Source: a virus. From it: a stretch of DNA of 64,000 nt. The notes below the pieces were generated by a model. That model had not been told where the DNA came from. It worked only from the letters and a program-made list of their open reading frames with translations, and did no database searches. The position numbers and the translations under genes were made by a program. Position 1 is the stretch's first letter. Every line of letters starts with the position of its first letter. Below, piece after piece: positions 1 through 64,000 of this stretch. The stretch spans positions 2,055 to 66,054 of the IMG/VR virus record IMGVR_UViG_3300027976_000028. One strand, written 5' to 3'.

Positions 1-129
1 AATATTGATGAATGTCGTCCTTATGGGCCAAATCATGAAAATATTTGTTTTTCGTGTGCAACAACTAGAGTAGATAGAGAAGTGGTAGAGAAGAGAATGG
101 CAGATTATATTTTTGGAGAATCAAAATGA
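1..129 (+). CDS. Partial hypothetical protein (5' end outside window)
   Basis: Open frame from base 1 (NIDECRPYGPNHENICFSC...MADYIFGESK*) whose TGA overlaps the ATG at 126. Confidence 0.5.
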   Translation, partial: NIDECRPYGPNHENICFSCATTRVDREVVEKRMADYIFGESK

Positions 130-635
130 TTACAATTGAACAATGGATGAAACTTACTAACTTTCGCATTACCGAATGCGGAGATTATGGATGGCAGTGT
201 TATGGTTCGTCTGCTTACTCACTTGACTCTTGGAATGGGGACAATGACGAAGGGTATGGCTTCCATATTATTTTCGACACGCAGACGCAAGAAGTATATG
301 AAGTGCAAGCACATGATTACATGAACCAACGCGCATACCGCTTGGTCAATCCTGCGTACATGCAAAAGAACCGCAACGAAGCAATGAGCCGCGGTGTCAA
401 TGCTGATGAAGCATGGGACGATATCGAGTATGTCACCCTGGACACAGTTGATGACTTCCTGGCTAAAGGAGCATCTATCATCGCCGGAGAAGATTACGAC
501 ACGCGAGTTGAAATTCAAATTGATCTCGAAGATGACCTAATGTTGCAGTTGATGACAATGGCTCATGAGAAAGACATCACGCTGAATACGCTTGTAGCAG
601 AACTTCTGCAAGGATTCATCGATAGCAAGTCGTAA
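126..635 (+). CDS. Hypothetical phage protein, possible C-terminal ribbon-helix-helix-like segment
   Basis: 169-aa ORF with GGAG SD; C-terminus LMLQLMTMAHEKDITLNTLVAELL. Confidence 0.75.
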   Translation: MITIEQWMKLTNFRITECGDYGWQCYGSSAYSLDSWNGDNDEGYGFHIIFDTQTQEVYEVQAHDYMNQRAYRLVNPAYMQKNRNEAMSRGVNADEAWDDIEYVTLDTVDDFLAKGASIIAGEDYDTRVEIQIDLEDDLMLQLMTMAHEKDITLNTLVAELLQGFIDSKS

Positions 636-917
636 GTGATCAATTACATACGCTATGAAATCGGCGACATACACCCTGCTGGAGAAAAAGGGCAGTGGTA
701 TATGCATGCCTTCATTCAAGGCAAGACTATTGTAGAAGTTGTAGAGCAACGCAGAAATGCTCACAATTCGCATGGTAATATGATCTACAAAGTAGATTAT
801 GCCAAGAGCAAATTAGTTAAACAAAACTACGGAATGTCAAGAAATTCGGTAAATATGCCATTGGTCGTCGAGAAGATTGGCTACTACTTTGATCAAGGGA
901 TGACAGATGAAACTTAA
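636..917 (+). CDS. Hypothetical protein
   Basis: 93-aa ORF abutting the previous stop and overlapping the next start. Confidence 0.55.
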   Translation: MINYIRYEIGDIHPAGEKGQWYMHAFIQGKTIVEVVEQRRNAHNSHGNMIYKVDYAKSKLVKQNYGMSRNSVNMPLVVEKIGYYFDQGMTDET

Positions 918-1302
918 CCTATCAGTGGCGTTAGTGTTGATCATGTCCTTATCTGGGACTGTATTGGCGCAGTTGCCGTCACCTGGAGAACTCGGGGCAA
1001 TAAATGATCCACGCTATTGTGGCGAACCAGCACGAACTGCTGCTGGGAGGATAATCCGCAGTAGGGCTGTACTAAATGACTTTGCAAAGGTATTTCCATG
1101 CCCTACTACACTAGCACCAATTGCAAGCTGCCCCGGATGGCAAATCGACCATGTTATCCCATTGGCATCAGGCGGGTGTGATTCACAGGTAAATCTCCAC
1201 TGGTTGCCCGTGCAAATTAAAACATGTGCTCTCCCGGCTTGTAAGGATCGTTGGGAACGAAAATACCATGCTATGCCCCGCCAAGCAGTGGTTATACAAT
1301 AA
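907..1302 (+). CDS. HNH endonuclease-family protein with N-terminal signal peptide
   Basis: WQIDHVIPLASGGCDSQVNLHWL HNH motif; hydrophobic leader MKLNLSVALVLIMSLSGTVLAQ. Confidence 0.75.
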   Translation: MKLNLSVALVLIMSLSGTVLAQLPSPGELGAINDPRYCGEPARTAAGRIIRSRAVLNDFAKVFPCPTTLAPIASCPGWQIDHVIPLASGGCDSQVNLHWLPVQIKTCALPACKDRWERKYHAMPRQAVVIQ

Positions 1303-1319
1303 TTAAAATAGGAAATAAT

Positions 1320-1520
1320 ATGGCAGACGTAGTTGATGACGCACAAGAAGCGATGGAAGCTCTTGCAGATTTTCAAAAAGCAACAGCAAAAGAATTTGTT
1401 CCAATTCGTACGGGTTTTTGCATAGAGTGTGAGGAGCCGACAGAGTTTACATTCTGTAGCGTACCGTGTCAACAAGACAACGAACGGCGAGAACGCATCA
1501 AGGCAATCGCAGGAAAATAG
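1320..1520 (+). CDS. TraR/DksA-like C4 zinc-finger protein
   Basis: MADVVDDAQE start after an AGGA SD; CIECEEP...FCSVPCQQDNERRER. Confidence 0.7.
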   Translation: MADVVDDAQEAMEALADFQKATAKEFVPIRTGFCIECEEPTEFTFCSVPCQQDNERRERIKAIAGK

Positions 1521-1541
1521 TATCGCAGTGTTGATGGTTTG

Positions 1542-1549
1542 TATAAATA
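1542..1549 (+). promoter_or_regulatory. T4-like late promoter TATAAATA
   Basis: Exact T4 gp55 consensus, 4 nt before ATG 1554. The TAAATA core also occurs at 2284, 7033, 10158, 11587, 22567, 36622, 37416, 44036, 55312 (+) and 10027, 11570, 20343, 22038, 24862, 27088, 31256, 36531, 37369, 43925, 58555, 59007 (-). Confidence 0.8.
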
Positions 1550-1553
1550 CTTC

Positions 1554-2255
1554 ATGCGCTTACGAGAATTTATACAACCATTAGAAGAACTTGCAACTGT
1601 AACTCACCGTAATGAGATGGACCGTCTCTTCAAACAAAACGGTTACAAAAAGATTGGTTCCGGTGCAGATGCAATGGTTTATAAGAAAGATAGCAGCCAT
1701 GTTATCAAAATCTTATTCCCAGAAGATTATTCACCAGCAGCAAAGGCAATTAGATCATTCACAACGTTTTATGAATTTGTTAAGGCTAATCCAACATCAC
1801 CGTTCCTACCCAAAATTTCTGAAGTAAACGAAATTGAAGTAATGGGTGAGGTTTTCACGCAGATCGCAATGGAAAAGCTAATGCCCTTAAAATCTGGATC
1901 TTTCCTTTTAGTCATTGTTTATCAAATAATCAGTGATATCGAAGAAGGTGGCGCGCCGGGGCCTAAAGGGGAAGGATTTAAGAACTTGCTATTATATCTT
2001 CAGAAACATCCAGCGAATTGGGATAACGACATCCCGTTCGACGATAGACATTATAACATGTCGCCGATTGCACAATCAATTCTAGCCAATCCCGCTAAAC
2101 TGAAATTCTACAGTGATTTTTATGATATTGCAGAAAAATTACACGCCACAGGTTTAGCACATCCCGATGGTCCTTTAGGATGGGATTTACACACCGAAAA
2201 TGTAATGCTTCGTGGTCAAACACCCGTAATCATTGACCCTTGGTTTATGAGTTAA
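1554..2255 (+). CDS. Protein kinase-like (Ser/Thr kinase fold) protein
   Basis: IGSGADAMVY glycine loop, VIK lysine, DLHTENVM catalytic loop, IIDP; start reassigned to ATG 1554 (MRLREFIQPLEE). Confidence 0.8.
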   Translation: MRLREFIQPLEELATVTHRNEMDRLFKQNGYKKIGSGADAMVYKKDSSHVIKILFPEDYSPAAKAIRSFTTFYEFVKANPTSPFLPKISEVNEIEVMGEVFTQIAMEKLMPLKSGSFLLVIVYQIISDIEEGGAPGPKGEGFKNLLLYLQKHPANWDNDIPFDDRHYNMSPIAQSILANPAKLKFYSDFYDIAEKLHATGLAHPDGPLGWDLHTENVMLRGQTPVIIDPWFMS

Positions 2256-2293
2256 TCACGCAGTAGGCAGCCTGCCCTTTTGCTAAATATCGT

Positions 2294-5200
2294 ATGAAAT
2301 CCCTGAACGAGTATTTAAACGAAGTTATTGCCCAACAAGAGTATGTATATCATGTGTCACATCTACCTAATCTTAAACTTGGGTTACGCAGTATAATTAA
2401 AAGTGGGTTACAGCCCTCTAAAGTTGGATATTCTGGACCCGGCGTTTATTTTGCATACAAGCCAGACGGCGGCTTCTACCATGTAGATGCAAGCGAAGCA
2501 ACTATGTTTCGTGCTAAATGGAAAAATCTTGTTGCACATTATGGTGTATACCCGCAAGCCCCGAATGGCATACAACGCGACGACGATGAAATCATTGTAC
2601 CAACGAGTGTACCCGTAGAAATGTTAGAAGTAGAATATAATCCCGGCGAATGGTGGGATGTAAAAAGTGCATTAGCAGCAGAAAATGGCCCAATGAACGA
2701 GGTTACCATTGACAACAAAGATGGTGCAGGCGCAGTCCCATACAATGCTGATATAGACTACTTTGGACTTCGCGTACAGATGAAGCCAAGTACATTCCTA
2801 CGCTTGGCCGAACCACTTGGCAAGCCACACGACCCGGAATTAGAAAAATATATGGCAGCGGGCGGTGCAACAGGCTCCCCATTTTTAGAAATAGCAATTC
2901 CTGAAGAATGGGATGTTGGCAATTTTAGTAAAGTTGCGCAGGTTAAACGTCACGAAGGTCGTAATCGTGCCACAATAACACAAAAGTTAGAAGGTGACAG
3001 TCCAATAGAAGTTCACCTTATACCACTTGGAGGATATCGTAATCGAGATTTAACTCCAGAGTTTATTAAAGCGTTAAGCGATGGTTTATTCGCAGAGAGG
3101 ACTACTCGTGTTGTAAATGGCCCATTGTTTACTGCAATGGTCGTAACTGAAGATGATGAAACTCTGCCTATGGCCGATAATCCAGAACATGTCCGCATGG
3201 CTGAGTTAAAGAGACTTATGGGTGCGTTTCCAAACTCAGCAGACTACATGTATAGTATCCCGGCGTATAAGCGGGCTCGCCTGCTATTCAACAAGGGCTT
3301 ACTCAAAGCGTCAAGACCTGAAATTGAGTTACTCCTCAAATTAACAACGTCGACTGGTGATCTTAAACCACTTAGTGAAGAAGAGGAATTAACTGAATTA
3401 TTTGAACCAAGCAATAAAGAATGGAAGTGGAAGCATCACTATAACACATCTGCTATAGCGTTATTTAAAATAGGCAAAATCCCATATATGTTTATGGCCG
3501 AAACATATACGCACCCCGATAGTCCAGAATCTGCGGGCATGTGGGATGTTGTTTTCAAAATCGACAAGCACTATAGCGGCTATACTGATCTCGAGGCCAC
3601 TTCATACGGAATCACTGGCTCTGGCAACTCTGCAGAAGTAATGGGAACGGTAGTAAACATCCTAAAGGATTTTATCAGCATATACAAAGAAACACTTCGC
3701 GGTATTACATTCGTTGCCAACGAAGATTCACGACAATCCCTATATGCTAAAATGGCACATAGATTATTACCAAATTGGGAATTCTATAAAGATGGCAAGG
3801 AATTCATATTATCAAAGCCAGAGGATAATGTAAATGAATCAGTGGTTAATGAAAGCCTAAGCCGCATTGCCTATCACTATACAAGTTTATCTAGTGCATT
3901 AAATATATTGACTACTGGGCAGTTTCAGCTTGCATCAACACTTGGTAGTGTTGAGGAGAAATATGCGCCTCAAGGGCATCATTACTTCATGAGCACTACA
4001 CGCTCTAGCAGAGGCGGCTATCACGACAGCAATGTAACAAAAAACTCGACAAGTGGTATATTATTTGCATTGGACGGCAACTGGTTTAATCAACACTACA
4101 AAGCAGGACCCATAGATTATTGGCAAAATCGTAATCAAAATCAAAGATTTAACGTCACGCACCACGAATCCGAAGACCGTATATTTTCGCGGACACCTAC
4201 TATTCCAATTGGCGGGATTACAGCGGTTCACGTATTCATGAAGGTAATGGATAATAAAGAACGGGACAATTACGGTGCAATGGCACCAGCTAATGCGCGT
4301 CAACTATTATTACGAGCAAAGACACTTGGCATTAAGGCATACCTATATGAAGATGTTACTGCATGGCACAATTTAGATATTAGAAAAACTGTACCTATTA
4401 CAAATAGAGAAACACTTCGCGGTCCCGATCTTAAGAAAGAACGTACATCATCAAAGCCCCGTGGATATTTAATGCCATGGATGGAATTGTTGCAAGCAAA
4501 AGAAGTGTCACAATTGTCTAAGGCTGCAGATCGCATTCGTTATAGTCTACAATATACATATGATGCTCAGAGTGCTATAGAGGGTTTAGCAAATAATTTA
4601 AGCAATGCCCGCAAGCCCGATTCAGGGGGCGATCGCGAAAATGCTGCGAAGCTAATAAGATTTATGCAACAGAATAAGTTGAACACTATTTCTGAACTTG
4701 TTAAGGCAATTGGGGACAAGTGGAAAGCTATTGCTGCCAAGAAACCCGCTAACGAAGTAATAGAATCAGATACCCCAATTAAACTTACAAGCAATGCAAA
4801 AGCTAAAGGTTGGATTGATAAAGTATACGCAAGGTATCCGCAGATGTTCCAACGCAATCATGTCATGCCTCTTGGCGGTGCGGGCAATGATCAACAGTTT
4901 GCTATGTTTGAACTAACACCAAGCTTCGCAAAACGTGATGCAGTGGAGGTAACATGGATACAAGCTTATCCAATGGGGCAAGGCGTAGGTGCAAGAGCAA
5001 TGAAAGAACTGCAAGCACTTGCAACTGCAGATGGCATTAGTTTAACATTATTCCCTTGGGACAAAGGACAAGTATCGCAGGCTAAATTGACAAAGTTCTA
5101 CAAAGGGCAAGGATTCAAGCCTACTGCCAAGGGTTCAAGGACCATGGCATGGAGTCCGATTACGGAATTGTTTGAACCGAGCACTAAAGACTGGAAATGG

Positions 5201-7027
5201 GAATTCCGTGGCAAATACACCGCCTCGGCGGTGTTTACTGTAGAAGGTATCCCGTATAAGTTTCATGCATCTACAGAGCCAGACCCAGATATTTACGGAA
5301 TATGGGATATTGAATTTACAATAGAAACTCCAAGACCGCCCGGTCGTTCAGTTAGATACAATCTATCGGGTACAGGTAACTCGGCTGCTGTAATGGGAAC
5401 CATAGTCGACATAATGAGGGCATTCCTAATTAAGTACAAGGATAACATCGGCGCATTGCAATTCTCTGCCGATGAAGTATCAAGGAAATCATTATATAAG
5501 CGAATGATTCAACGGTTATTGCCAAATTGGAAACTAAAGAGCTATCCTGGCGATATGTTCTCTATTACGCCGCCTGCGCTCCGCAAAAAAGTAATTAAGC
5601 CAACAGTTGAAACTGCAAGGAAAACTCTCAACGACTATCTTAACATTGTTATCGAAGACTTCAATTCAAATCCATACAGCAAAACTACACTACCGCTGGG
5701 TCCATATCGCGGACTAAGTAATCCACTGGACAATGATCATTCAGAATCATACGAAGCCTCGGAGTTATGGGATATAGTCGAAGATCAAATTGAAAAAGGT
5801 ATTAAACCAACCGTAATCGATTTTCCTATAAATCAACTTGAAGCTACACAGGATTGGTTAAGTAGTGAAGCAGGCGACGAAGCACTATTTGACGAATATA
5901 CAGATCATCCGGTTGTATTAGCATACGCAGCCGACAATTATATACTTGATGGGCATAATCGTATTGCCGCTGCAATTAAAAATAAACAAGTTAAAATACC
6001 AGTGTTTTTGTTTGATGCTGATGTGAAAGTAACAGAAGGTGAATCTAATATGAAAATTAGAGAATTGCTAATGAACGGAGGCTGGGCAAGTGACTTAACT
6101 TTTTCCACAGTCATCACACCAGCAGTAGTGCAAGAAATGGTAAAACATCTTGCGGAGTTTGAACAGAAATTCAATGAATGGGAAAAGCAGGGTAATATGG
6201 GATTAGAGATTAACATTGGCAAACCAGTGGGCTCGGGTACATATTATGAACGAGATCTTATACAAGATCCAACACGAGAATATGGCGATGTTGATGTTAT
6301 GTGCTATATTACAAGTCTCCCAGATGAAAGTGCTGCCCAACGCATCGCTGTTTATCGCACTGCTATTCAATCTTTCTGCCAACTCAATGCAAAATACAAA
6401 ACAGATAATGGCACTAATGTTATATTTGATTCAGCGGCAGGCCCCGTACAAGTTGATTTAGTTTACACCTTCCACGAACACGCAAATTGGGGACGAGCAT
6501 TAGCACCAGAATATAGGGTTAAAGGGGCTATTAATACAAGTTTAACAAGCGCAATGGCCGACGCCCTGAATCTTAGTTTTAGCTCTCAAGGTGTACAGGC
6601 AAAATTACGCAATGGACAGCCAGTAAGCTTCCGCCAAAGTAAAGATACGATACTACATATGGTATCAATTGATCCCGAGAACTGGGCAAAGGACATATAT
6701 AGTTTCTATTATGAATTGGCAAAAGGTGAAAAGCCAACATCGTTTCCCGGGGGACTTGAACAGCATAGCGGGATTAAAGACGAGCAACGGTTAAGTGACA
6801 TTGTATATGCTATCAAGAGTCTTGTAGCGGCCTTTGAGCAATCAATGATATTACCTCCAGATTTAATGAATAAGATTGCCGATATATTTGTGAGCAAAAT
6901 GGATGCACAAATTGGGTCGTCAAAGTACTTAACAGCTCAAACACCTGAAGCCGTCGCTAAAGCTGATAAGACTAAGGCTATGTTTATGCGCTACAAAGAA
7001 GAGATACCAAAGTTGCTTCTGAGCTAA
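2294..7027 (+). CDS. 1577-aa multi-module (polyvalent) protein: ART-like x2, ParB-like x2, repeated unknown domain x2, GNAT, nucleotidyltransferase
   Basis: YHVSH..GPGVYF..DEII; HEGRNRA; LFEPSxKxWKW repeats at 3398 and 5168; AYHYTS..YFMSTTRS; GQGVGARAM..LTKFYKGQGF; ILDGHNRIAA; VGSG..YGDVDV. Confidence 0.8.
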   Translation: MKSLNEYLNEVIAQQEYVYHVSHLPNLKLGLRSIIKSGLQPSKVGYSGPGVYFAYKPDGGFYHVDASEATMFRAKWKNLVAHYGVYPQAPNGIQRDDDEIIVPTSVPVEMLEVEYNPGEWWDVKSALAAENGPMNEVTIDNKDGAGAVPYNADIDYFGLRVQMKPSTFLRLAEPLGKPHDPELEKYMAAGGATGSPFLEIAIPEEWDVGNFSKVAQVKRHEGRNRATITQKLEGDSPIEVHLIPLGGYRNRDLTPEFIKALSDGLFAERTTRVVNGPLFTAMVVTEDDETLPMADNPEHVRMAELKRLMGAFPNSADYMYSIPAYKRARLLFNKGLLKASRPEIELLLKLTTSTGDLKPLSEEEELTELFEPSNKEWKWKHHYNTSAIALFKIGKIPYMFMAETYTHPDSPESAGMWDVVFKIDKHYSGYTDLEATSYGITGSGNSAEVMGTVVNILKDFISIYKETLRGITFVANEDSRQSLYAKMAHRLLPNWEFYKDGKEFILSKPEDNVNESVVNESLSRIAYHYTSLSSALNILTTGQFQLASTLGSVEEKYAPQGHHYFMSTTRSSRGGYHDSNVTKNSTSGILFALDGNWFNQHYKAGPIDYWQNRNQNQRFNVTHHESEDRIFSRTPTIPIGGITAVHVFMKVMDNKERDNYGAMAPANARQLLLRAKTLGIKAYLYEDVTAWHNLDIRKTVPITNRETLRGPDLKKERTSSKPRGYLMPWMELLQAKEVSQLSKAADRIRYSLQYTYDAQSAIEGLANNLSNARKPDSGGDRENAAKLIRFMQQNKLNTISELVKAIGDKWKAIAAKKPANEVIESDTPIKLTSNAKAKGWIDKVYARYPQMFQRNHVMPLGGAGNDQQFAMFELTPSFAKRDAVEVTWIQAYPMGQGVGARAMKELQALATADGISLTLFPWDKGQVSQAKLTKFYKGQGFKPTAKGSRTMAWSPITELFEPSTKDWKWEFRGKYTASAVFTVEGIPYKFHASTEPDPDIYGIWDIEFTIETPRPPGRSVRYNLSGTGNSAAVMGTIVDIMRAFLIKYKDNIGALQFSADEVSRKSLYKRMIQRLLPNWKLKSYPGDMFSITPPALRKKVIKPTVETARKTLNDYLNIVIEDFNSNPYSKTTLPLGPYRGLSNPLDNDHSESYEASELWDIVEDQIEKGIKPTVIDFPINQLEATQDWLSSEAGDEALFDEYTDHPVVLAYAADNYILDGHNRIAAAIKNKQVKIPVFLFDADVKVTEGESNMKIRELLMNGGWASDLTFSTVITPAVVQEMVKHLAEFEQKFNEWEKQGNMGLEINIGKPVGSGTYYERDLIQDPTREYGDVDVMCYITSLPDESAAQRIAVYRTAIQSFCQLNAKYKTDNGTNVIFDSAAGPVQVDLVYTFHEHANWGRALAPEYRVKGAINTSLTSAMADALNLSFSSQGVQAKLRNGQPVSFRQSKDTILHMVSIDPENWAKDIYSFYYELAKGEKPTSFPGGLEQHSGIKDEQRLSDIVYAIKSLVAAFEQSMILPPDLMNKIADIFVSKMDAQIGSSKYLTAQTPEAVAKADKTKAMFMRYKEEIPKLLLS

Positions 7028-7079
7028 TGAGCTAAATAGAGTACAATGATTTCATCATTAAATATAAAGGAAAATTAAA

Positions 7080-7358
7080 ATGGATCTATTTCTCATAATC
7101 ATCTTCATCGTAGTAGTGCTTGCGGTAGTCGTCTTTTACTTGCGTGAAGGAAAAGACGTACAAAACGAAGTCTCCAATATACCACCTAAATTTGACGATG
7201 CACCGTACAAAGTCGACCCGCCAGTTGTAGTTGAACCACCTGCTGTTACAGTGCCAGTAGTTGCCGCAGCTCTTGCAAACGATGTCACTAAATCAGCACC
7301 TAAGGTTACTGCAAAGCCAAAAGCTAAAGCTAAGAAGCCACGTAAACCAAAAGCCTAA
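7080..7358 (+). CDS. Small membrane-anchored protein with Pro/Ala/Lys-rich tail
   Basis: N-terminal hydrophobic helix; KPKAKAKKPRKPKA tail; AAGGA SD. Confidence 0.75.
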   Translation: MDLFLIIIFIVVVLAVVVFYLREGKDVQNEVSNIPPKFDDAPYKVDPPVVVEPPAVTVPVVAAALANDVTKSAPKVTAKPKAKAKKPRKPKA

Positions 7359-7360
7359 GT

Positions 7361-8077
7361 ATGTTGTTACGAGAAGTCATTGCGGTTCGCAAAGTTATCA
7401 ATGAAGGTGGAAATGTCTTTAAGGACAAGGATGGCACACCGCTGACTGATCGTATTCAACGTGCAGATGTAGAGCCTACAGTAAGATGGTTAGAGAGTAT
7501 CACGGGATACAACTTGTTTTCTCACTTGCTTGGTACAACGGGCAAGAAAGAGAGTTCCGGCGACATTGATATTGGAATGGAAGAGGTTGCAACAAAAGAA
7601 GACTTAGTAAATAAACTAACAGTTTGGTGCTCTCAAAATGACGTAGAGGCAGCAACATACATTAAAAAGTCCGGCATTAACGTACATTTTAGAACGCCAA
7701 TTGGCGGATCATCAGATCGTGGGTTTGTACAAACCGACTTCATGTTTGTTCCTAATTTAGATTTTGCCAAGTTTGCAATGGCAGCGGATCCGCATAGTAA
7801 GTATAGAGATATGTACAAGCATATCACGATGAGTTCTCTTGCAAAGCCGTTGAATATGTTATGGAACCCAACGACAGGTTTGTCTGATCGTACTACTAAG
7901 AAAGTAATATCTACAGACCCAGACAAAATTGCACAAACGCTATTAGGACCAAACGTTGATCGCACTGCGATTACAAGCGTAGAATCTATATTAAGAGCTC
8001 TTGAAAATGATCCTCAGAAGGACGAAAAATTAGCAGATGCAAGAGCAACTCTTGCAAAAACTGGGATAACAATTTAA
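7361..8077 (+). CDS. Nucleotidyltransferase (Pol-beta superfamily)-like protein
   Basis: LLGTTGKKESSGDIDIG (hG[ST]...DxD) plus VQTDFMF third acidic residue. Confidence 0.7.
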   Translation: MLLREVIAVRKVINEGGNVFKDKDGTPLTDRIQRADVEPTVRWLESITGYNLFSHLLGTTGKKESSGDIDIGMEEVATKEDLVNKLTVWCSQNDVEAATYIKKSGINVHFRTPIGGSSDRGFVQTDFMFVPNLDFAKFAMAADPHSKYRDMYKHITMSSLAKPLNMLWNPTTGLSDRTTKKVISTDPDKIAQTLLGPNVDRTAITSVESILRALENDPQKDEKLADARATLAKTGITI

Positions 8078-9538
8078 ATGCTATTACGACAAATTATACT
8101 TGAGAAAGAAGGATTCGATGCAAACGAGCTATTAGCATTTAAAGATGTCATTGCGTCGAAGATTAAGCAATTGCCGCAAGATGATGCCACTGCTAAAACT
8201 CTTAAAGAAATTGAGGAATTATTGACGCACGTTAATGCAGGCGGACGAATGGGTATGATAAATGGAGCATTGCACTCAATAAATGATCCAGCTGTATTAT
8301 CTTCACAAAAACGGTTATCACAGTACCTTGCAAGTATGGAAGTAAGTCCTGACGAACGCAAGGAGTTATTTCACCTATGGAAAACAGATAAGATTCTTAA
8401 CATTGATGTATTGTTGTCTAAAAAGAATGTTACCTTCTCGGAACTATTCAACGGTTACGATACTAACAAAGCTATTAAAGAGTTAGTAGATGACGTAATG
8501 GAAGTTGCTGATTTGGGGCAAGGCAAGGGCGAGTTTGGTCTTAATGTATTATCAAAGAGTGTTAGTAAACCAGGGTCGCATACAAACTTAGATCAAGATG
8601 GAGATGACAAAGCTAAGGGTGACTTAATTATTAAATACAACGGAAAATGGCGTAAGATTGAAGTTAAAACAACACAGGGCGGTGGCGCACGATTTGCCGA
8701 CCAAGAAGTGCGTCCAGCCGAAGGATATGAAGCTGCATCATCTGAATTAAATGCATCAGTAGAGAAGTTAAAGAGTTCATTGGTGTACAAAGAAGTATTC
8801 CCCAATGGAATGGCCAAGGGTTACGGTATGAACCTTGGGCAGGCTATTAATTGGTATCGCCATACTCAATTGCCAAAAGTAAAAGCAGATTTCCTTAATA
8901 AGGTTGATAACGTAGTAACATTGATTTTTGGCGGTAAGAAAGCTGATCATGCTAAAGTATCGGCTATTATAAAAGCCATTAAATCAGGTGATGATAATAC
9001 TGCGAAGCAACAATGGGCACAGGCGTGTTTTAATTACTACATTGGACAAAAGGATGACGAAGGTGTCCTGGCTATTAACTTGAATAGTAAGAGCATTATG
9101 TTCTATAGTACATCAGATGACCTTACTAAACAAGGTTTACGTTTCTCTGCTGATACAATTTACCTAACTGCTAAAGATGCACAGCGCGGAGCATATCCAC
9201 AAATTAGTGTTATCCCAACCACCTTTGGTGCTAATGCCAAAGCAGCAGGAGAAAAGAAAGCTGCCGACGCCGAGAAGAGTAGACTACGTGGATTAACACG
9301 GGCAGCGACTGCAAATCCAGTTGATGCACCAGCGCGCCACCCAACAGTAACTCGTGCCCAATTTAACAAAGACATGCTAGCATTCGCTACTAACTTTGCA
9401 CACCGTAAGAAGATATATGATCCGGGTCGTATTAAAGAACTTAGTGTATTTGCAGCTGATTTAATTGCCAGTGGCGCATCAATGACGAGCATTAGGAAGC
9501 AATTAAGCGGCCATGCTGCCGAGATGTTACCATCATAA
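8078..9538 (+). CDS. Putative PD-(D/E)XK nuclease-fold protein
   Basis: GKGEFGL..KGDLII..KIEVK motif. Confidence 0.55.
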   Translation: MLLRQIILEKEGFDANELLAFKDVIASKIKQLPQDDATAKTLKEIEELLTHVNAGGRMGMINGALHSINDPAVLSSQKRLSQYLASMEVSPDERKELFHLWKTDKILNIDVLLSKKNVTFSELFNGYDTNKAIKELVDDVMEVADLGQGKGEFGLNVLSKSVSKPGSHTNLDQDGDDKAKGDLIIKYNGKWRKIEVKTTQGGGARFADQEVRPAEGYEAASSELNASVEKLKSSLVYKEVFPNGMAKGYGMNLGQAINWYRHTQLPKVKADFLNKVDNVVTLIFGGKKADHAKVSAIIKAIKSGDDNTAKQQWAQACFNYYIGQKDDEGVLAINLNSKSIMFYSTSDDLTKQGLRFSADTIYLTAKDAQRGAYPQISVIPTTFGANAKAAGEKKAADAEKSRLRGLTRAATANPVDAPARHPTVTRAQFNKDMLAFATNFAHRKKIYDPGRIKELSVFAADLIASGASMTSIRKQLSGHAAEMLPS

Positions 9539-9553
9539 TTTAACGTCAATAAC

Positions 9554-9581
9554 AAAAAAGGACCATTATGGTCCTTTTTTT
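9554..9581. terminator. Bidirectional intrinsic terminator
   Basis: AAAAAAGGACCA-TTA-TGGTCCTTTTTTT between convergent genes. Confidence 0.85.
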
Positions 9582-9598
9582 ATGAAGTATATCAATAA

Positions 9599-9949
9599 TT
9601 ACGTTCCAAGTGTAACCGAATAATCTTCTACAGCAGCAGCAAACGTCCACAATACCAACGTGCCATCTGCAAATTGATGAGTGCCACCGCCGGTCTGATG
9701 AACTCGTAACTTCCTATCATGTACACGAGTTACATTGTATGTATTGCCATCACTGTCGAGTGCTTCAATAGTCATTAAATTATCGGATCCGCCAACCGCT
9801 GCAAGTCGAAACGGGGCTCTGCCCTCTCCAACTAAGTTGTACCGGTGAGTTCCTGTTTGTTTATTAATATCGGCAGTTGCTGGTGCTTCTTCAAATGTGA
9901 AGTTTGCAGTAATATTTAATAATGTTGATTGTTTAAGTGGTCGTCCCAT
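9599..9949 (-). CDS. Hypothetical, probably virion-associated, protein
   Basis: 116-aa ORF (MGRPLK...), AAGGAG SD, late promoter upstream. Confidence 0.75.
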   Translation of the reverse strand: MGRPLKQSTLLNITANFTFEEAPATADINKQTGTHRYNLVGEGRAPFRLAAVGGSDNLMTIEALDSDGNTYNVTRVHDRKLRVHQTGGGTHQFADGTLVLWTFAAAVEDYSVTLGT

Positions 9950-9966
9950 TTGTTTCTCCTTGACGT

Positions 9967-10021
9967 TCTAGGTCTACGCTGTTGGTACAGCATAAGTCTT
10001 GCTAATGCAAGCTCTACTAGA
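9967..10021 (-). promoter_or_regulatory. Candidate structured 5' UTR (three-way junction)
   Basis: P1 TCTAG/CTAGA, P2 CTTGC-ATTA-GCAAG, P3 ATGCTGT-ACCA-ACAGCGT between the promoter at 10027 and the SD at 9956-9961. Confidence 0.45.
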
Positions 10022-10025
10022 CAAG

Positions 10026-10100
10026 CTATTTAGTAATAGGTGGGTGTTTGCCGCCACATTTCGGGCATTCTTCTGATTCGATCATTAAGTTTAAGTACAT
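10026..10100 (-). CDS. 24-aa CxxC micro-protein (MYLNLMIESEECPKCGGKHPPITK)
   Basis: AAGGAG SD 6 nt upstream; below the ORF-track threshold. Confidence 0.45.
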   Translation of the reverse strand: MYLNLMIESEECPKCGGKHPPITK

Positions 10101-10167
10101 ATAATCTCCTTTATGTAACCCATACTTAGCAGATCAACAAGTAGATCATCATTTGTATAAATAACAT

Positions 10168-11220
10168 ATGAAACTTTCTGAACTCCATACCATTATAGAA
10201 GATGAGGGCGGTGGTGCGTCTGCTGGTGCTACATCAAGTGGGGATATTGCCACTGTATCATTCCCGTTAATGACAAGGGGTAAGAACAAAAAAGCAAGAT
10301 TTGCAGCCGGTCGTAAAGCAGTTGGACTAAGTGGAAGTGTTACAAGTTACATTGGCAAGGGCGTGTATGAAGGTAGTGGCGCAGGGATAGGAAAGAAGCA
10401 TATTAGCCCAAGTGGAGTTAAAACTAACATGCCACCATCAGACGAGGATTATGAGATCAACTACGGTAAGAAAGGGGTTGCTGCGAAAGGCATCGGAGAA
10501 GCCCACACACTTGACAACAACAGTGTTATCTACAAATTGGATCCAACTGATCCAATGAACAAAACAGAGGTTATGGTGTTAGGCGGTGCAGGTCGTTATA
10601 CATTGTCCTCTCTGCGTAATAAAGCACGAAAAGAAGCGCAAGCATTAACAACCGATTTACAAGCTGAACATGGTGGTTCATTCCGCAGTGCAGCATATAA
10701 TATTAAACAATTAACAAATACACTGAATACCATCGTTGCTGCTTATAATGAATTAAAAAGAATTAGGCAGAAAGGCGGTCGAGGCTCCCGTGGCATTACA
10801 GACGAGGATGCAAATTTCGTCCGCGAACACCTTGAGACACTTGAACAATATGTTATTATTGTATCAGAAGCAAGGGGACTTACTGCTAATTTCAAAACAG
10901 CATTGAAAGAAGGCAAGTTAAACAAGATGCATACAGATGCAATATCGGGCATGTACCACCTTGGCATAGATCCGGGTTATGAGATGTACAGATGGTCAAT
11001 TCACACCGCTGGAAACAAAGGAGGACCAGACGCTGGACTTGGTCCAAAAGCAGGACCATTCGCCTTCGCATACACCGACGAAGAGGATGTTATGATCCGC
11101 AATGCAGTGAAAGCAATGGGTGGCAAAATTAAAACATTGTCCGCACGCGGTAGTATCGAGTCTGACGATGTCAATAAAGTCAGTGCAATTCCGGTGTTGA
11201 ATTGGAAGAAGATTCATTAA
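10168..11220 (+). CDS. Putative internal head protein with Glu-delimited modules
   Basis: MKLSELHTIIE leader; internal VYE/IGE/VSE/LKE sites; TATAAATA 4 nt upstream. Confidence 0.7.
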   Translation: MKLSELHTIIEDEGGGASAGATSSGDIATVSFPLMTRGKNKKARFAAGRKAVGLSGSVTSYIGKGVYEGSGAGIGKKHISPSGVKTNMPPSDEDYEINYGKKGVAAKGIGEAHTLDNNSVIYKLDPTDPMNKTEVMVLGGAGRYTLSSLRNKARKEAQALTTDLQAEHGGSFRSAAYNIKQLTNTLNTIVAAYNELKRIRQKGGRGSRGITDEDANFVREHLETLEQYVIIVSEARGLTANFKTALKEGKLNKMHTDAISGMYHLGIDPGYEMYRWSIHTAGNKGGPDAGLGPKAGPFAFAYTDEEDVMIRNAVKAMGGKIKTLSARGSIESDDVNKVSAIPVLNWKKIH

Positions 11221-11580
11221 CAAGTAGTTGAGTTAAACGGACATTATTTCTTTTCGTACGAGTTGCAGCTTTTTCTTCAGAAGACCTACTTGTCTGAGCA
11301 ATGCTCATATTATGACGAATTATTGCCTTTTCTTCGGGCGATTTATTTTTCTTAGTTTCACTTATTTTTTGCCGGGTTGCTGCTGTTCGAGGAATACCAA
11401 TATCTAATTTGGGTTCAATTTTTGAGCTGTGTTTTCCGTAGTAATGTCGCTTTTCTACGATGTTTGTGATGCGATATACGCAATGATAAATAGGTTCGTT
11501 GGTCATATAATCCTTAATGGGGGTTGACTAATGACAGCGGTATTACAAGTACGCGGCTGTCACCTATTCTATTTAGTCTA
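11180..11580 (-). mobile_element. Internally deleted GIY-YIG/NUMOD3 homing endonuclease cassette (copy 1; ORF 11180..11506)
   Basis: Cassette CTAAATAGAATAGGTGACAGCCGC..GCTGTCATTAGTCAACC..AAGGATTATATGACCAAC; ORF VYRITNIVEKRHYYGKHSS joined directly to a NUMOD3-like PRTAATRQKISETKK. Confidence 0.75.
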
Positions 11581-11617
11581 AATCGATAAATATAACTATG
11601 AAAATGAAGGCCATAAA

Positions 11618-14600
11618 ATGATCACACTTAAAATTCTGCATGAAGGCAAATTTCAGAAACAAATCTCCAGCCGCGTGCATGAAGGAATTGTCATTGAGCA
11701 ACTAACAAGGTATAAAGGACTTGTTGACGAGATTCAATATTCCGGAGAGTTAACTGAAGGTGCAAGAGAAGTAATGCAGCGAGTTGCCAAAAAAGTAGTA
11801 CCAGCAGCTCTCGCAGCAGGAATGGCGATGGGCACACACGGAGCAATGGCGCAAAATAATCCGCATTACCCCGGCCTAAACAAAAGCATTGGCCAGCATG
11901 TATCTGATATCTTTAGCCCCAACTACAATGAAATACAACGGCAACGCCAGTATGAAAGGCAAACACAGCAACGCGAATGGGATGCTAAACAGAATGAAAT
12001 TCGCCAAGCCCGCGTGCGTGATGCAAGAAATTCTGGTCGTGATGCCACTGGACAGCCGCGTGGCAATGTAAAAGTATATGACCAAGCACGCCGTTCAGCT
12101 GACGGCAAGTACTTTCTGTTGTATGACATGGATGATCGCATCACACGGATTCCCGTCAACGGTACGGAGTATATGGAGGCTGATTCTCAACGCCTCCCTC
12201 ACTATATTGCACCAAACGGCTCGGTATATTATGTACGGAGTCCAGCAGCAAATGCGCAACCAACAGAGCAAATGGTAGCAGATGGACTTGGGGCAACACC
12301 AATGATACCAGCAAGTGGTACTGGTGCAGAAAAGCGAGCAGGCGGAGCAGCAGTGGCCGGAGTAGGTAGTACAGGTAGTGTTGGTGTTGCTCCTAAAACA
12401 ACACCTGCGGCCGCTATTGCCGCGGCCGGTATAAATCCACTTGATGCCGATGACGAAGTTATTTCAAATCCAGATGGCACAACAAATTTAAGTATTAAGA
12501 ACGGCGAACTTGTCATTGATAAGCCCGGTGTTAACGAAGCAAAGGGGTTAGCCAAGAAAGTTAAAGTTGTTAAAGGCGAACACGCTAGTAAGACAGGCTA
12601 TATTCGCCAAATTAAACATGGTGCATTTAAAGGTGCTCCGAAAACATACTATATAGATCTTGAGGATGGCACGCAAGCAAATAACATACCCGCTTCGTCA
12701 TTACGTTTAGTCAAAGATGCGCCAGTAACCGAAGGCGGCACATCAAATGATCTACAAGCAATATTAGATCAATACTCTGAGTCGTATGCAGACTTTAAAG
12801 AAGGTGGTGACTTAACGGATAATGACGCATTCTTCCAGGCACTATTTGATTATTTTAGCAACTCTGGCGATATGCCTTATGGTGTTGCCAAAGCACGCGA
12901 TGGAGATCCTGTCCAATGGATCACAGATAGATTAGATGATTTATCGGGTATGGGCGATAAAGTAGCAGAAAGCGACCCAAGTGGACTTATGCACGCCGCA
13001 AAAACAATGAATAACGAATGGCGCATTACAGCAATGATGGATGATGGCAAGGTAAAGAAATTCCGAGTTAGAACACAGAGTGCAAGAACAGCACAGGAGA
13101 AATTTAAGAAAATCCATGCCACCGCACAAATTCAAAATGTTGAACGCATCGCCGAATCACAAATTGAAGGGACGGCACCAGTCAACGAGTTTTACGATTC
13201 AAGTATTGATAGAAATGATGATAGCTATGGTCCCGATGATTTGCATCTTTATATCAATGTCGCTAAAAAACTTGATATGAAGAAATACAAAACAGAAACT
13301 GCACATACTCTAATTTCCAAAAAAATGGCAGGATTAGTTGCGACAGTTGATGATGACAAGGTTACCTACGCTTATCAAACTGCACAAAAAGAGCAAGGGT
13401 TGCCTCATCTATTAGGCGAAGCCGATTTAGCATTTGATGCTGACGATACACTGTATACACTCACTGATACCTATCGCGATATCATGTCATCTGATGCGTA
13501 CGATACTGACAACAAGCAACAAATTGGATTGTTGTATGATATGTTAAGGGATCCATTAATGGCAGGGGATGAAGATGAATATTATAAAGTTCACGCTTAC
13601 TTACACGCAAAGTACCCAGACGCAATGGACGAACTATTAAGAGCAGCAGACCACCTAGCTCAAGGACCGCTATCAGAAAACCCACTATCACCAACCACTA
13701 GATTCCGTAGTATTCATGGCAATTACTGCGGTACCGGTAATCGTGGTGGTATGCCAACTGACAAGTTAGACCGTGCATGTTTCCATCACGACGTAGGTTA
13801 CAAAAAATCAAGAGAGTTGCCAGATAAAGACGCGGCGCTTGCTGCAAGAGTTATCGCAGATACTCGTTTCATGGATAGGGTGAATAAGATTCAGCATGAT
13901 AAAAGCTACTCGGCTTCAGTTAGATTTAAAGCCAGGATATTTGGCAACTATTTTAAGATAAAGAACAGAAATGCAGTTCCAGTAGGTGTTATTGAAGGCA
14001 CACATGATTACGCTAAACAGTTCACGAGTATGATGGACAAAATCAAATCAAAGAAAATGGTCACTGACCGTAGCACCGGCGTTGAGTATGATCCCGAAGA
14101 GGAATTTCTCAAGCTGTTACAGCAACATAAAGCACAATTTCAAGGAATGGCTGCAATTGAAAAAGCACAGAAGAGAGGTGTAGCAGAATCATTAAATAAA
14201 GATAGATACGACCAAGAGCCCATTGATCAACTTGACGATCAAATAAGTGACATTCTGCTTCGTGCTTATGAGAAACACGATAATCGAGATGATGTCATTG
14301 CAGCAGCATGGCCGGCTGCAAAGCAAGCAGCACAAGAGTTGAGTATTGATCCGACGGGCAAAAGCTTTCATACCGTTTGGAAATTGGCAATTGGTAGCGA
14401 TGCTGAGTACGCAGATGAAAATCCAGCAATGGCAGACACTACAAAGCGGCTACAAGATCCAAATGATGGTAAAACTGCCAAACTAAGAGCAAGCGGCGAT
14501 AAGAAACGCGACGGTCACCAATCTCAATCATATGGATATGTCCAAGACATTCCAGATATTGATGCAGATGATGTCTTGGCGATAAGTAGTGCTATGAAAC

Positions 14601-14662
14601 CCGTATTCGAGGCGCAGACGCGTGTTGGTAAAATCATCAAATCAGTTTTTGGAACAAAATAA
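11618..14662 (+). CDS. 1014-aa modular protein with a phospholipase A2 module and a KOW/SH3-like module
   Basis: HGNYCGTGNRGGMPTDKLDRACFHHDVGY at 13715-13801; about 13 [LIV]xE sites. Confidence 0.75.
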   Translation: MITLKILHEGKFQKQISSRVHEGIVIEQLTRYKGLVDEIQYSGELTEGAREVMQRVAKKVVPAALAAGMAMGTHGAMAQNNPHYPGLNKSIGQHVSDIFSPNYNEIQRQRQYERQTQQREWDAKQNEIRQARVRDARNSGRDATGQPRGNVKVYDQARRSADGKYFLLYDMDDRITRIPVNGTEYMEADSQRLPHYIAPNGSVYYVRSPAANAQPTEQMVADGLGATPMIPASGTGAEKRAGGAAVAGVGSTGSVGVAPKTTPAAAIAAAGINPLDADDEVISNPDGTTNLSIKNGELVIDKPGVNEAKGLAKKVKVVKGEHASKTGYIRQIKHGAFKGAPKTYYIDLEDGTQANNIPASSLRLVKDAPVTEGGTSNDLQAILDQYSESYADFKEGGDLTDNDAFFQALFDYFSNSGDMPYGVAKARDGDPVQWITDRLDDLSGMGDKVAESDPSGLMHAAKTMNNEWRITAMMDDGKVKKFRVRTQSARTAQEKFKKIHATAQIQNVERIAESQIEGTAPVNEFYDSSIDRNDDSYGPDDLHLYINVAKKLDMKKYKTETAHTLISKKMAGLVATVDDDKVTYAYQTAQKEQGLPHLLGEADLAFDADDTLYTLTDTYRDIMSSDAYDTDNKQQIGLLYDMLRDPLMAGDEDEYYKVHAYLHAKYPDAMDELLRAADHLAQGPLSENPLSPTTRFRSIHGNYCGTGNRGGMPTDKLDRACFHHDVGYKKSRELPDKDAALAARVIADTRFMDRVNKIQHDKSYSASVRFKARIFGNYFKIKNRNAVPVGVIEGTHDYAKQFTSMMDKIKSKKMVTDRSTGVEYDPEEEFLKLLQQHKAQFQGMAAIEKAQKRGVAESLNKDRYDQEPIDQLDDQISDILLRAYEKHDNRDDVIAAAWPAAKQAAQELSIDPTGKSFHTVWKLAIGSDAEYADENPAMADTTKRLQDPNDGKTAKLRASGDKKRDGHQSQSYGYVQDIPDIDADDVLAISSAMKPVFEAQTRVGKIIKSVFGTK

Positions 14663-14663
14663 A

Positions 14664-16808
14664 ATGAAATTCTTTACAGAAATTAAAACAGTTAGTGAAG
14701 CATCGGTTGCTGCAGGCCCACGCACCAACGTTGAAGAAATGTTCAACCAGGACACATATGCTGGTAATCCTGGTGAGTTTGATAAAAGTGACCCACATGC
14801 CAAGCCCAAATTGGCACCAAAGAAGAAAAATCCCAACGATGGCAAATTTGTTCAACATGGCGCAAAAGTTCCCCGTGGATATACAATGACTGCTCATGGG
14901 CGGGTTGTTAAAGAAGTGGCCAAAGACGGCCAGGTTGATGAAGGCGGACAATTCAGTTACGGTGCAAAGGACCCAAAGAAGGGCAGCCAAAGAGAATTAA
15001 GCGCAAAGGCAAACAAAGATGCCAAGAGTAAGTCAACACCAATCGAGCCCAAGGATCAAATGGTTGGCATCGCCAAGGTTACGAAAGTTAAAGAAGGACT
15101 CGCTGATGATTTCATGGCATCTATTGACAAGAAGAAATTCCCCCAGGCACGCATAGTTGGTAATGTTGATGCACAGAAAAAAGAGCGTGACGAGATGATT
15201 GCAAAACGCACCGCTGATAATGCAAACAAACCAACACCCGTTAAAGGTCCCGGCGATTTAGCAGCTGGCTTTGGGCAGAATAAAGGCTACGGTCAGGGTC
15301 GGTACATGGGTGATTCTAAAATCAATGCTGCAAGTGCAGTTACCGAAGCAGGTGGCGAGAAGAACTATGGTGTTCGCTACAAAGTATTCGCGAGTAAAGA
15401 AGGTAGACTTACTACAAAAGAATATTGGACAACATCGTCTGAGAAATTAGAAAGAGCTGCAACGAAGATTGAGGAATTGGGTAACTTCCACTCTATCGAC
15501 GGGTATAGCTATCCTCCTGAACCACAGGGCATGGCAGAAGGTGATCAAAGCAAAAGTGCATCTGCCAGCCGTGCAAAAGAAGCACACGAGCAAAACCTTG
15601 ATGCAGCACATAGGGAATTGATGCAGCGTGATGCAGATGGTGAGGATATGAGTGGATATCATGTCAATCCCCGTACATACAAAATTCAGAAGCAGCTACC
15701 GGGCAAAAAGTGGACGCAAGAAGAACAGCGGGCGCATATGATTGATAGAATGCGTAATGAAGGATTAGAGGAAGCCAGCGTCATGACATCGGGTCACAAA
15801 GGATATGACGCCATGCTATCAATTATGAAAGCAGCCGCCGCCGGTCGTGCAGCCACATTTACCATTGGCGAAGAAGAACTTACATTAGATTACAACGAAG
15901 CTACATTCTTAGCAGGAAAATACAAGGCATTCCTAAAAGCAGGTAGACAAGAAGAGTTCCTGAAGTATATGGAAAGTCCACGGCTGTTTGATCGTTTAAT
16001 GTCACAGTTGCGCACGATGATTGATAAGCAAAAGAACTTCAAAGGTTCTGTACAAGGCGATCGTCAAGTGCCCGGCGAGAAAAGCAGTCCTTTTGAAAGT
16101 GTTACCGAAGGGCATGTGGGTCCAACGCATAAAGATTGGGCATCTGCTGTTCAACGGGTTAAACAAAACAAGTTTAAAACAAGTGATCTTGTAAATTCGG
16201 TACAAAGTGTACCATATAAGCATCTTGCACAATTAGCACGAGATTCTGGACTCACCCCATCTGACGAGATGTTGAAACATGAGAACAAAAGTAAAGTAAA
16301 AAATGTCGCCGAAGGGCACTGTTCTCCTGGTGACAAAGTGAAGATTGATAATCCAAGTTCAATCCATCATGGAAAGACAGCCACCGTTGTTTCTCACAAT
16401 AAAGAAACTGATAAGACCATTGTTAAGCACTCTGGCGGCAAAACAATGAGTGTTGACCATATGTATCTTGAGAAAATTAAGGCCACTAAGAAGATCAATG
16501 AACTTAGCCCAAAGACACTTGGCTCGTATGCTAAGAAGGCATCAAGTTCAAGCGACGAAAGAAGCAATTCCAGCTTATCGTCACGCGCCGCCTACAAATT
16601 AGCAAACGATGAAAGAAATGATGACGGAGACGAAGACGATCATAAGTCATTCATGCGCTCAAAGGGAATTGCAAAAGCTGTTGATAGATTGACCAAGGAA
16701 AGTCCCTCATTGAAAGAAGGGCAATACTTCTGCCTAAGAGACAATGTTGCCAAGGTAATCCCAACCGGTTATAAGTTACTTGAGAGTGGCTTCATTGCAA
16801 GGAAATGA
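14664..16808 (+). CDS. 714-aa modular, charged putative internal head polyprotein
   Basis: MKFFTEIKTVSE leader; about 12 [LIVM]xE sites incl. INE-LSPKTLGSYAKKA; start reassigned to ATG after the upstream TAA. Confidence 0.7.
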   Translation: MKFFTEIKTVSEASVAAGPRTNVEEMFNQDTYAGNPGEFDKSDPHAKPKLAPKKKNPNDGKFVQHGAKVPRGYTMTAHGRVVKEVAKDGQVDEGGQFSYGAKDPKKGSQRELSAKANKDAKSKSTPIEPKDQMVGIAKVTKVKEGLADDFMASIDKKKFPQARIVGNVDAQKKERDEMIAKRTADNANKPTPVKGPGDLAAGFGQNKGYGQGRYMGDSKINAASAVTEAGGEKNYGVRYKVFASKEGRLTTKEYWTTSSEKLERAATKIEELGNFHSIDGYSYPPEPQGMAEGDQSKSASASRAKEAHEQNLDAAHRELMQRDADGEDMSGYHVNPRTYKIQKQLPGKKWTQEEQRAHMIDRMRNEGLEEASVMTSGHKGYDAMLSIMKAAAAGRAATFTIGEEELTLDYNEATFLAGKYKAFLKAGRQEEFLKYMESPRLFDRLMSQLRTMIDKQKNFKGSVQGDRQVPGEKSSPFESVTEGHVGPTHKDWASAVQRVKQNKFKTSDLVNSVQSVPYKHLAQLARDSGLTPSDEMLKHENKSKVKNVAEGHCSPGDKVKIDNPSSIHHGKTATVVSHNKETDKTIVKHSGGKTMSVDHMYLEKIKATKKINELSPKTLGSYAKKASSSSDERSNSSLSSRAAYKLANDERNDDGDEDDHKSFMRSKGIAKAVDRLTKESPSLKEGQYFCLRDNVAKVIPTGYKLLESGFIARK

Positions 16809-17434
16809 TTATGGAACTTACAGTACTTACAGTAGATCAATTACAAGAATGTTTGCCTAACGCACGCCGAGAGCGTCTTGAATTTTTCGTTGATGGTATT
16901 AACGAAACATTCGAACAATTTGAGATTGATACACCGCAGCGCATGGCAATGTTTCTTGCTCAAACTGCCCACGAATCTGCTAACTTCTCTGCTGTTGAGG
17001 AAAATTTAAACTACTCAGCCAAGGGCTTATTGGGCACATGGCCAAAGCGTTTTCGTGGCGTAGAGAATCAATATGCCCGCAAGCCACAACAAATTGCCAA
17101 CAGAGCATATTGTGATCGCATGGGCAATGGTTCAGAATCAAGTGGTGATGGATGGAAATACCGTGGCCGCGGCCTGATTCAACTTACTGGCCAAGACAAT
17201 TACCGTACCTGTGGAGATGCATTGAATCTCAATTTACTCGATGATCCTGATATGGCTTCAAAAAATCCAGCAGCAGTGCTTAGTGCAGGATGGTTCTGGA
17301 CCACTCGTCGTTTAAATGAGATAAGTGATTCAGGCGATGTAGCAAAGGCCACAAAGGTTATCAATGGCGGTTCTAATGGTCTACTTGATCGGCAATCTAA
17401 GTATCAACATATTATAAATGTGCTTAGTGCATAA
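16805..17434 (+). CDS. Glycoside hydrolase family 19 endolysin
   Basis: FLAQTAHESANF..EENLNYS..DGWKYRGRGLIQLTG..NY..SAGWFW..TKVINGG. Confidence 0.92.
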   Translation: MIMELTVLTVDQLQECLPNARRERLEFFVDGINETFEQFEIDTPQRMAMFLAQTAHESANFSAVEENLNYSAKGLLGTWPKRFRGVENQYARKPQQIANRAYCDRMGNGSESSGDGWKYRGRGLIQLTGQDNYRTCGDALNLNLLDDPDMASKNPAAVLSAGWFWTTRRLNEISDSGDVAKATKVINGGSNGLLDRQSKYQHIINVLSA

Positions 17435-17446
17435 CATCCTTGGTCA

Positions 17447-17653
17447 TTATATCCCCCACCGCAACACAAACAATACTAAATCTTCCTTGTCTTTGAAATA
17501 GATAGTTTCAAACCCATTTGTGTACCAAACCATGTCCTCATTCCAAAGAGAGCACTGTACACCATTTCCAAATGTAGTACTACACCATTCAATTATATCC
17601 TCCCACGGCGCTAGACCATTGTACTGCCAGGCGGTATAATCCAAACTAGTCAC
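17447..17653 (-). CDS. Small protein, FxxxxDxxxFxLRW paralog family
   Basis: C-terminus YFKDKEDLVLFVLRWGI. Confidence 0.65.
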   Translation of the reverse strand: MTSLDYTAWQYNGLAPWEDIIEWCSTTFGNGVQCSLWNEDMVWYTNGFETIYFKDKEDLVLFVLRWGI

Positions 17654-17871
17654 CTACCCCACCGTAAGTTAAACCATGCAAGGTCTTCAGCAGACGAGAA
17701 AAAGAAATCATACTTATTAAGATTAATCCGGTGATAAGCAAGATGTACATTTACCTTGATATCAGCATAATGATTATAGTTTGTAATGTAAGTTGGGCAA
17801 TTTAATTTAGCCCAAATAAGTGCATCATCTACTATTGCCTCATCTACAATTGCGATAAAACTCATGCCCAT
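17650..17871 (-). CDS. Small protein, FxxxxDxxxFxLRW paralog family
   Basis: C-terminus FFSSAEDLAWFNLRWGR. Confidence 0.65.
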   Translation of the reverse strand: MGMSFIAIVDEAIVDDALIWAKLNCPTYITNYNHYADIKVNVHLAYHRINLNKYDFFFSSAEDLAWFNLRWGR

Positions 17872-18305
17872 CTCAACTTAAAATACATATAGTCTTCTTG
17901 GTCCTTAAAGGCAACGAATACAATATCGACACCGCTGATCTCATTAATCTCCCACTCACTGTCGGCATCGTATCTAAACACACGAAAGAAATCGTGGCGT
18001 ACTTTATCGCAACAGTTATCCTCACACCAATCGACTATATCGTCAAAACCATATCTATATCCGCCGGGGCCATAATCATATTTTAAAGTATATGCGTAAT
18101 GCTTACTGCTTTCGAACCCGTGAACATATTGGTAGCCGTGATAATAGTCCTTCACGCGAGTAGCACGATAGGAAATATCAGGATCGTTTTTGCGATTATA
18201 TTGCTTCCATGTTGCACATCCGTTTTTCTTAAGAAGGCGATCATCGGACCATGCTTTATATTTCGCCTGTACCTTTGGGAATAGTAGTGGTAGTAAACTA
18301 TCCAT
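17862..18305 (-). CDS. Protein of the FxxxxDxxxFxLRW paralog family with N-terminal extension
   Basis: C-terminus AFKDQEDYMYFKLRWA. Confidence 0.7.
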   Translation of the reverse strand: MDSLLPLLFPKVQAKYKAWSDDRLLKKNGCATWKQYNRKNDPDISYRATRVKDYYHGYQYVHGFESSKHYAYTLKYDYGPGGYRYGFDDIVDWCEDNCCDKVRHDFFRVFRYDADSEWEINEISGVDIVFVAFKDQEDYMYFKLRWA

Positions 18306-18570
18306 GTACTGTCACCCCAAACCGTAACCCGCACATTATAGCATCTTCCTTTGTAGTAAATGTTATTTGGGAAATAATATCATACTTGCTGCTTGTATCA
18401 CTTACATCTGAACTTTCCATAATCCAGCTGTTATTCATCCCGTGATATGTGTTAAACCAGTTCCACTCTTCTTTAGTGGTGCGTTCGAGTTTTTCGACAT
18501 TTTCTTGTAGCCATGTTAAAATATCGTTGTCGTCATTGTCGCCAATGTATAAATTGTAAACTTCAGCCAC
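18298..18570 (-). CDS. Small protein, FxxxxDxxxFxLRW paralog family
   Basis: C-terminus TFTTKEDAIMCGLRFG. Confidence 0.6.
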   Translation of the reverse strand: MAEVYNLYIGDNDDNDILTWLQENVEKLERTTKEEWNWFNTYHGMNNSWIMESSDVSDTSSKYDIISQITFTTKEDAIMCGLRFGVTVHG

Positions 18571-18820
18571 CGAATGTCAACTTAAAGTAAGCTGCCTCAT
18601 CTTTATCTCTTATCAATACAGTAAACATTGGATCGCCAGAATTGAAGCATGAGGTGAAGTAAGCCGTTGGGCAGTTAGTACCCATCCATATAACAAATTC
18701 TGCATTGTCATCTGTATACACCCAACAAAACCAACCTACGCGAGTTTTGTCAAATGTTGTTACTTCTGATAACCCATTATCGTATTGCCAATAGCGGATA
18801 TTAACGTTCATTGTGACCAC
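18563..18820 (-). CDS. Small protein, FxxxxDxxxFxLRW paralog family
   Basis: C-terminus LIRDKDEAAYFKLTFGG. Confidence 0.6.
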   Translation of the reverse strand: MVTMNVNIRYWQYDNGLSEVTTFDKTRVGWFCWVYTDDNAEFVIWMGTNCPTAYFTSCFNSGDPMFTVLIRDKDEAAYFKLTFGG

Positions 18821-19098
18821 ATGTTAATTAGCGCAATTGAATCTATGATAACGAGCAATGAGAAGTTAGCAACCATACCGGTACTTCCGCGTGTCTTTGC
18901 TGCCCACCCAAATATTATACATTGAAGAATAAAAACTGGATAAAGAATTAGAAACGGCGGATGCGGAACTGTTAATGCCATCGTAATAGCGCAGCCAATG
19001 CTCATGAACCATGCAAGAATTTCGAGGGTAGTCCGTGTAGGATTCTCCTGCCAATCCTCTTTTACATAGTCACGAATCGCAACTAATAATTTTTTCAC
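18808..19098 (-). CDS. Small multi-pass membrane protein
   Basis: About three hydrophobic helices in 96 aa. Confidence 0.7.
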   Translation of the reverse strand: MKKLLVAIRDYVKEDWQENPTRTTLEILAWFMSIGCAITMALTVPHPPFLILYPVFILQCIIFGWAAKTRGSTGMVANFSLLVIIDSIALINMWSQ

Positions 19099-19101
19099 AA
19101 A

Positions 19102-19356
19102 TTAATCAGATTTGTTTTTTGTTACAATTAGAATCTCTTCAACATCGTTAAGGTCTGATTGGTCCTTGTCGAAGTCGCCCTTAAAAGCCTTTGTAATAGC
19201 CTTATTAAGGACCGCTGGTTTGATTTCCATTTCCTCTGCAATAGCTGCGACCGTTTCTCTGAGGCCCACGGACAGGTCATCTATTTCTCGCTTGACTTGA
19301 ATTCCTTCCTGGATCACTTTTGTTAGCTTGGCAATTTGTTCTGGTGTAAAGCTCAT
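19102..19356 (-). CDS. T4 DsbA/GapR-like dsDNA-binding protein
   Basis: EIDDLSVGLRETVAAIAEEMEIKPAVLNKAI helical pattern; AAGGGA SD; sigma70 promoter upstream. Confidence 0.6.
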   Translation of the reverse strand: MSFTPEQIAKLTKVIQEGIQVKREIDDLSVGLRETVAAIAEEMEIKPAVLNKAITKAFKGDFDKDQSDLNDVEEILIVTKNKSD

Positions 19357-19376
19357 ATATTCCCTTGTAAATATAC

Positions 19377-19405
19377 ATTTTACACTAATCAAGAGCAGAA
19401 GTCAA
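19377..19405 (-). promoter_or_regulatory. Sigma70-type promoter
   Basis: TTGACT-N17-TAAAAT. Confidence 0.65.
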
Positions 19406-19470
19406 CATAAGTTGTAGCCAATGGCTAAATGGGCTCGTCGATATAATGAGTCTTAACTTCTAGTCAAATT

Positions 19471-20337
19471 TTACATTACATAAATATTGCCCACGCATGA
19501 GTTTAGGACATCATCAAACATACTACCCATATCCATTGACAATGCATGGCTTGCATTGGCCCGGTCAGTATCGTTTCTAAATTCTGGATTCAAGTTCATG
19601 AACCGTGTTGGGTTGCCCCATGCCTTACGCCCGTATGTTAGGTTCATTGGAATTGGATTTAATGTGATATGGCCATCTTTGAGGTATTGTGCAAACATTT
19701 CATACATGAACTCGTATGGTCGTTTAATTAAATTACTGCGGCTACTCTTCTGTGTGCCAATTGCATTAAACAATGCATTATATTCCGCAGTTTGATCATA
19801 GTTCATTCTATCAGATCCAGTTCCGTATACGCCACTTTGCTTCTTTCCATAGCAATCAGCAAGTGTGTTATTAACCGTCGAGAAAAAGTGCTTCTCTGCT
19901 TCTTTCCAGTCGCCCCATTTGCGACCACTACCTGCCCTGGGACCATCATTAATAGCATTAATAGCATGTCCAAATCTATGCATCATTACCCAGGGAGTCA
20001 TCATTACTTTGGCTTCGCCACTATTCCCAACAAACACTACTGTAATTGCATCATTGCTATCTTTTAGAATCTGGGTAGCAATATCTGTTCCAAATATCTG
20101 GTCAAGTATGTTAGTATCAACTTTACCTATTTCAGGGTACTTGCCTGTGCCCGTTAGATTAGAGAAAAACAATCTAAAATCATATGGGGTATTTTCCAGG
20201 AACTTTGCAGTCTTTAATTGGTTAGTTGGATGAGGCACAAGTTTCTTATCAACACCGCGGAATGGTCCAGGTTTAGAGAAATCTCCAAGCGGCTGAAAGT
20301 CTGCCAATGGTGCTTCGGTTATGTCTTTAATTTTCAT
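19471..20337 (-). CDS. Putative internal head protein with a zincin-like HxxxH motif
   Basis: MKIKDITE leader; PWVMMHRFGHAI; TAAATA 5 nt upstream of ATG. Confidence 0.65.
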   Translation of the reverse strand: MKIKDITEAPLADFQPLGDFSKPGPFRGVDKKLVPHPTNQLKTAKFLENTPYDFRLFFSNLTGTGKYPEIGKVDTNILDQIFGTDIATQILKDSNDAITVVFVGNSGEAKVMMTPWVMMHRFGHAINAINDGPRAGSGRKWGDWKEAEKHFFSTVNNTLADCYGKKQSGVYGTGSDRMNYDQTAEYNALFNAIGTQKSSRSNLIKRPYEFMYEMFAQYLKDGHITLNPIPMNLTYGRKAWGNPTRFMNLNPEFRNDTDRANASHALSMDMGSMFDDVLNSCVGNIYVM

Positions 20338-20345
20338 ATCGATAT

Positions 20346-20501
20346 TTATGCTTGGCTATACGGATTGCACTTATAATCGCTATCGCCTGGAACGTTTTCG
20401 GGATATACTAGATAGTGATTGGGATTAGGCGTTGGTTCTTTACCAGGTACATAATTAGCGTCAAGTACTGCTACCCAAGCTGGGTTTACTGGTGTTGTCA
20501 T
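20346..20501 (-). CDS. 51-aa Pro-rich hypothetical protein
   Basis: MTTPVNPAWVAVLDANYVPGKEP...; start overlaps the upstream stop (ATGA). Confidence 0.5.
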   Translation of the reverse strand: MTTPVNPAWVAVLDANYVPGKEPTPNPNHYLVYPENVPGDSDYKCNPYSQA

Positions 20502-21400
20502 AGTTTCTTTTTGGCATTGCATGATAGCAGCAATGACGCTTTGACCTGTTCATAGATTGAATCTGCATATTGTTTATGCTGCATCGGGCCCGAATGCATC
20601 CCATCGCGTGCCTGCTTGAATTTGGTACCAGATGGATCACCTCTGCTAAAATTCAACTCAGGTGGAATCGGGAAGAATGCCCTAAATCTTGGATTGACAA
20701 ATCTCGGCAATTCTTTAATAAATAGCTCTGACCATGAATCGAGAATTATCGACGAATTATGCACCTTTGCAAAGAGTTCAAAGATATACAGGTTTTTGTT
20801 TGTTTGATAACTAAGCCAATTATTATCCATTACAAAATTAGTGAGATAATTTTCAAGTCGTGTTTTTTCATCTTGTGATGTACCTGAATGTATATACACA
20901 GTCGTTGGCTTTTTCATATGTGTTAAGAACAGTTCGGTACGTTCAGATCCAGGTAATAGACCAATAATTAAGTCAACATCCTTAATAAGGTGTTGGGTTT
21001 GACTTAGCAGACGAACAAGCCGGTCGGTTCCGTCACCAGCAGCTGATAAATTAATAAGTTGCAGGTCTATTCCGTCGTCGCGTAGTCTTTTTGCTAATAC
21101 CTCACACCAGATTGCTTCCTGCGGTAGCCCGATGCCAAACGTAAACGAACAGCCCATTGCAACAATCGTCGGTTTTGTAAAATCTATATTGTCAAACTCT
21201 TTGCACCGTAATTCAATTGAATTAACTGTATACGAAAATGATGACTCAACGTAATCAGTAATAGCAGTGCCTTCGACGTTCTTTTTAAAATTTTCCTCAG
21301 TATCTGCGGGCCACCATCTCCATTCATTATGCCCAAGTTGAGTAGCTGGTATGCACGATTGTGAATAATCTATGCCATCAAATGTATATGGTATAGTCAT
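20498..21400 (-). CDS. SGNH/GDSL-hydrolase-like protein
   Basis: AMGCSFTFG block I, NLSAAGDG block II, DGMHSG block V. Confidence 0.65.
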   Translation of the reverse strand: MTIPYTFDGIDYSQSCIPATQLGHNEWRWWPADTEENFKKNVEGTAITDYVESSFSYTVNSIELRCKEFDNIDFTKPTIVAMGCSFTFGIGLPQEAIWCEVLAKRLRDDGIDLQLINLSAAGDGTDRLVRLLSQTQHLIKDVDLIIGLLPGSERTELFLTHMKKPTTVYIHSGTSQDEKTRLENYLTNFVMDNNWLSYQTNKNLYIFELFAKVHNSSIILDSWSELFIKELPRFVNPRFRAFFPIPPELNFSRGDPSGTKFKQARDGMHSGPMQHKQYADSIYEQVKASLLLSCNAKKKL

Positions 21401-21636
21401 TTATAACCTGTAATTTCTGGCTTTTCGAACCAGAGTTTGAACCACGCATCTGTTCCGGGTTTAATATTCTGTTCACGTTGGATTTTACCTAGATTCTTTG
21501 ATTCTATTTTTGGTAACGGAGTTTCACGCCCCATTCTTACTGCGTCTAATACTGATGGATCAATATATGCATCTGGTATAGTGGGATCGATTTGATTAAA
21601 ATCAGAAGCGACAAACTTATACTGTTTCATTATCAT
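21397..21636 (-). CDS. Hypothetical protein
   Basis: 79-aa ORF coupled to neighbours; NIKPGTDAWFKLWF. Confidence 0.65.
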   Translation of the reverse strand: MIMKQYKFVASDFNQIDPTIPDAYIDPSVLDAVRMGRETPLPKIESKNLGKIQREQNIKPGTDAWFKLWFEKPEITGYK

Positions 21637-21842
21637 TCTGATTCAGTAACTGGCACTCCAGCGAGTTCGCATATACGGTTTGTATCAAGTTCGTCTCCTT
21701 CTTCTACGGTTTCAACCGTATAAGCCGTACCTCTTGCGGTAGAGGAATTGGCAAAGCCCGCCAACACCATAATACGGCTTAAATCCGGTACTTCGGATAC
21801 ATTAATACTACCATGTCCTTCATTTATTATTTTATTTGTCAT
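21633..21842 (-). CDS. Hypothetical protein with a short INE leader
   Basis: MTNKIINE-GHG; coupled ORF. Confidence 0.55.
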   Translation of the reverse strand: MTNKIINEGHGSINVSEVPDLSRIMVLAGFANSSTARGTAYTVETVEEGDELDTNRICELAGVPVTESE

Positions 21843-22021
21843 TTTGTTACCTTCTTTTGGCCATCTTTTAATGGTGATGTAGGGTAAAACTTAGCAAGCA
21901 TGTCTTTCATCGTATGTGTATTCACATCCACGCTAAGGGCGGTGGACCATCGTGGATCCTTTGCCTCGCTAGCATTGCGTGGAATATACCCACCGGATTC
22001 GCTCAATTCTTTAATCTTCAT
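21839..22021 (-). CDS. Small putative head protein
   Basis: MKIKELSE-SGGYIP leader; AGAGG SD in the hairpin arm. Confidence 0.65.
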   Translation of the reverse strand: MKIKELSESGGYIPRNASEAKDPRWSTALSVDVNTHTMKDMLAKFYPTSPLKDGQKKVTK

Positions 22022-22026
22022 AAAAA

Positions 22027-22055
22027 TGCCTCTACTGTATTTAGCAGTAGAGGCA
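22027..22055 (-). promoter_or_regulatory. Hairpin with the late promoter in the loop and the SD in the 3' arm (possibly also a terminator)
   Basis: TGCCTCTACTG-CTAAATA-CAGTAGAGGCA-TTTTT-ATG. Confidence 0.8.
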
Positions 22056-22076
22056 GTTGTTTAGCGGAGGTTATTT

Positions 22077-22244
22077 TTATGACATCCAGAAGTTACTGCC
22101 GCTGTTGCGACGATCCAGCCTGCGTACCCGCTCTTCTAAGTCTGAAGCAGTTTGTGCAGCATTAAGGTAACGCCTATCTTCCCATAACAATGTATCTGCT
22201 GGAGAACACATACAAGAGAAGAATTTTTTAAGTTCTTCCCACAT
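22077..22244 (-). CDS. 55-aa protein resembling the DUF3563 family
   Basis: RRYLNAAQTASDLEERVRRLDRR motif; not in the ORF track. Confidence 0.55.
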   Translation of the reverse strand: MWEELKKFFSCMCSPADTLLWEDRRYLNAAQTASDLEERVRRLDRRNSGSNFWMS

Positions 22245-22246
22245 AC

Positions 22247-22471
22247 TTACTCGCCCTTGGACGTTTTCTTGGGCTTTGTGAATGCTTCAAACGATGGCAT
22301 AACAGGGAAGCTTTTGTAAGCCTCGGTAATTTGCTCAGCAAATGTAGCGGCCAATTTTGTGTTTGCCTCAACTACAGATTTAGTGAAGGTGGATGTTGCT
22401 GCGACAAATTGTGTTGCTGCATCCTGAGCCAATTTTTGGCTTGTCTCTACTGATTTTTGAAAATCGAACAT
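22247..22471 (-). CDS. Phasin-like amphipathic helical protein
   Basis: 74 aa, Ala/Thr-rich, MFDFQKSVETSQKLAQDAATQF; AAAGGA SD; start reassigned. Confidence 0.5.
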   Translation of the reverse strand: MFDFQKSVETSQKLAQDAATQFVAATSTFTKSVVEANTKLAATFAEQITEAYKSFPVMPSFEAFTKPKKTSKGE

Positions 22472-22577
22472 AATAATTTTTCCTTTGTTAATGTACTTAC
22501 TAGTGGTTTCTACTAGTATATTTACCTTGCATCGCAGCAGAGTTTGCCCATAAGCCTGAAATAAGCTAAATATATGT

Positions 22578-23168
22578 ATGAGTACTATTAATATACAATA
22601 TTGCGCATTGCCGGAATGCGGCAAGCAGTTTAATAATTGGCGGACTAAATGTTGCTGCCGCAGTCATTCTGGAAGATACTCTTCTAAAGCTAAACACGGG
22701 ACGTTACATTTACCAAGCAAGACGCTTGATGAGATTAAACTTGCAAAGAAGGAAAAGTTGCAAATTAAGAAGAATTTTGTCGGCCCGTGCCAGCCAAACA
22801 TTACCAGAGTTTACACTAAGTACGACACTAAGTCGGTGAAACCTAAGCCACCCAAGCCACCGAAAATAAAGAAACCTAAGCCACCAGGAAAATCAATTGA
22901 ACAACAGAAGGCAGAATGGGTAGCCTATACGGTAAACCGACGCAAAAAGCGTGATTGCTCGATGCCATTATGGGCCAACAAAGAAAAGATATTAGCATTC
23001 TATGTAGAAGCGAGACGATTGACAACACTTACTGGTATTAAGCATGAAGTAGATCATGTAATACCGTCGAACCACCTGCTTGTATGTGGATTGCATAATG
23101 AATTTAATCTGCAGGTCCTGACAAAGACTGAAAATTGCATAAAGAATAATAAATTTGTTATTGACTAG
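22578..23168 (+). CDS. Free-standing HNH endonuclease with N-terminal Cys/His cluster
   Basis: PLWANKEKI..HEVDHVIP..VCGLHNEFNLQVL..ENCIKNN; own TAAATA promoter; opposite strand to neighbours. Confidence 0.85.
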   Translation: MSTINIQYCALPECGKQFNNWRTKCCCRSHSGRYSSKAKHGTLHLPSKTLDEIKLAKKEKLQIKKNFVGPCQPNITRVYTKYDTKSVKPKPPKPPKIKKPKPPGKSIEQQKAEWVAYTVNRRKKRDCSMPLWANKEKILAFYVEARRLTTLTGIKHEVDHVIPSNHLLVCGLHNEFNLQVLTKTENCIKNNKFVID

Positions 23169-23230
23169 GGTATTATGGACAAATTGATTCAATTAGGTGA
23201 AATTAGAGTTATTCTCAACTGGAACCACTG

Positions 23231-23425
23231 TCAATAATTGCCCTTGATGCTCAGCTGTAAATTCCGGGCTGCTCTAAATACATCTTCTACATCTGTAAAC
23301 TCTGATGGATTTTCTTGCATTGCAATGGCCTCATCAGAGGACCGCGCCATGACTATCTTCGTTGCACCACCACTGCTCATAACGGTCCACCTAACCAATG
23401 GTGCCGGGCTTCTTGGTTGCGTCAC
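23231..23425 (-). CDS. Small ORF, possibly the frameshifted C-terminus of the amidoligase
   Basis: Overlaps the last 35 nt of 23391..24857 in another frame; no clear SD. Confidence 0.35.
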   Translation of the reverse strand: MTQPRSPAPLVRWTVMSSGGATKIVMARSSDEAIAMQENPSEFTDVEDVFRAARNLQLSIKGNY

Positions 23426-24857
23426 GTTGCAATTTTACGTTCTTTAGCAGACTTTTTAGTCCATTAACGGAAAGCTCGCCAGCAGTAAATCGTGCAAAAT
23501 ATGCAATCGGATCATTGATATCTTTTGGTCCCAATAATTGATATAGCTTCTTTAGATATTCTTGACGATATTTTGTCGGATCAAGTGCTGCATCAAGTGC
23601 AACAACATACCTTAATAATGTAGGTTCAATTTTATCATAATATTTATTTAACCAGTCTCCGCCTGGCGCACGAAATTCGATATATCCATCATGGGTATTA
23701 ATTGTTGTATACTTTTGTGTATTGCCGCTATGGATAGCCTTTGTTGCAAATTCACTTAAATGCTCTTTCATCCGTCCTAATACTGCCGCTACATCTGCTG
23801 GACTATCGCGCATTTTTTGTTTAATTATCCCCATTGCTGATTTTGCATATGTATTGCCCTCTCGTCCAAACGATGCGATTATGTGCTCGTTGCCCATTAG
23901 TAATGCCAGTTTAATGTAATCTAATTTTTGGATACTATACTCGGGCAGGCTAACATTTATGTGTAATCCAGTGCTAGCATTTGTATAACATTTCATACTG
24001 GAACTGGTTGCCCATGCTTTTATCTTAACTAAATCGAGTAATAGCTGCTTAAATGGCAATGGTGGGCTAACAAACTCTAATCCACTTTCATCGCGATTAT
24101 CGGGTTGCAAGCTGCCGTCGGGCTCAATAATATAGGTATTAGCCTCGCGCTTTGCCCTATGTGCATCACCACCGTCATGATTAACTGGCCGCCCTATCAT
24201 AGTGCTAAATTCGTCAGCAAGATACGCAATGTCTAAGTCGCCTTCATCGTCACGAGTATGTTCGGTGTAGTAGGGCCACGACACACCGAAACTATTTTCA
24301 ATGGGTCTCATTGAGTTGTAGTTATCGCGTATCCACTCTCTTTCGGTGGTATCGTTGTGATTGTCATCGTGCCACGTGTTATTCCAATCCTCATACGCAC
24401 TGCGATAATGGCGATTTGAAACTCCGATTGCTGTATCTACGCTTGCTTGGATTTCATCGTCTGACGCTGCTGGATCAGCATCCCTGAAGTATGCCGTTAC
24501 TACTTCTTCTTTTTCTAAAGCCCAGTCATCGTTTTGTTTATCACCGAGCCAATCTAAGTACTCATTTTCAAGTTTATCTTTAACATCACGCAATGCATTT
24601 CTACCACTCTGCCCACCTTCATCAAAGAATCTAATAACATCGTCTATACTATTTGGTCTTTCGTCGTAACTATAATCAGGTTCACTATCATAATAATCGT
24701 CTAACCTGCCGTTAATGCTAATGCCCGGTACAATCATTTCAAATTCCATGCCAGCTGTGGCATTAATTTTGGAGGCTAACATACGCAAGCTACTTGGTGA
24801 CATGTTAAATTCGTTAAGTTGGATTGCTGTAAACGGGTAAATATCTTTAATTCTCAT
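23391..24857 (-). CDS. Putative amidoligase (COOH-NH2 ligase type 2) with a capsid-targeting-like leader
   Basis: AGMEFEM..IEPDGSL..GLEFVSPPL..TNASTGLHINVS..IEFRAPGG. Confidence 0.8.
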   Translation of the reverse strand: MRIKDIYPFTAIQLNEFNMSPSSLRMLASKINATAGMEFEMIVPGISINGRLDDYYDSEPDYSYDERPNSIDDVIRFFDEGGQSGRNALRDVKDKLENEYLDWLGDKQNDDWALEKEEVVTAYFRDADPAASDDEIQASVDTAIGVSNRHYRSAYEDWNNTWHDDNHNDTTEREWIRDNYNSMRPIENSFGVSWPYYTEHTRDDEGDLDIAYLADEFSTMIGRPVNHDGGDAHRAKREANTYIIEPDGSLQPDNRDESGLEFVSPPLPFKQLLLDLVKIKAWATSSSMKCYTNASTGLHINVSLPEYSIQKLDYIKLALLMGNEHIIASFGREGNTYAKSAMGIIKQKMRDSPADVAAVLGRMKEHLSEFATKAIHSGNTQKYTTINTHDGYIEFRAPGGDWLNKYYDKIEPTLLRYVVALDAALDPTKYRQEYLKKLYQLLGPKDINDPIAYFARFTAGELSVNGLKSLLKNVKLQRDATKKPGTIG

Positions 24858-24888
24858 TAACTATTTAGCAATTGTGATGCACTCAAGA

Positions 24889-25133
24889 GAGTCTGGCCGA
24901 AGCCAGACTCAATGACATAATGCGTGGACAAATTAGAAATAGTCAAATAGGGAATAAAAAATAGAAACTAGCAAATATGCGATTTAGTTAGGACATACTA
25001 GCAAACATCAAAATTTATAATATGATGCCCTAACAAGTCAGTTAGTTTAGAGTTTTCAGGTCTAAGCCATAAGGGTTATAGTTTTCGAGACTATATTTTA
25101 TTTCTAGCTACTCCACGGACTAAGGGGTCAATC
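24889..25133 (-). ncRNA. Candidate structured non-coding RNA / long 3' UTR
   Basis: 245 nt with no convincing ORF; long-range CGTGGA/TCCACG and TAGAAATA/TATTTCTA pairings; two GAAAAC-loop hairpins; terminal GAGTCTGGC-TTCG-GCCAGACTC hairpin. Confidence 0.5.
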
Positions 25134-25721
25134 TTAGTCTAGTCCAAGTTCAGCAAGCACAAGTGCAATCTGTCCAGGAACCTCAAACTCAGTACGAACG
25201 TTGATGGAAACCATCTCGTCCTTAATCTTCCGACGACGTCTGCGAATTGTTTCCAATTCAGCCTTTGCATCAGCAATAATGTTAGCAGGAACAACATTTA
25301 CCTCAACGGTATATGTAGAGTGCCCATACAAGCTTGCGCGAGCATTCTCCGCAGTTGATGCAGTTTTACGTGCTGTGATTTCAGCAGTAAGCACAAGAAT
25401 GTCATGCCGCGGTGTAAGTTCGGATAGAGCCTTAACACGGGTTTCAGCAGAAGCCAAGAATGCTTCCTCTGCAAGATAATCGGTAATACCAACCTGCGCA
25501 TTTTGTTTTGCAACGGCTGCACGAAGGTAGCGATTAGCATCCAACAGACGACCAGCCTTGTTATTTGATTCCAGAATCTTTGCTAATTGTGCGTCAAGGG
25601 TTGCCTCAAGACCAGCATCAAAGAGGCTAACATTAACTTCGGTTTTTTCGGAACCGATTCGTTTAATTTCATCAACAATAATTTGTTGGACTACAGATGC
25701 CTTGCGTAGATTTATTTTCAT
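25134..25721 (-). CDS. Helical/coiled-coil hypothetical protein (remotely DIP1984/DUF6847-like)
   Basis: 195 aa, MKINLRKASVVQ..KIKDEMVSINVRT; AAGGA SD; own sigma70 promoter. Confidence 0.7.
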   Translation of the reverse strand: MKINLRKASVVQQIIVDEIKRIGSEKTEVNVSLFDAGLEATLDAQLAKILESNNKAGRLLDANRYLRAAVAKQNAQVGITDYLAEEAFLASAETRVKALSELTPRHDILVLTAEITARKTASTAENARASLYGHSTYTVEVNVVPANIIADAKAELETIRRRRRKIKDEMVSINVRTEFEVPGQIALVLAELGLD

Positions 25722-25756
25722 TTTGTTTCCTTAGTAATGTATTGCACTATACGACT

Positions 25757-25785
25757 ATTATAGCAACATTACTATGGATTGTCAA
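25757..25785 (-). promoter_or_regulatory. Sigma70 consensus promoter
   Basis: TTGACA-N17-TATAAT. Confidence 0.85.
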
Positions 25786-26102
25786 CGGATTTCGGTAGAA
25801 TTGATATACCATTGTTGACCGTCCCTATTGCTTACTTCCAGGCCCCATTGAAGCTTCTGCGGGATAACTTGGTCCATCTCAAACTCAATTATATCACGTG
25901 CCGGGGTATCGACAATGTCCTGACATAGGTCAAACATATAGCACATTAAGCCCTGTTCATTTTTGTATTCGATAACATTATCGCTCATAACAAGGTCTGC
26001 AATTCCCTCGTGGATGATATCAGTCATCTCTTCAAATTCTTTATTAGTTAGTTCTCGGGCAACACATACTCTAACATAGTGTTTTGGTTCAACTGTTTCC
26101 AT
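25782..26102 (-). CDS. Hypothetical acidic protein
   Basis: 106-aa ORF; TAAATA and AAGG SD upstream. Confidence 0.65.
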   Translation of the reverse strand: METVEPKHYVRVCVARELTNKEFEEMTDIIHEGIADLVMSDNVIEYKNEQGLMCYMFDLCQDIVDTPARDIIEFEMDQVIPQKLQWGLEVSNRDGQQWYINSTEIR

Positions 26103-26161
26103 AAATGCCTTATCAATATACTATTTAACGTTGGCGTGCTGACGAAATTAGATCATTGCAA

Positions 26162-27049
26162 TTATGCTACGATCCAAACTGTTGCATTACGGAATACCGG
26201 AATAACTACTGCGCCACCAGCTACTACAGCCTCACCAAATGATGGTGTTAATGCATCGGTTACATACGCCCGATCTCCAATAGTACCGGCCGGCAGAGTT
26301 GCAACTGTGTATCCAGTAAGGCGCATCGTGTCAACATAACTCTTTGTTGTCAGATCAGTAGCAGCTACTGGCCCAGCAGGATTAATACCTGCATATATTG
26401 TTTCACTGTCACTTTTAACATATAATATTGTATCAGTGGTATTACTTAGCACACCATCTGTTACGACGCCAACGGCTATTTTAAATGCATTATCATCGTT
26501 AAATGCCCCAATGCTAAGGAATTTGCGATTAAGTGGATCACTTGAACTTGAAATGCTAAGTCGTGCTTCAGACACGCCGACTACATTCGATGCCGCCATA
26601 ATACGAACACCAGTCAAGTGATTAGTAGGAGGGCCTTCCACGCCGTCGGTAACAACTGTCGCTGGATCCGCTCTAAAATGCAAGCTATTGTTGAACACGT
26701 TTAGTTGTGACCATTTTACGTAAGTATTTGACGCAACGGTTATACCACCTGACACTGCCAACGATGATAATGTACCAACACTTGTTAAGCTAGATGAGGT
26801 AACATTGGCGGCAAGTGTATTGCTACCCAATGTAGCTGCCGCAGCAGACGATTGTGTCGTTGAGTCTGGAAATGTTATATTGCTTCCACTTGCCATTGCT
26901 AGTGCAGTTAATACACCAACACTTGTTAAGCTAGATGAGGTAACATTGGCGGCAAGTGTATTGCTACCCAATGTAGCTGCCGCAGCAGACGATTGTGTCG
27001 TTGTGTCTGGAAATGTTATCTTGCTTCCATCAATAACTAAGTTTGCCAT
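26162..27049 (-). CDS. Virion fibre-like structural protein with an internal duplication
   Basis: Thr/Ser/Ala-rich; repeat ITFPDxTTQSSAAAATLGSNTLAANVTSSSLTSVG; DLTTKSYVD; TLPAGTIGDRAYVTDA. Confidence 0.7.
   Translation of the reverse strand: MANLVIDGSKITFPDTTTQSSAAAATLGSNTLAANVTSSSLTSVGVLTALAMASGSNITFPDSTTQSSAAAATLGSNTLAANVTSSSLTSVGTLSSLAVSGGITVASNTYVKWSQLNVFNNSLHFRADPATVVTDGVEGPPTNHLTGVRIMAASNVVGVSEARLSISSSSDPLNRKFLSIGAFNDDNAFKIAVGVVTDGVLSNTTDTILYVKSDSETIYAGINPAGPVAATDLTTKSYVDTMRLTGYTVATLPAGTIGDRAYVTDALTPSFGEAVVAGGAVVIPVFRNATVWIVA
26774..27019. repeat. 105-bp direct repeat, period 141 bp
   Basis: Units 26774-26878 and 26915-27019 differ at one base. Confidence 0.9.
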
Positions 27050-27115
27050 TTATTTCTCCTTATTCGTACAAATATGTATCATTTGAGTATTTAGCCCTTA
27101 TAACAAAATATAGTC

Positions 27116-27466
27116 TCATAGTATTACTATGCGTTGGCCAGGCCCAACGGTCAAACTACTAGTAGCGCCAGAATCAACGAATGTTATTGGTCCAACTGCA
27201 TGTAGATTCTTTCCAGCAGGCGTGGTGTAATGTGTATTAATAACAGTGTTGTTTTCAATAAACACACCATCAACGCCGTCTATATCAGCCCCATTGATTG
27301 CATCGGTAAGCTGTGTGTTAGTAACAAGATCCCCAACAGTTGCAACACTATTTGCTAATTGTAGTCCAGAAAGCTTTTTAGTAACACCGTTAATAACAGC
27401 AACCAATTCGTCGTCTGCGTCAAATGTTATCCCTGGTGGTAATTCTGAAATTTTAATAATTGCCAT
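27116..27466 (-). CDS. Virion structural protein (fibre-associated)
   Basis: MAIIKISELP..DADDELVAVINGVTKK; VFIENNTVINTHYT..NLHAVGPIT. Confidence 0.65.
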   Translation of the reverse strand: MAIIKISELPPGITFDADDELVAVINGVTKKLSGLQLANSVATVGDLVTNTQLTDAINGADIDGVDGVFIENNTVINTHYTTPAGKNLHAVGPITFVDSGATSSLTVGPGQRIVIL

Positions 27467-27474
27467 AATTGCTC

Positions 27475-27873
27475 CTAACTAATATGTTGTAATGTAATAT
27501 AAATGTTATATGTTGCACTTATAGCAGTTCCTATATTACATTCAATATTCAATGTATTAACGTTTAACGATAGAATTATATCGCCGTCGAACGTTTCTTC
27601 AAATATGTCCTCGATACGTGTAATATTGCCACCAACTGTAATGGTGCCACGAATGTGTTTTGCTGCAACCCGACCATCTTGATCTTTAGCAAACATTTTT
27701 AAATTGTAAAATTCGGTTCCTTCGACATCAAATCCGTAGCCATTGCGGTCAAGGGCAAACGCATTTACTCCGTTACATACTGCACCAAGTACAATATTTC
27801 TTGCAGCCATTGCACCAACCCCAATGTTAAATTCGCTTGATGTAGTGCCACTTATATTGTTAAAGGTTTTCAT
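27475..27873 (-). CDS. Putative virion structural protein
   Basis: 132-aa beta-rich ORF in the structural operon. Confidence 0.6.
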   Translation of the reverse strand: MKTFNNISGTTSSEFNIGVGAMAARNIVLGAVCNGVNAFALDRNGYGFDVEGTEFYNLKMFAKDQDGRVAAKHIRGTITVGGNITRIEDIFEETFDGDIILSLNVNTLNIECNIGTAISATYNIYITLQHIS

Positions 27874-29858
27874 ATGTATGTAACCTCGACTCTAAACGTA
27901 CCAGTACCTGTATAAGTTGGCATGTTGATATTTACTGTACGTCGATCAAATGTAACTAATGATGTTTCTATATTATATATTCCAATTGCACTCCCGCCAT
28001 GTTTACTAAACTGCCAAACAATTTCATCACCAACAATAACGGTAAAATCTGGAGCAGCTACTAATTCTGTTAAGACAATAACACTAACATTAAGTATTCG
28101 TCGATTCTCGCTTATAATACCAATTGACGCATTCTCATGTGGCAATGTGATATCATCAATAATTGTTCTTGCATCAACAGAAACACTTCGCTGCCCTCCA
28201 ATTTTAACCCAACCTGACTCGGAACTTGGATATGTAAACAATGCCCATTCGCCATTGCCATCATCGATGACATACGATTGATCGCCTACTAATGCGTTTA
28301 ATGAGTCACGCGCCATAATATTTGCAACAACAACGGTGGCACTCGACCGCAATCCTTGTTCAATTTGCAACCCAAGGGCAAAGTGCCCAGTCTGCCCGCT
28401 CATTACGCCAGCTGTGGTAATAAATTGCCCCTGTACATCACTTATTGTTAACGGGCCGCCGTCGTCTCTTGTTAATCTTAAAGAGAATGTCGTTGTATTT
28501 GCTGCGGTAAACTCATTCAACGACGAGATTGAAGTTAAACCACTAAAATTGTTGCCATTCTTATCAGGCTCGGTATTAACAATTGTAATACTGCCACCAA
28601 CCGTGTTAGTTAATGTTAGCATTGTACCGCTGGCTGACGCTATTAGGTCAATGAGGCCGGCAGAATTGATATCAGTAACCATATCATTTATATCGGAAAT
28701 GTCAACTTCGCCGTATGCAGCACTGCCGCTTGTAGTTGTTGTAAAATTAACAACAACACTATTTATGGTTGCACTAAATGGTGCATACCCGCCAACCAGT
28801 CCATATGCCGATCCATTTATTGCAACGTCTGAGGTTGACAATGTTGCTGCGCCAACCTTGCTTGCAGTAATACTGTGATATGCAGTATTAGCATTTATAA
28901 TATCAACTGCGTCATCTATTGTGTACGTACCATTTCCACTTTGTAAAGTCATCTGCAAACGATTAAATTCAATAACGTCACCGTCTGTACCAGTTGGATC
29001 AATACCAAGCCCCGTTGTAATGCTTGGATTAGCCAATTCAATTACCATGTATATGGGTCGTCGACTTGCGTCACTCGTGGTTAGCGCACCAGATCCATCA
29101 ATGCTTGGATATACATAATCTCCGATAACACCGGGCAAGTTTGGTACAAAGTCAATAATACCATTTGCTGGCCGTAAAATAAACCCGTGCGGGCCCGGCC
29201 CGGGATGCACCACTGTGCCAATAAACTTTCCAACGTTGTTTGCATTACTTAACGCAAAGAGACCATTATCAATGCAAATTGCATTGCCTTGTACAAAGCC
29301 ATTGTCTTCCTGCTCAAGCAGGTAGTTAATAAGTGGATTTAAATATTGGAATCGACTTTGTACGTTATCAGCAAAGTTTGCCGACGCAACACCTGGTAAT
29401 GGGTCGAGCATTGGATACCCAAGTTCGTTAATTTGAAAGAATATAACAGCACCCGGAGTTCCAAACATACCCCATCCAGCCGGATCGTTAAAAGTGTTAT
29501 AGCGCAATCTATCTTCACATACCGCAACAATCATATTATTTGTTTTTGTCAAAATGCTCATAATCTGTAGCACCTTACCATCCTGCGCACCACTGACAAA
29601 ATCCCCTACCTCAATGTCATGAGCATTAAACAGATATGGGATACGAGTTAAGTTTGACCCATGTGCTCGTTCATCAACTGAGAACGTTACTTCCCATTTA
29701 TACGGCTGCGGATTATAGCCACCACTCCAGTACGGGTCTGTTATGTCGTTAGGGTACGGCCAACTTCCTAGACTTACAAACGACATGGCAGTGCCCGATA
29801 AAACCTTACTTGGTTTATTGAGTCCTACAAAGTTAGTTTTCCATGCATGAATTGCCAT
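27870..29858 (-). CDS. Putative virion structural protein (baseplate/fibre)
   Basis: 662 aa, Thr/Gly/Ser-rich beta pattern; coupled to neighbours. Confidence 0.7.
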   Translation of the reverse strand: MAIHAWKTNFVGLNKPSKVLSGTAMSFVSLGSWPYPNDITDPYWSGGYNPQPYKWEVTFSVDERAHGSNLTRIPYLFNAHDIEVGDFVSGAQDGKVLQIMSILTKTNNMIVAVCEDRLRYNTFNDPAGWGMFGTPGAVIFFQINELGYPMLDPLPGVASANFADNVQSRFQYLNPLINYLLEQEDNGFVQGNAICIDNGLFALSNANNVGKFIGTVVHPGPGPHGFILRPANGIIDFVPNLPGVIGDYVYPSIDGSGALTTSDASRRPIYMVIELANPSITTGLGIDPTGTDGDVIEFNRLQMTLQSGNGTYTIDDAVDIINANTAYHSITASKVGAATLSTSDVAINGSAYGLVGGYAPFSATINSVVVNFTTTTSGSAAYGEVDISDINDMVTDINSAGLIDLIASASGTMLTLTNTVGGSITIVNTEPDKNGNNFSGLTSISSLNEFTAANTTTFSLRLTRDDGGPLTISDVQGQFITTAGVMSGQTGHFALGLQIEQGLRSSATVVVANIMARDSLNALVGDQSYVIDDGNGEWALFTYPSSESGWVKIGGQRSVSVDARTIIDDITLPHENASIGIISENRRILNVSVIVLTELVAAPDFTVIVGDEIVWQFSKHGGSAIGIYNIETSLVTFDRRTVNINMPTYTGTGTFRVEVTYI

Positions 29859-30703
29859 TACACGCTACTTAATAAAAATTGGACTATACAATGTGTCGGT
29901 TGACCAAGAGCAGCCAACGCACCGGTAACTGTTTTTGTTAGTCCAAGCGTCATTGGATTTACTGAAGGACTAAACCCAGTAAATGCCGTCGGCGAACCAC
30001 TTGTTCCACCTGCTGCTACAGACCTTGTAGGAAAATCACTAGCCAATGCTCGTGTCAAATATACATTAGTTGTTGCCTGGTAACCATACACCTGTATACC
30101 CATTGGCGCAGTTGCGCTGCCATTGAATATAAATGTAACAGTTGCTATACTTGCGCTTGCATCTGTAATAAGGGCACTAATTCCGCCGCCTAAAACGTTC
30201 ACCCCACTCAAATTACCACTTGCATCATAGTTAATTCGCGCTGTTGCTTTATATGCCCCTTCTGTGCCAGGTATACCCTGCGCCCCTGTTGCACCGTTGG
30301 CTCCGGGCAACCCTGTTGCACCGTTGGCCCCATTGCTGCCTGGAAAGCCTGTAGCACCAGTAATTCCTTGTAAGCCTTGTTGACCCGGAAAGCCTCGTTG
30401 TCCATCCACTCCGTTTATACCAGGCAGTCCTCGAAAAGCCGCTGCTCCATCAATTCCCGGGTATCCGCGGAGGCCAGCTGCACCAGCTGCACCAGTTGCG
30501 CCAGCTGCACCAGCTGCACCAGTTGCGCCAGCTGCACCATCCACTCCGTCAATGCCAGGAGCACCATTGGTCCCATTGGTACCATTTATACCATGTACTA
30601 CACGGTCGTCGAGTATTTCGAGAATCTCATCAGCAGTTAACCCAAGACCGCTTCCGCCACTACCACCGCTAAATTGTCCACCTGAGCTTGCACGAATACC
30701 CAT
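29858..30703 (-). CDS. Collagen-like virion fibre protein
   Basis: 38 consecutive triplets (37 Gly-X-Y plus one Ala interruption) at 30251-30592, then a globular C-terminal domain. Confidence 0.88.
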
Positions 30704-30713
30704 TTTATTCTCC

Positions 30714-31070
30714 TTAAATACTCAGAACAACACGTTCAAAGTTGCCACTTGTTAGTGCCACTCTTGCGCGGAGGTATACAAAGTTTCCAATAATATTGAA
30801 AGTTTTAACACCAGTTGTTGCTTCCTCATAATCTTCAAAGTCAAGCACTGCTGCAAGTGTTACTGGAAACCAATCGTTGGCTCCAGGATTGTCGCTAAGT
30901 GAAGCATCTACATATATTCTGCCGATAAAATTTACAAGATAAAAGCCAACCGTATGCATACCATCAGAGTATCCATAATAGCCACTTGCGCGGCATGCTT
31001 CTCCTGTTTGAATCCCAAATTGATCTACAATAGCAGCAGGGTCTAGCATATTTTGTCCGCTTAAACTCAT
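30714..31070 (-). CDS. Putative virion structural protein
   Basis: ASGYYGYSDGMHTVGF..F.G.I...ASL...P..NDWF; NIIGNFVYLRA. Confidence 0.65.
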   Translation of the reverse strand: MSLSGQNMLDPAAIVDQFGIQTGEACRASGYYGYSDGMHTVGFYLVNFIGRIYVDASLSDNPGANDWFPVTLAAVLDFEDYEEATTGVKTFNIIGNFVYLRARVALTSGNFERVVLSI

Positions 31071-31072
31071 TT

Positions 31073-31237
31073 TTATTCCTTGATTACTTCTACGATAACA
31101 TCGGCGCCAACTAATTCCTGCACCACAGCTTCTAAACTTGCTGTTAGGTCTTCGTTAGCTAAATGATCAACGGTTGTGCCTTCTTTGTGCAGTTTGCTAA
31201 GTTTGATCACTATGATTTCTTCGTATATTTTTGCCAT
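31073..31237 (-). CDS. 54-aa hypothetical protein (MAKIYEEIIVIKLSKL...)
   Basis: GGAGG SD; not in the ORF track. Confidence 0.65.
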   Translation of the reverse strand: MAKIYEEIIVIKLSKLHKEGTTVDHLANEDLTASLEAVVQELVGADVIVEVIKE

Positions 31238-31243
31238 AAAAAA

Positions 31244-31274
31244 TGCCTCCAACTGTATTTAGCAGTTGGAGGCA
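31244..31274 (-). promoter_or_regulatory. Hairpin with the late promoter in the loop and the SD in the 3' arm (possibly also a terminator)
   Basis: TGCCTCCAACTG-CTAAATA-CAGTTGGAGGCA-TTTTTT-ATG. Confidence 0.8.
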
Positions 31275-31291
31275 CATATTGTCTTAAGAAT

Positions 31292-31930
31292 TTACGATGG
31301 TTTTCGTATTCGTTCAAATCGTTCAATGAAACCACCTAATTGTAGCCGTAACATAGCGGCTTCTGTATCATCTTTTAGATACAGGTACATGGGTTGCCCC
31401 CATGCATAAGTTGCATACATTCTGCCATCTTTGACAATCTGACCGATCATACCAGCAGCAGCCCACCCATCTACGTCAAGGGTAGCAACAGCAGTTTTAA
31501 GCAGTGTTGGATCGGCATTTCTAAGCTTTTGGCTATACGGAATAAGCGCCCGTATTGGAAACTTGCCGTACCACGGAGTTGCCCGTATGACATCATGCAC
31601 GTGATCTAATAGTAGCTCCTTACTTGCATCATTGGCCGGTGCCCACAATTCAATAGCAAGGTGCCCATACGAACAAAGTACAGTATCAACTTCATCTTCA
31701 GTATGCAGAAATATACTTAGGTTCATTTCTCGACGAAATCCAAAGTCAGTAAACTTTGTTTGGCACCAACCCTTAATTCTATTGGATTCATCAAGCCGCA
31801 TTATCCTATTACTGCGATTGTGTTTCCACGCACCTGGAATAATTCGATCAGTCTCAATTGGCAATAGCTGTAAAATGACCTTGTAAGGCCACTTTTTCCA
31901 GTACAGTTTTTGAGTCGAATGTGTTTTCAT
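31292..31930 (-). CDS. Hypothetical protein
   Basis: 212-aa ORF coupled to clpA. Confidence 0.7.
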   Translation of the reverse strand: MKTHSTQKLYWKKWPYKVILQLLPIETDRIIPGAWKHNRSNRIMRLDESNRIKGWCQTKFTDFGFRREMNLSIFLHTEDEVDTVLCSYGHLAIELWAPANDASKELLLDHVHDVIRATPWYGKFPIRALIPYSQKLRNADPTLLKTAVATLDVDGWAAAGMIGQIVKDGRMYATYAWGQPMYLYLKDDTEAAMLRLQLGGFIERFERIRKPS

Positions 31931-34149
31931 TATGAGATTTCAAGTTCACCATTGACAGTGTTAATACAGTGAGTATCGAGCCCATCTTTGATAATACGCT
32001 TGGCTATTGGTAACCGAATTTGCTCGTTAATTAACCGCTTCATTGGACGAGCACCCATTGTTTCACTGTAACCGTGTTCAGCAAGGTAGTCTAACACTGC
32101 ATCACAATATACAATGCTTTGATTTTGTTCAACAAGTTGTTCTCGGATTTGAAGCATAAATTTATCAGCAACTCTACGGGCAATCTCACGTGGCAATCGA
32201 TTAAACTTAACAATAGCATCAAGCCTATTTCTAAATTCCGGCGTAAAGAAACGCTTAACAGCATCATCTGAAGCAGAATCATTCAATCCGCCACCAAAGC
32301 CAATGACATTCTTCTCACTATCAGCAGCGCCAAGATTACTTGTTAGAATAACAAACGCATTACGGGCACTTGCTTGCTTATTATCGCTACCAGTAATAAT
32401 GCCATGATCCATTAAGCCCAGCAAGACTTGAATTATGTCTGGGTGAGCTTTTTCAATTTCATCAAACAGTAATACGCAATTCGGAACACGGGTTAGTTCA
32501 TTAATCAACTTTCCACTACCAGCCTTACCTTCACCATAACCAACATAGCCAGGCGGTGAGCCAATCAATGACGCAATCTTGTGGGATTCTTTGTATTCGC
32601 TCATATCAAAGCGGATAACTTCCATTCCCAATCCAAGTCCCAATTGTAGTGCCAATTCAGACTTACCAGTTCCAGTTGGTCCCACAAACAGGAAGTTTGC
32701 CATTGGGCGATTTACTTCTTTTAATCCAGACTTGGCAATATACACCATGTTCATTAAACGTTCAATTGCTTCATCTTGGCCAAATACGTTTGTACGCATA
32801 CGGCTTTCGAGGTCAGCAACTGCTACGTTCTTTTGTTCGCCAAGTTGTTCTAAAGGAATACGTGTAATCTCGCTTAGTTCCTTACGGATATCATCAGCTG
32901 TTAGTTCAGTACCTTCGGCTGCATTAGTAACACGCAACCTTGACATAGCGGCGTCGATAATATCAATTGCTTTGTCGGGTAACTTCTTGTCTAACATATA
33001 CTTCATTGACAAGTCAATGGCGAGATCAATTGCAGTATCGCCAATTGTTAGTTTGTGATATGCACTATAAATTGGGGCGACTCGTCGCATTAGAGTTTGA
33101 GTGTCAGTAACTGACATTTCTTCAATGTCAATCTTTGTAAACCGACGCAGTAAAGCACGATCCTTGTCGAAGTGTTCGCGGAATTCTTCGTATGTGGTAC
33201 TGCCGATGCATCTCAATCTACCCTTTTCCAAACTTGGTTTTAGTAAGTTAGCAACGTCCATGCTACTCCCCCCGCCAGCCCCTGCGCCCATAATCATATG
33301 GATTTCATCAATGAACAGAATAGCATCTTCGCGCTCTTCTAATGCCTCAAGGACTTGTTGCATACGTTCTTCAAAGTCGCCGCGGTATTTTGTACCAGCA
33401 AGCAATTTCCCGATGTCTAAACTGTAGATAGTTTTACCCTTTAGTACCGTTGGTACTTCATCACGAACAATAGCAACTGCAAGGCCTTCTACAATTTGAG
33501 TTTTGCCAACACCTGGTTCGCCAACCATAATGGCATTGTTCTTCTTCTTGCGAGTAAGTGTCTGAGCCAGACGGAACACTTCTTTCTCACGACCAATCAA
33601 TGGATCTATTAATTTTGCCTCGGCACTTTTATTGAGGTTAGTAGTGTATTTGTTTAGGATCCTTTCACCGTCGCGCCTCTTAACATTACTGCTTTCCTTA
33701 CTATGGCCATCCTTTAATTTTCCAACGTAGTTAATCAATATTTCTTTAGTGATACCATTTTTCGCCAGAAAGAAATTAGCATGACTGTTCTTTTCAGTAG
33801 CAATACTTATTAGTAAGTCAAGTGGTTCCATATGACCCCTGCCGGTAAAGATGGCTTGGGTATACGCTCGGTTGAAGCATCGTTCAAGTGTAGCAGTTTT
33901 GCGTGGCTTAGTAATGCCCTCTACTCGAATATCATCTTGCTCTAGTAACCAAGCATCAATTTCATCCCGTAACTCAGTAACATCTACATCCAATTCTTTG
34001 AGAGTGTCCCTTACTTCATCATCGTCAAGCATGACGCGCAGGATGTGTTCCAGCGTAACATATTCGTGTTCGCGGCTCAGCGCGTCTTGAAATGCCCGTG
34101 CAATCACCTCGTTAATTCGTCCGTTATTGTTCTCATTTTCTTGACTCAT
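31930..34149 (-). CDS. clpA: ATP-dependent Clp protease ATP-binding subunit ClpA
   Basis: HEYVTLEH N-domain; GEPGVGKT and GPTGTGKS Walker A motifs; IGF loop; GARPMKR. Confidence 0.95.
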   Translation of the reverse strand: MSQENENNNGRINEVIARAFQDALSREHEYVTLEHILRVMLDDDEVRDTLKELDVDVTELRDEIDAWLLEQDDIRVEGITKPRKTATLERCFNRAYTQAIFTGRGHMEPLDLLISIATEKNSHANFFLAKNGITKEILINYVGKLKDGHSKESSNVKRRDGERILNKYTTNLNKSAEAKLIDPLIGREKEVFRLAQTLTRKKKNNAIMVGEPGVGKTQIVEGLAVAIVRDEVPTVLKGKTIYSLDIGKLLAGTKYRGDFEERMQQVLEALEEREDAILFIDEIHMIMGAGAGGGSSMDVANLLKPSLEKGRLRCIGSTTYEEFREHFDKDRALLRRFTKIDIEEMSVTDTQTLMRRVAPIYSAYHKLTIGDTAIDLAIDLSMKYMLDKKLPDKAIDIIDAAMSRLRVTNAAEGTELTADDIRKELSEITRIPLEQLGEQKNVAVADLESRMRTNVFGQDEAIERLMNMVYIAKSGLKEVNRPMANFLFVGPTGTGKSELALQLGLGLGMEVIRFDMSEYKESHKIASLIGSPPGYVGYGEGKAGSGKLINELTRVPNCVLLFDEIEKAHPDIIQVLLGLMDHGIITGSDNKQASARNAFVILTSNLGAADSEKNVIGFGGGLNDSASDDAVKRFFTPEFRNRLDAIVKFNRLPREIARRVADKFMLQIREQLVEQNQSIVYCDAVLDYLAEHGYSETMGARPMKRLINEQIRLPIAKRIIKDGLDTHCINTVNGELEIS

Positions 34150-34187
34150 TTATTACCTCTTCGTTAAGTTGGATAGCATAGCGTAGT

Positions 34188-35027
34188 TTACACTATTTTA
34201 TTTATTATGTCAAGCACGGTCCTGCTCATATCGTCTTGCTCAAGTTTTGGGATCAGTACATCTAAAATTAAGAACGCATTACCATTTTTCTCTGTACCTC
34301 GTATGCGGAATCCACGGTCACGAAGCCGTAATTGTGAACAATGTTGTGTCCCTGGTGGCACGTTGACTTCAAGGTCCTTCCCATCAATAGTTTTAATGGT
34401 TATTGTTGCGCCAAACATTGCCTGCCATACTGTAATTTTAACAGTAGCAACTAAATTGCGCCCATCGTTAAGAGTCCATACTGTGTGATCAAGTATAACA
34501 ATGCGTACATATAAATCGCCAGCGGATTTGCCATTTATAACTGCGCTACCTAATCCAGCATATCTAACCTTAATATCCGTTGTTGACCCTGGAGGAAACT
34601 TAATAGACATCTGTTTTTTATTGCCTTCTGGATCAGTAAAATCAATGTCCTTCTCAAATCCAGAATGAGCTTCTTCTAATGTACAAGGTACGCTAATGTG
34701 AAAATCAGGATTTGTAATTGATGCAGCAGCGTGGTGGTTTCTAAACTCGTCAAAGTTGAAATTGAAAGCTCCGCCGTTCCCACGAGTTTTAAACAGATCA
34801 TGCAAATTTGCGAAGCCATCACCGTTACGTGTATAGTCGCGGAACTCATTGTTGTCTGATTGGGCCTTACCAGACAAAATAGCTTCGTATGCTTCATTAA
34901 CTTTTTTAAATTCTGCTTCGTTACCCCCTTTGTCTGGGTGGTGTTTTTGGGCGGCCCGGCGATACGCCTTTTTAACCTCGTCAGCAGTTGCACCAGCAGT
35001 AAGGCCTAATATTTCGTAATAGTTCAT
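34188..35027 (-). CDS. dnaJ: DnaJ/CbpA-type J-domain co-chaperone (no zinc finger)
   Basis: YYEILG..HHPDKGG J-domain; GDLYVRI; C-terminal substrate-binding domain. Confidence 0.9.
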   Translation of the reverse strand: MNYYEILGLTAGATADEVKKAYRRAAQKHHPDKGGNEAEFKKVNEAYEAILSGKAQSDNNEFRDYTRNGDGFANLHDLFKTRGNGGAFNFNFDEFRNHHAAASITNPDFHISVPCTLEEAHSGFEKDIDFTDPEGNKKQMSIKFPPGSTTDIKVRYAGLGSAVINGKSAGDLYVRIVILDHTVWTLNDGRNLVATVKITVWQAMFGATITIKTIDGKDLEVNVPPGTQHCSQLRLRDRGFRIRGTEKNGNAFLILDVLIPKLEQDDMSRTVLDIINKIV

Positions 35028-35034
35028 AACTTAT

Positions 35035-35063
35035 ATTATACTACCATATGCGGCAGCAGTCAA
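35035..35063 (-). promoter_or_regulatory. Sigma70-type promoter
   Basis: TTGACT-N17-TATAAT. Confidence 0.75.
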
Positions 35064-35066
35064 CCG

Positions 35067-35333
35067 CTACTTCACTGATTCGAAAATCTTCTTCTGTTCA
35101 GCGTACCACTCATTCCATGCTTCTACTTTAATACCGCATTCGTAATATGTAGTAAAGTTTTCCGTTGTTATTCGTGCAATATCGCTTAGTTTGGCATCAT
35201 CGTTTAATTTCTTCAATGGCGGGCAAGGCACAGTGACTTCCTTCCCCGGTGGTCCCGGAAATAACACTGTTACTGGAACAGATGTTGCACATGCTGAAAT
35301 GAATACAGTACATAAAATGATTATATATTTCAT
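35067..35333 (-). CDS. o-spanin-like lipoprotein (Rz1-like)
   Basis: Lipobox ISAC, Pro-rich PGPPG..CPPL; overlaps the i-spanin stop. Confidence 0.7.
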   Translation of the reverse strand: MKYIIILCTVFISACATSVPVTVLFPGPPGKEVTVPCPPLKKLNDDAKLSDIARITTENFTTYYECGIKVEAWNEWYAEQKKIFESVK

Positions 35334-35806
35334 TTTTGTTTCTTTGCATCCTTTAGTGGTGCAGATGCTGCATCATTATATACTTTAATAAATTCATCTG
35401 GAATTACACACTGATTATCATATTTGATAATCTCACGATCAACATACTTAATTATATCTTTGCCGCGTTGTTTAACTATTCTTGTTTTAGTTATCACTTT
35501 AGTTTCAATTTGTACAATTACTTCTTTGCTTTTTCCTTCTGCAATAACAACTCGAGCCTCAACCTCCTTAACCCGTTCTCGCCATACCTGTTCAGTTTTC
35601 ATACCACCAAACAAATATACTCCTAACGTTAGTACAAGAACAGAGACAATTTGTAATAACTTTGAATATGCCCGTAACGGTGGAACATATTTCAATACTG
35701 GGTCAAGAATAAAGAAACTAACAACAACTCCGACGATACCCATAAGAAGTATGGCATTAACGATGAATACCATAAAGGAGTTTGGAAGTATTGTAAGAAG
35801 CCACAT
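35330..35806 (-). CDS. i-spanin-like membrane protein (Rz-like)
   Basis: Two N-terminal TM helices, coiled coil, C-terminal CVIPDEFIKVYNDAA. Confidence 0.7.
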   Translation of the reverse strand: MWLLTILPNSFMVFIVNAILLMGIVGVVVSFFILDPVLKYVPPLRAYSKLLQIVSVLVLTLGVYLFGGMKTEQVWRERVKEVEARVVIAEGKSKEVIVQIETKVITKTRIVKQRGKDIIKYVDREIIKYDNQCVIPDEFIKVYNDAASAPLKDAKKQK

Positions 35807-35809
35807 AAA

Positions 35810-36025
35810 TTATTTGTGCCTGTACGTAATACGGCCCTTTGTTAAATCGTACGGGCTCATAACAACATCAACTGTGTCACCCAATATAATAGCAATTCGA
35901 TTCATTCGTAATCTCCCAGCCAAGTGTCCCAATATTTCAACACCATTCTCGAGTTTTAATTTAAATATAGTGTTTGGGAGTAGTTCTAATACTTCTCCCT
36001 TAAGTGTAAATCCTTCTTCTTTCAT
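35810..36025 (-). CDS. infA: Translation initiation factor IF-1
   Basis: [56 protein letters not shown]. Confidence 0.95.
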
Positions 36026-36031
36026 TTGTCC

Positions 36032-36526
36032 TTAGTACTTTGCAAGATTTTTCATTCGTATATACCACTCGCGGCTCTCGGGGGGGAGTGCATAAATTTT
36101 CGGATCTTGTATAACAACCGCAGTTAGTTCTCCAATATTTAAATCAGCACGTTCACCGTCCATGCCAATAAATTTCCATTCTTGTTTGTCGGTTGTTTTG
36201 CTTATATCATTAACGATATCAATGATTTTCTGACATAGCCCTGCAGCCCTTTGCAATTCAATGTACACGTGGAACTTACCATCAGGATCACTTGCATCAC
36301 TTACCTCTACATCGTCTATGGAGTTAATTGACCACTCTAAGTATGCACCTAGATCAGTTGCAGCATCCTGCGAAGCAGCCTTAAATGCCACTACGACAGT
36401 ATCTGCGTCAGTGTCCATTTTAGACTTATAACGGTCGATCTCAATTAATTCGTCGATCATATCACGCAGATCACCAGACCGAAGATTTTCTCTTAGAATG
36501 TACTTTTTTACTTTAGGGTGGTTCAT
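36032..36526 (-). CDS. Hypothetical protein (leaderless late gene)
   Basis: Start reassigned to ATG 36526, 4 nt after CTAAATA; LRSGDL..EIDRYKSKM. Confidence 0.7.
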   Translation of the reverse strand: MNHPKVKKYILRENLRSGDLRDMIDELIEIDRYKSKMDTDADTVVVAFKAASQDAATDLGAYLEWSINSIDDVEVSDASDPDGKFHVYIELQRAAGLCQKIIDIVNDISKTTDKQEWKFIGMDGERADLNIGELTAVVIQDPKIYALPPESREWYIRMKNLAKY

Positions 36527-36616
36527 GTGATATTTAGCAAACTCAGTAGTATTATATAATAAACCAGATTTAATGTCAATGTTTCGTCCCATATTATGGT
36601 AAAATCGAGCTCGTGT

Positions 36617-36848
36617 TTGACTAAATAGAATAGGTGACAGCCGCGGTATTGAGCCACCCGCTGTCATTAGTCAACCCAGATTAAAGGATTATATGACCAA
36701 CGAAACTATTTATGCAGCCACTTTCTATGTTTATGCTTACATACGAAAACATGACTCTATTACTGCCAAAGCAGGTAAAGGCAGAACTCACACAGATGAG
36801 ACCAAACAAAAGATGCGAGATGCCTATGCAAGTCGCAAAAAATCTTAG
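36617..36848 (+). mobile_element. Miniature GIY-YIG/NUMOD3 cassette (copy 2; residual 51-aa ORF 36693..36848)
   Basis: Same 5' cassette; ORF MTNETIYAATFYVYAYIRKHDSITAKAG fused to KGRTHTDETKQKM. Confidence 0.8.
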
Positions 36849-37360
36849 GCCTGTACTTTATCGTCTTGCAGTGGGTCTAAAGTGTTGAGTTCCTCATCAT
36901 ACGCAGTTTCTACTGAATCTGCATCAATGTCCTCTGCATCCTTCAAATCCTCAGTGATATTTAATAATTGTTTTGGCATTCTGATATTTACAAGCCATAC
37001 GGACTTGTATTCAATTCGAGGAATATGATCGCCTTCCTTGGTAATGATAATATCGTTAGGTCCTTTAACTTTTACAAAAGTCTCGAACTTATCCTTGCCC
37101 ATCTTCACCTTACACCCGCTCTTAATCAGACGCATAGCAGCGTCAGGATCAGGCATCATTTTGTTTGGATACATTAACGTTAGTTCGACCCAATGACGCT
37201 CAATAAATGGGCCGTCAACAATTTCACCATATAACCAATTGTCATATGCATACACATCCATACGATCAAAAATACGGTCAATCTCGCATAGCGTGTCAAT
37301 AACGTTAGAAGAATTGTGAATTGAATCGAGATTCTTATAGATAGAGTTTTGTTTTGGCAT
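36845..37360 (-). CDS. Hypothetical protein
   Basis: Start reassigned to MPKQNS downstream of CTAAATA; YAYDNWLYGEIVDGP..MMPDPDAAMRL. Confidence 0.7.
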   Translation of the reverse strand: MPKQNSIYKNLDSIHNSSNVIDTLCEIDRIFDRMDVYAYDNWLYGEIVDGPFIERHWVELTLMYPNKMMPDPDAAMRLIKSGCKVKMGKDKFETFVKVKGPNDIIITKEGDHIPRIEYKSVWLVNIRMPKQLLNITEDLKDAEDIDADSVETAYDEELNTLDPLQDDKVQA

Positions 37361-37514
37361 CGTACTCTTATTTAGCAGTTTGTTGCCATAACCACGCCCG
37401 GTTAACAGATATAGGTAAATAATTTTGGTGCAGCAATGCACTAAAACCCGCAAACGGGTGACACTAAATTTAAGATAATCATAACCACCCGTCAATGTAA
37501 AAACCGGAGTCTGA

Positions 37515-38291
37515 ATGAAGAATAAGCCTAAAAGTAGACTAGATGCGACGCGTAGAAGTGCTCGCAGCACACGTTTTGCAAATCAAGGTAATGAAGTAAT
37601 AGACCTTAATACCTTTCGTGAACCAGAAAGACCTTCAAAATTTACCAAACGAGTTGATATCTATCCTCGTAATGATGCCCAGGAGCAATATTTAGATCAA
37701 TTAATGGACGAGAATAACCGAATTGTTATTGCATCGGGCAGCGCCGGAACTGGCAAAAGCTATATGGCAACATTAGCAGCAATTAAATTCCTAAGGGAAG
37801 GATCCACCTCAAAAATTATAATTACCCGCCCAATGGTTGAGGTAGAGAACGAGCAAGTGGGGTTTTTACCTGGCGACCTTAACGAAAAACTTGCTCCATG
37901 GGTACGACCGTTGATGGACATATTCGAAGAACACTATACAAAATATGCCATTGCAAAAATGCTTGCAGACGGCGTTATTGAAGTGTCTCCTCTAAGTTTC
38001 ATGCGTGGAAGATCATTCCGGAATGCAATTATAATTGCAGATGAAATGCAAAATGCAACCCCTAATCAGATGTTAATGTTACTTACACGTATATCAACAA
38101 ACTCTAGGATTCTGCTCACTGGCGACACGCGCCAAACTGATAGATACGGTGATCAAAACGGGCTGGTTAATCTGCTTACTAGGTTGCAGAACTCAGAACG
38201 CGATGGTATTGTATATACTCTGTTTGATAAACGCCATGTTGAGCGAGATCCAATTGTATCCGAGGTCCTTGACCTGTACGAAGAATGCTAA
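37515..38291 (+). CDS. phoH: PhoH-family ATPase
   Basis: GSAGTGKS, IIITRP, GFLPGDLNEKLAPW, FMRGRSF, DEMQN, GDTRQTD. Confidence 0.95.
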   Translation: MKNKPKSRLDATRRSARSTRFANQGNEVIDLNTFREPERPSKFTKRVDIYPRNDAQEQYLDQLMDENNRIVIASGSAGTGKSYMATLAAIKFLREGSTSKIIITRPMVEVENEQVGFLPGDLNEKLAPWVRPLMDIFEEHYTKYAIAKMLADGVIEVSPLSFMRGRSFRNAIIIADEMQNATPNQMLMLLTRISTNSRILLTGDTRQTDRYGDQNGLVNLLTRLQNSERDGIVYTLFDKRHVERDPIVSEVLDLYEEC

Positions 38292-38869
38292 TTCTCTAAA
38301 GTAACAATCTTATAGATGTCGTTCCACGTTTGCACACGTGGAACGATTCCATTATATGAGGTGTTATGCGGGTTATTCATAAGCAATGGGCGTAACCCGT
38401 ATTTGTAGGCAAGTTCTGAGTTACTTGGTTTATCCTCAATCCAAAAATATCCACTATCCTTATAGTGCATTAACTGTTCACCCTTGTCATGATGTATGCC
38501 CAATACGTACAGTTCGTTTATTGCATCGGCACCAAATACATTATCCAAATTTCGTCTACGTAAGCCACATGTCCATGGATGGGAACCAGCGGTAGTTATT
38601 GCGATAATCTTATAACCTGCATCTTTGAATTTACGTATACCTTCTACACTGTCTCTCCACGGAGACAACGATTCAAAGTCAGAAGATGCATTAAATTTGG
38701 AAATTAATTCAAGGCTAGCTGCATGGGTGAGTCCCAATTGTTTGCCAAGGCTGTATTCATTCATATACCTGTCATCAAATGTATGACCAAGACGAATTGC
38801 AAAGGTTTTAAACTTAGCTTCCCAATCCAAAATTACGCCGTCGCAATCTGTCAAAAGTACTTTATCCAC
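38288..38869 (-). CDS. HAD-superfamily 5'(3')-nucleotidase-like protein
   Basis: LTDCDGVILDW motif I; WIEDKPSN motif. Confidence 0.8.
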   Translation of the reverse strand: MDKVLLTDCDGVILDWEAKFKTFAIRLGHTFDDRYMNEYSLGKQLGLTHAASLELISKFNASSDFESLSPWRDSVEGIRKFKDAGYKIIAITTAGSHPWTCGLRRRNLDNVFGADAINELYVLGIHHDKGEQLMHYKDSGYFWIEDKPSNSELAYKYGLRPLLMNNPHNTSYNGIVPRVQTWNDIYKIVTLEN

Positions 38870-39791
38870 GGGCTAATATTTCCAATTCACAAAGAGTTGC
38901 ACTCAAATTGATCTCGGCATCTGCACATAGGGAATGGTTCACTAGCCCTTTGCGGATTAACAACAATGCTTGATCTTGTATGTCACTATCAAGGCCCCAA
39001 AGGTCAAGGTTGCGATACATAAAGCGGAACATATCTTCATATTCCTCTAATGTGATTTGTTTAATAATCAAATCGCGAGCTTCGCGATAACGTCCTTTAT
39101 GAAACAAGTCAACCATAGCGAGTTTGTAGTCACTTTCAGCGTCATCAGCTTTTACAGCTTCCAACTTGCCCGACGCACTGCGCATCTGTATCGTATTAAT
39201 TGCCTTCCGTAAATCTGGATAGCACGCCTTCACATACATGTCAAGAGTTGCTAGATCAAAATCAATATTTTCAGTAATAAGGATAGTGGCCAAGCGGGCA
39301 GTGAATTCAGTTTGGTCGACATTCTTAAATGCCATTGTTTGCAGCCGAGAATGCAATGCTGGAATGATTTTGTTTGGATAGTTGCAAGTTAGTATAAAGC
39401 GTACACCATCACTGTACTGTTCAAGCATCCCTCGTAGAATTGCTTGTGCAGGTGGCGATATAAAATCTGACTCGTCAAGTAGTACAACTTTGAACTTTCC
39501 CATTGGCATCGTGCTGCAGAAATTGGTTATCTTATTGCGTAAAATATCAACCCCGTTATCACGTGAGGCGTTTAGGTGCATAAAGTCCCCTGGATCAATA
39601 GCAAGTTCGTTGACTAATATTTTGGCCAGTGTAGTTTTTCCAGTGCCTGCCGAACCCGACAGCAGGAGGTGTGGGATATATTGATCCTTAATCCAAGTCT
39701 TAATCGTATTTTCTTGTTCTTTGTTTATCCAAACATAATCGCTTACTGTTGCAGGCCGATACAACTCTACCCATAATGGTTTAATTGACAT
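38862..39791 (-). CDS. Sliding-clamp loader ATPase subunit (T4 gp44/RFC-small-like)
   Basis: LWVELYRP, GSAGTGKT, LNASRDNG, LDESD, LHSRL. Confidence 0.92.
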   Translation of the reverse strand: MSIKPLWVELYRPATVSDYVWINKEQENTIKTWIKDQYIPHLLLSGSAGTGKTTLAKILVNELAIDPGDFMHLNASRDNGVDILRNKITNFCSTMPMGKFKVVLLDESDFISPPAQAILRGMLEQYSDGVRFILTCNYPNKIIPALHSRLQTMAFKNVDQTEFTARLATILITENIDFDLATLDMYVKACYPDLRKAINTIQMRSASGKLEAVKADDAESDYKLAMVDLFHKGRYREARDLIIKQITLEEYEDMFRFMYRNLDLWGLDSDIQDQALLLIRKGLVNHSLCADAEINLSATLCELEILARG

Positions 39792-39859
39792 TTACTTCCT
39801 CTTCTGATGTTAGTATGCAGTATAACATTATTCCAGGACAATTGTCAATAGCTTGTTGT

Positions 39860-40027
39860 TCAAACCACCTCTTCGATTACTCCAAGGACCTCAGCGATAA
39901 TGAACAGTACACCAGCAGTAACAAGACTACCGCCAATTAATGCTACGCCTGCAATAATTCTGATTGCACTCTTGGCAAGGCTTACATAAAAGTGGCCTTT
40001 GCTTGTATCTTTAGTTTGAATATTCAT
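39860..40027 (-). CDS. Small membrane protein
   Basis: Hydrophobic 55-aa ORF from MNIQTKD. Confidence 0.55.
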   Translation of the reverse strand: MNIQTKDTSKGHFYVSLAKSAIRIIAGVALIGGSLVTAGVLFIIAEVLGVIEEVV

Positions 40028-40029
40028 TG

Positions 40030-40611
40030 CTATGTTCTCCATTTGAATTCTGTAAAATGTGTGTTGCGATACTTAGTTAACCATTCAAGGGCTCGATTAC
40101 TATCTGCAGCCCACCCCGGTAAATATGAGTCAAATTCTTCTTGGGTGTGGCGTTCCCACTCTATGCTTTTTGTTGGTACTACGTTAGCAGCAAGGTGTTC
40201 AATTGCTTCATCAAGTGTTCGTTTACTATTATCACCAAAAGCCAGGTTGATATTATATGCAGCGTGCTTATCAAGCCCCTTGATAGTATCAATGCCCAAC
40301 ATTCCTTCTACATGACATTTCTCACAAGAACATGGAATACATGTGCAATCTCCGGCGTGCCTATTCATCAACTCAGAAATATAGCATTCGAATAGCTCGT
40401 TGACGCGGTTGTCAACAAAGTTTACTTCGTTGGGCTTTACAATTCTACGAACCCGTTTAACGTCAAAATACTTTTCGCCAAGGTAAAAATGCGCCTCGAA
40501 AATAATATCTTCGTATTCTTTAAGCTTAATTTTGTACCACAGTTCCTTCTTCTCTTGCCCATCAAGTTCAACAGTAGTCCGAAGAGGATTTTGTGCGTAT
40601 GTGATTCTCAT
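40030..40611 (-). CDS. Hypothetical protein with a Cys/His cluster
   Basis: HAGDCTCIPCSCEKCH. Confidence 0.7.
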   Translation of the reverse strand: MRITYAQNPLRTTVELDGQEKKELWYKIKLKEYEDIIFEAHFYLGEKYFDVKRVRRIVKPNEVNFVDNRVNELFECYISELMNRHAGDCTCIPCSCEKCHVEGMLGIDTIKGLDKHAAYNINLAFGDNSKRTLDEAIEHLAANVVPTKSIEWERHTQEEFDSYLPGWAADSNRALEWLTKYRNTHFTEFKWRT

Positions 40612-40802
40612 TGTTAGCTTATATTGTATTCAAAGTATACCAAGGACCAATTGTTTGTATCAGTTGCCTCTGGTGTACATGGACGTACCTTCAATATCCT
40701 GTGGCATTAAGCGAGTTAAGTTGTCTAACTAAATCTGCAATATCTGTCCAAGATATTGTTACTGAACTATAACTTACCCGCCTGAATACCATCGTTATTC
40801 TC

Positions 40803-41186
40803 TTATTGTAATATTGGTCGCAAAAATTCCGATGGGTCAATACTATCCGGTGCAGTACTTGTATTCCTGCCAATAAAGTCATCAAACGGTGCTTCATCTT
40901 GCACTGCAAGGATTTCATCATTGTCAAGCAGCACCAATTTAAGATCCTTGCCATTGTGTTCAATGGTGGTTTGGTTCGACCATCGACCATGTGCAACCAG
41001 TACATACTGGCCAGGAGTAACCCAATCAATTTTCTCGCCGACCATTTGAATTTTAGCCCAGCGTGGACGGATGCCGCGTTCTTTGCCGTTCTCTCCAGCG
41101 ATAATAATGCCAGCTTTTGTCACGCGCTCATCCATGCCAAGCAGAGTAGCAAGGATCTTCTTTGGTAAAGGTTTAATAGTTTGCAT
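40803..41186 (-). CDS. GroES-like co-chaperonin
   Basis: IKPLPKKIL..VTKAGIII..VGEKID.VTPGQYVL..NDEILAV. Confidence 0.75.
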   Translation of the reverse strand: MQTIKPLPKKILATLLGMDERVTKAGIIIAGENGKERGIRPRWAKIQMVGEKIDWVTPGQYVLVAHGRWSNQTTIEHNGKDLKLVLLDNDEILAVQDEAPFDDFIGRNTSTAPDSIDPSEFLRPILQ

Positions 41187-41554
41187 TATGTGTTTAGTGT
41201 AGGTAGTTCGATAATTTGGATGCTGCCGTCGCTATATTCAACTTCGGTGCTCAAGCCATCTGCAGATGGTCTGCTACTAACTATAGTTGGACCGGTAGGT
41301 GTCGACGCTGCTGGTCCAACTATAGTTTCGTCGGCTTTCAGACTAACTTGTTGCACACCTTTATTCTGCAATGCAGAATTAGCTCGACTAATAGTTTGGT
41401 TTGGAATGGTTACCTTTCCATAAGCATCAACGACATCGCCGCGGCCGTTCATTGAAGAATTGCCAACTGCCTTTGTGTCGCCATTTTTATCTGCAAACGC
41501 GCCCATATTAAACTCGCGCCCAGCATAAGTTTTGTACTTTGAATTTGCACTCAT
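41186..41554 (-). CDS. Hypothetical protein
   Basis: YKTYAGREFNM..AVGNSSMNGRGD; coupled ORF. Confidence 0.7.
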   Translation of the reverse strand: MSANSKYKTYAGREFNMGAFADKNGDTKAVGNSSMNGRGDVVDAYGKVTIPNQTISRANSALQNKGVQQVSLKADETIVGPAASTPTGPTIVSSRPSADGLSTEVEYSDGSIQIIELPTLNT

Positions 41555-42027
41555 CTTATAAATTCCCTTATATCTAAATTATATTTAACAGCATCAACTG
41601 AGTGTAGTCCTATCAAAAACAACAGATATGAAGATACACTTGATCCCCGTCCTACCCCCCACACTATGTTATTTTCTCGCATTACTCTAACCAAATAAAT
41701 CATAAAACGCAACATTGGTTCCATCTTACGTTCGCGATACAATACTAATTCTTCAACTACACGCATCGTTTCATCTAATGTAGTTACCTTCTCTGTAAAG
41801 TATATATCTAAATCTAACGCCAGTATATCAGACGGAACATTCCATTGTTGTAATGCTTCGTCTACTGTATTATGCAATGGCTTTGCTACAAATATTGGGT
41901 CTTGTCCAATCTCATAACACCCTAATATATAATCGTCTAACAACGAGTCATTGATAGTTAGTATGCCGCCCTTATTCTGGTATAATAACTCAACAAGATC
42001 TGACTCAGATAACATTGTCACGGGCAT
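41551..42027 (-). CDS. DNA polymerase III alpha (DnaE)-like fragment
   Basis: WGVGRGSSVSSYLLFLIGLHSVDAVKYNLDIREFIR*; ends before the PDxD motif. Confidence 0.75.
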   Translation of the reverse strand: MPVTMLSESDLVELLYQNKGGILTINDSLLDDYILGCYEIGQDPIFVAKPLHNTVDEALQQWNVPSDILALDLDIYFTEKVTTLDETMRVVEELVLYRERKMEPMLRFMIYLVRVMRENNIVWGVGRGSSVSSYLLFLIGLHSVDAVKYNLDIREFIR

Positions 42028-42248
42028 ATACTATCTTTAAATGGGTCATTATCACCTTTTTCTGCTGTAAATCTCTGCTTATATCCAATTTCAAACATTG
42101 CGCTTCTAATCGATTCTAAATGAGATAGCATTTGATTCATAGCTTCTTGATTGCTTCCGGCATTATATGCAGCCGTATATTTCTTACTGATAAACGATTG
42201 CCGTTCCATCAATTGATCAAAAGTCATAGTTAGATAATTTGCATCCAT
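42018..42248 (-). CDS. Hypothetical protein
   Basis: 76-aa helical ORF in the operon. Confidence 0.6.
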   Translation of the reverse strand: MDANYLTMTFDQLMERQSFISKKYTAAYNAGSNQEAMNQMLSHLESIRSAMFEIGYKQRFTAEKGDNDPFKDSICP

Positions 42249-42256
42249 AATTTAAG

Positions 42257-42583
42257 TTATACCGAAAAGCTTGATCCACACCCGCAACTAGATGTTGCTG
42301 AAGGATTGTTAATTGCAAAACTAGAGCCGTTTAAGTCATCCTTATAGGAAATTTCTGAATCACGCAGGTATTGCATACTCATTGAATCTACTACTACTTT
42401 AACACCTTCTTTGTCAAATGTAAAGTCGTCTTCGTTCGTTTCTTCATCAAACGAAAAGCCATATGACATACCAGAACACCCACCACCTTGCACAAATATT
42501 CTTAGGGACATGCTACTCAATGTATCATCTTCTGCAAAAATGCTTTTAATCTTTGTAACTGCTGATTCTGTAATGTTAATCAT
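42257..42583 (-). CDS. erpA: A-type Fe-S carrier ErpA/IscA
   Basis: [35 protein letters not shown]. Confidence 0.92.
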
Positions 42584-42586
42584 ATA

Positions 42587-42793
42587 TTAACTCCTTGTTA
42601 TAATGTTAATTATCTCTTCCTTCTTATCGCGAGTATTTATGGTAATATCATGAACATGGGCGTATGCAATAACTTGCTTTTTTGTTAGCAGTGATAACTT
42701 GGCAGGATTGTGGCGTAAAGAAACAATCAAAGGTTCACTAATTGTTGCAATTGTATTATCAATTTCTATGCCAAGAAACGTTTTAATTGACAC
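42587..42793 (-). CDS. Small protein with a Rho-N/HeH-like helical pattern
   Basis: LTKKQVIAYAHVHDI..KKEEIINII. Confidence 0.45.
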   Translation of the reverse strand: MSIKTFLGIEIDNTIATISEPLIVSLRHNPAKLSLLTKKQVIAYAHVHDITINTRDKKEEIINIITRS

Positions 42794-43058
42794 TCTGTTC
42801 TCCTATGACTATACTTGCAAACATTGCGTCATTTTCATTCTCAAACAAAAAACAGGCATCGCCGTTTGCAGAAAATGCCCACCCGGTCCAGCCAAATGAC
42901 AACTCTTCCACTTTGTTAAGAATGTCATGTGGGATTCCTGCTTCACAAAACGGATTAAGTGGCTTACAAGCATAAACCGTTGACCATACTGTTTTCGGTT
43001 TTAAATCAGTTGAAAAACTATATGATTTCTTAAAGTCTCTTATGTCAAGTTGTTTCAT
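42783..43058 (-). CDS. Hypothetical protein (distant FxxxxD paralog)
   Basis: WTGWAF..FLFENENDAMF. Confidence 0.55.
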   Translation of the reverse strand: MKQLDIRDFKKSYSFSTDLKPKTVWSTVYACKPLNPFCEAGIPHDILNKVEELSFGWTGWAFSANGDACFLFENENDAMFASIVIGEQSVN

Positions 43059-43066
43059 TTCTTCGC

Positions 43067-43282
43067 TTATATGTAATAATAATCATTGTTTACTTCAGTA
43101 AATCGCTCTATAAAACTTTCAAGATAACAACGGTATTCTCTACATTCAACAGCAGCTGACCTATCTTTAGATTCTTCTCGATAATGAATCCACACACGTC
43201 CTTGCAGCTCACTCACGTGTATCACACGGAACTATCTGTGGCTTGGGCTGACCCATACACTGTCACTGTTCACTATCGTCAT
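43067..43282 (-). pseudogene. Small gene interrupted by an in-frame TAG
   Basis: MTIVNSDSVWVSPSHR*FRVIHVSELQGRVWIHY..REYRCYLESFIERF; TAG at 43232-43234. Confidence 0.5.
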
Positions 43283-43359
43283 GCCTAATCCTTTATTTGA
43301 AAACTTCCATGGCATCAGTTTCTATATTTTCTGTCATACGCAACATATACCTGTAGTTA

Positions 43360-43851
43360 TCAGTAATCCGCAAAAAGATCCTCGTTATCGTCTCTATGTC
43401 CTTGCCTACCAGCCATGTTGTTATCGGTTTCACGAACTTCAACTCTTGTGCACCAAACCCTTGCTGCTTCAGACGACCCGCAGTTTGGAAGGAATATGCC
43501 GTTAATATACTTATAAAGGAAATCTGCGATGCCCTCGCATCCAGTTTTCTCTACTTCTGTAATCTTTGCTAGGCCAAGTGTCTGTAAATTTTTAATTTCT
43601 GCATACAGCGGGTCATTTGTGGCCAATAATAAACAATGATCAAATTTATCTTCTAAGAATTCTTTAAGAGGTTTCAGCCCACCAAAATCAGTTACCCAGT
43701 TACGGGCATCTAGTGTGTCTGATTCAAATTCAAAATGGAATGACATGGCGTAACCGTGAATTTTGTTACAATGTGAGTCTGCACGCCATTGTCGATATGC
43801 GACTGGTCCCAGTTGTTTGTATGTTTTAGTACTAAAATATTTGTTTGCCAT
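43360..43851 (-). CDS. queD: 6-pyruvoyl-tetrahydropterin synthase / QueD-like protein
   Basis: HCNKIHGY..DFGGLK..FDH..E..A..VEVRETDNN; GGAG SD. Confidence 0.88.
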   Translation of the reverse strand: MANKYFSTKTYKQLGPVAYRQWRADSHCNKIHGYAMSFHFEFESDTLDARNWVTDFGGLKPLKEFLEDKFDHCLLLATNDPLYAEIKNLQTLGLAKITEVEKTGCEGIADFLYKYINGIFLPNCGSSEAARVWCTRVEVRETDNNMAGRQGHRDDNEDLFADY

Positions 43852-43876
43852 TGTTATCTCCTGTTTGATTAGCAAT

Positions 43877-43919
43877 GACATGCAGAGTTTCTAAAGCGGG
43901 ATGAATGCCTAAGTCCGCT
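43877..43919 (-). promoter_or_regulatory. Candidate pseudoknot in the queD 5' UTR
   Basis: P1 AGCGG/CCGCT; loop GGCAT complementary to downstream ATGTC; TATAAATA directly upstream. Confidence 0.4.
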
Positions 43920-43986
43920 GTTGTTATTTATACAGATGTTAACGACCTGATAACTCGTTAATGCCAAGTTTATTATACAATAATTT

Positions 43987-44015
43987 ATTATACAATAACA
44001 TTAAGGAAATGTCAA
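43987..44015 (-). promoter_or_regulatory. Sigma70 consensus promoter
   Basis: TTGACA-N17-TATAAT upstream of queD. Confidence 0.8.
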
Positions 44016-44032
44016 TACCTACGTGTCGATTC

Positions 44033-44848
44033 GGCTAAATAGAAGTGGTGACAGCCGCGGTACGGAAATACCCGCTGTCATTAGTCAACCAGATTAAGGA
44101 TTATATGACCAACAAAACTATTTATACAGCGATTTTCTATGTTTACGCTTATTTACGAAGTAAAGATTCAAAAACTGCAAAAGCTGGTACACCTTACTAT
44201 ATCGGTAAAGGAAAGGACCAAAGGGCATGGAATAAACATAGAAATGCACCTGTCCCAAACGATAAATCACATATCGTACTTCTTGAAACCAATTTAACTG
44301 AAATTGGAGCATTTGCAATCGAACGCAGAATGATTTGTTGGTATGGCAGAAAGGATCTTGGTGGTATTCTGCTCAATCGGACAGATGGCGGAGAAGGAGT
44401 AAGTGGGTATATTCGTTCAGTTGGATCAATTGCCAAGTCCACTGCTGCTAATATAGGTAGGGTTCATTCTACCAAATCAAAGGCAAAGATTTCAAAGGCA
44501 AATCTTGGGCAGAGACGCACAGAAGAACAAAAGGAAAAATATCGGCTGGTGCGCGGCGAGTTATATACACAAGGCATGTTCGGAAAAACACATTCGGAAG
44601 AATCCAAAGATAAAATGAGTGTTGCACAAACTGGACATATTTGTTCCAGTGAAACAAGGGTTAAAATTGGCGACAAAAACCGTGGGCGTACTCGATCTGA
44701 TGAATATAAGGCTACTAAGAGTACAGATATGTTAGGGGAAAATAATCACATGTTCGGAAAAACACATTCAGTAGAAACTAAGGCCAAAATTAGTGCTACA
44801 AAAAAACGTCAACATGCTGAATTAGCCTCTCAGCGTCAAAATCCTTAA
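44033..44848 (+). mobile_element. Intact GIY-YIG/NUMOD3 homing endonuclease cassette (copy 3; ORF 44105..44848)
   Basis: [35 protein letters not shown] plus four NUMOD3-like repeats (e.g. [13 protein letters not shown]); same 5' cassette. Confidence 0.88.
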
Positions 44849-45400
44849 TTTACTAAATGCCTGCTGCACGCCAACTAATTGATTATAGCAGTCTTGCAGC
44901 GCATGGTGAGCGCCACCTTTCTGCTTCTCAATATCAACCAGTGCCATTAATGTACGGGCGTCACGGGCCTGCCAATAAGACCACGCTACACCACGCTTCA
45001 ATTCACGTGAGAAGTGTTCCAGAATACCCAAGTCAAATCCTGTTCCATTTGCCCACATAGAATCAACTCCACCGCACCATTTGTGAAAGTCCTTAAGCAC
45101 ATCCCTAATGTCGTGCCTATCTTTTTCGTTGAACGCTTCTGCGCGAACTTCTTCGGCTTGCTTGCTCCACCATTCAAGTGTGGCATCATCAATAATATGA
45201 TCAAGCCCTTCAAAACTTTCAAAGCTTACGCGGCGGTAGAATGTGTCCATCTTTTCCATGGGGTTATTAGTATCATCAGCCCACGGATTAAATCGTATAG
45301 CCCCAATCGTCAGCATTAAACTGTTTGGTTTTGTGCCAAGTGTCTCCAAATCAACCATGATTTGATTACCTGGATTAGCAAAGTTAAATACTTTGTTCAT
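44822..45400 (-). CDS. DEDDh 3'-5' exonuclease (RNase T/exo VIII-like)
   Basis: [27 protein letters not shown]. Confidence 0.88.
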
Positions 45401-45403
45401 AAG

Positions 45404-45766
45404 TTATCCCAACATTGTGCCCGAGCCAACCACTTCGCCGGCTTCGTTAATTTGAACATCGCGCCGCCCAATTGTAATCGACAATGTTTTCTCACCATCT
45501 TCGTTATCCAAGCTTGCTGTGACTAATCCTTCTTCGAGGAATGGTGTCCCAAAGTTTTGGTCGATGATCTCTTTGAGGCGTTCTAACGTAAGCATAAGTT
45601 TCTCCTGTGTTTCTGTTTTCTTTGTGAGGATGATTGTTCCATCTTCCTGCACATTCCATAGCAGTGTGTCACCAATTTCCCATCCAAAACTATCAGTAAA
45701 ACCTTCAGGGAATGGTAGGATAAGATCACCTGTTTCCAAATCTTCTATTAGCGTGACTGTAGTCAT
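45404..45766 (-). CDS. AbrB/MazE-like DNA-binding domain protein with C-terminal extension
   Basis: GDLILPFP..FGWEIGDTLLW..DGTIILTK. Confidence 0.65.
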   Translation of the reverse strand: MTTVTLIEDLETGDLILPFPEGFTDSFGWEIGDTLLWNVQEDGTIILTKKTETQEKLMLTLERLKEIIDQNFGTPFLEEGLVTASLDNEDGEKTLSITIGRRDVQINEAGEVVGSGTMLG

Positions 45767-45984
45767 TCTATTTCCTTACCGTTAAATCCTGTGGTTGACA
45801 ATATGTCAGTCGCCTGGACCGCAATTTGACGCATGTCATATGCACTTGGATAATGTCGCAGTACCCACCTAACCCGTTCGCGGACATCCTTTGGTACACG
45901 CGGGGTAACGCTTGGAGATGATAGGTCTTGTATTAACTTCATGCCCTCTAATAGAGCCCTGTAGCGTTCATCTGGGAGGGTCAT
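45763..45984 (-). CDS. Small protein resembling the BPSL0761 family
   Basis: MTLPDERYRAL..PRVPKDVRERVRWVLRHYP. Confidence 0.6.
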   Translation of the reverse strand: MTLPDERYRALLEGMKLIQDLSSPSVTPRVPKDVRERVRWVLRHYPSAYDMRQIAVQATDILSTTGFNGKEIE

Positions 45985-45992
45985 AATTTTTC

Positions 45993-46835
45993 TTAGGTCC
46001 AAAGGCCATGTCTAACTTTTATAAGTCGTATAAGCATTTCTTCATCTTCTTTTTCATAATCTGCTTCTATCTTAGTCAACAGCTTATGTGCTTTGTCAGT
46101 AGCTTTCTTAAGCACCGGATCCTTTGGTGGGTTGAAACTAAGCTTGCCGCCATTAGCAATACGCTGTGCCTCACACGATGCACCCCAGCCACTGGCTTCA
46201 TAAGGATCGGGACGCTTGCGATAAACCTCGGTCCACCAGGTGTACAAATCTAAGATTTCCTGTGCCTTAACAGCCTGTGGAGTTGGCTTACCAAAGTCTT
46301 TGTGACTTAAATCCATGCCATAGCTATCATCAACTTTAAGATTGCGTTGCCAATCTAGGTTATCGATACCTGCTTGTTTGCAGCGCCATACACGCCAACG
46401 AAACCAACCGGTTGCATAGAACGGAGCATTATATTTTTTACGTCCTTCTTCAGACCATGCAATGTTCCACCATGCCAGTTCTACTTCCACAAAGTCCACA
46501 AGCTCGTTGAAGAGGCAGGGAAGAAACCTGTTGCCAACATCGCTCCAATCGCCGGGTTTAATATCAACGCGAGAAGCAGTAAGGCAGTGAGTACGAGTGA
46601 CCCAACGATTGTTGATGTAGTACTTGACGGCATATATGCTCCTGACGGGCCATGTAACAAAATCTTGAATGTGACCCAGTGCTTCTTCGGCCATCCAGAA
46701 GCGAAAGCTGTGTTTCATTTGAGCCAGAGTATTCCAGTTGTCCCATTCTTCAGAGGTGCCTGCCTTCAGTTTAGCAGTGCCGCGGACCCAATCGCCGAAC
46801 TTTGAGCAGGACCAATATCTGCTGTGACTTGCCAT
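45993..46835 (-). CDS. Trp-rich hypothetical phage protein
   Basis: 280-aa ORF with AAGGAG SD and sigma70 promoter. Confidence 0.8.
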   Translation of the reverse strand: MASHSRYWSCSKFGDWVRGTAKLKAGTSEEWDNWNTLAQMKHSFRFWMAEEALGHIQDFVTWPVRSIYAVKYYINNRWVTRTHCLTASRVDIKPGDWSDVGNRFLPCLFNELVDFVEVELAWWNIAWSEEGRKKYNAPFYATGWFRWRVWRCKQAGIDNLDWQRNLKVDDSYGMDLSHKDFGKPTPQAVKAQEILDLYTWWTEVYRKRPDPYEASGWGASCEAQRIANGGKLSFNPPKDPVLKKATDKAHKLLTKIEADYEKEDEEMLIRLIKVRHGLWT

Positions 46836-46858
46836 CGTAATATACTCCTTATAATAAT

Positions 46859-46887
46859 ATTATACACTATAGTTGTCTCTATGTCAA
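46859..46887 (-). promoter_or_regulatory. Sigma70 consensus promoter
   Basis: TTGACA-N17-TATAAT. Confidence 0.8.
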
Positions 46888-47420
46888 TCGATTTCTAATT
46901 TATTTATAGTAACGCCTGCTTGTCTAAGAAAGGCAAGACCCGCGTCACTACGATAGTTGTCACGGTAAAATACTTGCGTAATACCACTTTGGTAGATCAT
47001 TTTTGCGCATTCAATACACGGAGCATGGGTTACAAACAACACCGCCCCTTCGCTTGATTCAGTACTTCGTGCAACATTTGCCAAGGCGTTGGCCACCGCG
47101 TGGAGGACCTCGGGTTTGGTTTTCAAACAATACCGGCGAAGTATCTCACAGCTCTCGTTTTCCCCTGCAACTACCACGGTTTCAGTAAGTGGCCACCGCG
47201 CATAAATCTCCTCGGCACCAAGCCATCCACCTGCACCCGGATCCATATACGCTTTATCTTCGCAGTTATTATCCCAACCGCTTGGCATGCCATTGTAGCC
47301 GATTGAGATGATACGGTCCTCTTTGACCAGGATAGCACCTACTTGCAATCGTTTGGCAGACGATAGCTTTGCATATATTTCTGCAACTTCCATGTGAGCT
47401 TTAATTATTTTTGGTTTCAT
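46884..47420 (-). CDS. dCMP deaminase-family protein (HAE motif reads HAV)
   Basis: RLQVGAILVK..GYNGMPSG..HAVANA..THAPCIECAK. Confidence 0.88.
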   Translation of the reverse strand: MKPKIIKAHMEVAEIYAKLSSAKRLQVGAILVKEDRIISIGYNGMPSGWDNNCEDKAYMDPGAGGWLGAEEIYARWPLTETVVVAGENESCEILRRYCLKTKPEVLHAVANALANVARSTESSEGAVLFVTHAPCIECAKMIYQSGITQVFYRDNYRSDAGLAFLRQAGVTINKLEID

Positions 47421-47456
47421 AATGAATAAGTATAGCATTAATATAAGGAGTTGTCA

Positions 47457-48014
47457 ATGAAAAAGTTTCTCATACATGGCGCCAATGCGTCCAATATGTC
47501 ATGGAATTGGGTAGGTCACCATCTTGAGAATCACGAACGTATATCGTGGGGTATGACAATTGAGCCAGAAGATAACCTTAAAGCCATGGATAAACTTATT
47601 ACCGAACCATGTGTCGTTGTCGGCCACAGCATGGGAGGCCTCTATGCATGGCATCTTGCTAAAAGAAACCCAGGTTTAGTAACTGCTGCTATTTCTATCG
47701 GGACACCATGGGGTGGCTCTAAGTCAGTTAGTTTCTGGAGATTGTTCAATATGACATCTCCGTGGCTTACTATGTTAAGCAGGACAGAGAAATGGACTAC
47801 GCAACCTCGTCGAATTGCGCCACCGTGCCCATGGACAAATGTTGTTACTACACACGGATTTGACATATGGGGTGTTGATGCCAATGACGGTGTAGTAACA
47901 GTTGAAAGCCAACGCGACCTAAAGAATCCAACGCTTGAAATAGTTTTGCACTATGGACATACTGAGGTGCTGCAAAGCCCTGAGTTGGTAAACATAATTA
48001 AGTCGTCAAAATAA
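47457..48014 (+). CDS. Alpha/beta hydrolase (lipase/esterase-like)
   Basis: LIHGAN, VGHSMGG nucleophile elbow, NDGVV, GHTEVL; AAGGAG SD. Confidence 0.88.
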   Translation: MKKFLIHGANASNMSWNWVGHHLENHERISWGMTIEPEDNLKAMDKLITEPCVVVGHSMGGLYAWHLAKRNPGLVTAAISIGTPWGGSKSVSFWRLFNMTSPWLTMLSRTEKWTTQPRRIAPPCPWTNVVTTHGFDIWGVDANDGVVTVESQRDLKNPTLEIVLHYGHTEVLQSPELVNIIKSSK

Positions 48015-48810
48015 TTTCTCACCGTGCTTTCGTATTAGCTTTTTCATATTTTTTGAATTCTTATCACACGATGAATTCATTAACTCAACATCAATATCTT
48101 CAGCAGTATTAAATCCCCAGACCTCTGCATTGCGTTGAGTATTAAATCTTGCCCGTATTAGCAAGTTATTGACAAGCGAGTTTCCATGCCATTTTGCTGA
48201 TTCTGCTCCGCTAAGAACCTGTAGCATCCCTTCCTCTGCGATGTCTGACCATGGGATTATTGTATCAAATCCATTGTCATCAAACAGTACAATCCATTGT
48301 GTTGACATCAATAATCTCCTGAAGATTCGCCTTTAAGGATACTTATTGCACGTTCGAGATTTGCAAGAGTTGCTGGCACCAGTCGCAGTATAGTGTTGTT
48401 AGTATGTTCATTAAAAATTGATATTTCGCAACTATCTTCTGTTTTGATTAGTAGTAGTTGAAGCCCATTGATATCAAGGAGTGGAAATGCAATATATGCT
48501 TTCATATTACACCTTTGTTTCCGTCCTTAATAAAAATACCTTTTAGTGTTGGATGGCGTAGTCTAAATGCAGTCCCAAGTTCTTCAAGCGTTTTGCCCAT
48601 ACATACAAACTCGCTAGTAACTGCGTCATATACAAAGAGCATGCCGTCATGTTTTTCAATTGTCAATGATATAAATGATCGTTTAATAAAGTCTTTCATT
48701 TTTGAAAGTCTACGTGTTAGATATCTATGTATCATTGTAATGATAACTTTGAACGCAATCCAGAAAATAACCAATGCAAGTAGGAGGTCACCTGTAGACA
48801 TATCAAACAT
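48006..48810 (-). CDS. Three coupled hypothetical ORFs (48006..48311, 48308..48505, 48502..48810)
   Basis: Overlapping stop/start codons. Confidence 0.6.
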
Positions 48811-48811
48811 A

Positions 48812-49090
48812 TTAATCCTTAGTACGAATAGAAATTACGTTTTCAACACGGAAGCTTCTCCAGCCTTCAGCATTGGTACACCACACACTCATCACTTCAG
48901 GCTTAAACAACTTTGTAGAGTGATGCTCATTTAATGCAACTGGGGGCAAGTATGCAGTATCAAGGGTGCAGGGCATTTCGCGGAGTTCTCCATTGACCTT
49001 GACAAATTCGATGATGCAAATTTTATTACCTAATTCATCATTTAGCTTTGCTCGCCGTGCTGTAAGATCTTCATCTGTAAATGTAAACAT
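48812..49090 (-). CDS. SH3-fold/WYL-like small phage protein
   Basis: FVKVNGELREMPCTL..WRSFRVENV. Confidence 0.65.
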   Translation of the reverse strand: MFTFTDEDLTARRAKLNDELGNKICIIEFVKVNGELREMPCTLDTAYLPPVALNEHHSTKLFKPEVMSVWCTNAEGWRSFRVENVISIRTKD

Positions 49091-49091
49091 G

Positions 49092-51951
49092 TTATTCCTT
49101 TAATAATGTTAGAAGTGATTGATATTCTATATATGAATCATTTAGAGTTTGATATTTCTCACGCAATGCCGCTTCGTTACCTGACTTTAATGCAGCATCT
49201 ATTAGAGTTTCGGGCAGCTGACGATTCTTAATAAATTCGCTATTTTTGATAATAAAGTCGCACATCTGCCTCTTTTTAAATCCATCGCTGCTTAAAAAGG
49301 CTTCTGGTGTCCCAAAATAAGAACGCAAATGGGTAGAGTTGATATAATATATAATGCGGTTTGTATTATTACCGTCCCTTGTGTCCTCGATAATTTTTGT
49401 ATGTGTAGTCATGTTAATATTTTGATATTACTTTTGGGCCGTAGCTCTCAAAGTCCAATCCAGCATTGCGGCCTTCATAAACACGGCCGTTCCACGCCAT
49501 CAGAAGTTTAACTGACTTGTTTAGCACCACAGTAAGATTACGCTTGTCATGAAAGTCCATCACTACGCCCTCGATAAACTTCTTACTTGCCACCGCAACT
49601 ACGGTACATGTTTCGCTATAATTTGTTGTCATTTACTTCTTCCAATATAAACTCCCGGGAACTACCATTCCAATGTACGTCACAAGGCATCCCTGGCCCA
49701 TATTGACCACTAACCAATACCTTTATAAGCTCGGGATTTATGCTTACTGCACTGGCAATAAGGTTTGACATTACGAATTCATGCTTACATACGGGCTAAA
49801 TTCATCGCCTGCCCACGTGCTCATCACCAATTGCAATGGGGCAAAATCATATTTCTTTGCAATCCACAAATGCATAACGTCCAATAATGGGGCAGTATCA
49901 TAATGAGTCCCAAGCTGCCATGACTTGGTGGAGTCACGAACATGTACAAGATGTTCAATGTTGAGTTGGCGTGCCGTTTTCATTTTAGTTCCTTTATTTT
50001 ATTAATGACGTTTATTGCATCTAAGTATGCAGTATCTTCTACAATTGCCTCAAAGTTTTCTTCTTGCAAGTCGGTAACTTCCTGTAGATTTTTCATTGCT
50101 CGTTTAATGTGCGCCGGTAATGTATTGGTTAGCTTACTAATGTCTTCATCGGCAGTCATACAAGCTCCTTAAGTCCCATGTATTGCTCATCAACTTCATC
50201 AAGTTTATCATCCCATCCTTCGAACGCTTCATCGCTTTCGACCACGGGAAAGTAAGCAGGATCTTCAAACGTCTGCCAATTAATCTTCTTCATACTTTTC
50301 CTTGTTGTCTATTTTAATCAATGCTGCAAATGTCAAACCAATGATCACGCCAAATAGCAGTCCTACAAAGAATGAATATAATCCAATATATGTCAATGTC
50401 ATACTATTTCCCGTAATGTTATTTCTATACGAACCTTTTCGGCTCGGGCAGTGCTTATACTTCCTATAGCACGAAAAATGTTTGCTTCTTGCTGCAAGGT
50501 ACATTCGTTGTCCTTGAGCAGCTTGATTCCGTTCTCAAGAATTGAAATTATACTGTTGAGATCTGCGTTCATTTTTTATCCTTCTGGTCGTAATTGAGAA
50601 TTCTGGCAGCAGCATATCCAACTGCGGCGCCGCGTACAATTGAACCAAGCAGGCTACCAAATGTATCACGCTCTGCTTCTGGTGCATGATAGTCATTATT
50701 CAACTGGCGCTGTTCTTCAACTACCTGACGATGAATAGCGTACTTTTCTTCAAGAACCATTAATTCGTCGCGGACAGGTCCTTGCACAAAACCAAGTTTC
50801 TGGCGCGCCTGCAAGCGAAACATTTCTTCTAGTTCCAAGTTGGTCATTTTAATCTCAATTACTTACATCAACAATAGCCCGCCACCAATAATCATAAATC
50901 CAATTGGGAGCCGATCCCACATAGACACCAATAGCGATTGCAAGGGTAATAAGTGCAGCAAAGTCTATTGTGTATTCCTACCAGAATTTAGTAACAAAGT
51001 GGACTGCGACGTAGGCGATAGTTCCCCAAAAAGCAAGAACTAACACGAAGACAGCGATAGCAATTTTGATGATTGTAGATAGTTGCATGATTTTTCCTTA
51101 TTGATGCTTAGTTATGCAGAATACGCAAACGATACTTTTATTTTATGATTTTTACAACGCACTTCAGTTGGACATTTGAGTTTTTTTGATAGCCCAAACA
51201 CATAGTCCCTTGCCCATGCTAACGGCAATTGCATCGTACTATAGTCACCATACAAAGCTGGAGTCCAGCGTGAACGCCCATTGAATCCAGGGGACATAGT
51301 TGGCTCACCAACGCCAACCCAAATTTCATATAACGGTATCATTATATATTCCTTTGCTTTGTTTATATTATGCGGCACTCAGCATGTTAGCCGGTACTTT
51401 CCAGTTACCAGTTGGAGTCAGAACAGTAATGAACTTGATTGCGATTTTAGATACGCTGCCTGACATAGTAAGGCCACTGCGGGTCGAAGTGAATTTCACT
51501 TTAGAACCAATGCTAAAGGTCCGCTTGTTTAGTTTGGCCAGCAAACCCCTGCGAAACTGGATAATCTCAGCGAGCTTGTTAAGCTCATCATTGGTGAAAT
51601 TAGCTTGCATGATGCCGTTGCTTACTTCTTGGAGCGTATTCATTTTCAGTTCCTTCTGTTAAAAGTTAATTATACTATAGAAATAATAACCTGTCAATCG
51701 ACTGGTTCTTGGCAATAAAATGGTGTTGTAGGGGCGGCGTAGAAGTTGGAGCTAAACCCCAGATCGATATATACAGCTTTGCGAACGAAGTCGCTGTCAG
51801 CCTCTCCAAAGTCATTGGGGAACCGTTGCGCAAGGGATACAAGTTCCCTGTGAACCTCGGGCCAATTCATGTGAAGGATGCGAGCTTGGCGGACAATTGC
51901 ATGAACTGCATCGTTGCCAAATTCTGAGGACATTGAATAATTTGGTGTCAT
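49092..51951 (-). CDS. Array of small co-oriented hypothetical early genes (e.g. 49092..49412, 49414..49632, 49771..49983, 49980..50159, 50280..50504, 50569..50847, 51112..51378, 51368..51643, 51694..51951)
   Basis: Short ORFs with SD motifs and coupled stops/starts; no recognisable function. Confidence 0.55.
51669..51697 (-). promoter_or_regulatory. Sigma70 consensus promoter
   Basis: TTGACA-N17-TATAAT. Confidence 0.85.
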
Positions 51952-51980
51952 TTCGATCTCCGTTTGCTGTTTAAGTATTA

Positions 51981-52009
51981 ATTATAACGCAGATTGGAAC
52001 AACTGTCAA
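51981..52009 (-). promoter_or_regulatory. Sigma70 consensus promoter
   Basis: TTGACA-N17-TATAAT followed by TAATACTTAAACAGCAAA. Confidence 0.85.
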
Positions 52010-52011
52010 TG

Positions 52012-52422
52012 TTAAGTGTTGTATTTTTGCAACACTTCCAAACACTGTTCCTTTGAGCGTTTGGTTACAACAACCTTGCCGCCAAAAAATCCAATCCAAA
52101 GATTACGATGCAATACGAATTTCACTTCGCCATCTGCCCCTTTGTGCTTTTCACGAATTGCAACTTTCAACTCCATTGCTTTAGGAGGCTTAACTGCTTT
52201 CTTAGCAACCGGCTTGATACCCAATGGAGTAACGCCTGGCAATGCAGCAACTTGTGGAGTCACTTTGATTTTGGGCTTTATTGATTCAAGTGCAACAAAG
52301 CCGTGAGCCTTGTCATACTTTGCAATTTCTGCGGGATTCTTGCCCCAAGTAGCAAGCAGACGCTTAACTTCAGTTCCAGGCAGTTGGTGCCAATTAATAG
52401 TGGAGTCGGTCCAGTTTTTCAT
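52012..52422 (-). CDS. Basic hypothetical early protein
   Basis: 136 aa, Lys-rich; AGGA SD; own promoter. Confidence 0.7.
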   Translation of the reverse strand: MKNWTDSTINWHQLPGTEVKRLLATWGKNPAEIAKYDKAHGFVALESIKPKIKVTPQVAALPGVTPLGIKPVAKKAVKPPKAMELKVAIREKHKGADGEVKFVLHRNLWIGFFGGKVVVTKRSKEQCLEVLQKYNT

Positions 52423-52451
52423 ACTAAATCCTATTTGCTGTTTAAGTATTA

Positions 52452-52480
52452 ATTATACTGCAAATAGGACCATATGTCAA
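52452..52480 (-). promoter_or_regulatory. Sigma70 consensus promoter
   Basis: TTGACA-N17-TATAAT followed by TAATACTTAAACAGCAAA. Confidence 0.85.
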
Positions 52481-52528
52481 CTGTTTTTGTTGTATTTTTA
52501 CAACACTAATAATTGGCGGTTTTTACCA

Positions 52529-52768
52529 TTACAAGGGCACAGCGGTCGTAGCACTTTTATCTGTAAATTCCCGCTTCATGTAATAAGGCAATAGCTTTCG
52601 CTGTATGGAATACATAAGATCAACACTATCGTCATCAATAACCCATCGGTACGGGCAGTTTTTCCAACTGTGTGTCTTTAAGAACTTATAGTAAAGCTTG
52701 CGGTGCTCTGCATTCAGCGGGTCAAATATAGTGTACGGCCGCAACCCTTTAACAAATGTTTTTAGCAT
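52529..52768 (-). CDS. Hypothetical protein
   Basis: Start reassigned downstream of promoter TTGACA-N17-TACAAT (52797-52825). Confidence 0.6.
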   Translation of the reverse strand: MLKTFVKGLRPYTIFDPLNAEHRKLYYKFLKTHSWKNCPYRWVIDDDSVDLMYSIQRKLLPYYMKREFTDKSATTAVPL

Positions 52769-52828
52769 TGTATCTTTCAATAGTGAACATAGATATATTG
52801 TAGCATATGATACGCCAGGTGTCAAGTG

Positions 52829-53014
52829 TCAACTGGCCGGTTTAACAAGATGAAATGTGTACCCAACAAATCGCCCTCGTTTTATTATTTGATTTGGATA
52901 CTTTGTTGCAAGATGGTATATATTTCGTTGCTTAAATCCAGTAGCAATTTCATATTCGCCTACGGTAATGTAAGTGGTAATTTTTCCATTAGGGGATGTT
53001 ACTATTAGTTTCAT
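52829..53014 (-). CDS. Small NUMOD1/HTH-like protein
   Basis: 61-aa ORF directly downstream of the HNH gene. Confidence 0.35.
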   Translation of the reverse strand: MKLIVTSPNGKITTYITVGEYEIATGFKQRNIYHLATKYPNQIIKRGRFVGYTFHLVKPAS

Positions 53015-53026
53015 GCTGCGTGTGGG

Positions 53027-53584
53027 TTATGTAACCAATCTACTATGTTTCGGAACGCGAATCATCAAAAAGTCCATTTGATCAGACAAAATATTTCTAT
53101 TCTGCAGGATCATATTTTCAGCATGTGAAGGAGCATAAGGGAGGTACAGAAGTTCCATCTTTGCTTCTTTTAGCGTTAAATCCGATTTGCGTGAGTTGCA
53201 AGAGCGGCATGCTGTAACACAATTTTCAAATGAGTTCTCACCACCCTTACTTGTTGGCACAATATGGTCCCGGCTAAGTTGAGTGTGATTTGCATGGTGA
53301 TCGCCACAGTACGCACAGATATTACGGTCCCGTCCAAACAATGTCCTATTTGTAAGGATAACAGTAGAATGCTTGTACGGATTGAACCCGTGACCTTTAA
53401 TTGCAATAATGCTTGGCGATTCAAGGTAGCTCATCGTGCCATCCATTTGGATTCCACCGCGGTAGCGAGCGACAATACCTCCAAGACTCCATGCCACTGC
53501 TTTGCGGGCGTGATAGGAAATTGCATCATCGTGCGAAATCCATTGTCTTGGCGTACCAGTAATGTCTAGTGCTAAAATTGTCAT
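53027..53584 (-). CDS. HNH endonuclease
   Basis: RDRNICAYCG..SRDHIVPTSKGGENSFENCVTACRSCNSRK. Confidence 0.92.
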   Translation of the reverse strand: MTILALDITGTPRQWISHDDAISYHARKAVAWSLGGIVARYRGGIQMDGTMSYLESPSIIAIKGHGFNPYKHSTVILTNRTLFGRDRNICAYCGDHHANHTQLSRDHIVPTSKGGENSFENCVTACRSCNSRKSDLTLKEAKMELLYLPYAPSHAENMILQNRNILSDQMDFLMIRVPKHSRLVT

Positions 53585-53607
53585 TTAATTCTTCCCATTT
53601 ATATTCT

Positions 53608-53865
53608 CTATGTACTTAGCTTCTTTAACATTAGTATCTCTGCTGCTTCTTGGATTCTTTCTTTTTCTGCGTCAACAAATAGCGGGAGGACAGCATTTAC
53701 AAGTGCGATGACATATTCTTTTCCTTTGTCTCGGAGGTCACTGTATTCAGATGAAGACGCTACGTAGCAATAAGTGCTATCCTTAAGCATTTCTTTAATA
53801 CCACCAATTAATATCTTTGCAGCCATATCTTCTTTTGACATACCATTCCTTATCGAATAAACCAT
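53608..53865 (-). CDS. Hypothetical protein
   Basis: 85-aa ORF; exact start uncertain. Confidence 0.5.
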   Translation of the reverse strand: MVYSIRNGMSKEDMAAKILIGGIKEMLKDSTYCYVASSSEYSDLRDKGKEYVIALVNAVLPLFVDAEKERIQEAAEILMLKKLST

Positions 53866-54437
53866 TCTGCTATTGCCTGGCCGCCACCAGTAGTTCCTTC
53901 TAAATCTCTTAACTTAATCCACGATCTACCTACTACAGTGTCATCCCTAACAATCGCTCTCCCAAGTAAAATTACAATGCCCCATTCATTGCGAGCCCAC
54001 CGTGGTTTATACGGTGGTGCATTATCATCGAACTCGTTGGTTAGTATCTTTCTTGTCAATTGATTTCCATCGCGATCTACTTCATAATATACTGCATCTT
54101 TAGGAACTATAAGGCCCGGTGGTATTTGATCAGTAGAATACCAGTGTCTAAATCCAGACACAATCCATTCGACCATAGTATGCGGTTCCCAGTATAACTG
54201 TCCAATATGGCCGCGTTTATACTTGCCGTGCCATTCATCTGCTGCCATATTTCCTATTAATGTAACAAGCGTGTGGTCAGTTGCAACAACCCCTATAATA
54301 TTGTCCTGTTCAACAAATTGCGCCCAGTTTGTTATAGGGATAATCTTATCACCACGAAGGATTACACTTAATCCAAATCGATCTTCCTTGTTGGGATTTC
54401 CATCCTCCCATTCGTACATCTCTGCATATCCTGACAT
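53850..54437 (-). CDS. Stand-alone peptidase G2 (intramolecular chaperone auto-cleavage)-like domain
   Basis: YAEMYEWEDGNP..IIGVV..WHGKY..YKPRWARNEWGIVILLG...VRDD. Confidence 0.7.
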   Translation of the reverse strand: MSGYAEMYEWEDGNPNKEDRFGLSVILRGDKIIPITNWAQFVEQDNIIGVVATDHTLVTLIGNMAADEWHGKYKRGHIGQLYWEPHTMVEWIVSGFRHWYSTDQIPPGLIVPKDAVYYEVDRDGNQLTRKILTNEFDDNAPPYKPRWARNEWGIVILLGRAIVRDDTVVGRSWIKLRDLEGTTGGGQAIAEWFIR

Positions 54438-54464
54438 AGTTATTCCTTAATTATATATTGATAC

Positions 54465-54493
54465 ATTATACTACATAAAGACGCAATTGTCAA
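54465..54493 (-). promoter_or_regulatory. Sigma70 consensus promoter
   Basis: TTGACA-N17-TATAAT. Confidence 0.8.
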
Positions 54494-54495
54494 TA

Positions 54496-55230
54496 TTACA
54501 TTACAATTTTCACTCTTGTTAGACGGGTTTCGGCTGGACCTTGCATATTGATTCCGTCATACTCAACATTGTGTAGACCGTGCAGAGTATGTCCATGGGC
54601 CTTGACTACGCCAACAATTGGATACTCTTCGGGCATGTCTGGCCACATATCAACAAGTTGCGAGCTGGTCCAAAAATACAGATTAGCACCATCTGTTGCT
54701 CGGACTACTGAGCCAGTAAACACCTTGCCTGCAAACTTTGCAATTGTTTTAACATTAATGCGAATGTGCTGCCCTACTACTCCTTGATGCATACTTGTAG
54801 TATATAAGCCTTGTGTCAATTCCTGTCGGACCTCCTTGATAAGTTCGCGATGGTAACGAGAGCCCATACATGCCATATACACCATTCCCTGGTCATCAAC
54901 TTCGGCGGCTGTTATAAAGTTCAAAATCTTTTGGTCAAACTCCTTAATAGTGCCAGCAAGTGCATCGAATGCAATGTATTGAAAGTGGTCAGCCATTGCT
55001 GCACCTACTTCGTAATCCTTGTTAGTAAGCGTTCGTAACCCCATTGTAATTGCATCAGTAATAATTGCTCGGTTTGCACGGTTCATAGGCTGTCCAGTGT
55101 CTTGACTCATTTCCGGAAACTTAATATACACCCCTTCATTTATGCGGTCAGCATGCGCTACCAATGCCCAGGCGGCAGCAATAGGTAGTTTGTTTTCCTT
55201 CAGGTACGCTTTTCTTTCGTCTGGGGTCAT
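54496..55230 (-). CDS. Hypothetical protein, possible C-terminal OB-like fold
   Basis: 244-aa ORF; promoter TTGACA-N17-TACAAT at 55257-55285. Confidence 0.7.
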   Translation of the reverse strand: MTPDERKAYLKENKLPIAAAWALVAHADRINEGVYIKFPEMSQDTGQPMNRANRAIITDAITMGLRTLTNKDYEVGAAMADHFQYIAFDALAGTIKEFDQKILNFITAAEVDDQGMVYMACMGSRYHRELIKEVRQELTQGLYTTSMHQGVVGQHIRINVKTIAKFAGKVFTGSVVRATDGANLYFWTSSQLVDMWPDMPEEYPIVGVVKAHGHTLHGLHNVEYDGINMQGPAETRLTRVKIVM

Positions 55231-55322
55231 ATCATTTTCTATTCATGTGATAGTTTATTGTAGCATCATACGAGCCACTTGTCAAGCTTCGGCTGTTGTA
55301 TCTTTACAACATAAATAACTGT

Positions 55323-55997
55323 ATGAATATCCTGCCGCAAATATTACCAGAACTGGGCCTACAGCAACGAATGGACCTCATTGCTTGCTTCTTAAATAAT
55401 AAAGAGTTTCAATCGTATCCTGGACGAAGTTTCGGATTAGATACTGGTCCTGCTATGGAAATCGTCAAGCCCATAATTGACAGTGTTCTTGGAGAAGGAA
55501 CATGGAAACAGAATGGCGGCAACTTTTTCGAGACGAGTGTTGGTTATCGCATTCATGCTGATACTGGCAAAGATGGCCCAGACAATGTGTTGCAGACCTT
55601 TGTATTTCCTCTGAGCCTTACGCCAAACACCATTGGAATTACAAAGCCAGAAAATGTGCGATTACTAATTCTAAATCAAACATGGGACGGCGATGCAGCA
55701 TTTTTCGTGCGTGGCACACCAAATGTGCAAAGTGAATACAATATAGTAGTTGGCAACTATAGGGATGTAGGGAATAAAGACGATGGCGAGACTATCGACG
55801 GCCTGCTAATTGATCACTGTCCTCATTTGAATCCAAGTAACTTTGTGGGACTAAGCGTTGATAAAAATTTTCAATGGATACCAGGCATCCCTATTACCTT
55901 CCCTCGCAATAGGTTGCATGTAAGTTCAGCATTTACGCGGCAAGGGTATGAGAAGAAACTAGGCCTTAGTATTTTTACTTCTGGCCAGGGTCAGTAA
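55323..55997 (+). CDS. 2OG-Fe(II) oxygenase-like protein
   Basis: YRIHADTG HxD and RNRLHVS distal His; leaderless start 5 nt after TAAATA. Confidence 0.65.
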   Translation: MNILPQILPELGLQQRMDLIACFLNNKEFQSYPGRSFGLDTGPAMEIVKPIIDSVLGEGTWKQNGGNFFETSVGYRIHADTGKDGPDNVLQTFVFPLSLTPNTIGITKPENVRLLILNQTWDGDAAFFVRGTPNVQSEYNIVVGNYRDVGNKDDGETIDGLLIDHCPHLNPSNFVGLSVDKNFQWIPGIPITFPRNRLHVSSAFTRQGYEKKLGLSIFTSGQGQ

Positions 55998-56604
55998 AGA
56001 CAAGCGCCCCAAGCGCCCAGGCACGTTCTTTACAGTTATAACACTCGCTGCAACGTCCAACAGTTAGTGCAGTACACGAATGTGTTAATTCAATTAACGG
56101 CCAAACATTAAATGTCTTGTATAAGCTAAGTGTGTGCCGTTTGTCAACTAATGCAAATGGGCATGTTGTTCCTGGAAAATAAACAACAGATGGACGCTGC
56201 GGGTATTCGCCGGGCATAGGTACAGGTGGATGTGCTTGACTACCATAAAATACATGTTGCATATTATGCAAAGTTATTGCGTCTTGGTGCCCGCTGCGGC
56301 TTTGCTGACTGTGATGTAATGTTGGATCGCCCACTTTAATCGGCCGCGGTAAATTTATATCAAGTTTTGTATTAATCCAATCAACTATTGGGCTAACGTA
56401 ATCCCACGCGCCATCGGCTCTTGCAACTGTGAAGGGAGTGATAGTCTGAGTACTGTTAGACATCTTATGCTCAAGAGCAATGAGGTATAACAGTATTGCA
56501 GAGTCTGCGCCGCCACTTAACATTACTCCAATTCGTTCGACATTCTCTGGCAAAGTTATATCGATTTGTTTTATGTAATCGTCCTTGCCAACGGTAATTC
56601 TCAT
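55975..56604 (-). CDS. QueC-like PP-loop ATPase
   Basis: VMLSGGADSAILL PP-loop; THSC..RCSECYNCKER zinc motif. Confidence 0.75.
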   Translation of the reverse strand: MRITVGKDDYIKQIDITLPENVERIGVMLSGGADSAILLYLIALEHKMSNSTQTITPFTVARADGAWDYVSPIVDWINTKLDINLPRPIKVGDPTLHHSQQSRSGHQDAITLHNMQHVFYGSQAHPPVPMPGEYPQRPSVVYFPGTTCPFALVDKRHTLSLYKTFNVWPLIELTHSCTALTVGRCSECYNCKERAWALGALVFTDPGQK

Positions 56605-56605
56605 A

Positions 56606-57367
56606 TTAGTGCCTATGTTGTAAATGCTTCAATACTTTATCTACATTTGCCACAGTAAACGGTACATTTAAAATCAAATGCCAAGAGTCGTTTACCCACG
56701 ACATAGTGCGGTGTGTCATACGGGTGTTGACGTAATATACTCGTCCAAGTTCGATGTTTAATTTTTGATCTGCGCCCAACAGCCAATCGTACTCCATGGG
56801 TCCGCAGTTCTTAAGAAATGCCACCAACCTAAAGCAAGGCCTTGGCATACCAGGATGGTCGCGGTGCGGGACAAAATAGCCACCGATGCTACTGTTAATA
56901 ATGAATGATCTTCCTAACGGAGTAAACTCGTCAAGGAATCCTTTAAGGCTTATTAATCCACCTGGTGGCGGAATATCGCAATCAAGATATAATTGTGTCG
57001 GATTGCAAAATTCTTTCTCATCAGGGATACGACCAAGTTTGTTTGCTGCCTCGGGGATGCTTGGGGCAATAGTATGATCCCATCCTTCGATGGTAGTAAG
57101 TGTCATAGACTTACGATTATTTGGACGGTCTGAGCGCGGTAAATAATCAACCCAATCGTTTGAATACTTTTGATTAATGACCCCTTCTAACCCTAGTACG
57201 TCTATTTTCCAGTCAAGTGGTTCAAAATTGCCAATTTGACTCAATGCCATTTCACATTCCAACACTCCAGGCATAGTATGGCATCGTTCAATGTTTATAC
57301 CAACTCTGCTGCCGCTTACACCGGCACCTTGCACTGCATTTGGATTTGATTTATTAAATAGTGTCAT
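56606..57367 (-). CDS. 2OG-Fe(II) oxygenase (Asp/Asn beta-hydroxylase-like)
   Basis: YFVPHRDH; VNTRMTHRTMS; HLILNV. Confidence 0.7.
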   Translation of the reverse strand: MTLFNKSNPNAVQGAGVSGSRVGINIERCHTMPGVLECEMALSQIGNFEPLDWKIDVLGLEGVINQKYSNDWVDYLPRSDRPNNRKSMTLTTIEGWDHTIAPSIPEAANKLGRIPDEKEFCNPTQLYLDCDIPPPGGLISLKGFLDEFTPLGRSFIINSSIGGYFVPHRDHPGMPRPCFRLVAFLKNCGPMEYDWLLGADQKLNIELGRVYYVNTRMTHRTMSWVNDSWHLILNVPFTVANVDKVLKHLQHRH

Positions 57368-57473
57368 ATTAGATTTTCTAATTCTTCTTTGATTACTTTC
57401 AATGATCAGATTGCGCCATTTTGATGTATGGTTGCTATTGTGCTAAAATATTTCTCTAATCTACTAACATTAT

Positions 57474-58022
57474 TTATACCGTAATTATAAACAATTTAAA
57501 TCGTTCTTGTAATTCCGGGTATGTTAACCGTTCTGCAGTAGTAGCATCATTAAGAGCAATACTCAAACAATACCTATCTTTGTCGGCATTCTCAACAGTA
57601 TGTAAACAACCTACATTTACAATATTAAAATGGTGTAGCTCTTGTCTTTCAGCTTCTATTGCATCCTTATCGGGTATTCTAAGATATTTAGTATTAGCCA
57701 TGCTAATTCCCGATGTAATGTTGTTAACGTTATTTGGTCTGTACCATATCATATTACTTCCTTGGCCGCCGGCAATGTAGTTAAGTTTTGCCTTGTCATT
57801 GAGTTCGTGACCGTCGACGTGAATTTGATGTTTAGCAAAAGGTTTTAGATAAAACATTTCAAGCCATTGGATTTGAATATTAAACTCCTTTAAAAGGGTA
57901 GCATGTGCAGCATCATCAATGATGCTATTGGGAACGCGGGCCTGGACAATTGACGTTTTGTACTGCTCAAAGTCAATATCTATGTTGATATCCAAATTAA
58001 GTTTGCTGTAGTAGTTGTTCAT
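57474..58022 (-). CDS. 2OG-Fe(II) oxygenase-like protein
   Basis: HQIHVDG; NVGCLHTVEN; RYCLSI. Confidence 0.65.
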   Translation of the reverse strand: MNNYYSKLNLDINIDIDFEQYKTSIVQARVPNSIIDDAAHATLLKEFNIQIQWLEMFYLKPFAKHQIHVDGHELNDKAKLNYIAGGQGSNMIWYRPNNVNNITSGISMANTKYLRIPDKDAIEAERQELHHFNIVNVGCLHTVENADKDRYCLSIALNDATTAERLTYPELQERFKLFIITV

Positions 58023-58549
58023 TTACTACTTTCAAATAGCACACACGCATGTTCGAATGAATATTGCTGCTGAACACTCCAGCTAAGAATAACTCTATTA
58101 GATATGCCGCGGTTAATAACTTCATGCGGAATTAAATTGTTAATAAGTGTTGGATGTAGTAACACAAATCTAAAAATTTCAGTCACTGGAGATCGCACTA
58201 AATTGTACACACGGGCTGCATCGTATTCTAACTCTACATTGTCTTCTAACTTGTAAAATATAGTATCTGACTCTTCTGTTCCACTTATAGGAATGTTAAA
58301 GGCACAATTTCTAGCTGCATCTATATGCAATGGAATACCTTTGCCACTATGAATAGTATATATATTGTATAACTCGCTAAGGAATGGAAACTGATCTCTA
58401 ATAGAGGTCATGTAATGGTCATCTTTTACTCTACGTTGATGTGGGGCCAACCCCACTTGCGATTTAAATTGTTCGTCGAAAACTAATGTTCTAATATACT
58501 CTATGTCTAATTCTACATCAGGTGCATAGATAAGATTGGTACTGTTCAT
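58019..58549 (-). CDS. 2OG-Fe(II) oxygenase-like protein
   Basis: IPLHIDAAR..NIPI; NNLIPHEVIN; RVILSW; leaderless start. Confidence 0.65.
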   Translation of the reverse strand: MNSTNLIYAPDVELDIEYIRTLVFDEQFKSQVGLAPHQRRVKDDHYMTSIRDQFPFLSELYNIYTIHSGKGIPLHIDAARNCAFNIPISGTEESDTIFYKLEDNVELEYDAARVYNLVRSPVTEIFRFVLLHPTLINNLIPHEVINRGISNRVILSWSVQQQYSFEHACVLFESSK

Positions 58550-58565
58550 ACAATTATTTATACGT

Positions 58566-58979
58566 TTATTGAATGACTGCTAGTCTAATTCCTTTGGATT
58601 TAAGGCGTTCTTCCCATGCAAAGAATGTTGCTCCGTGCGTCATAACACCCTGATAATCCCATTCGTATTGATGTACCATTTCGTGAGCAACGACTCTGAT
58701 TAGCTTCTTTATGTTTGGAAATTGTTTTTCTATGCGGATTACTACAGTATAATGCTTGCCCCATCGTGAACCACGTTGCCATCCTTCGCATTCGCCCCAA
58801 ATGCCACGTTTAGTGTAACTGCGGACGACAATTTTTGGCATGGTCAACATCCCATTAAAAACTGCATTGTTAACAGCATTGTATATTGATATTACCATAT
58901 CAGCCGTGACAACTGTTGGTGACTTGTTGCCTTGTTTATCGGCATACTTAACAAGCGTATTTAACTGGAGCTTTGCCAT
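58566..58979 (-). CDS. SprT-like zinc metalloprotease
   Basis: VVAHEMVHQY HExxH and downstream HGATF. Confidence 0.85.
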   Translation of the reverse strand: MAKLQLNTLVKYADKQGNKSPTVVTADMVISIYNAVNNAVFNGMLTMPKIVVRSYTKRGIWGECEGWQRGSRWGKHYTVVIRIEKQFPNIKKLIRVVAHEMVHQYEWDYQGVMTHGATFFAWEERLKSKGIRLAVIQ

Positions 58980-59050
58980 AAATCCCCCTGGTTATTGCGA
59001 ACGCTCTATTTAGTTATTAAACAAATTTCTTGAACTGCTTGCTTAATACC

Positions 59051-59674
59051 CTATACAGGCATAAGCATCAATACTTGATTAATTTCGTCCCAATTATTGA
59101 AGCGTCGAATAGTCAGATCATCTACGTCCCTATTCCACGGGTGGTCAATTAGAAATGTTGCATGTCCAGCACTTGCACTTGCCCTTGCAGTTGCTTCGGT
59201 GGCTGTCACACACACTGCATTTTCGTGTTCTTTGAGCAATGGATATAGTTTTGTTGTTTTATCAACCACTACTAAATCTCGGAATACGTTTGGGAAAACA
59301 AGTTCAAGATTAGCACGTTTTAGTATCGCACGATGCAAAGCACCATGAGCGCGGCTATAACCAATAATGTACCACCCTTGTTTATGCAGGCTTGGTAACA
59401 CTGCTTGGGAGTTTAGTATTGGATACGTGGCACCCCATTGCCACGATTCTGAGAGAAATTCGTGGTTCCATAAGGCTGCAAGTTCTTCTGGTACGCCAAG
59501 CCATGCTCCAAGGTGCTCTCGTAGCAACAACGGGGTGTTTGTAGCATTGCTAAGCCTGTTAAGACTATGCAGCCATTTTACTAATGCACCAACGGTATCA
59601 ACGCAAGTGTCATCTAAATCAATAATTAGCTTACGAGGTATGTCATTGATTGCATTAGCCTGCAAGTTCAACAC
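59051..59674 (-). CDS. HAD-superfamily 5'(3')-deoxyribonucleotidase-like protein
   Basis: IIDLDDTCVD motif I; HPWNR..RFNNWDEI. Confidence 0.7.
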   Translation of the reverse strand: MLNLQANAINDIPRKLIIDLDDTCVDTVGALVKWLHSLNRLSNATNTPLLLREHLGAWLGVPEELAALWNHEFLSESWQWGATYPILNSQAVLPSLHKQGWYIIGYSRAHGALHRAILKRANLELVFPNVFRDLVVVDKTTKLYPLLKEHENAVCVTATEATARASASAGHATFLIDHPWNRDVDDLTIRRFNNWDEINQVLMLMPV

Positions 59675-59975
59675 TTACGCCCAATGGGTGACCATTCGTT
59701 CGAGCAATCTGCGTTGATTCCATTGCCTTTTGTTCAGCAACTTCGTAACTATAGACTCCGGCAGTGCCTTTGCCTTGTTGATGAACCTGTAACATAATTT
59801 GGACCGCTGCTTCTTGGTCGCGATGGAATATAACTTTTAACAGTTCGATTACAAATTCCATTGGTGTTGCATTATCATTTAGGACCACTACGCGAAATCG
59901 CTCTGGTTCTTTAACACCAATTACGTTGTTGGTTTTCTTAATTGTTTCGGTATCAGTAGTCATTATATCTTCCAT
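59655..59975 (-). CDS. clpS: Clp adaptor ClpS
   Basis: VVVLNDNATPMEFVIELL..MLQVHQQGKG.AG.YSYEVAE.K..HPL. Confidence 0.95.
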   Translation of the reverse strand: MEDIMTTDTETIKKTNNVIGVKEPERFRVVVLNDNATPMEFVIELLKVIFHRDQEAAVQIMLQVHQQGKGTAGVYSYEVAEQKAMESTQIARTNGHPLGVSVELAG

Positions 59976-60050
59976 GTTGTTACATACTATTTAGTTTGGG
60001 AATCACTATAATATAGTGACACTTAATTGTACAACAAAAACGTTGCAATG

Positions 60051-60302
60051 TCAATACATTCTTTTTAATGCTCCAAGACCGTTTGACGCTACTTGTTTGA
60101 GCCACCTGCAACGTGCTTTGCTTTTTGCAACTTTTCGAGCCATAGTTGGCTTAATAAACGCCTCGCGTTCCTTGAGTTCCTCAAGTAACCCATTATCTTC
60201 AATTTTATTCTTAAACTTGCGCAATGCTTTCTCTAAATTGCCATCTTGGACTATTACTATTGTACCCTTCTTTCGGGTATTTTTATTTGGATTGTCTCTC
60301 AT
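60051..60302 (-). CDS. rpsU: 30S ribosomal protein S21
   Basis: VIVQDGNLEKALRKFKNKI..ELKEREAFIKPT..RK..K..A. Confidence 0.88.
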   Translation of the reverse strand: MRDNPNKNTRKKGTIVIVQDGNLEKALRKFKNKIEDNGLLEELKEREAFIKPTMARKVAKSKARCRWLKQVASNGLGALKRMY

Positions 60303-60307
60303 GTATT

Positions 60308-61534
60308 TTATGCTGCCGTTATATTTGTAAACACCTTGACAGGCGAGTGGTCTTCCACTGTTGTCGCAGTAATTATACACTTACTTAACCCTTCTGCTGC
60401 TAATTCTGGTAGATTAAACTGAATATCCAACAAAATTGTTTCAATAATGTTCCTCAACCCACGAGCGCCTGTTTTCTTAGCAATACTTTTCTCTGCAATA
60501 GCAATACGTGCTTCATGAGTGAATTCTAACTCAACACCATCCATCTTAAATATCGCTGTAAACTCTTTCTCAATGCTATCTTCGGGCTCACACATAATAC
60601 GAACAAGGTCTTCGGCAAGTAATGTATCAAGGGCAGCAATAACTGGAATACGTCCCATAAACTCAGGAATCATTCCAAATTTAACAAAGTCCTCGGGCTC
60701 TACATTGGCAATCCAATGATCAGTTTTTATATCGGCAGTGCCAATCTCTGCACCAAATCCAATCTTTATACCACCGGTCATACGTTTCTTGACTTGCTCG
60801 TCAAGACCAATGAATGCGCCGCCCAATATGAATAAGATATTCTTTGTATTGACTACATTAGTGGCACCAGCTGGATGTTTTCTTCCACCAGTAACCGGGA
60901 CACGACATTCGGTACCTTCAATAAGTTTTAACAATGCCTGCTGTACGCCTTCGCCACTTACGTCTCGGCTAATGCTGGCACTTTCACTCTTACGACCCTT
61001 CTTATCAATTTCGTCAATGTAGATGATACCACTCTCTGCCTTCTTAATATCACCATCTGCACTTTGCAGTAAACGGTGGATGACACTTTCGACGTCATCA
61101 CCTACATACCCAGATTCAGTTAATGTAGTAGCGTCGGCCATTGCAAACGGGACGTTGATTCTCTCGGCAAGCTTTTTGGCAAGTAAAGTCTTACCGCTAC
61201 CAGATGGTCCCACTAACAATACATTACTTTTCTTAATAAGATCGTTGTCGCTACCTTGACTAAGTCGTTTATAGTGATTACGTACAGCTACACTTAATTG
61301 ACGCTTAGCCATATGCTGCCCAATAATGAATCGGTCAAGGTATGTCTTAATTTCCAACGGAGTAGTAGCATCGTCAAATGTAGAAGGTGCTGTTCCTTTA
61401 TTGGTGGACAATGCTTCTAAACATAAGTTGATGCAAGAATTGCATATATATGCGCTATCGCCGGCAATTAGCGCATCAACTTCGTCTCTGTGTTTATTAC
61501 AGAAACTACATACAAGATTTTGTACTTTATCCAA
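60308..61534 (-). CDS. clpX: ATP-dependent Clp protease ATP-binding subunit ClpX
   Basis: CSFC..ICNSC zinc finger, [32 protein letters not shown] loop, GARGLR. Confidence 0.96.
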
Positions 61535-61949
61535 AACTAGACTCCAAAAGATTGCTAAGTGATGCTATGTCAGAGAATGACGGGATTTGAATTGCATGTA
61601 GCAATGTAATGAACTCATCATTTCCGGGCTTTACATAGAAGACGACTGGGTGCTCTAATTTACACATCGCCAATGCCATGCGAATTTCATGCTCTGAGCA
61701 TGTTGACATATCAACAATAACAAGCTGACAATTATCAACAACATGCCAATACCAGATCCATGCCTTGGGATCTGGGTGTCCAGATTCGTTAGCATAAAAG
61801 GTAAGTTGATCGGATTGTACCCCTTCTTCGACCATCTCAATTACTTCATCTTGCCATGCTTTGTCATTGCTAACAAGGCAGATGCTTAGTCCGCTTGCGG
61901 GAATGTGTAATGTAGGTGGACTAACCACATATACGTTTGAATCTTTCAA
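61527..61949 (-). CDS. Hypothetical protein
   Basis: 140-aa coupled ORF with AAGGA SD. Confidence 0.65.
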
Positions 61950-61958
61950 AATAGTCCT

Positions 61959-63071
61959 TTAATTATCTTTCTTTGGCAACACTGCTGAAAACCAACTTTG
62001 GCCCCTATTCCTCTTTGTAAGTTCTTCTGTCACTGTTTTGACGGTACTTGTTGGCGCTATAACTTCTTCAGCATTACTTATTGGTCGGAACGCCTCGTCT
62101 GCAACCGCTTCCTTCTCCACCAATGAGAGTTCATTGACCGCGGCATCCCATTCTTTGTTGGTAATTTCCATTGACTCTGTTTGCGGTACTTGCTCATCGT
62201 AGACAGATATTGGCACCAAGGGCGCTATAGTTGCTGCCAGTTTAACATCCTCCACTGCCGGCTCTTCTTCTCGTTTTGGTCTTGCAATGATCTTGTTATG
62301 AGACCACCGCCATGTCATGCTACCTGCAATAACAAGCAACACTGCCACCGGATCAAATACTATAATCAATAAGATAATAACAACCGTAACTGCTTTCTCA
62401 AGAAGATTCTGATCAGGATTATCGCCATATATAAACTTAGCGATATATTTGATTGGTCCTACGTCGGCTTCAACTTTTCGTAGTTCAGCACGTATAGGAG
62501 CGACCTGCTCATTTACTGTAACAATAATCTTTTGATTGGCTTCAATATCTTTTGCAAGAGCAGTACGATCACGCTGCTGCGACCTACGGATATTATTTGA
62601 CCTTGCTGCTCCACGCTCGTCTTTGCTTCGCCCCATTACTTGGTCAACCGCCTCATCCATTTGTTTAAGTTGTTTGCGATTACTTTCAATATTATCTTTG
62701 GCAGTTTTTAGTTTCTCATCATACACTGCAATTCTACTAATCACGTCGCCACTTATTAAGTTTTGATCAGCATGGCCTTTACTTAGATAACCAAAGATAC
62801 CAAGACTAGTAACCACCATAAGAATAACAACTGCCCCACTTAGATAAATTTTGAGAAATGTTGGAATACGCGCCCAATAGTTATACAGCCAACTTGCAGT
62901 AACAAGTTTTGCCACCTCCAATATAGATCCCATGATTGCAACTGATATGGGCATTGCTGCAAAGATTGTCATTAGTCCAACTATGGAGTAATACGCCGCA
63001 GTTGAACTAAGTGCCAATGCTGTTGCCAGGATTAGCACTGCCATGTATTTTGTATTTGATATATGCATCAT
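61959..63071 (-). CDS. Membrane protein with coiled coil (DUF4407-like architecture)
   Basis: Three N-terminal TM helices, coiled coil, further TM, acidic tail. Confidence 0.75.
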   Translation of the reverse strand: MMHISNTKYMAVLILATALALSSTAAYYSIVGLMTIFAAMPISVAIMGSILEVAKLVTASWLYNYWARIPTFLKIYLSGAVVILMVVTSLGIFGYLSKGHADQNLISGDVISRIAVYDEKLKTAKDNIESNRKQLKQMDEAVDQVMGRSKDERGAARSNNIRRSQQRDRTALAKDIEANQKIIVTVNEQVAPIRAELRKVEADVGPIKYIAKFIYGDNPDQNLLEKAVTVVIILLIIVFDPVAVLLVIAGSMTWRWSHNKIIARPKREEEPAVEDVKLAATIAPLVPISVYDEQVPQTESMEITNKEWDAAVNELSLVEKEAVADEAFRPISNAEEVIAPTSTVKTVTEELTKRNRGQSWFSAVLPKKDN

Positions 63072-63409
63072 TCGTCCTCTTCTTCGTCAACTTGAAAACT
63101 AGTTGCGAGTCCTTGTTCTACTAGTGCTTCATTTAGATTTAATCCTGGTTCGCCGGCTTCGTTGGCGATGTACGCCCATCCTAATACGCGGCCAAGCTTT
63201 GCACGTTTCGTAATAATGGGTTCGATTATAAATCCATCTTTGCACAATTCAATCAGCACTGTCCGAACGTTTGCATCTTGCCCGCACGAAGACACGCCAA
63301 ACAATCTAATTTTCTGACGGGTATATACATTAAAACCTAGATCTAGTTCTACGTCAAGCGTGTCAGTGCCGCGTATTTCTAATAATCTAGCTTGATATAA
63401 TTTTTTCAT
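63068..63409 (-). CDS. Thermonuclease (SNase)-like protein
   Basis: GTDTLDVELDLGF..IRLFGV..GRVLGW..LNEALVEQGLA. Confidence 0.65.
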   Translation of the reverse strand: MKKLYQARLLEIRGTDTLDVELDLGFNVYTRQKIRLFGVSSCGQDANVRTVLIELCKDGFIIEPIITKRAKLGRVLGWAYIANEAGEPGLNLNEALVEQGLATSFQVDEEEDE

Positions 63410-64000
63410 TTTGCCTCTTTTGGTCTTACTCGATAAAACACATGGTTTCCAATTTTGAGCACGGAAGATTTAACTCTTCTCCAGCCCGGTTGAAATACAA
63501 TATACGTTGCATGAAAATACGTTGCCCCATTGGTTGGATCCTTAATGTAATGATCGCCATTTAATATTAGCAATGCTATGCCAACCGCCTGTTCCCACAT
63601 ATCTCCAAATGGCTTGCTAATATTAGTGCCAACCCATGAAAACTGTCCCTTAGCTTTTACAACTCCGCATATCGTACTTGCATATCCTTCATCAAGTCTA
63701 TTTACCGTTACCTTCGCCACTGCAACCTGTCCAAGCAAACTCTCTCCCCTGCTCTCAAAGTAAATATTCTCGGCTAAACACCGTACTTGCTTGTCAGCTA
63801 TTGCAGTTTTCATACCGCCACTATCTTCAATGCTAGTGCTCAATAGCCGACGAAGCCGTTGATCAGTGGTTTCATTTCCATATGCAGGTGCGTAGCCAAT
63901 AAGCTGCACCGTTTCAAATTCCTTTGATATTTCAGCCATTGCTGTTGATACTGCAAGGGCCACCATTACTATTACAATGACAATTTTAAATAGTACCCGT
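63406..64000 (-). CDS. SleB-like cell wall hydrolase (5' end outside window)
   Basis: CLAENIYFESRGES..AVAKVTVNR..QFSW..GATYFHA..IGNHVFY; frame open to the window edge. Confidence 0.92.
   Translation of the reverse strand, partial: RVLFKIVIVIVMVALAVSTAMAEISKEFETVQLIGYAPAYGNETTDQRLRRLLSTSIEDSGGMKTAIADKQVRCLAENIYFESRGESLLGQVAVAKVTVNRLDEGYASTICGVVKAKGQFSWVGTNISKPFGDMWEQAVGIALLILNGDHYIKDPTNGATYFHATYIVFQPGWRRVKSSVLKIGNHVFYRVRPKEAK

Follow-up and report, generated by a model that had tools for sequence, protein, structure and literature searches.

Candidate T4-type capsid-targeting leaders on eleven proteins, multi-enzyme chains included, of an uncultured jumbo phage

Eleven dissimilar late proteins with similar leaders

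In the 64,000-nucleotide stretch of DNA analyzed here (the window), at least eleven late genes begin with similar short leaders that end in a hydrophobic residue, any residue and Glu (φ-x-Glu). We consider it likely that these N-termini are T4-type capsid-targeting sequences (CTS), which a gp21-like protease removes, and that the enzymes carrying them are loaded into the head. Since this would be a pack-and-cut tag on eleven unrelated proteins, multi-enzyme chains included, a set of enzymes is probably injected with the phage DNA. The principle is already known; what is new is its scale and the use of polyproteins.

The window belongs to a 71 kb contig, an approximately 21% complete piece of the genome of an uncultured jumbo T4-like phage. 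All eleven start codons and leader peptides listed by the first-pass annotation were found at their coordinates and strands (Table 1), and every leader ends in [LIV]-x-Glu at residue 8-16. A six-frame scan of the whole contig for a strict head pattern, M[KRL][LIFVM]x[DEQ][LIVF] with at least 45 codons after the match, gave eight matches; seven are true N-termini among the eleven leaders, and the eighth lies inside the 1577-aa open reading frame. Given how the N-termini of the remaining genes are composed, 0.27 matches would be expected in 90 genes and seven were seen (P for seven or more = 1.3e-8); none of the 79 control genes matched. The leaders outside the strict pattern are those of genes 2294, 11618, 14664 and 21842 (genes are named after the position of their start codon). 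The first fits the T4 register instead; those of 11618 and 14664 are backed by conserved leaders of orthologues, namely MIRIRLINE or MIRIQLIHE in the 11618 orthologues (496-1417 aa) and MKFSDLGDKGPDFIRE and MKFTDLGDKGPEFKLQSVAE in counterparts of 14664, which were matched by gene order and gave no BLAST match. No similarity among the eleven proteins past residue 20 was detected by BLASTP (E <= 0.01), so paralogy does not account for the common leader.

The terminal site was also analyzed by itself. As [LIV]xE occurs at 1.4% of positions, a protein has P = 0.135 of carrying its Glu at residue 7-16. The site stands in leader place in all seven large plus-strand genes from 1554 to 16808, and in 11 of the 74 genes at 25-64 kb, which is background. 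The share of [LIVM]xE sites with G, A or S as the next residue is 38% in the cargo proteins and 18% in the remaining genes (Fisher P = 2.4e-4). A possible twelfth member, the GH19 endolysin at 16805, was rejected as a false positive, its N-terminus belonging to a conserved domain.

In each cargo block, the first gene has a T4-late-like motif, (T/C)AAATA, 4-5 nt ahead of its start codon (TATAAATA at 4 nt in both 1554 and 10168, ATAAATA at 5 nt in 20337, CTAAATA at 4 nt in 24857); the same motif is found 4-7 nt before the ATG in relatives, and a further CTAAATA lies 18 nt upstream of ORF 22021.

Table 1. Leader-bearing genes, candidate junction sites and an internal start (window positions).
Feature	Position	Strand	Leader or site
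Kinase-like putative cargo, 233 aa	1554..2255	+	MRLREFIQPLEE, nt 1554-1589
Predicted polyprotein, 1577 aa	2294..7027	+	MKSLNEYLNE, nt 2294-2323
Junction sites in the 1577-aa protein		+	after E136 (nt 2699-2701), E371 (3404-3406), E520 (3851-3853)
Further junction sites in the 1577-aa protein		+	after E824 (nt 4763-4765), E961 (5174-5176), E1257 (6062-6064)
Internal leader-like start, residue 1253 of the 1577-aa protein	6050..7027	+	MKIRE↓LLMNGG; GAAGGTG 8 nt upstream
Nucleotidyltransferase-fold putative cargo, 238 aa	7361..8077	+	MLLREVIAVRKVINE, nt 7361-7405
Putative cargo, 486 aa	8078..9538	+	MLLRQIILE, nt 8078-8104
Putative cargo, 350 aa	10168..11220	+	MKLSELHTIIE, nt 10168-10200
Putative cargo, 1014 aa	11618..14662	+	MITLKILHE, nt 11618-11644
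Protein, 714 aa	14664..16808	+	MKFFTEIKTVSE, nt 14664-14699
Putative cargo with invariant HRxGH, 288 aa	19471..20337	-	MKIKDITE, nt 20314-20337
Small ORF, 69 aa (weakest member)	21633..21842	-	MTNKIINE, nt 21819-21842
Small ORF, 60 aa	21839..22021	-	MKIKELSE, nt 21998-22021
Amidoligase-domain putative cargo, 488 aa	23391..24857	-	MRIKDIYPFTAIQLNE, nt 24810-24857
↓, position after the Glu.

Putative cargo domains and conservation of the leaders

The list of enzymes in the first-pass annotation stands in part. Supported by sequence and structure searches are a DarT/Tpt1-like ADP-ribosyltransferase (ART), whose fold is backed by Foldseek; a Pol-beta-type nucleotidyltransferase (NTase), with an Atlas structure match of 7361 to DUF6267/NTP_transf_2 clusters (TM 0.92, alignment starting at residue 7-16); a phospholipase A2 in 11618 (Pfam Phospholip_A2_4, 25-26 bits versus a cut-off of 23.9); and an amidoligase in 24857 (Pfam Amidoligase_2, 23.4 bits versus 22). 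The kinase assignment of 1554 is weaker (Pfam Kinase-PolyVal E = 2.4e-4, below cut-off; PHROG 15752, T7 0.7-type kinase, E = 1.2e-7). The GNAT assignment (E = 0.26) was not supported, nor was the zincin-like one, for which no fold match was significant. The structure search gave no significant fold match for 20337, 8078 had no match in Pfam or PHROG and no relative in IMG/VR, and the searches found no homologue or family for the candidate small ORFs 21842 and 22021. In 11618 a conserved N-terminal domain of 250 aa is followed by variable C-terminal modules, the phospholipase among them, and a weak LPD24 match was obtained.

Orthologues of 10168 in four relatives (L001, L002, L004 and L006) keep both the promoter-like motif and the leader (MKLRELIMMSE, MKLRELIVME and MRFRQIITTEE, the last without a hydrophobic P3); the 1554 orthologue L006_2370 begins MKIYDILYE, and 24857 orthologues read MKLRDVNPQQPVLAEQQLDE↓INMSPSS. 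In three cargo families, 98-99% of the stand-alone metagenomic homologues have [LIV]-x-Glu just ahead of the first conserved residues. For the ART family this holds for 117 of 118, with a leader of 8-16 aa and [ILV]xE before an invariant SLSR, and for the NTase family for 110 of 112, with [LIV]xE before GGN (in 7361 the leader directly adjoins an invariant GGNVFK). The 20337 family keeps the site in 81/83 stand-alone and 33/35 fused homologues, the latter with several different upstream modules (about eight by eye). Indels alter the leader length, and the N-terminal head and the terminal site are both kept. Homologues of the cargo proteins are also present in cultured phages, namely Vibrio phage K566 (gene 0173) and RsoM2USA (gene 385). 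In AlphaFold (AF2) models of the ART and 20337 families the leader is predicted to be disordered: residues 1-7 have pLDDT < 50 and the first strand begins just past the Glu (at residue 11 in the 20337 model, pLDDT 84.6 overall).

The 1577-aa protein and its junctions

To judge from their sequences, the longest cargos are polyproteins, that is, strings of modules joined through kept leader tails. The modules of the 1577-aa protein are, in order, ART-like, VTIDN/ParB-like, DUF6934, DarT/Tpt1-like ART, GNAT-like (putative), DUF6934, ParB-like and a C-terminal NTase-like module (putative); DUF6934 scored 30.1 bits, above the Pfam cut-off. In related phages these modules are separate genes with their own leaders, and the N-termini of the stand-alone homologues align exactly at the junctions. 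The leader MLIRELFE↓PNKPWQW aligns with the junctions LTELFE↓P (371) and ITELFE↓P (961), and MLIRDLIE↓ND with EVIE↓SD (824); K566_0173 (...ELAE↓A) and 118 homologues (...E↓SLSR) align with VVNE↓SLSR (520), and P0349 (FITE↓VTIDN) with PMNE↓VTIDN (136). Across the whole protein the density of sites is background (1.77 per 100 aa). The leader-like start at 6050 is possibly a fused-gene relic or an internal start.

The head module of a relative and the proposed mechanism

Protease, scaffold and capsid genes were absent from the gene annotation of the 71 kb contig, which is a genome fragment, so that the gp21-like protease was located only in a relative, G003 (177 kb), which carries orthologues of 10168 and 11618. 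There, the head genes follow the T4 order: portal, gp67-like, gp68-like, Peptidase_S77, scaffold and gp23-like capsid protein. The Peptidase_S77 match has E = 1.3e-26 and the protein is 30% identical to T4 gp21; the scaffold has 25 [LIV]xE sites, or 6.7 per 100 aa (7.4 in T4 gp22); and the capsid protein, 38% identical to gp23, has YLTE↓T near the T4 site FLTE↓A. These matches support the presence in the lineage of a head module of T4 type that includes a gp21 protease, which would extend to our contig by way of cargo orthologues 50-74% identical.

The first-pass annotation had read the leaders as a T4-like address label on diverse proteins. The gp21 head module of the relative, the family-wide leaders, the disorder in the models and the leader tails at the junctions agree with that reading, from which we infer that the proteins are targeted to the prohead, cleaved, packaged and ejected and that the enzymes act on the host. 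The amphipathic N-terminal head (M-basic-φ-x-acidic-φ, or M-K-x-φ-x-E-φ in the T4 register) would, by analogy with T4 IPIII, attach the newly made late protein to the scaffolding core while the prohead grows. The gp21-family protease would cut at the terminal [L/I/V]-x-Glu after shell closure, and the mature protein, free in the head, would exit along with the DNA when the next cell is infected. In the polyproteins, one leader probably brings in several modules, which the protease probably separates inside the capsid.

Alternative explanations

The leaders could be real prohead-protease propeptides on proteins of which some or most are head-core or assembly components instead of injected effectors: internal peptides that resemble scaffold or condense DNA, or proteins that are broken down and expelled at maturation, with enzyme domains incidental or active in the producing cell. 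We regard this as unlikely. In its favor, 14664 and 11618 have 15 and 16 [LIVM]xE sites, followed by G, A or S in 10/15 and 11/16, at intervals of 30-90 aa, and thus resemble the multi-site T4 proteins gp22 and gp68, which are cut to small peptides (PMC9026906); the 714-aa protein may be cut into small pieces in the same way. Profile searches gave no enzyme signature for 10168, 8078, 21842 and 22021, and the gp67-like core protein of G003 (68 aa, MRFNDLQKASDEIEKE) bears the same head motif as the cargo leaders. However, at least five cargos have folds (ART, NTase, PLA2, amidoligase, kinase) of the kinds that injected or conflict proteins usually have, modules occur in shuffled combinations, much like those of polymorphic effectors, and T4 proteins with short N-terminal propeptides are described as remaining in the head until they are ejected (PMC9026906).

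We give still less credence to the possibility that φ-x-Glu is a structural domain start and that the N-terminal head serves not capsid targeting but the start of translation on late mRNAs that are leaderless or lack an SD, or acts as a recognition tag for phage ClpX/ClpA-type unfoldases. Several cargo genes do lack a Shine-Dalgarno sequence and have the late-promoter-like box just 4-5 nt before the ATG, and the phage has genes for ClpX, a ClpA/B-like ATPase and DnaJ. Moreover, φ-x-Glu adjoins each domain at its first conserved residues and persists in the NTase family on leaders of 4-5 residues (MLTE, MILNE), so that its conservation could be partly intrinsic to the domain instead of reflecting cleavage. 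The head motif alone is not fully specific either, since a G003 cytidylyltransferase-like protein, which does not look like cargo, begins MKISDL without a nearby cleavage-type site. Against this explanation, the same leader residues are written with different codons (CGC or AGA for Arg; TTA, CTT or CTA for Leu), so it is the protein sequence that is conserved; the motif also occurs on operon-internal genes without a promoter, whereas gene 22578 (MSTINIQ), with a late promoter and no SD, lacks it. Three unrelated folds would have to start with φ-x-Glu by coincidence, the leader tail is kept at junctions inside the proteins, where the start of translation plays no part, and the leaders closely match the experimentally dissected T4 CTS.

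Chance resemblance among short, K/E/I/L-rich N-termini of an AT-rich phage genome is effectively refuted by the head-pattern counts and by leader conservation in hundreds of homologues, common as rightly placed [LIV]xE sites are.

Comparison with known systems

The first-pass annotation had presented the capsid-targeting reading as the strongest candidate in the window for an undescribed system; it is not one, because the T-even CTS is already known (PMC3012670, PMC9026906, PMC12373910) and injected multi-enzyme polyvalent proteins of phages and conjugative elements were predicted in 2017 (Iyer, Burroughs, Anand, de Souza and Aravind, PMC5512222). As described there, polyvalent proteins are likewise large, contain enzyme domains of different kinds (ART, kinase, NTase, ParB-like) and are predicted to enter virions and to be injected together with the DNA; our cargos match Kinase-PolyVal and LPD24 weakly, the polyvalent-family Pfam matches being below cut-off. 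In contrast, processing by built-in peptidase domains, e.g. MPTase, was proposed for them, and the passages of PMC5512222 retrieved by term search contain neither a common N-terminal address nor prohead-protease sites between modules. In the phiKZ-like giants (phiKZ, 201phi2-1, SPN3US), a gp21-related prohead protease is reported to process many head-internal proteins after Glu, and these are expelled into the host cell, several ejection or inner-body proteins having multiple cleavage sites; however, the motif there is S/A(/G)-x-Glu instead of L/I/V-x-Glu, and the propeptides are long, without a common short tag, on proteins unrelated to our cargos (PMC10052503, PMC9026906).

In T4 the CTS is found on IPI, IPII, IPIII and Alt and is removed by the prohead protease gp21 (Mullaney & Black 1996; PMC3012670, PMC9026906); T-even phages thus place one CTS on unrelated internal proteins and on the 682-aa enzyme Alt (PMC3012670, PMC9026906, PMC12373910), and their hypervariable ip loci were recognized through the leader (Repoila et al. 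1994, in PMC12373910). The T4 leaders (NC_000866) are MKTYQEFIAE↓A in IPII/III, MELITELFDE↓D in Alt and MAKINELLRE↓S in gp24. According to CTS mutagenesis, positions 4 and 7 matter for targeting and 8 and 10 for processing (PMC9026906), and the 2294 leader keeps the residue class at all four. The phage described here differs in that the register of most leaders is shorter by one residue (M-basic-φ-x-acidic-φ; 8-16 aa), that the cargos are mostly large enzymes whereas those of T4 are basic inhibitors of 8-20 kDa, that some of them reach up to 1577 aa with internal leader-tail junctions, a polyprotein form not described for T4, and that the lineage is of the jumbo "group 2.2" type, with gp21 and gp23 only 30-38% identical. 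Both nevertheless have short leaders with hydrophobics three apart and an L/I-x-Glu end on otherwise dissimilar proteins, a late-type promoter motif, a gp21-family protease and the T4 head-gene order in the lineage; Alt is also an ADP-ribosyltransferase, and its leader resembles the ITELFE junctions of our polyprotein.

A shared leader on otherwise unrelated proteins

The eleven leader N-termini listed in the first-pass annotation were all found, on the genes that start at window positions 1554, 2294, 7361, 8078, 10168, 11618 and 14664 (plus strand) and 20337, 21842, 22021 and 24857 (minus strand). P3 is L, I or V in all eleven, with Val at one site only (14664). The feature in its loose form, [LIV]-x-Glu with Glu at residue 7-16 (per-protein chance 0.135), is present in 7/7 large plus-strand genes between 1554 and 16808, and beyond 25 kb in 11 of 74 genes, which is the background level. 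A sharper head pattern extracted from the leaders, M-[KRL]-[LIFVM]-x-[DEQ]-[LIVF], occurs in seven of the eleven (MRLREF, MLLREV, MLLRQI, MKLSEL, MKIKDI, MKIKEL and MRIKDI), against 0.27 occurrences expected from the N-terminal composition of the other genes (P = 1.3e-8), and in none of 79 control genes. When the whole contig was scanned in six frames, eight head matches with at least 45 codons after them were obtained, seven being the listed N-termini and one lying inside the 1577-aa ORF of gene 2294. No similarity beyond residue 20 was detected among the eleven cargo proteins by BLASTP (E <= 0.01), so the leader is not explained by paralogy; moreover, the same leader residues are encoded by different codons, which places the conservation at the protein level. 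The shared leader is confirmed as an observation.

The GH19 endolysin gene (16805) was considered as a twelfth leader-bearing gene and rejected, because relatives conserve that N-terminus as a piece of the domain itself. Two further proteins starting with MKISDL were observed in the related IMG/VR contig G003; one of them resembles a cytidylyl/adenylyltransferase (...AGRFHPFHIGH) and lacks a hydrophobic-x-Glu site close by, which makes the head motif alone an imperfect marker of cleaved cargo.

Window features (G003 where indicated)
Feature	Position	Strand	Remarks
Polyprotein gene	2294-7027	+	1577 aa
Region homologous to the ART family	3836-4408		P0001-P0120
Internal leader-like start	6035-6064		polyprotein residue 1253
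Conserved N-terminal domain of 11618	11618-12370		~250 aa
GH19 (chitinase class I type) endolysin	16805-17434	+	closes plus-strand cargo block; leader-mimicking N-terminus MIMELTVLTVDQLQE
20337 family gene	19471-20337	-	P0242-P0360
Collagen-like Gly-X-Y tail-fibre protein	29858-30703	-	PHROG tail fibre families, E down to 2e-24
ClpA/B-like double AAA+ ATPase	31930-34149	-	
DnaJ with C-terminal domain	34188-35027	-	
ClpX with zinc finger	60308-61534	-	
Boxes 4-5 nt before ATG, no Shine-Dalgarno	1539-1556, 2279-2296, 10153-10170, 22565-22580		
Boxes 4-5 nt before ATG, no Shine-Dalgarno	20338-20352, 24858-24872	-	
MKISDL protein	G003 92759-93406	+	
MKISDL protein	G003 150235-150666	-	

Comparison with T4 leaders

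T4 sequences for comparison were taken from NC_000866. In T4, gp21 cleaves after L/I-x-E, the first 10 residues of IPIII are enough for packaging, and within the capsid-targeting sequence (CTS) residues 4 and 7 chiefly govern targeting and residues 8 and 10 processing (PMC9026906). In T4 a Glu-to-Asp change at P1 prevents cutting. Measured against the NC_000866 leaders and this mutational map, all eleven leaders are of T4 type: their length falls within about 7-19 residues, the hydrophobic targeting residues are spaced by three, and the leader closes with L/I-x-Glu (Val at P3 in 14664). MKSLNEYLNE of gene 2294 follows the T4 register, with L, Y, L and E at T4 positions 4, 7, 8 and 10; the others carry the same hydrophobic pair three apart one position earlier, followed by [LIV]-x-E. 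As in the T4 CTS system, the leader is the sole similarity among the cargo proteins (BLASTP).

Of 96 [LIVM]xE sites in the eleven cargo proteins, 36 (38%) have Gly, Ala or Ser as the next residue, versus 39 of 216 (18%) in the other genes of the window (Fisher P = 2.4e-4), the bias being strongest in 11618 (11/16) and 14664 (10/15); the residues after the T4 sites in NC_000866 are A, A, A, D, A and S. The overall [LIVM]xE density in the cargo is at background (1.74 vs 1.73 per 100 aa).

Leaders, sites and polyprotein junctions; a slash follows the Glu of the site
Protein	Leader or site	Polyprotein counterpart (residue)
T4 IPII / IPIII	MKTYQEFIAE/A	
T4 IPI	MKTFKEF...TITE/A	
T4 Alt	MELITELFDE/D	
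T4 gp24	MAKINELLRE/S	
T4 gp23	...FLTE/AEIGG	
1554 orthologue	MKIYDILYE/Y	
10168 orthologues	MKLRELIMMSE/D, MKLRELIVME/D	
11618 orthologues	MIRIRLINE/G, MIRIQLIHE/G	
14664 counterparts (gene order, no BLAST match)	MKFTDLGDKGPEFKLQSVAE/G	
24857 orthologues	MKLRDV...QLDE/INMSPSS	
L001_4561	MLIRELFE/SNSPGMYVYH	own leader (10)
P0349	FITE/VTIDN	PMNE/VTIDN (136)
L002_4878	MLIRELFE/PNKPWQW	LTELFE/PSNKEWKW (371), ITELFE/PSTKDWKW (961)
KVP40-like Vibrio phage K566_0173	MKKFNEFANELAE/A	VVNE/SLSR (520)
118 ART homologues	...E/SLSR	VVNE/SLSR (520)
L006_3034	MLIRDLIE/ND	EVIE/SD (824)

Lineage and head machinery

The source contig is an IMG/VR virus of 71,024 bases without terminal repeat, and its CheckV completeness of ~21% implies a genome of roughly 340 kb. 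Within the window, genes run on the plus strand to 17.4 kb and on the minus strand beyond, and a Megablast search of 50,697 phage records returned no close match for the cargo block. The ClpA/B-like ATPase shares 41-42% identity with its counterparts in the jumbo phages Atu_ph07, Phosso and PA5oct, and ClpX, DnaJ and a gp44-like clamp loader are encoded as well; this set of features fits the 'group 2.2' jumbo phages related to T4 (Iyer et al. 2021, PMC7824862). The collagen-like tail-fibre gene is one of several likely tail-fibre genes clustered at 26-31 kb.

The gp21-like protease expected to trim the leaders was not found as a Peptidase_S77 gene on the window's own 71 kb contig, a ~21% complete fragment that also lacks a gp22/gp67/gp68-type core, but it is present (E = 1.3e-26) in the relative G003 (177.7 kb), one of six related IMG/VR contigs to which the 10168 orthologues led. 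Read over its full length, G003 has a head module in T4 order: portal; a gp67-position protein of 68 aa that starts with MRFNDLQKASDEIEKE; an acidic gp68-position protein; the prohead protease (G003 79191-79829; 212 aa; 30% identity to T4 gp21, with which it aligns at the GE-x-HP and GVSSRG motifs); a scaffold of 370 aa with 25 [LIV]xE sites (6.7 per 100 aa; T4 gp22 has 7.4); and a capsid protein, 38% identical to gp23, with YLTE/T positioned a few residues ahead of the conserved N-arm, matching T4 FLTE/A in place. G003 also carries orthologues of 10168 and 11618, plus a 14664 counterpart assigned by gene order with no BLAST match. T4 specificity therefore very probably applies in this lineage; for the window's exact phage we infer it.

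Conservation of the leader in relatives and protein families

Orthologues of the cargo genes retain the leader pattern while the remaining protein diverges to 40-70% identity, the single exception without a hydrophobic P3 being MRFRQIITTEE. With a 191-aa piece of the polyprotein (residues 515-705) as query, 120 stand-alone proteins of ~290 aa were retrieved (ART family), 117/118 of which have an 8-16 aa leader adjoining the invariant SLSR-x-x-YHYT. The leader consensus is M-[RK]-[IA]-x-[ED]-[IFVL]-[ILV]-x-E, and both the head and the terminal [ILV]xE are present whether the leader has 8, 9, 12, 15 or 16 residues. Similarly, 110 of 112 homologues of the 7361 nucleotidyltransferase (NTase) have a 4-46 residue leader ending in [LIV]xE before GGN[VI]FK. 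In the 20337 family the site lies 9 or 14 residues upstream of a GDFxKPGPF anchor and is kept in 81/83 stand-alone members.

AlphaFold models of the ART and 20337 families (overall pLDDT 87 and 85) have residues 1-7 below 50 and a first β-strand that begins just past the leader Glu, suggesting a floppy extension, as expected of a removable tag. The domains themselves could account for some of this conservation; the site is also kept in 33/35 fused members of the 20337 family, whose upstream modules differ (about eight kinds by eye), and this retention in independent fusions argues for selection.

A chain of modules with leader-like junctions

The 1577-aa product of gene 2294 is a chain of modules, each of which is elsewhere a separate leader-bearing gene, and the N-termini of these stand-alone genes align exactly on [LIVM]xE sites within the chain. 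The alignment shows that the polyprotein arose by fusion of genes with leaders, each of which kept its cleavage part. Ralstonia phage RsoM2USA_385 (MQTFKQFLSE/D) matches module 2 with its own site six residues upstream of the junction, and the junction string ITELFE is close to LITELFDE of the T4 Alt leader. There is no [LIVM]xE enrichment across the whole protein (1.77 vs 1.73 per 100 aa in controls), and only the junction sites are informative within it. At residue 1253 a complete leader-like MKIRE/LLMNGG is found, with a Shine-Dalgarno-like GAAGGTG 8 nt upstream of the in-frame ATG, and a separate 325-aa product from this internal start is possible.

As in polyvalent proteins, at least two disparate effector domains are combined in a phage late/packaging context in both 2294 (DUF6934 twice, one module of ART fold, and others) and 11618 (PLA2 and other modules). 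Judging from the sequence, cleavage by the protease at the polyprotein junctions is predicted, with about even odds. A single capsid-targeting leader would then bring a string of unrelated effector modules into the head, where the head-maturation protease would separate them inside the closed capsid at the retained leader-tail junctions, and throughout a large uncultured lineage of jumbo phages the modules would be shuffled between stand-alone genes and genes of two or seven modules. Such polyprotein cargo, amounting to a combinatorial, sequence-predictable injected arsenal that includes nucleic-acid-type ARTs and a PLA2, is proposed tentatively, as a plausible scheme that we still hold slightly more in doubt than in favor.

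Identity of the cargo

The enzymes named in the first-pass annotation were retained in part: PLA2, amidoligase, ART fold and NTase stand, the kinase weakly so, and GNAT and zincin-like do not. Pfam matches above cut-off were obtained for a phospholipase A2 module in 11618 and for the amidoligase 24857, and 2294 contains DUF6934 twice. Polyprotein module 521-824 has an ADP-ribosyltransferase fold, the top 19 Foldseek rows being DarT or Tpt1/KptA with probability 0.9-1.0, yet E only 2e-3 to 0.1; H-Y-T, S-T-T and E-x-E are invariant in the family. For the product of 7361 a Pol-beta-type nucleotidyltransferase is supported (Atlas structure, TM 0.92 to DUF6267 / NTP_transf_2 clusters). Gene 1554 is weakly kinase-like (PHROG 15752, E = 1.2e-7; Kinase-PolyVal below cut-off). 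Among the polyvalent-family Pfam models, Kinase-PolyVal reached 21.6 bits and LPD24 18-20 bits, both under the 27-bit cut-off. GNAT was rejected for polyprotein residues ~825-960 (Pfam E = 0.26), as was a zincin-like assignment of 20337, for which there were only Atlas leads at 0.88-0.89, a best Foldseek E of 0.29 against the PDB (lethal-factor rows at probability at most 0.15) and a best VIA-align wide Z of 3.9. Neither a fold for 20337 nor an identity for 8078, 10168, 14664, 21842 and 22021 was assigned. No relative of 8078 (486 aa) was found in the related-locus scan, and the nuclease/ParB-like and C-terminal NTase-like labels in the polyprotein were assigned by eye only.

The ART family is abundant in metagenomes, on contigs up to 364 kb; its DarT/Tpt1-like fold is followed by a helical C-terminal half, and H17, S56-T58-R59 and E110-x-E112-D-R are invariant. 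The homologues P0019 and P0292 are found on contigs of 326-364 kb, regarded as complete relatives. The 20337 family has >600 matches and a confident AF2 model with no significant match in PDB; in place of the HExxH of zincins it carries an invariant H120-R-x-G-H124, and its members frequently follow GNAT-like, DUF6934, ART-like or VTIDN modules in fusions. The conserved N-terminal domain of 11618 includes a hydrophobic stretch rich in Ala/Gly and a coil rich in Gln/Arg. Its relatives (L001:10888, L002:10888, L004:10861 and L006:11252) have wholly different C-terminal parts, total lengths in the set being 496, 919, 957, 1014 and 1417 aa, and PLA2 is matched in the window's copy only; the layout of this family is polymorphic-effector-like.

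Late-promoter-like boxes

A T4-late-like (T/C)AAATA box lies 4-5 nt upstream of the ATG in five of the eleven genes (1554, 2294, 10168, 20337 and 24857) and 18 nt before 22021, and the remaining cargo genes are downstream in the same operons. In relatives the distance is 4-7 nt, and the Shine-Dalgarno-less arrangement near the ATG is conserved in L001, L002, L004 and L006; with such spacing, these late mRNAs would begin with no leader or almost none. The box is a promoter-like motif only, from which late timing of the cargo genes is predicted.

Significance and relation to known systems

The mechanism put forward in the first-pass annotation, in which enzymes carrying a T4-type CTS are packaged, trimmed by a gp21-like protease and injected, is a prediction that we consider likely, with good circumstantial support. 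If true, the injected repertoire of a widespread uncultured giant-phage group could be read straight from sequence, and any tagged late protein would be a candidate first-minute host-takeover or anti-defence factor. The ART, NTase and 20337 families have hundreds of metagenomic members without useful annotation (no Pfam in the ART and 20337 families, only occasional DUF6267 in the NTase family). The polyprotein form, if true, would give the prohead protease a role beyond leader trimming, the release of several effectors per precursor, and very large natural cargos would be added to the T4 'expression-packaging-processing' toolbox.

The first-pass annotation named this a candidate for an undescribed system, which it is not. 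In T-even phages one CTS on otherwise unrelated internal proteins is textbook knowledge, and many ip genes were discovered through this signal (PMC3012670, PMC12373910, PMC9026906); T4 Alt demonstrates that a large enzyme can be CTS cargo, and injected multi-enzyme polyvalent proteins are among the predictions of Iyer et al. 2017 (PMC5512222). In phiKZ-type phages many ejection proteins are processed at S/A-x-E (PMC10052503, PMC9026906), but the inner-body motif S/A/G-x-Glu is not matched here, P3 being L, I or V in 11/11 leaders and in 117/118 and 110/112 family members. In a limited literature collection, no account was found of group 2.2 jumbo phages that carry CTS-type leaders on polyproteins or large enzymes. 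What is new with respect to the known systems is that the cargo is large and enzymatic, that polyproteins retain leader tails at their junctions, and that the same modules recur in shuffled combinations in hundreds of metagenomic proteins.

Follow-up and report, generated by a model that had tools for sequence, protein, structure and literature searches.

Candidate prohead-protease sites at the module junctions of a putative polyvalent phage effector protein

Does one long phage protein carry several effectors that the head-maturation protease could release by cutting at their borders? The question is raised by an open reading frame in the 64,000-nucleotide stretch of viral DNA analysed here (the window; positions 2,055 to 66,054 of IMG/VR record IMGVR_UViG_3300027976_000028). 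A first-pass annotation had described the frame as a 1577-aa polyprotein whose domain boundaries coincide with [LIVM]-x-E tripeptides (ΦxE below). The frame is real, and each tripeptide cited lies where it had been placed. BLAST breakpoints against 41 homologues (869-2092 aa, with shuffled module order) define nine modules, whose borders match the chosen sites. In the following list, from the leader to the spacer, the last coordinate is the end of the Glu codon of the closing tripeptide:

2284..2289, + strand: TAAATA, resembles T4 late promoters, 4 nt upstream of the ATG, no Shine-Dalgarno sequence
2294..7027, + strand: whole ORF (P0001), 1577 aa, putative polyvalent effector polyprotein
2294..2323, + strand: leader MKSLNEYLNE, residues 1-10, capsid-targeting-sequence (CTS)-like, ends LNE
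2324..2701, + strand: M1, residues 11-136, ART-like (H-Y-E type) by motif, ends GPMNE
2702..3151, + strand: M2, residues 137-286, HEGRNR module, ParB-like by motif only, ends VVTE
3152..3397, + strand: M3, residues 287-368, small helical module or linker, ends EELTE
3398..3853, + strand: M4, residues 369-520, DUF6934 repeat A, GNAT-like fold, ends in the double site VNE-SV-VNE
3854..4765, + strand: M5, residues 521-824, second ART-like module with a helical C-terminal subdomain, ends EVIE
4766..5167, + strand: M6, residues 825-958, GNAT-type acetyltransferase-like, ends SPITE
5168..5656, + strand: M7, residues 959-1121, DUF6934 repeat B, GNAT-like, ends NIVIE
5657..6037, + strand: M8, residues 1122-1248, ParB/Srx-like by motif ILDGHNR, ends KVTE
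6038..6064, + strand: spacer GESNMKIRE, residues 1249-1257, between candidate sites VTE and IRE
6065..7027, + strand: M9, residues 1258-1577 and stop, Pol-beta-superfamily nucleotidyltransferase, GSGTYY...GDVDV

The BLAST modules span residues 16-136, 133-286, 362-516, 515-831, 818-955, 956-1115 and 1257-1577, and every one of their borders carries ΦxE. The motif is not enriched in the protein as a whole (28 observed versus 23.7 expected from composition), and the first-pass annotation had picked 11 of these 28. Their placement is far from random: the cited sites coincide with breakpoints of homology and with linkers modelled at low confidence. Across 42 non-redundant family members [LIVM]xE occurs in 213 of 326 breakpoint zones, compared with 106 ± 8 expected by permutation, and none of 2000 permutations reached this value. 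Control motifs gave 128 versus 104 ([LIVM]xD), 72 versus 95 ([LIVM]xK), 127 versus 113 ([AGS]xE) and 53 versus 50 ([KR]xE). Shuffled homologues keep [VIL]-x-E followed by Ala, Gly or Ser at the junction, whichever modules flank it. In 30/30 homologues the tripeptide immediately N-terminal to the M9 anchor GGWAS is [LIVM]xE, with at least 12 mutually unrelated sequences preceding it, and the start of M4/M7 is preceded by the motif in 21/21 copies, with M1, M2 and M5 behaving similarly. The junction logo has Val, Ile or Leu at P3, Ala, Asn, Thr, Asp or Ser at P2, a small residue (A/G/S) at P1' in 57% and Glu at P5 in 23%; at non-junction ΦxE sites P1' is hydrophobic.

AlphaFold models, in which M6 and M9 are the two confidently modelled modules, agree with this placement. 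Junction sites 366-368, 513-520, 822-824 and 956-958 lie in predicted coil at pLDDT <50, and the models limit a GNAT domain to residues 373-513 and the nucleotidyltransferase to residues from ~1261. Non-junction sites 871, 903, 1279 and 1286, in M6 and M9, fall inside strands or helices, as do sites 401 and 799 (block pLDDT ~68 and ~88, respectively). Sites 1119-1121 and 1255-1257 are uninformative, being predicted as helices at pLDDT <50 inside an unmodelled stretch (1079-1265).

The domain labels given to the modules in the first-pass annotation hold in part. M4 and M7 are supported as GNAT-like in fold: M4 matches PF22028 (E = 5.7e-7), and its model (positions 14-154, residues 373-513; flanks at pLDDT <50) aligns by VIA with GNAT acetyltransferases at Z 7.3-8.6, the top rows having an rmsd of 3.2-3.9 over 103-113 residues. 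M7 is a paralogue of M4 (39% identity), and both start LFEPSTKDWKW. M6, which is common to homologues P0032-P0040, is more weakly supported as GNAT-like: Foldseek gave one acetyltransferase match, 1ufh_B (rank 40, E = 4.7e-3, probability 1.00, 116 columns), reported with no model range and probably located in M6 (residues 835-919, pLDDT 66-87). The Pol-beta nucleotidyltransferase fold of M9 (pLDDT 70-93) is supported by VIA Z scores of ~8 versus Pol X/Pol beta over residues 1261-1500 together with the GSG...DVD motif; Foldseek returned TUT7, NF90/NF45, Pol beta/lambda, CdnC and GLD-2. Within the family M9 is the constant module at the C-terminus, occupying this position in 30/41 homologues. 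Its start had been set slightly off, at 6050; GGWAS lies four residues past the IRE ending at 6064. Both ART-like labels and both ParB-like labels are unproven and come from motifs, searches with HMMs and PDB sequences having returned no support. M1 (YVYHVS, GVYFAY, DEIIV), delimited by homology breakpoints and stand-alone homologues, had no match in Pfam or by PDB sequence and a weak Atlas lead to PARP/Arr (0.90-0.91). M5, with conserved columns YH...YF[LM]S.TR...E.EDR and with homologues among the jumbo phages of Salicola, Dickeya and Vibrio, had no HMM match, a weak Atlas lead to DarT/PARP (0.88) and a poor AlphaFold model. M2 had no family match by HMM or PDB sequence and is N-terminal in homologues P0015 and P0016, after MTKPMNE. 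M8 had no Pfam match in P0001, is modelled at pLDDT <50 and is colinear with P0007 only among the 41 homologues, none of which spans M3 (P0010 stops at residue 301).

Stand-alone proteins exist for M1, M2, M5, M9 and the neighbouring kinase. They carry leaders resembling T4 capsid-targeting sequences, such as MRAKEFIIE↓GGW (the arrow follows the Glu), and these end in the junction-type motif directly before the same first module residues. We located 202 relatives of M9, many of them stand-alone behind CTS-like leaders. Where the leader is 6-26 aa long (n = 61), it ends in [LIVM]xE exactly before GGW in 58 cases, and the modal form is the 9-mer M[RK]xxE[FIL][IL]xE; in the related genome G002, M9 lies at the N-terminus (MRAKEFLPE↓GGWAN). 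Of 51 stand-alone homologues of M1, 44 open with M[KR]xx[ED]Φ...ΦxE. The leader is MQTFKQFLSE for M2 of a Ralstonia phage (RsoM2USA_385) and MKKFNEFAKELEE for M5 of the Straboviridae Vibrio phage 6E35.1a (p0039). The kinase gene (window 1554-2255) has the leader MRLREFIQPLEE, and in relatives the kinase is an internal module after KQGVAE. The N-terminus of T4 IPII/IPIII, MKTYQEFIAE↓A (NC_000866), has the length and spacing of MKSLNEYLNE; T4 Alt (MELITE↓LFDED) and gp23 (FLTE↓AEIGG) provide further sites from the same record. Three observations on N-termini and junctions count against a head-targeted, cleaved chain, as does the chance-level number of ΦxE sites overall. Twenty-five stand-alone M9 relatives start MGGW without a leader, so M9 is not always in need of a propeptide; many P0001 homologues have no CTS-like N-terminus (they start MTKPVGE, MSYTSQQ or MTDKQDF); and the last junction of P0001 is atypical, its nearest site IRE lying four residues upstream of GGWAS.

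The relatives G001 and G002 (86 and 92% complete) encode a T4 gp21-type protease (PF03420, Peptidase_S77, E = 2e-26) with a conserved GVSSRG segment. Its gene adjoins gp22-like and gp23-like genes (PF07068, E = 1e-97), and the LTE of the capsid protein aligns with the known FLTE↓A cleavage site of T4. G000 is syntenic with G001 and G002 at ~60% identity. The window's own 71-kb record (CheckV, 21% complete) yielded no S77 gene, so we infer the protease from the relatives. T4 gp21 cuts after L/I-x-E, and the CTS has been described as well (PMC9026906). By analogy with T4, the TAAATA element suggests late expression of the ORF: the window contains 13 copies of TAAATA-N4-5-ATG, most of them where an ORF begins, versus an expectation of 3.7 ± 1.9.

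The reading of the junctions as prohead-protease sites, already put forward in the first-pass annotation together with packaging in the head, is supported by four independent comparative tests: the junction motif kept in shuffled homologues, the CTS-like leaders of stand-alone modules, the S77 protease and capsid LTE site of the relatives, and the likeness of MKSLNEYLNE to the T4 leader. Cleavage, packaging and a yield of about nine products would follow from this reading. We consider it probable that P0001, from a T4-related jumbo phage, is an effector polyprotein that is expressed late, targeted to the head and cut by the prohead protease at its junctions. Transcription would start late from the TAAATA element abutting the ATG. 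The 10-residue leader may then target the chain to the prohead core, as the T4 CTS does for IPI-III, judging by its sequence likeness and by the stand-alone homologues. A gp21-type S77 serine protease, cutting after Glu in L/I-x-E, would remove the leader and would also cut [VIL]-x-E followed by A/G/S at every module junction. Up to nine proteins could be freed in this way: two ART-like proteins, the HEGRNR protein, a small helical piece, three with a GNAT fold, one ParB-like and the Pol-beta-type nucleotidyltransferase. They would be ejected with the DNA, and their early targets may be host or defence components. The junction motif would let genes for internal proteins fuse, split and reshuffle with function kept, and a module would mature to the same N-terminus behind a leader as behind another module. 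We found no report in the literature of such a prohead protease freeing several functional domains from one chain.

We regard it as unlikely that P0001 is packaged, trimmed of its leader and otherwise left intact (or cut at a subset of sites), working as one or a few multi-enzyme chains in the way that Iyer et al. pictured polyvalent proteins, with the internal ΦxE as scars of leaders that predate fusion. Fusions would inherit the motif, because stand-alone versions with leaders exist. P3 is most commonly Val at internal junctions (44%) versus 7% in stand-alone leaders, which like the T4 consensus favour Ile/Leu; cutting at internal sites may thus be poorer, delayed or absent. In phage SPN3US all prohead-protease cleavages identified, except self-cleavage, give N-terminal propeptides (PMC10052503), and polyvalent proteins of the N4 vRNAP type are packaged unprocessed (PMC5512222). 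Scars should decay, yet the P3 hydrophobic residue and P1 Glu are kept throughout the M9 and M4/M7 junctions, against variation at P2 and in all the sequence around them. Doubling of the site (ESΦxE) is frequent, P1' still has the small residues that cleaved sites typically show, and what is retained of the leader is its three-residue core alone, the processing rather than the targeting part (PMC9026906).

It is improbable that P0001 is instead a cytoplasmic multi-enzyme protein whose ΦxE linkers are structural or recombinational and have no link to a head protease, for instance as conserved linker codons promoting module exchange or as domain N-caps. Multidomain proteins commonly contain acidic linkers, packaging of P0001 is itself deduced, and in G001 the gene lies far from the head genes (~216-233 versus ~108-118 kb). 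The control motifs are, however, not or barely enriched at junctions, and ΦxE also ends leaders closely matching experimentally defined T4 CTS; a leader at the extreme N-terminus cannot be a linker. A free P2 and a choice of V/I/L/M at Φ argue against nucleotide-level recombination seams. We give still less weight, and very little, to cleavage by another enzyme or at another time than by the prohead protease in the head, the candidates being a host or phage protease after ejection or the ClpA/B-like and ClpX-like ATPases encoded in the window. Clp proteases are not known to be endopeptidases with sequence specificity of the gp21 kind. Processing after injection was considered by Iyer et al. 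(PMC5512222), but the motif fits gp21-type specificity, the capsid protein of the relatives keeps the T4-aligned LTE, and the family members that were scanned showed no peptidase domain.

The probable head-cleaved polyprotein shares with T4 IPI, IPII, IPIII and Alt the length and pattern of the leader and its L/I-x-E end before a small residue (PMC9026906), a gp21-type S77 protease in related genomes, and effector cargo, T4 Alt being an ADP-ribosyltransferase and IPI an anti-restriction protein (PMC9026906). The M4/M7 junction, (L/I)TE↓LFEP, resembles MELITE↓LFDE of Alt. T4 has single cargo proteins from which one leader is removed (Alt also loses a C-terminal piece), whereas P0001 has nine cargo modules on one chain, reshuffled among relatives, with a cleavage-type site at each seam and often Val at P3.

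Polyvalent proteins contain 2-15 effector domains with extensive shuffling and predicted delivery with the DNA (Iyer, Burroughs, Anand, de Souza and Aravind, 2017; PMC5512222), and their repertoire of ART, GNAT, Pol-beta nucleotidyltransferase, ParB-like and kinase domains is matched here; the gene neighbouring P0001 has weak Pfam matches to Kinase-PolyVal and LPD24. They were proposed either to cleave themselves through embedded zincin-like MPTase domains or to stay unprocessed (PMC5512222), in contrast to the trans-acting prohead-protease motif at the P0001 junctions, which is described neither there nor in a 2021 survey of jumbo phages (PMC7824862).

In the jumbo phages phiKZ, 201phi2-1 and SPN3US, gp175/gp245 prohead proteases cut many internal or ejected head proteins after Glu, at three-residue sites (S/A-x-E, A-x-E) that are multiple and redundant (PMC9026906, PMC10052503). 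The P0001 motif is of the T4 type, Φ-x-E rather than A/S-x-E, and, unlike the SPN3US propeptide sites, separates folded enzyme modules also found as independent genes. Picornavirus, flavivirus and retrovirus Gag-Pol polyproteins share the plan of one translation product with a short conserved site per domain junction and a virus-encoded cognate protease acting in particle maturation, as would apply to P0001. Their products are replication or structural proteins, whereas P0001 comes from a dsDNA tailed phage, would yield accessory host-attack enzymes and has an architecture that varies combinatorially between close relatives.

The ORF at 2294–7027 (+) encodes P0001, a protein of 1577 amino acids. 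The window covers bases 2055–66054 of an IMG/VR viral record of 71,024 bp, which at a CheckV completeness of 21% represents part of a jumbo phage genome. Pfam and PHROGs searches with whole P0001 returned DUF6934 (residues 443–491, E = 5.7e-7) and two PHROGs families of unknown function, and nothing beyond these. By megablast the gene has no DNA match among cultured phages, and tblastn with P0001 yields partial, single-module matches only: residues ∼518–830 match Salicola SCTP-2, the Dickeya JA11 group, 253-kb Vibrio phages and Pseudomonas Lu11, and residues 134–279 match Ralstonia RsoM2USA. An artefactual gene fusion was ruled out as the origin of P0001, similar long ORFs being present on many independent contigs. 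The surrounding genes encode a GH19 lysozyme, Clp-type ATPases and a clamp loader. Among cultured phages, the ClpA-like gene is most closely related to genes of Atu_ph07, Phosso and PA5oct-type jumbo phages. This ClpA/ClpB-like double AAA+ ATPase (31930–34149 (−); phrog_4871, E = 7e-232) shares 41–42% identity with the Atu_ph07, Phosso and PA5oct proteins; a ClpX-like ATPase (phrog_4339) maps to 60308–61534 (−).

We set the module borders of P0001 without reference to any motif, using BLAST breakpoints against 41 homologues (869–2092 amino acids, on contigs of up to 332 kb).

Modules of P0001 (basis of the borders in parentheses)
Residues 16–136: M1, ART-like (BLAST breakpoints)
Residues 133–286: M2, HEGRNR module (BLAST breakpoints)
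Residues 287–365: M3, small helical piece
Residues 362–516: M4, DUF6934 repeat A (BLAST breakpoints)
Residues ∼515–830: M5, second ART-like module (BLAST breakpoints)
Residues ∼820–955: M6, predicted GNAT (BLAST breakpoints)
Residues 956–1115: M7, DUF6934 repeat B (BLAST breakpoints)
Residues ∼1122–1246: M8, ParB-like
Residues 1257–1577: M9, predicted nucleotidyltransferase (BLAST breakpoints)

The first-pass annotation had read P0001 as a multi-enzyme polyprotein carrying a [LIVM]xE (ΦxE) protease motif at every module border. All tripeptides that it cited are present in the P0001 translation where it had placed them, and one of them lies on each BLAST-defined border. P0001 contains 28 [LIVM]xE tripeptides compared with 23.7 expected from its composition; this rules out a global enrichment, and the claim therefore rests wholly on site placement. 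[LIVM]xE occurs in 213 of the 326 homology-breakpoint zones in a set of 42 non-redundant proteins (106 ± 8 expected by permutation), a count reached in 0 of 2000 permutations. Control motifs gave, observed versus expected, 128 and 104 for [LIVM]xD, 72 and 95 for [LIVM]xK, 127 and 113 for [AGS]xE, and 53 and 50 for [KR]xE.

Two AlphaFold models cover residues 360–830 (mean pLDDT 58) and 815–1577 (mean pLDDT 61), their M5a and M8 parts not being usable. Segments with pLDDT below 50 comprise residues 360–372, 513–525, 818–832, 920–961 and 1079–1265. The junction sites at 366–368, 513–520, 822–824 and 956–958 are located in coil with pLDDT below 50, in agreement with their proposed position at domain boundaries. 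In the M8 stretch, where the models are uninformative, the sites at 1119–1121 and 1255–1257 coincide with helices predicted at low confidence, and the three junctions around M8 lie outside what the models can judge. ΦxE sites at 871, 903, 1279 and 1286, in M6 and M9, which are modelled with confidence, map inside strands or helices, as do those at 401 and 799 (pLDDT of the respective blocks is ∼68 and ∼88). Structure alignment delimits the GNAT-like M4 to residues 373–513 and places the start of M9 at ∼1261.

Module orders and contents differ among the 41 homologues, which bears out the expected module shuffling, and relatives contain additional deaminase, amidoligase, zeta-toxin-like kinase and ParB_N domains as well as further GNAT and nucleotidyltransferase modules. 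The junction motif is maintained throughout. [LIVM]xE directly precedes the GGWAS anchor of M9 in 30/30 homologues, in at least 12 unrelated upstream contexts; the exception is P0001, which has IRE four residues upstream. M4/M7-type starts (xFEP or AFDQP) are immediately preceded by [LIVM]xE in 21/21 cases, and at the M2 and M5 starts the motif is found upstream at a fixed short distance. Some homologues begin with MTKPVGE/YVYH or MTKPMNE/VKIDN (the slash marks the putative cut after Glu). In an alignment of M1+M2 the junction Glu is the sole near-invariant column common to all rows, and the same is true for M4+M5. The junction logo has Glu at P1 and Val (44%), Ile (26%), Leu (21%) or Met (9%) at P3, with Ala/Asn/Thr/Asp/Ser at P2, Ser at P4, Glu (23%) at P5, and Ala/Gly/Ser (57%) at P1′, a position that is hydrophobic at ΦxE sites away from junctions. 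Leaders of stand-alone homologues have Ile or Leu at P3 (46 and 41%, respectively) and Val in 7%, as opposed to 44% Val at internal junctions. This preference is a real departure from the leaders, and internal sites might be cut more slowly, in an ordered fashion or partially.

The same modules occur outside polyvalent proteins. Profile searches with M9 against 1.84 billion cluster representatives identified 202 relatives (50% clustering), mostly stand-alone proteins of 320–360 amino acids, and this family has no match in Pfam. An N-terminal leader of 6–26 residues is present in 61 of the relatives, and in 58 of these (58/61) [LIVM]xE directly abuts GGW. The commonest leader is the 9-mer M[RK]xxE[FIL][IL]xE (e.g. 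MRAKEFIIE/GGW and MRATEFIIE/GGW). Where M9 is internal to other multi-module proteins, ΦxE is again found immediately upstream. Twenty-five relatives begin with MGGW and lack a leader; thus, not all M9 members can depend on a propeptide. Stand-alone M1 homologues (n = 51, 130–137 amino acids) start with M[KR]xx[ED]Φ in 44/51 cases, e.g. MRAQEFIIE/TRQPGEYVYHAS; the background is 7/153 ORFs of the window, a figure that probably includes several genuine leaders. A stand-alone M5 in the Straboviridae Vibrio phage 6E35.1a has the N terminus MKKFNEFAKELEE/A, and the stand-alone M2 of Ralstonia phage RsoM2USA begins MQTFKQFLSE/D. A 655-aa protein of G002, a near-complete IMG/VR relative, reads MRAKEFLPE/GGWAN (M9), followed by LSE/GNAT and LNE/kinase-like. 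The window itself encodes a stand-alone kinase of 233 amino acids (1554–2255 (+); weak Kinase-PolyVal/phrog_15752 match) with the CTS-like leader MRLREFIQPLEE/, its start probably being the ATG at 1554 rather than the TTG at 1539 listed by the ORF finder. It shares 36–38% identity with an internal module of polyvalent proteins on four relatives' contigs (L014, L003, L004 and L019), where the module is preceded by KQGVAE/. M1, M2, M5, M9 and the kinase module thus occur as separate genes in other phages, which suggests that the module products could work as separate proteins. The mini-polyproteins P0202, P0204, P0205, P0208 and P0210 (∼179–187 amino acids) consist of a CTS-like leader (MKINEIISE/), a basic module of ∼45 amino acids, a.NE/.SE junction and M1, and are the smallest two-module forms of this leader/junction grammar.

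In the T4 record (NC_000866), the internal proteins IPII and IPIII start with MKTYQEFIAE/A, IPI has ITE/A, Alt begins MELITE/LFDED, and gp23 contains FLTE/AEIGG. The P0001 start, MKSLNEYLNE/V, equals the T4 capsid-targeting sequence (CTS) in length and spacing. Judged from its sequence, the N terminus of P0001 would in effect be a stand-alone CTS-M1 protein with eight appended modules. Further window ORFs have leader-like N termini or resemble P0001 in other respects.

Window ORFs with leader-like N termini ending in ΦxE or with a polyprotein-like appearance
7361–8077 (+): N terminus MLLREVIAVRKVINE/G; syntenic with genes after the polyvalent gene in G001 and UFOVP71
8078–9538 (+): N terminus MLLRQIILEKE/G; syntenic as the preceding ORF
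10168–11220 (+): N terminus MKLSELHTIIE/D
11618–14662 (+): 1014 amino acids, phospholipase-A2-like domain (PF08398, E = 2e-5), weak LPD24 match
14664–16808 (+): 714 amino acids, N terminus MKFFTEIKTVSE/A
19471–20337 (−): N terminus MKIKDITE/A
23391–24857 (−): N terminus MRIKDIYPFTAIQLNE/F

The ORFs at 11618–14662 and 14664–16808 look like polyproteins of the P0001 kind, and the leader-like N termini on several window genes suggest a large set of head-targeted proteins. A TAAATA element is located 4 nt upstream of the P0001 ATG, and a Shine-Dalgarno sequence is absent. The window contains 13 instances of TAAATA-N4-5-ATG (3.7 ± 1.9 expected), which for the most part coincide with the start of an ORF and lack a Shine-Dalgarno sequence; five of the ORFs that start in this way carry CTS-like leaders. 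Examples are the TAAATA sites at 1544, 2284, 10158, 20335(−), 22567, 24855(−), 36524(−), 55312 and 58547(−). The pattern fits T4-type late transcription; the elements resemble T4 late promoters and would yield leaderless or near-leaderless late mRNAs.

The enzymatic labels of the modules differ in their basis. For M9, the nucleotidyltransferase label is supported: GSGTYY...GDVDV is invariant in 21 sequences, and the model has a Pol-beta-type fold, matching TUT7, GLD-2, CdnC, NF90 and Pol beta/lambda/X (Foldseek and VIA; Z ∼8 over 160–195 residues). By its hG[GS]...DxD motif and predicted fold, M9 is a putative Pol-beta superfamily nucleotidyltransferase. The GNAT assignment of M6 agrees with one Foldseek match, 1ufh_B (rank 40, E = 4.7e-3, probability 1.00; the range on the model is not reported). 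For M4, the top 50 VIA matches are all GNAT-type (Z 7.3–8.6, model residues 14–154), and M7 is an M4 paralogue (DUF6934, GNAT-like). M4, M6 and M7 are thus predicted to have the GNAT α/β fold. M1 contains the motifs YH[AV]S (YHVS in P0001), GVYFAY and DEIIV, which we read as similar to the H-Y-E ART signature seen in PARP-type enzymes; the M5 motifs YH.T, YF.S.TR and E.EDR form a comparable pattern. Profile searches of Pfam and PDB with the whole protein, M1+M2 and M5, including Pfam searches on family members, gave no ART match for M1 or M5. Weak language-model leads for both modules point to PARP/Arr/DarT (0.88–0.91), and M5 is poorly modelled by AlphaFold. PDB sequence and profile searches with the whole protein, M9, M1+M2 and M5 returned nothing meaningful. 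M8 and M2 contain the ParB-like motifs ILDGHNR and HEGRNR, respectively; Pfam finds no ParB/Srx match for either in P0001, and the family-wide Pfam scan gave one PF02195 match in one member (P0016) that is not assignable to M2 or M8. ParB-like (M2 and M8) and ART-like (M1 and M5) are therefore motif-only labels.

The prohead protease family of T4 gp21, Peptidase_S77 (PF03420), is absent from the window's own 71-kb record, a 21% complete fragment. It is present in two near-complete relatives, G001 (285 kb, 86% complete, carrying the 1898-aa protein P0043) and G002 (333 kb, 92% complete), with E ∼2e-26, above the Pfam cut-off, and both genomes encode M9-bearing proteins. Their protease gene adjoins genes for a gp22-like scaffold, a gp23-like capsid protein (PF07068, E ∼1e-97) and the portal. 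The G001 protease shares 62 identities with T4 gp21, including a retained GVSSRG segment, and KKYLTE/TATAGG in the G001 capsid protein aligns with the FLTE/AEIGG cleavage site of T4. The genes 3′ of the polyvalent gene are syntenic in the window, G001 and a 332-kb UFOVP71 genome (∼60% identity). Given this synteny and the S77 protease in G001, it is reasonable to suppose that the phage of the window encodes the same gp21-type protease as its relatives; cleavage by another enzyme is, in our estimate, the least probable of the alternatives. In the UFOVP71 genome (LR797824.1), the region just 3′ of the polyvalent gene (15905–22597) encodes CsgF- and CsgG-like curli secretion proteins along with curlin-repeat-like, FecR-like and CHASE2-guanylate-cyclase proteins, an unusual phage cargo.

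gp21 cuts after Glu in L/I-x-E; the 10-residue CTS directs internal proteins into the core of the prohead, after which it is cleaved off, CTS residues 8 and 10 controlling processing, and T4 CTS processing is blocked when P1 is Asp (PMC9026906). We consider it probable that P0001 is an effector polyprotein expressed late, targeted to the head and cut at its junctions by a gp21-type protease. After such cutting, each module would have the same mature N terminus as its stand-alone counterpart minus leader. The CTS-like leader and the late-promoter-like element would fit packaging into the virion and delivery with the DNA. That P0001 is not a virion protein seems very unlikely. In the main rival explanation, cutting is confined to the leader or to a small number of sites, and the internal motifs are inherited scars. 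The preference for Val at internal P3, versus Ile/Leu in leaders, would fit this explanation. It is opposed by the strict conservation of P3 and P1 where P2 and the flanks vary freely, by the doubled sites and by the small P1′ residue, which together argue for selection on cleavability, and we regard it as unlikely. Processing at the junctions remains our preferred reading. On balance, we also lean toward a broader proposal, in which T4-related jumbo phages, in freshwater and elsewhere, would make their injected arsenal as a true polyprotein: one late product with one targeting signal would be diced by the prohead protease at V/I/L-x-E, yielding many enzymes that act independently against the host or its defences. 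Such a junction would act as a plug-and-play connector, in an undescribed, modular evolutionary grammar for head-delivered effectors that allows internal-protein genes to be fused, split and swapped between phages without loss of function.

For internal proteins with a single cargo, CTS/gp21 processing has long been known. Prohead proteases of the phiKZ type recognise a short motif and cleave numerous head proteins behind its Glu (PMC9026906, PMC10052503), and in SPN3US the identified prohead-protease cleavages yield N-terminal propeptides (PMC10052503). Polyvalent proteins were catalogued in 2017, and their processing, where discussed, was ascribed to embedded MPTase domains (PMC5512222). Our literature search, with subscription journals mostly outside it, found no account of polyvalent proteins with a prohead-protease site at every junction or of the equivalence of stand-alone and fused modules. 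If confirmed, our reading would join the T4 CTS/gp21 pathway with the polyvalent class of injected multi-enzyme effectors, so far treated apart, would explain how polyvalent proteins are activated, with the head protease cutting in trans at standard junctions, and would account for the extreme mosaicism of polyvalent genes. It would also provide a sequence rule (an M[KR]xxEΦΦxE leader, or Φ-x-E followed by A/G/S at a homology breakpoint) for head-delivered effectors and their mature N termini in uncultured T4-like and jumbo phages. Several new and widely distributed families of internal proteins would be defined, including the Pol-beta-type nucleotidyltransferase, the H-Y-E ART-like module and DUF6934/GNAT; they might act in early host takeover or counter-defence. 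T4 protein-packaging technology could extend to multi-cargo designs.

Polyvalent proteins have 2–15 effector-type domains per chain and undergo combinatorial domain shuffling (Iyer et al. 2017); P0001 likewise has nine modules, and the same shuffling is seen among its 41 homologues. The gp21-processed internal proteins IPII and IPIII of T4 carry a leader of ∼10 residues, MKTYQEFIAE, ending in L/I-x-E, and MKSLNEYLNE of P0001 is alike. Viral polyproteins have a site for their cognate protease at each inter-domain junction, and P0001 has a conserved, putative gp21-type site at each of its own.

Follow-up and report, generated by a model that had tools for sequence, protein, structure and literature searches.

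Three copies of one cassette lie in the window, the 64,000-nucleotide stretch of viral DNA analysed here, each leading into a homing endonuclease gene (HEG), of which copy 3 is alive and copies 1 and 2 have decayed through internal deletion. The features are listed below, with hairpin HP1 scored against a covariance model (R1) of the element.

Copy 1
11570..11576, minus: sense late box CTAAATA, back to back with a host late box at 11586-11592 (plus)
11530..11564, minus: HP1, inner stem GUA/UAC (R1 44.9 bits)
11180..11506, minus: remnant of a second GIY-YIG subtype, 108 codons, core deleted
11486..11492, plus: inverted late box ATAAATA
Copy 2
36527..36616, minus: insert with a promoter and late box for the downstream virion gene
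36621..36627, plus: sense late box CTAAATA
36633..36668, plus: HP1, inner stem GGU/ACC (R1 49.3 bits)
36693..36848, plus: in-frame deletion remnant, 51 codons, its stop overlapping that of the convergent virion gene
36707..36713, minus: inverted late box ATAAATA
Copy 3
43882..44032, minus: insert of extra DNA with a promoter and late box toward downstream QueD
44035..44041, plus: sense late box CTAAATA, at the box position of R1
44047..44082, plus: HP1 (fold -17.1 kcal/mol; R1 50.8 bits, E=2e-10)
44084..44109, plus: second hairpin, HP2, class B, GUCA (44084-44087) with UGAC (44106-44109), pairs from RNAalifold
44105..44848, plus: intact GIY-YIG homing endonuclease gene with three NUMOD3 repeats, 247 aa
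44119..44125, minus: inverted late box ATAAATA, inside codons 5-7 (ACT ATT TAT)

Inserted and decaying endonuclease genes

An earlier, sequence-only reading of this DNA had reported three cassettes, and the pattern GGTGACAGCCGC-N-GCTGTCATTAGTCAACC indeed matches exactly three times (11522-11564 minus, 36633-36676 plus and 44047-44090 plus), with none expected by chance (0 in 100 shuffles). A fourth copy is absent, both from the window with up to three mismatches allowed and from the rest of the 71-kb record, which was also scanned. The copy 3 enzyme is intact, as proposed: all family-invariant residues are present, three NUMOD3 repeats are recognized (Pfam E=2.7e-18), and GIY-YIG domains are the best match to a model of the N-terminal domain. 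A domain search likewise agrees that copy 2 retains 28 N-terminal residues and the last NUMOD3 repeat; residues 1-28 of an L019-like enzyme are joined in frame to the terminal repeat. Copy 1 belongs to another GIY-YIG subtype, with the N-terminal ~38 residues from an L046-like enzyme joined to NUMOD3-like repeats and the core lost; its HP1 is nevertheless that of L019, loop included, though the nuclease subtypes differ. The concern that the short copies might be assembly artefacts was answered for copy 2, which is genuine: the remnant is also present in independent runs, and contigs from other studies matching 36631-37544 and 36624-37248 show 0 differences, so that independent metagenomes agree.

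All three copies run opposite to both neighbour genes and end on the 3' end of the convergent one, as had been noted, with an overlap of 27 nt for copy 3 (against an exonuclease gene), of the stop codons for copy 2 and of 41 nt for copy 1. A search of relatives for empty sites located all three in the syntenic sequences G001, G002, L078 and L079, which confirms that the copies are antisense insertions, each between two co-directional phage genes. The copy 1 site is a 9-nt spacer in G001, and the two virion genes flanking the copy 2 site overlap by ~37 nt in L078 and L079; at the copy 3 site, G002 has a 63-nt spacer without the 43882..44032 stretch. The copy 2 insert carries a sigma70-type promoter (36579-36551) and a late box at 36537, ahead of a virion gene whose true start is 36526, and the copy 3 insert carries a perfect sigma70-type promoter (44015-43987, 12/12 match) and a late box at 43931.

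The claim that the module persists after deletion of the nuclease body holds for copies 1 and 2 and for L012, and the leader outlasts the body in 3/5 decayed copies. From intact genes, the series continues through in-frame deletion and frameshift to hairpin collapse (L034) and a solo half-cassette (L012:497-523), a course that homing endonuclease genes ordinarily follow as they decay.

Architecture and spread of the leader

The three repeats are very probably ~95-base 5' control leaders of free-standing HEGs, and sequence comparison places the window cassette as one clade of a leader that is widespread, carried by many uncultured T4-like and jumbo phages. From 5' to 3' it consists of a late box ([ACG]TAAATA), HP1, HP2 reaching onto the Shine-Dalgarno sequence (SD) or AUG, the start codon and, within the first codons, the inverted late box. 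When the window is compared with ~90 kb of loci that bear the cassette, the ~95-bp module is all that matches in nucleotide sequence, and the similarity stops sharply at the two boxes. The leader is portable and has evidently been swapped by recombination among unrelated nuclease genes. R1 found 70 matches in 542 kb, 15 of which came from loci outside the seed; each lies directly 5' of an HEG, on its sense strand. Whole phage records gave 12 further matches, each before an HEG-like ORF, two of these being HNH. The module had been said to travel with different endonuclease subtypes; its range is wider than that claim, covering four GIY-YIG subtypes and HNH genes. No match was found in Rfam, T4, Aeromonas phage 25, PA5oct or GenBank phages.

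The assignment of CTAAATA as a promoter was supported, the box being genuinely associated with gene starts in the window phage: 22 of 36 occurrences of [AC]TAAATA lie ≤50 nt upstream of long-ORF starts (G/T variants, 4/36). Spacing from box to stem is 3-8 nt, with a mode of 5, in 59/65 elements; it is 8 nt in the window clade and 3 nt in 11 elements.

The description of HP1 as an invariant outer stem holds within the local family, and 23 different kinds of outer stem occur among 50 sequences. Inner stems differ yet still pair, as GGTA/TACC, GGT/ACC and GTA/TAC in the window, and the GATA/TATC and GATG/CATC stems of relatives keep pairing likewise. The suggested covariation check shows that HP1 covaries strongly and is under selection for pairing: it is 92.8% paired in 50 sequences, compared with 66% when shuffled and 30-45% when slid, and 11/12 pairs vary on both sides. 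Amid these freely varying stems, C24, C26, G27-C41 and U51-A52 are invariant, and two bulged C's are conserved. The outer stem contains zero G.U among 50 sequences, which is unusual for an RNA helix; a DNA-level structure would also fit. In copy 3, the outer stem GACAGC/GCTGTC is lengthened by a U-A and two G.U pairs, CGC opposite C forms an internal loop, and the inner stem is GGTA/TACC. The proposed GACTA/TAGTC pairing survived in part: an 8-bp UUGACUAA/UUAGUCAA stem appears in most single folds, but in the window clade only, and its position at the promoter box would require a transcript start upstream of the box.

HP2 joins bases just past HP1 to the SD 3' end or the AUG. Its pairing covaries across the family (GUCA-AUGAC vs GACA-AUGUC), with 4.11 of 5 positions paired in a fixed register vs 2.69 with permuted partners, a value reached in 0/2000 permutations. 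In copy 3, this helix is weak (4 bp), with the SD AAGGA (44096-44100) in the loop and the start region as the UGAC partner. The inverted box lies at a fixed distance in 60/75 elements, vs 6% background, regardless of reading frame; its Ile codon is always ATT, 9/59 sit in another frame, and 13/75 elements have it broken (TACTTA). This second box is conserved at the nucleotide level.

Strand preference and possible modes of action

Non-Watson-Crick cells are mostly of the A.C type, equivalent to G.U on the antisense strand (25 vs 3 in HP1 and 21 vs 6 in HP2, counted over phylogenetically non-independent sequences). Leaders fold better on the antisense strand by 3.9 kcal/mol; the same difference is 0 in HEG coding controls and 2.4 in composition-matched shuffles, and base composition accounts for ~60% of the asymmetry. 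Both the wobble types and the folding energies point to the opposite strand, which makes a short cis-antisense RNA plausible. The antisense tail past HP1 is U-rich, also where the sense box is missing. In the window clade, the sense fold is equal or better, the stem is extended by pairs that are G.U when read in sense, and a gap of 3-4 nt separates the stem from the start of the antisense U-tract. HEGs that lie antisense to their two neighbours carry the element more often (29:13 vs 2:12, Fisher p=5e-4), and 13 cassette-bearing HEGs are co-oriented with theirs. A simple terminator scan calls HP1 on neither strand, and none of the RNA runs contains window sequence.

The leader most likely holds nuclease expression low, possibly via a small antisense RNA. 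Late in infection, RNA polymerase would start at the foot of HP1, giving an mRNA whose 5' end is sealed and whose ribosome site is masked in part. Transcription from the inverted box would in turn yield a predicted cis-antisense RNA of 70-90 nt that covers the AUG and SD, ending in HP1 on the other strand and then the U-rich complement of the sense box; by pairing with the leader, this RNA would keep nuclease translation low. That the leader acts at the RNA level is probable, whereas we put the existence and function of the antisense RNA at slightly below an even chance. As a whole, an HEG leader with cis-antisense RNA control is the best explanation, and we consider it about evenly balanced between right and wrong. 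It does not account for the invariant pair of bulged C's or for the UA, likewise invariant, that follows the stem. Against it stand the sense-strand G.U pairs, the sense fold and the U-tract distance of the window clade, the 13/75 broken boxes, the negative terminator scan, the lack of G.U in the outer stem and the 13 co-oriented HEGs.

Those same G.U pairs, two of the clade's three added ones, are valid on the sense strand only, and would suit a leader that works without antisense RNA, in which HP1 protects the 5' end of the late HEG mRNA from decay, HP2 attenuates translation by masking the SD or AUG, and the inverted box is incidental. By the T4 rule for late promoters, +1 lands on the first paired base of HP1 at the modal 5-nt spacing; where spacing grows to 8 nt in the window clade, the stem is longer by exactly three pairs. 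HP2, engaging the SD or AUG, is relevant in mRNA alone, and there are precedents in T4 for hairpins masking the ribosome-binding site (RBS) and in seg43(25) for a hairpin just upstream of the RBS (PMC2988022). However, 3-nt spacing in 11 elements would put the transcript start inside the stem, and neither the frame-independent conservation of the inverted box, nor the predominance of antisense-type wobbles, nor the antisense stability above composition-matched shuffles is explained; we regard this account as possible but somewhat unlikely. An improbable role is that HP1 mainly serves the host genes: phage transcripts running antisense through the inserted HEG would meet it as an intrinsic terminator or insulator, so that the upstream gene gains a defined 3' end and the insert promoters restart the downstream gene. 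The U-rich antisense tail past HP1, including AAAAAAAT-type flanks without a late box, would fit, as would the association with antisense-oriented HEGs, the perfect sigma70 promoters and late boxes brought by the copy 2 and 3 inserts, and the intact cassettes remaining at decayed HEGs. Such a role would make the conserved bulged C's, HP2 and inverted box needless; it sits poorly with the 13 co-oriented HEGs and with a terminator scan that does not call the HP1 site, and termination between the flanking genes is not needed because these are co-transcribed or overlapping in empty-site relatives.

The invariant C24, C26, G27-C41 and U51-A52 amid varying stems typify a structure-specific protein site, and HP1 with its bulged C's might be bound by a putative repressor of transcription or translation, either the endonuclease itself via NUMOD3 or a phage or host factor; autorepression by I-TevI is a precedent (PMC2988022). 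The same element nevertheless precedes four GIY-YIG subtypes and HNH genes without NUMOD3 similarity, in distant phage lineages sharing few regulators, and we give a protein operator only a small chance. NUMOD3 autoregulation in particular is less likely because the stem sequence varies freely and the module precedes HNH genes. The sequence-only reading had instead seen a MITE-like family, with short copies as non-autonomous elements mobilized in trans and the hairpin as recognition signal. The short copies are indeed internal-deletion derivatives retaining a common end module, 7-nt inverted boxes bound that module, and trans-homing of a defunct endonuclease gene is reported for T4 (PMC2790892). 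Yet neither target-site duplications nor a transposase was found for the cassette copies, nor any sign that short copies move by themselves; each sits at its own unique site, and presence/absence polymorphism was not seen among matching contigs from other studies. The frameshifts, the L034 hairpin collapse and the L012 solo half-cassette resemble erosion more than propagation, and the inverted repeats are promoter boxes in use genome-wide, all of which makes a MITE-like origin very improbable.

Comparison with known systems

Among known systems, the nearest in kind is the control of I-TevI, segB and mobE by a T4-type late promoter and hairpin. I-TevI, I-TevII, I-TevIII, segB and mobE (phage Aeh1) combine a late promoter with an RNA hairpin sequestering the RBS, and I-TevI represses its own late promoter (PMC2988022). 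These too are selfish nuclease genes of T4-like phages, each with a late box of its own and a hairpin in the leader that reaches the ribosome site, presumably to limit nuclease translation. In T4, late transcripts escape the mask because the late promoter lies inside the hairpin, whereas here the box is upstream of both hairpins; moreover, T4 has one leader per gene, in contrast to one covarying module across unrelated nuclease families that takes in the first codons and a second, inverted box, and an R1 search of the T4 genome gave no match. In Aeromonas phage 25, seg43(25) is also a free-standing GIY-YIG endonuclease with a stable hairpin between the promoter region and the RBS, directly upstream of the RBS and not sequestering it (PMC2988022). 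It is a separate motif: with the threshold relaxed to E<=1, R1 still has no match in the genome of phage 25. T4 segD, likewise a free-standing GIY-YIG gene, lies antisense between genes 23 and 24, and a promoter was not found for it in T4 (PMC2988022). It shares with the window genes the antisense position between two co-directional late genes and hairpin or terminator structures at the ends, but the window genes have a clear late box and no sequence match to segD.

Homing endonuclease genes invade, reach fixation, degenerate and are lost, a life cycle which Goddard and Burt are said to have set out in 1999. Here, intact, internally deleted, frameshifted and near-fully deleted copies coexist and relatives' sites are empty, with the difference that the leader can survive the nuclease body. 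Cis-antisense RNAs control toxic or selfish genes in hok/sok, symE/SymR, IS10 RNA-OUT and P22 sar. The likeness lies in face-to-face promoters a short distance apart, a predicted small RNA complementary to the SD/AUG region with a terminator hairpin at its end, and a harmful nuclease or toxin gene as target. In the present case, by contrast, the antisense RNA is predicted from sequence, the two promoters belong to one late class, and the module is portable between different nuclease genes.

Optional insertion of three endonuclease genes

The window covers part of a jumbo myovirus, a distant relative of PA5oct, Atu_ph07 and Rak2-like phages, and belongs to a virus record that is only about 21% complete; ARAGORN detected no tRNA or tmRNA in the window. 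A sequence-only reading had reported three copies of a promoter-hairpin cassette, and these were recovered as described: the core pattern occurs exactly three times in the window (zero expected in shuffled sequence), with no further copy at up to three mismatches in the window and none in the rest of the 71-kb record.

Copy 1: 11504-11580, minus strand, leader cassette with the homing endonuclease gene (HEG) behind it
Copy 2: 36617-36695, plus strand, leader cassette with its HEG
Copy 3: 44033-44107, plus strand, leader cassette with its HEG

Empty sites were sought in related viruses and found for all three copies (contigs L078, L079, G001 and G002). The three HEGs are optional insertions between conserved genes, missing at the same site in syntenic relatives.

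Gaps between flanking genes at the three insertion sites
Copy 1 site: flanks g10168 and g11618; relative G001; gap 9 nt there, 397 nt in the window
Copy 2 site: flanks two virion genes; relatives L078 and L079, in which the genes overlap by about 37 nt; gap 321 nt in the window
Copy 3 site: flanks exonuclease and QueD genes; relative G002; gap 63 nt there, 940 nt in the window

As had also been noted, all three insertions run antisense to the genes on either side, and each shares a 3'-end overlap with the neighbour that converges on it. Those of copies 2 and 3 each bring, in addition, a perfect sigma70-type promoter and a late box directed towards the downstream host gene. The possibility that short copy 2 is an assembly artefact is contradicted by contigs of other studies, which match 36631-37544 and 36624-37248 with zero differences. 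Assemblies break at the cassette, their loose ends running into other family members. The flanks of the copies in the window showed no synteny with the cassette-bearing loci.

On G002, another endonuclease gene with the same leader sits on the opposite side of the very exonuclease gene that copy 3 abuts. This gene (G002:32518-33267), inserted antisense, represents a fourth GIY-YIG subtype of 225 aa with a C-terminal zinc-finger-like CPHC...C motif, and its leader is the one at L095:14213-14267. Homing endonucleases may target this exonuclease gene repeatedly.

An intact GIY-YIG/NUMOD3 enzyme and its decayed kin

The copy 3 ORF comprises 247 codons with three NUMOD3 repeats (Pfam PF07460, E=2.7e-18) and matches PHROG 314, 'homing endonuclease', at 2e-21. 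Its description as intact holds: all 24 columns invariant in its family are kept. The residues invariant among 24 members, and present in copy 3, include YVY (Y12, Y14), TPYYIGKG, R40, E73 and N91, to which putative catalytic roles are assigned by analogy. In an AF2 model (pLDDT 75), strands span residues 11-17, 30-37 and 57-64, and a helix spans 66-80. A Foldseek search of the PDB with the full-length model returned no match at E<=0.001, and the likeness to GIY-YIG emerged only from a VIA search with the N-terminal domain, for which the top three of 48,161 chains were all GIY-YIG domains. The Z values are modest (PD-T4-3, 6.9; UvrC 1ycz, 5.8; I-TevI 1ln0, 5.5), with unrelated rows reaching at most 4.1. 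Against the Pfam GIY-YIG profile (PF01541), copy 3 has no match at E<=1 and copy 1 only E=0.2. The copy 3 family, with more than 7,700 relatives, is a divergent branch of GIY-YIG; blastn of copy 3 against GenBank phages gave no match.

The composite make-up proposed for the two shorter genes was borne out. Copy 2 (51 codons) joins residues 1-28 of an enzyme like that of L019, a related locus, in frame to the terminal NUMOD3 repeat, its only one (PF07460, 21.4 bits against a cut-off of 20.4). Copy 1 (108 codons) joins the first ~38 residues of an enzyme of another subtype, like that of L046, to NUMOD3-like repeats. Both in-frame fusions (11180-11506 and 36693-36848) retain the start, the N-terminal strand and NUMOD3 repeats; judging from sequence, they could still be made as small predicted DNA-binding proteins devoid of nuclease activity.

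Decay is seen in relatives as well: the L012 gene is frameshifted, the L034 hairpin has collapsed, and a solo left half of the cassette persists at L012:497-523. The series from intact gene to solo half is the usual erosion of homing endonuclease genes. At L034:385-440 (equivalent to L043:7374-7430), HP1, the main hairpin, has been reduced to GGCGACAGCCGCGG|TCATTAGTC, while the box, SD and start are kept and the gene behind is truncated to 61 codons.

The short copies had been likened to MITEs. This part of the sequence-only reading, a MITE or other non-autonomous transposon, was not supported: no target-site duplications flank the junctions, and the short copies are each one of a kind, with a separate subtype as the source of each. 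The sole inverted repeat is the two promoter boxes, and no sign was seen that the short copies move independently.

A shared, covarying leader with two boxes and two helices

When the whole window was compared by blastn with about 90 kb of cassette-bearing loci, the shared sequence proved to be the cassette of ~95 bp, at 85-95% identity, with similarity ending sharply at the sense box and at CTATTTAT. From 5' to 3', this element holds a sense late box, HP1, a small predicted helix (HP2) closing onto the SD or AUG, the start codon and an inverted late box. The only other piece in common was an unrelated early-promoter repeat. Its window copies (51939-52037 and 52417-52505, minus strand) consist of a short hairpin, TTGACA-N17-TATAAT and a conserved leader, TAATACTTAAACAGCAA; several copies, ~80% identical and with unrelated flanks, occur in the related contigs L012, L015, L036 and L046.

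Most of the nearest 80 family loci in IMG/VR share the leader layout. A covariance model of the element, R1, gave 70 matches in 542 kb (15 from non-seed loci; 58 of the 80 loci positive), every one directly 5' of an endonuclease gene on the sense strand. Whole phage records yielded another 12, of which a single complete genome of 210 kb holds seven. All 12 precede endonuclease-like ORFs (GIY-YIG types I, III and IV; two HNH), in keeping with the earlier claim that the module travels with different endonucleases. The hairpins of copy 1 and L019 are identical, loop included, before different nuclease subtypes, and we therefore read the module as one exchanged by recombination. On a T4-like contig, two paralogous genes have a homologous leader whose outer stem reads GACGGC/GCCGTC in place of GACAGC/GCTGTC. 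Counting just the commonest stem variant, at least 120 viral contigs are positive; blastn with the commonest element variant against GenBank phages returned nothing, and the R1 scan had no match in T4, Aeromonas phage 25, PA5oct, Motura or S-SRM01. Rfam gave nothing at gathering score in the window, nor any match to the element at E<=1 in L102, L108 and L145, three of the best-scoring loci. Scans for patterns anchored solely on the promoter or on the SD contributed just one further locus, L034. Six element-less family members (L124, L128, L130, L147, L148 and L154) share a different leader upstream of the endonuclease start, with a terminator-like hairpin, TATAAATA, a short conserved stretch (ctaatgcg...) and an upstream segment that looks complementary; this may be a second leader type.

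In a 50-sequence alignment, 92.8% of HP1 cells are paired, compared with 66% when partners are shuffled and 30-45% when they are slid. Both sides vary in 11 of 12 pairs, and in none of the 23 different outer stems is any of the six pairs broken; G.U is totally absent from these stems. C24, C26, G27-C41, U51 and A52 are invariant in the HP1 region. The box lies 3-8 nt from the stem (mode 5) in 59 of 65 elements; by the T4 rule, a 5-nt spacing would put +1 on the first paired base of HP1. The window clade, the subgroup containing the window's copies, has an 8-nt spacing and a stem longer by three pairs.

In HP2, the five bases that directly follow the invariant YUA can pair with the five just before CAGC-AUG (in class A, the 3' end of the SD). 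Here 4.11 of five positions are paired versus 2.69 with permuted partners, a value reached by none of 2000 permutations, although the significance is confined to the fixed register, a free-register search showing no gain over shuffles (4.84 versus 4.50). Class B, which includes the window, pairs with AUG+2, as in the covariation of GUCA-AUGAC with GACA-AUGUC. The window's HP2 is only 4 bp and is missing from single-sequence minimum-energy folds. A further basal stem, GACUAA/UUAGUC, had been proposed; it is predicted in the window clade but unproven, and by eye nothing corresponding to it was seen in 3' flanks across the wider family. A conserved antisense ORF ending at TAG/TAA, the other strand of the invariant YUA, was rejected, the median open frame being about 10 codons.

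Of 36 occurrences of [AC]TAAATA, 22 lie no more than 50 nt upstream of a long-ORF start, compared with four of 36 for the G and T variants. The heptamer precedes virion genes and other ORFs, often just 4-5 nt ahead of the ATG, and its position and the T4 consensus TATAAATA mark it as a putative T4-type late promoter box. A clamp-loader gene is present in the window; the PA5oct paper describes sigma70-like promoters only and is silent on late boxes. Boxes 4-5 nt before a long-ORF ATG, at 1543, 2283, 10157, 20349, 24868, 36537, 55311 and 58561 of the window, suggest leaderless or near-leaderless late mRNAs, and likely move virion-gene starts to 36526 and 37360. At 22044 and 31262 (minus strand), a GC-rich hairpin carries CTAAATA in its loop and has a T-run and then an ATG behind it, which looks like a terminator merged with the next gene's promoter.

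The inverted box, TATTTA, is the late box in reverse complement and holds a fixed place in the first codons of 60 of 75 elements, against a background of 6%. Because of this conservation, the first codons belong to the module, at whose two ends late boxes face each other. The codon for Ile is ATT throughout, the hexamer lies in another reading frame in nine of 59 cases, and the box is also found before HNH genes. At one of these (L187:1478-1600), the long ORF begins at GTG in a frame other than that of the leader's ATG-TGT-ATT-TAT; there, the leader's first codons are kept as DNA, not as peptide.

Proposed antisense control, its rivals and known systems

The sense box would yield a late mRNA with HP1 at its 5' terminus and a partly masked ribosome site, while the inverted box would yield a short antisense RNA spanning the SD and AUG, ending at HP1 and a U-tract, and limiting translation of the nuclease. 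The element might instead act as a leader in the sense strand only, as a host terminator or as a protein operator. On the question of which strand folds, non-Watson-Crick cells in rows outside the window clade are mostly of the A.C type (G.U in antisense) rather than the G.U type, by 25 to 3 in HP1 and 21 to 6 in HP2. Whole leaders fold better in antisense by 3.9 kcal/mol, compared with 0 in coding parts of these genes and 2.4 in shuffles of matched composition; composition thus covers ~60% of the bias, and the remaining excess is significant. The window clade runs contrary, its added pairs being G.U on the sense strand and its sense fold equal or better, as a sense-only leader would have it. 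The antisense tail beyond HP1 is U-rich even without the sense box, and the element is over-represented among genes that lie antisense to the two adjoining ones (29:13 versus 2:12, p=5e-4, on crude ORF calls). The antisense mechanism does not account for the invariant bulged C's or the G.U-free outer stem.

A bolder reading, which we rate as possible rather than probable, is that of a dedicated and portable unit by which antisense RNA controls homing endonucleases. Two late promoters facing each other would give rise to the mRNA of the nuclease and to an antisense RNA of 70-90 nt, which would carry two mirror hairpins plus a U-tail and block the ribosome site of the mRNA. GIY-YIG and HNH genes of T4-like and jumbo phages would exchange the unit, and decayed genes would retain it because of a further role in terminating and restarting host transcription. 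If true, this would amount to a policing of selfish nucleases resembling type I toxin-antitoxin systems, absent from the T4 literature searched and from Rfam.

Homing endonucleases are abundant selfish genes in large phages, and to our knowledge their tolerance by phages is known from just a few T4 examples. The present element is a single structured leader that unrelated families of nucleases have in common, in uncultured phage contigs numbering at least in the hundreds, and has no Rfam family. It offers a defined RNA handle on the limits to nuclease expression and on the exchange of regulatory modules among mobile genes, and may explain the retention of dead endonuclease remnants; its covariance model is also a practical marker for free-standing endonuclease genes and decayed relics in metagenomic phage contigs. 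The principle of a late promoter combined with a leader hairpin is already known for phage homing endonucleases of T4 and Aeh1 (PMC2988022). In those leaders, however, the hairpin encloses the promoter, and every gene comes with a separate leader (PMC2988022), whereas here the box lies 3-8 nt upstream of HP1, and also upstream of HP2. What sets the present case apart is one portable, covarying module with a second, inverted box, serving unrelated nuclease families in uncultured phages.
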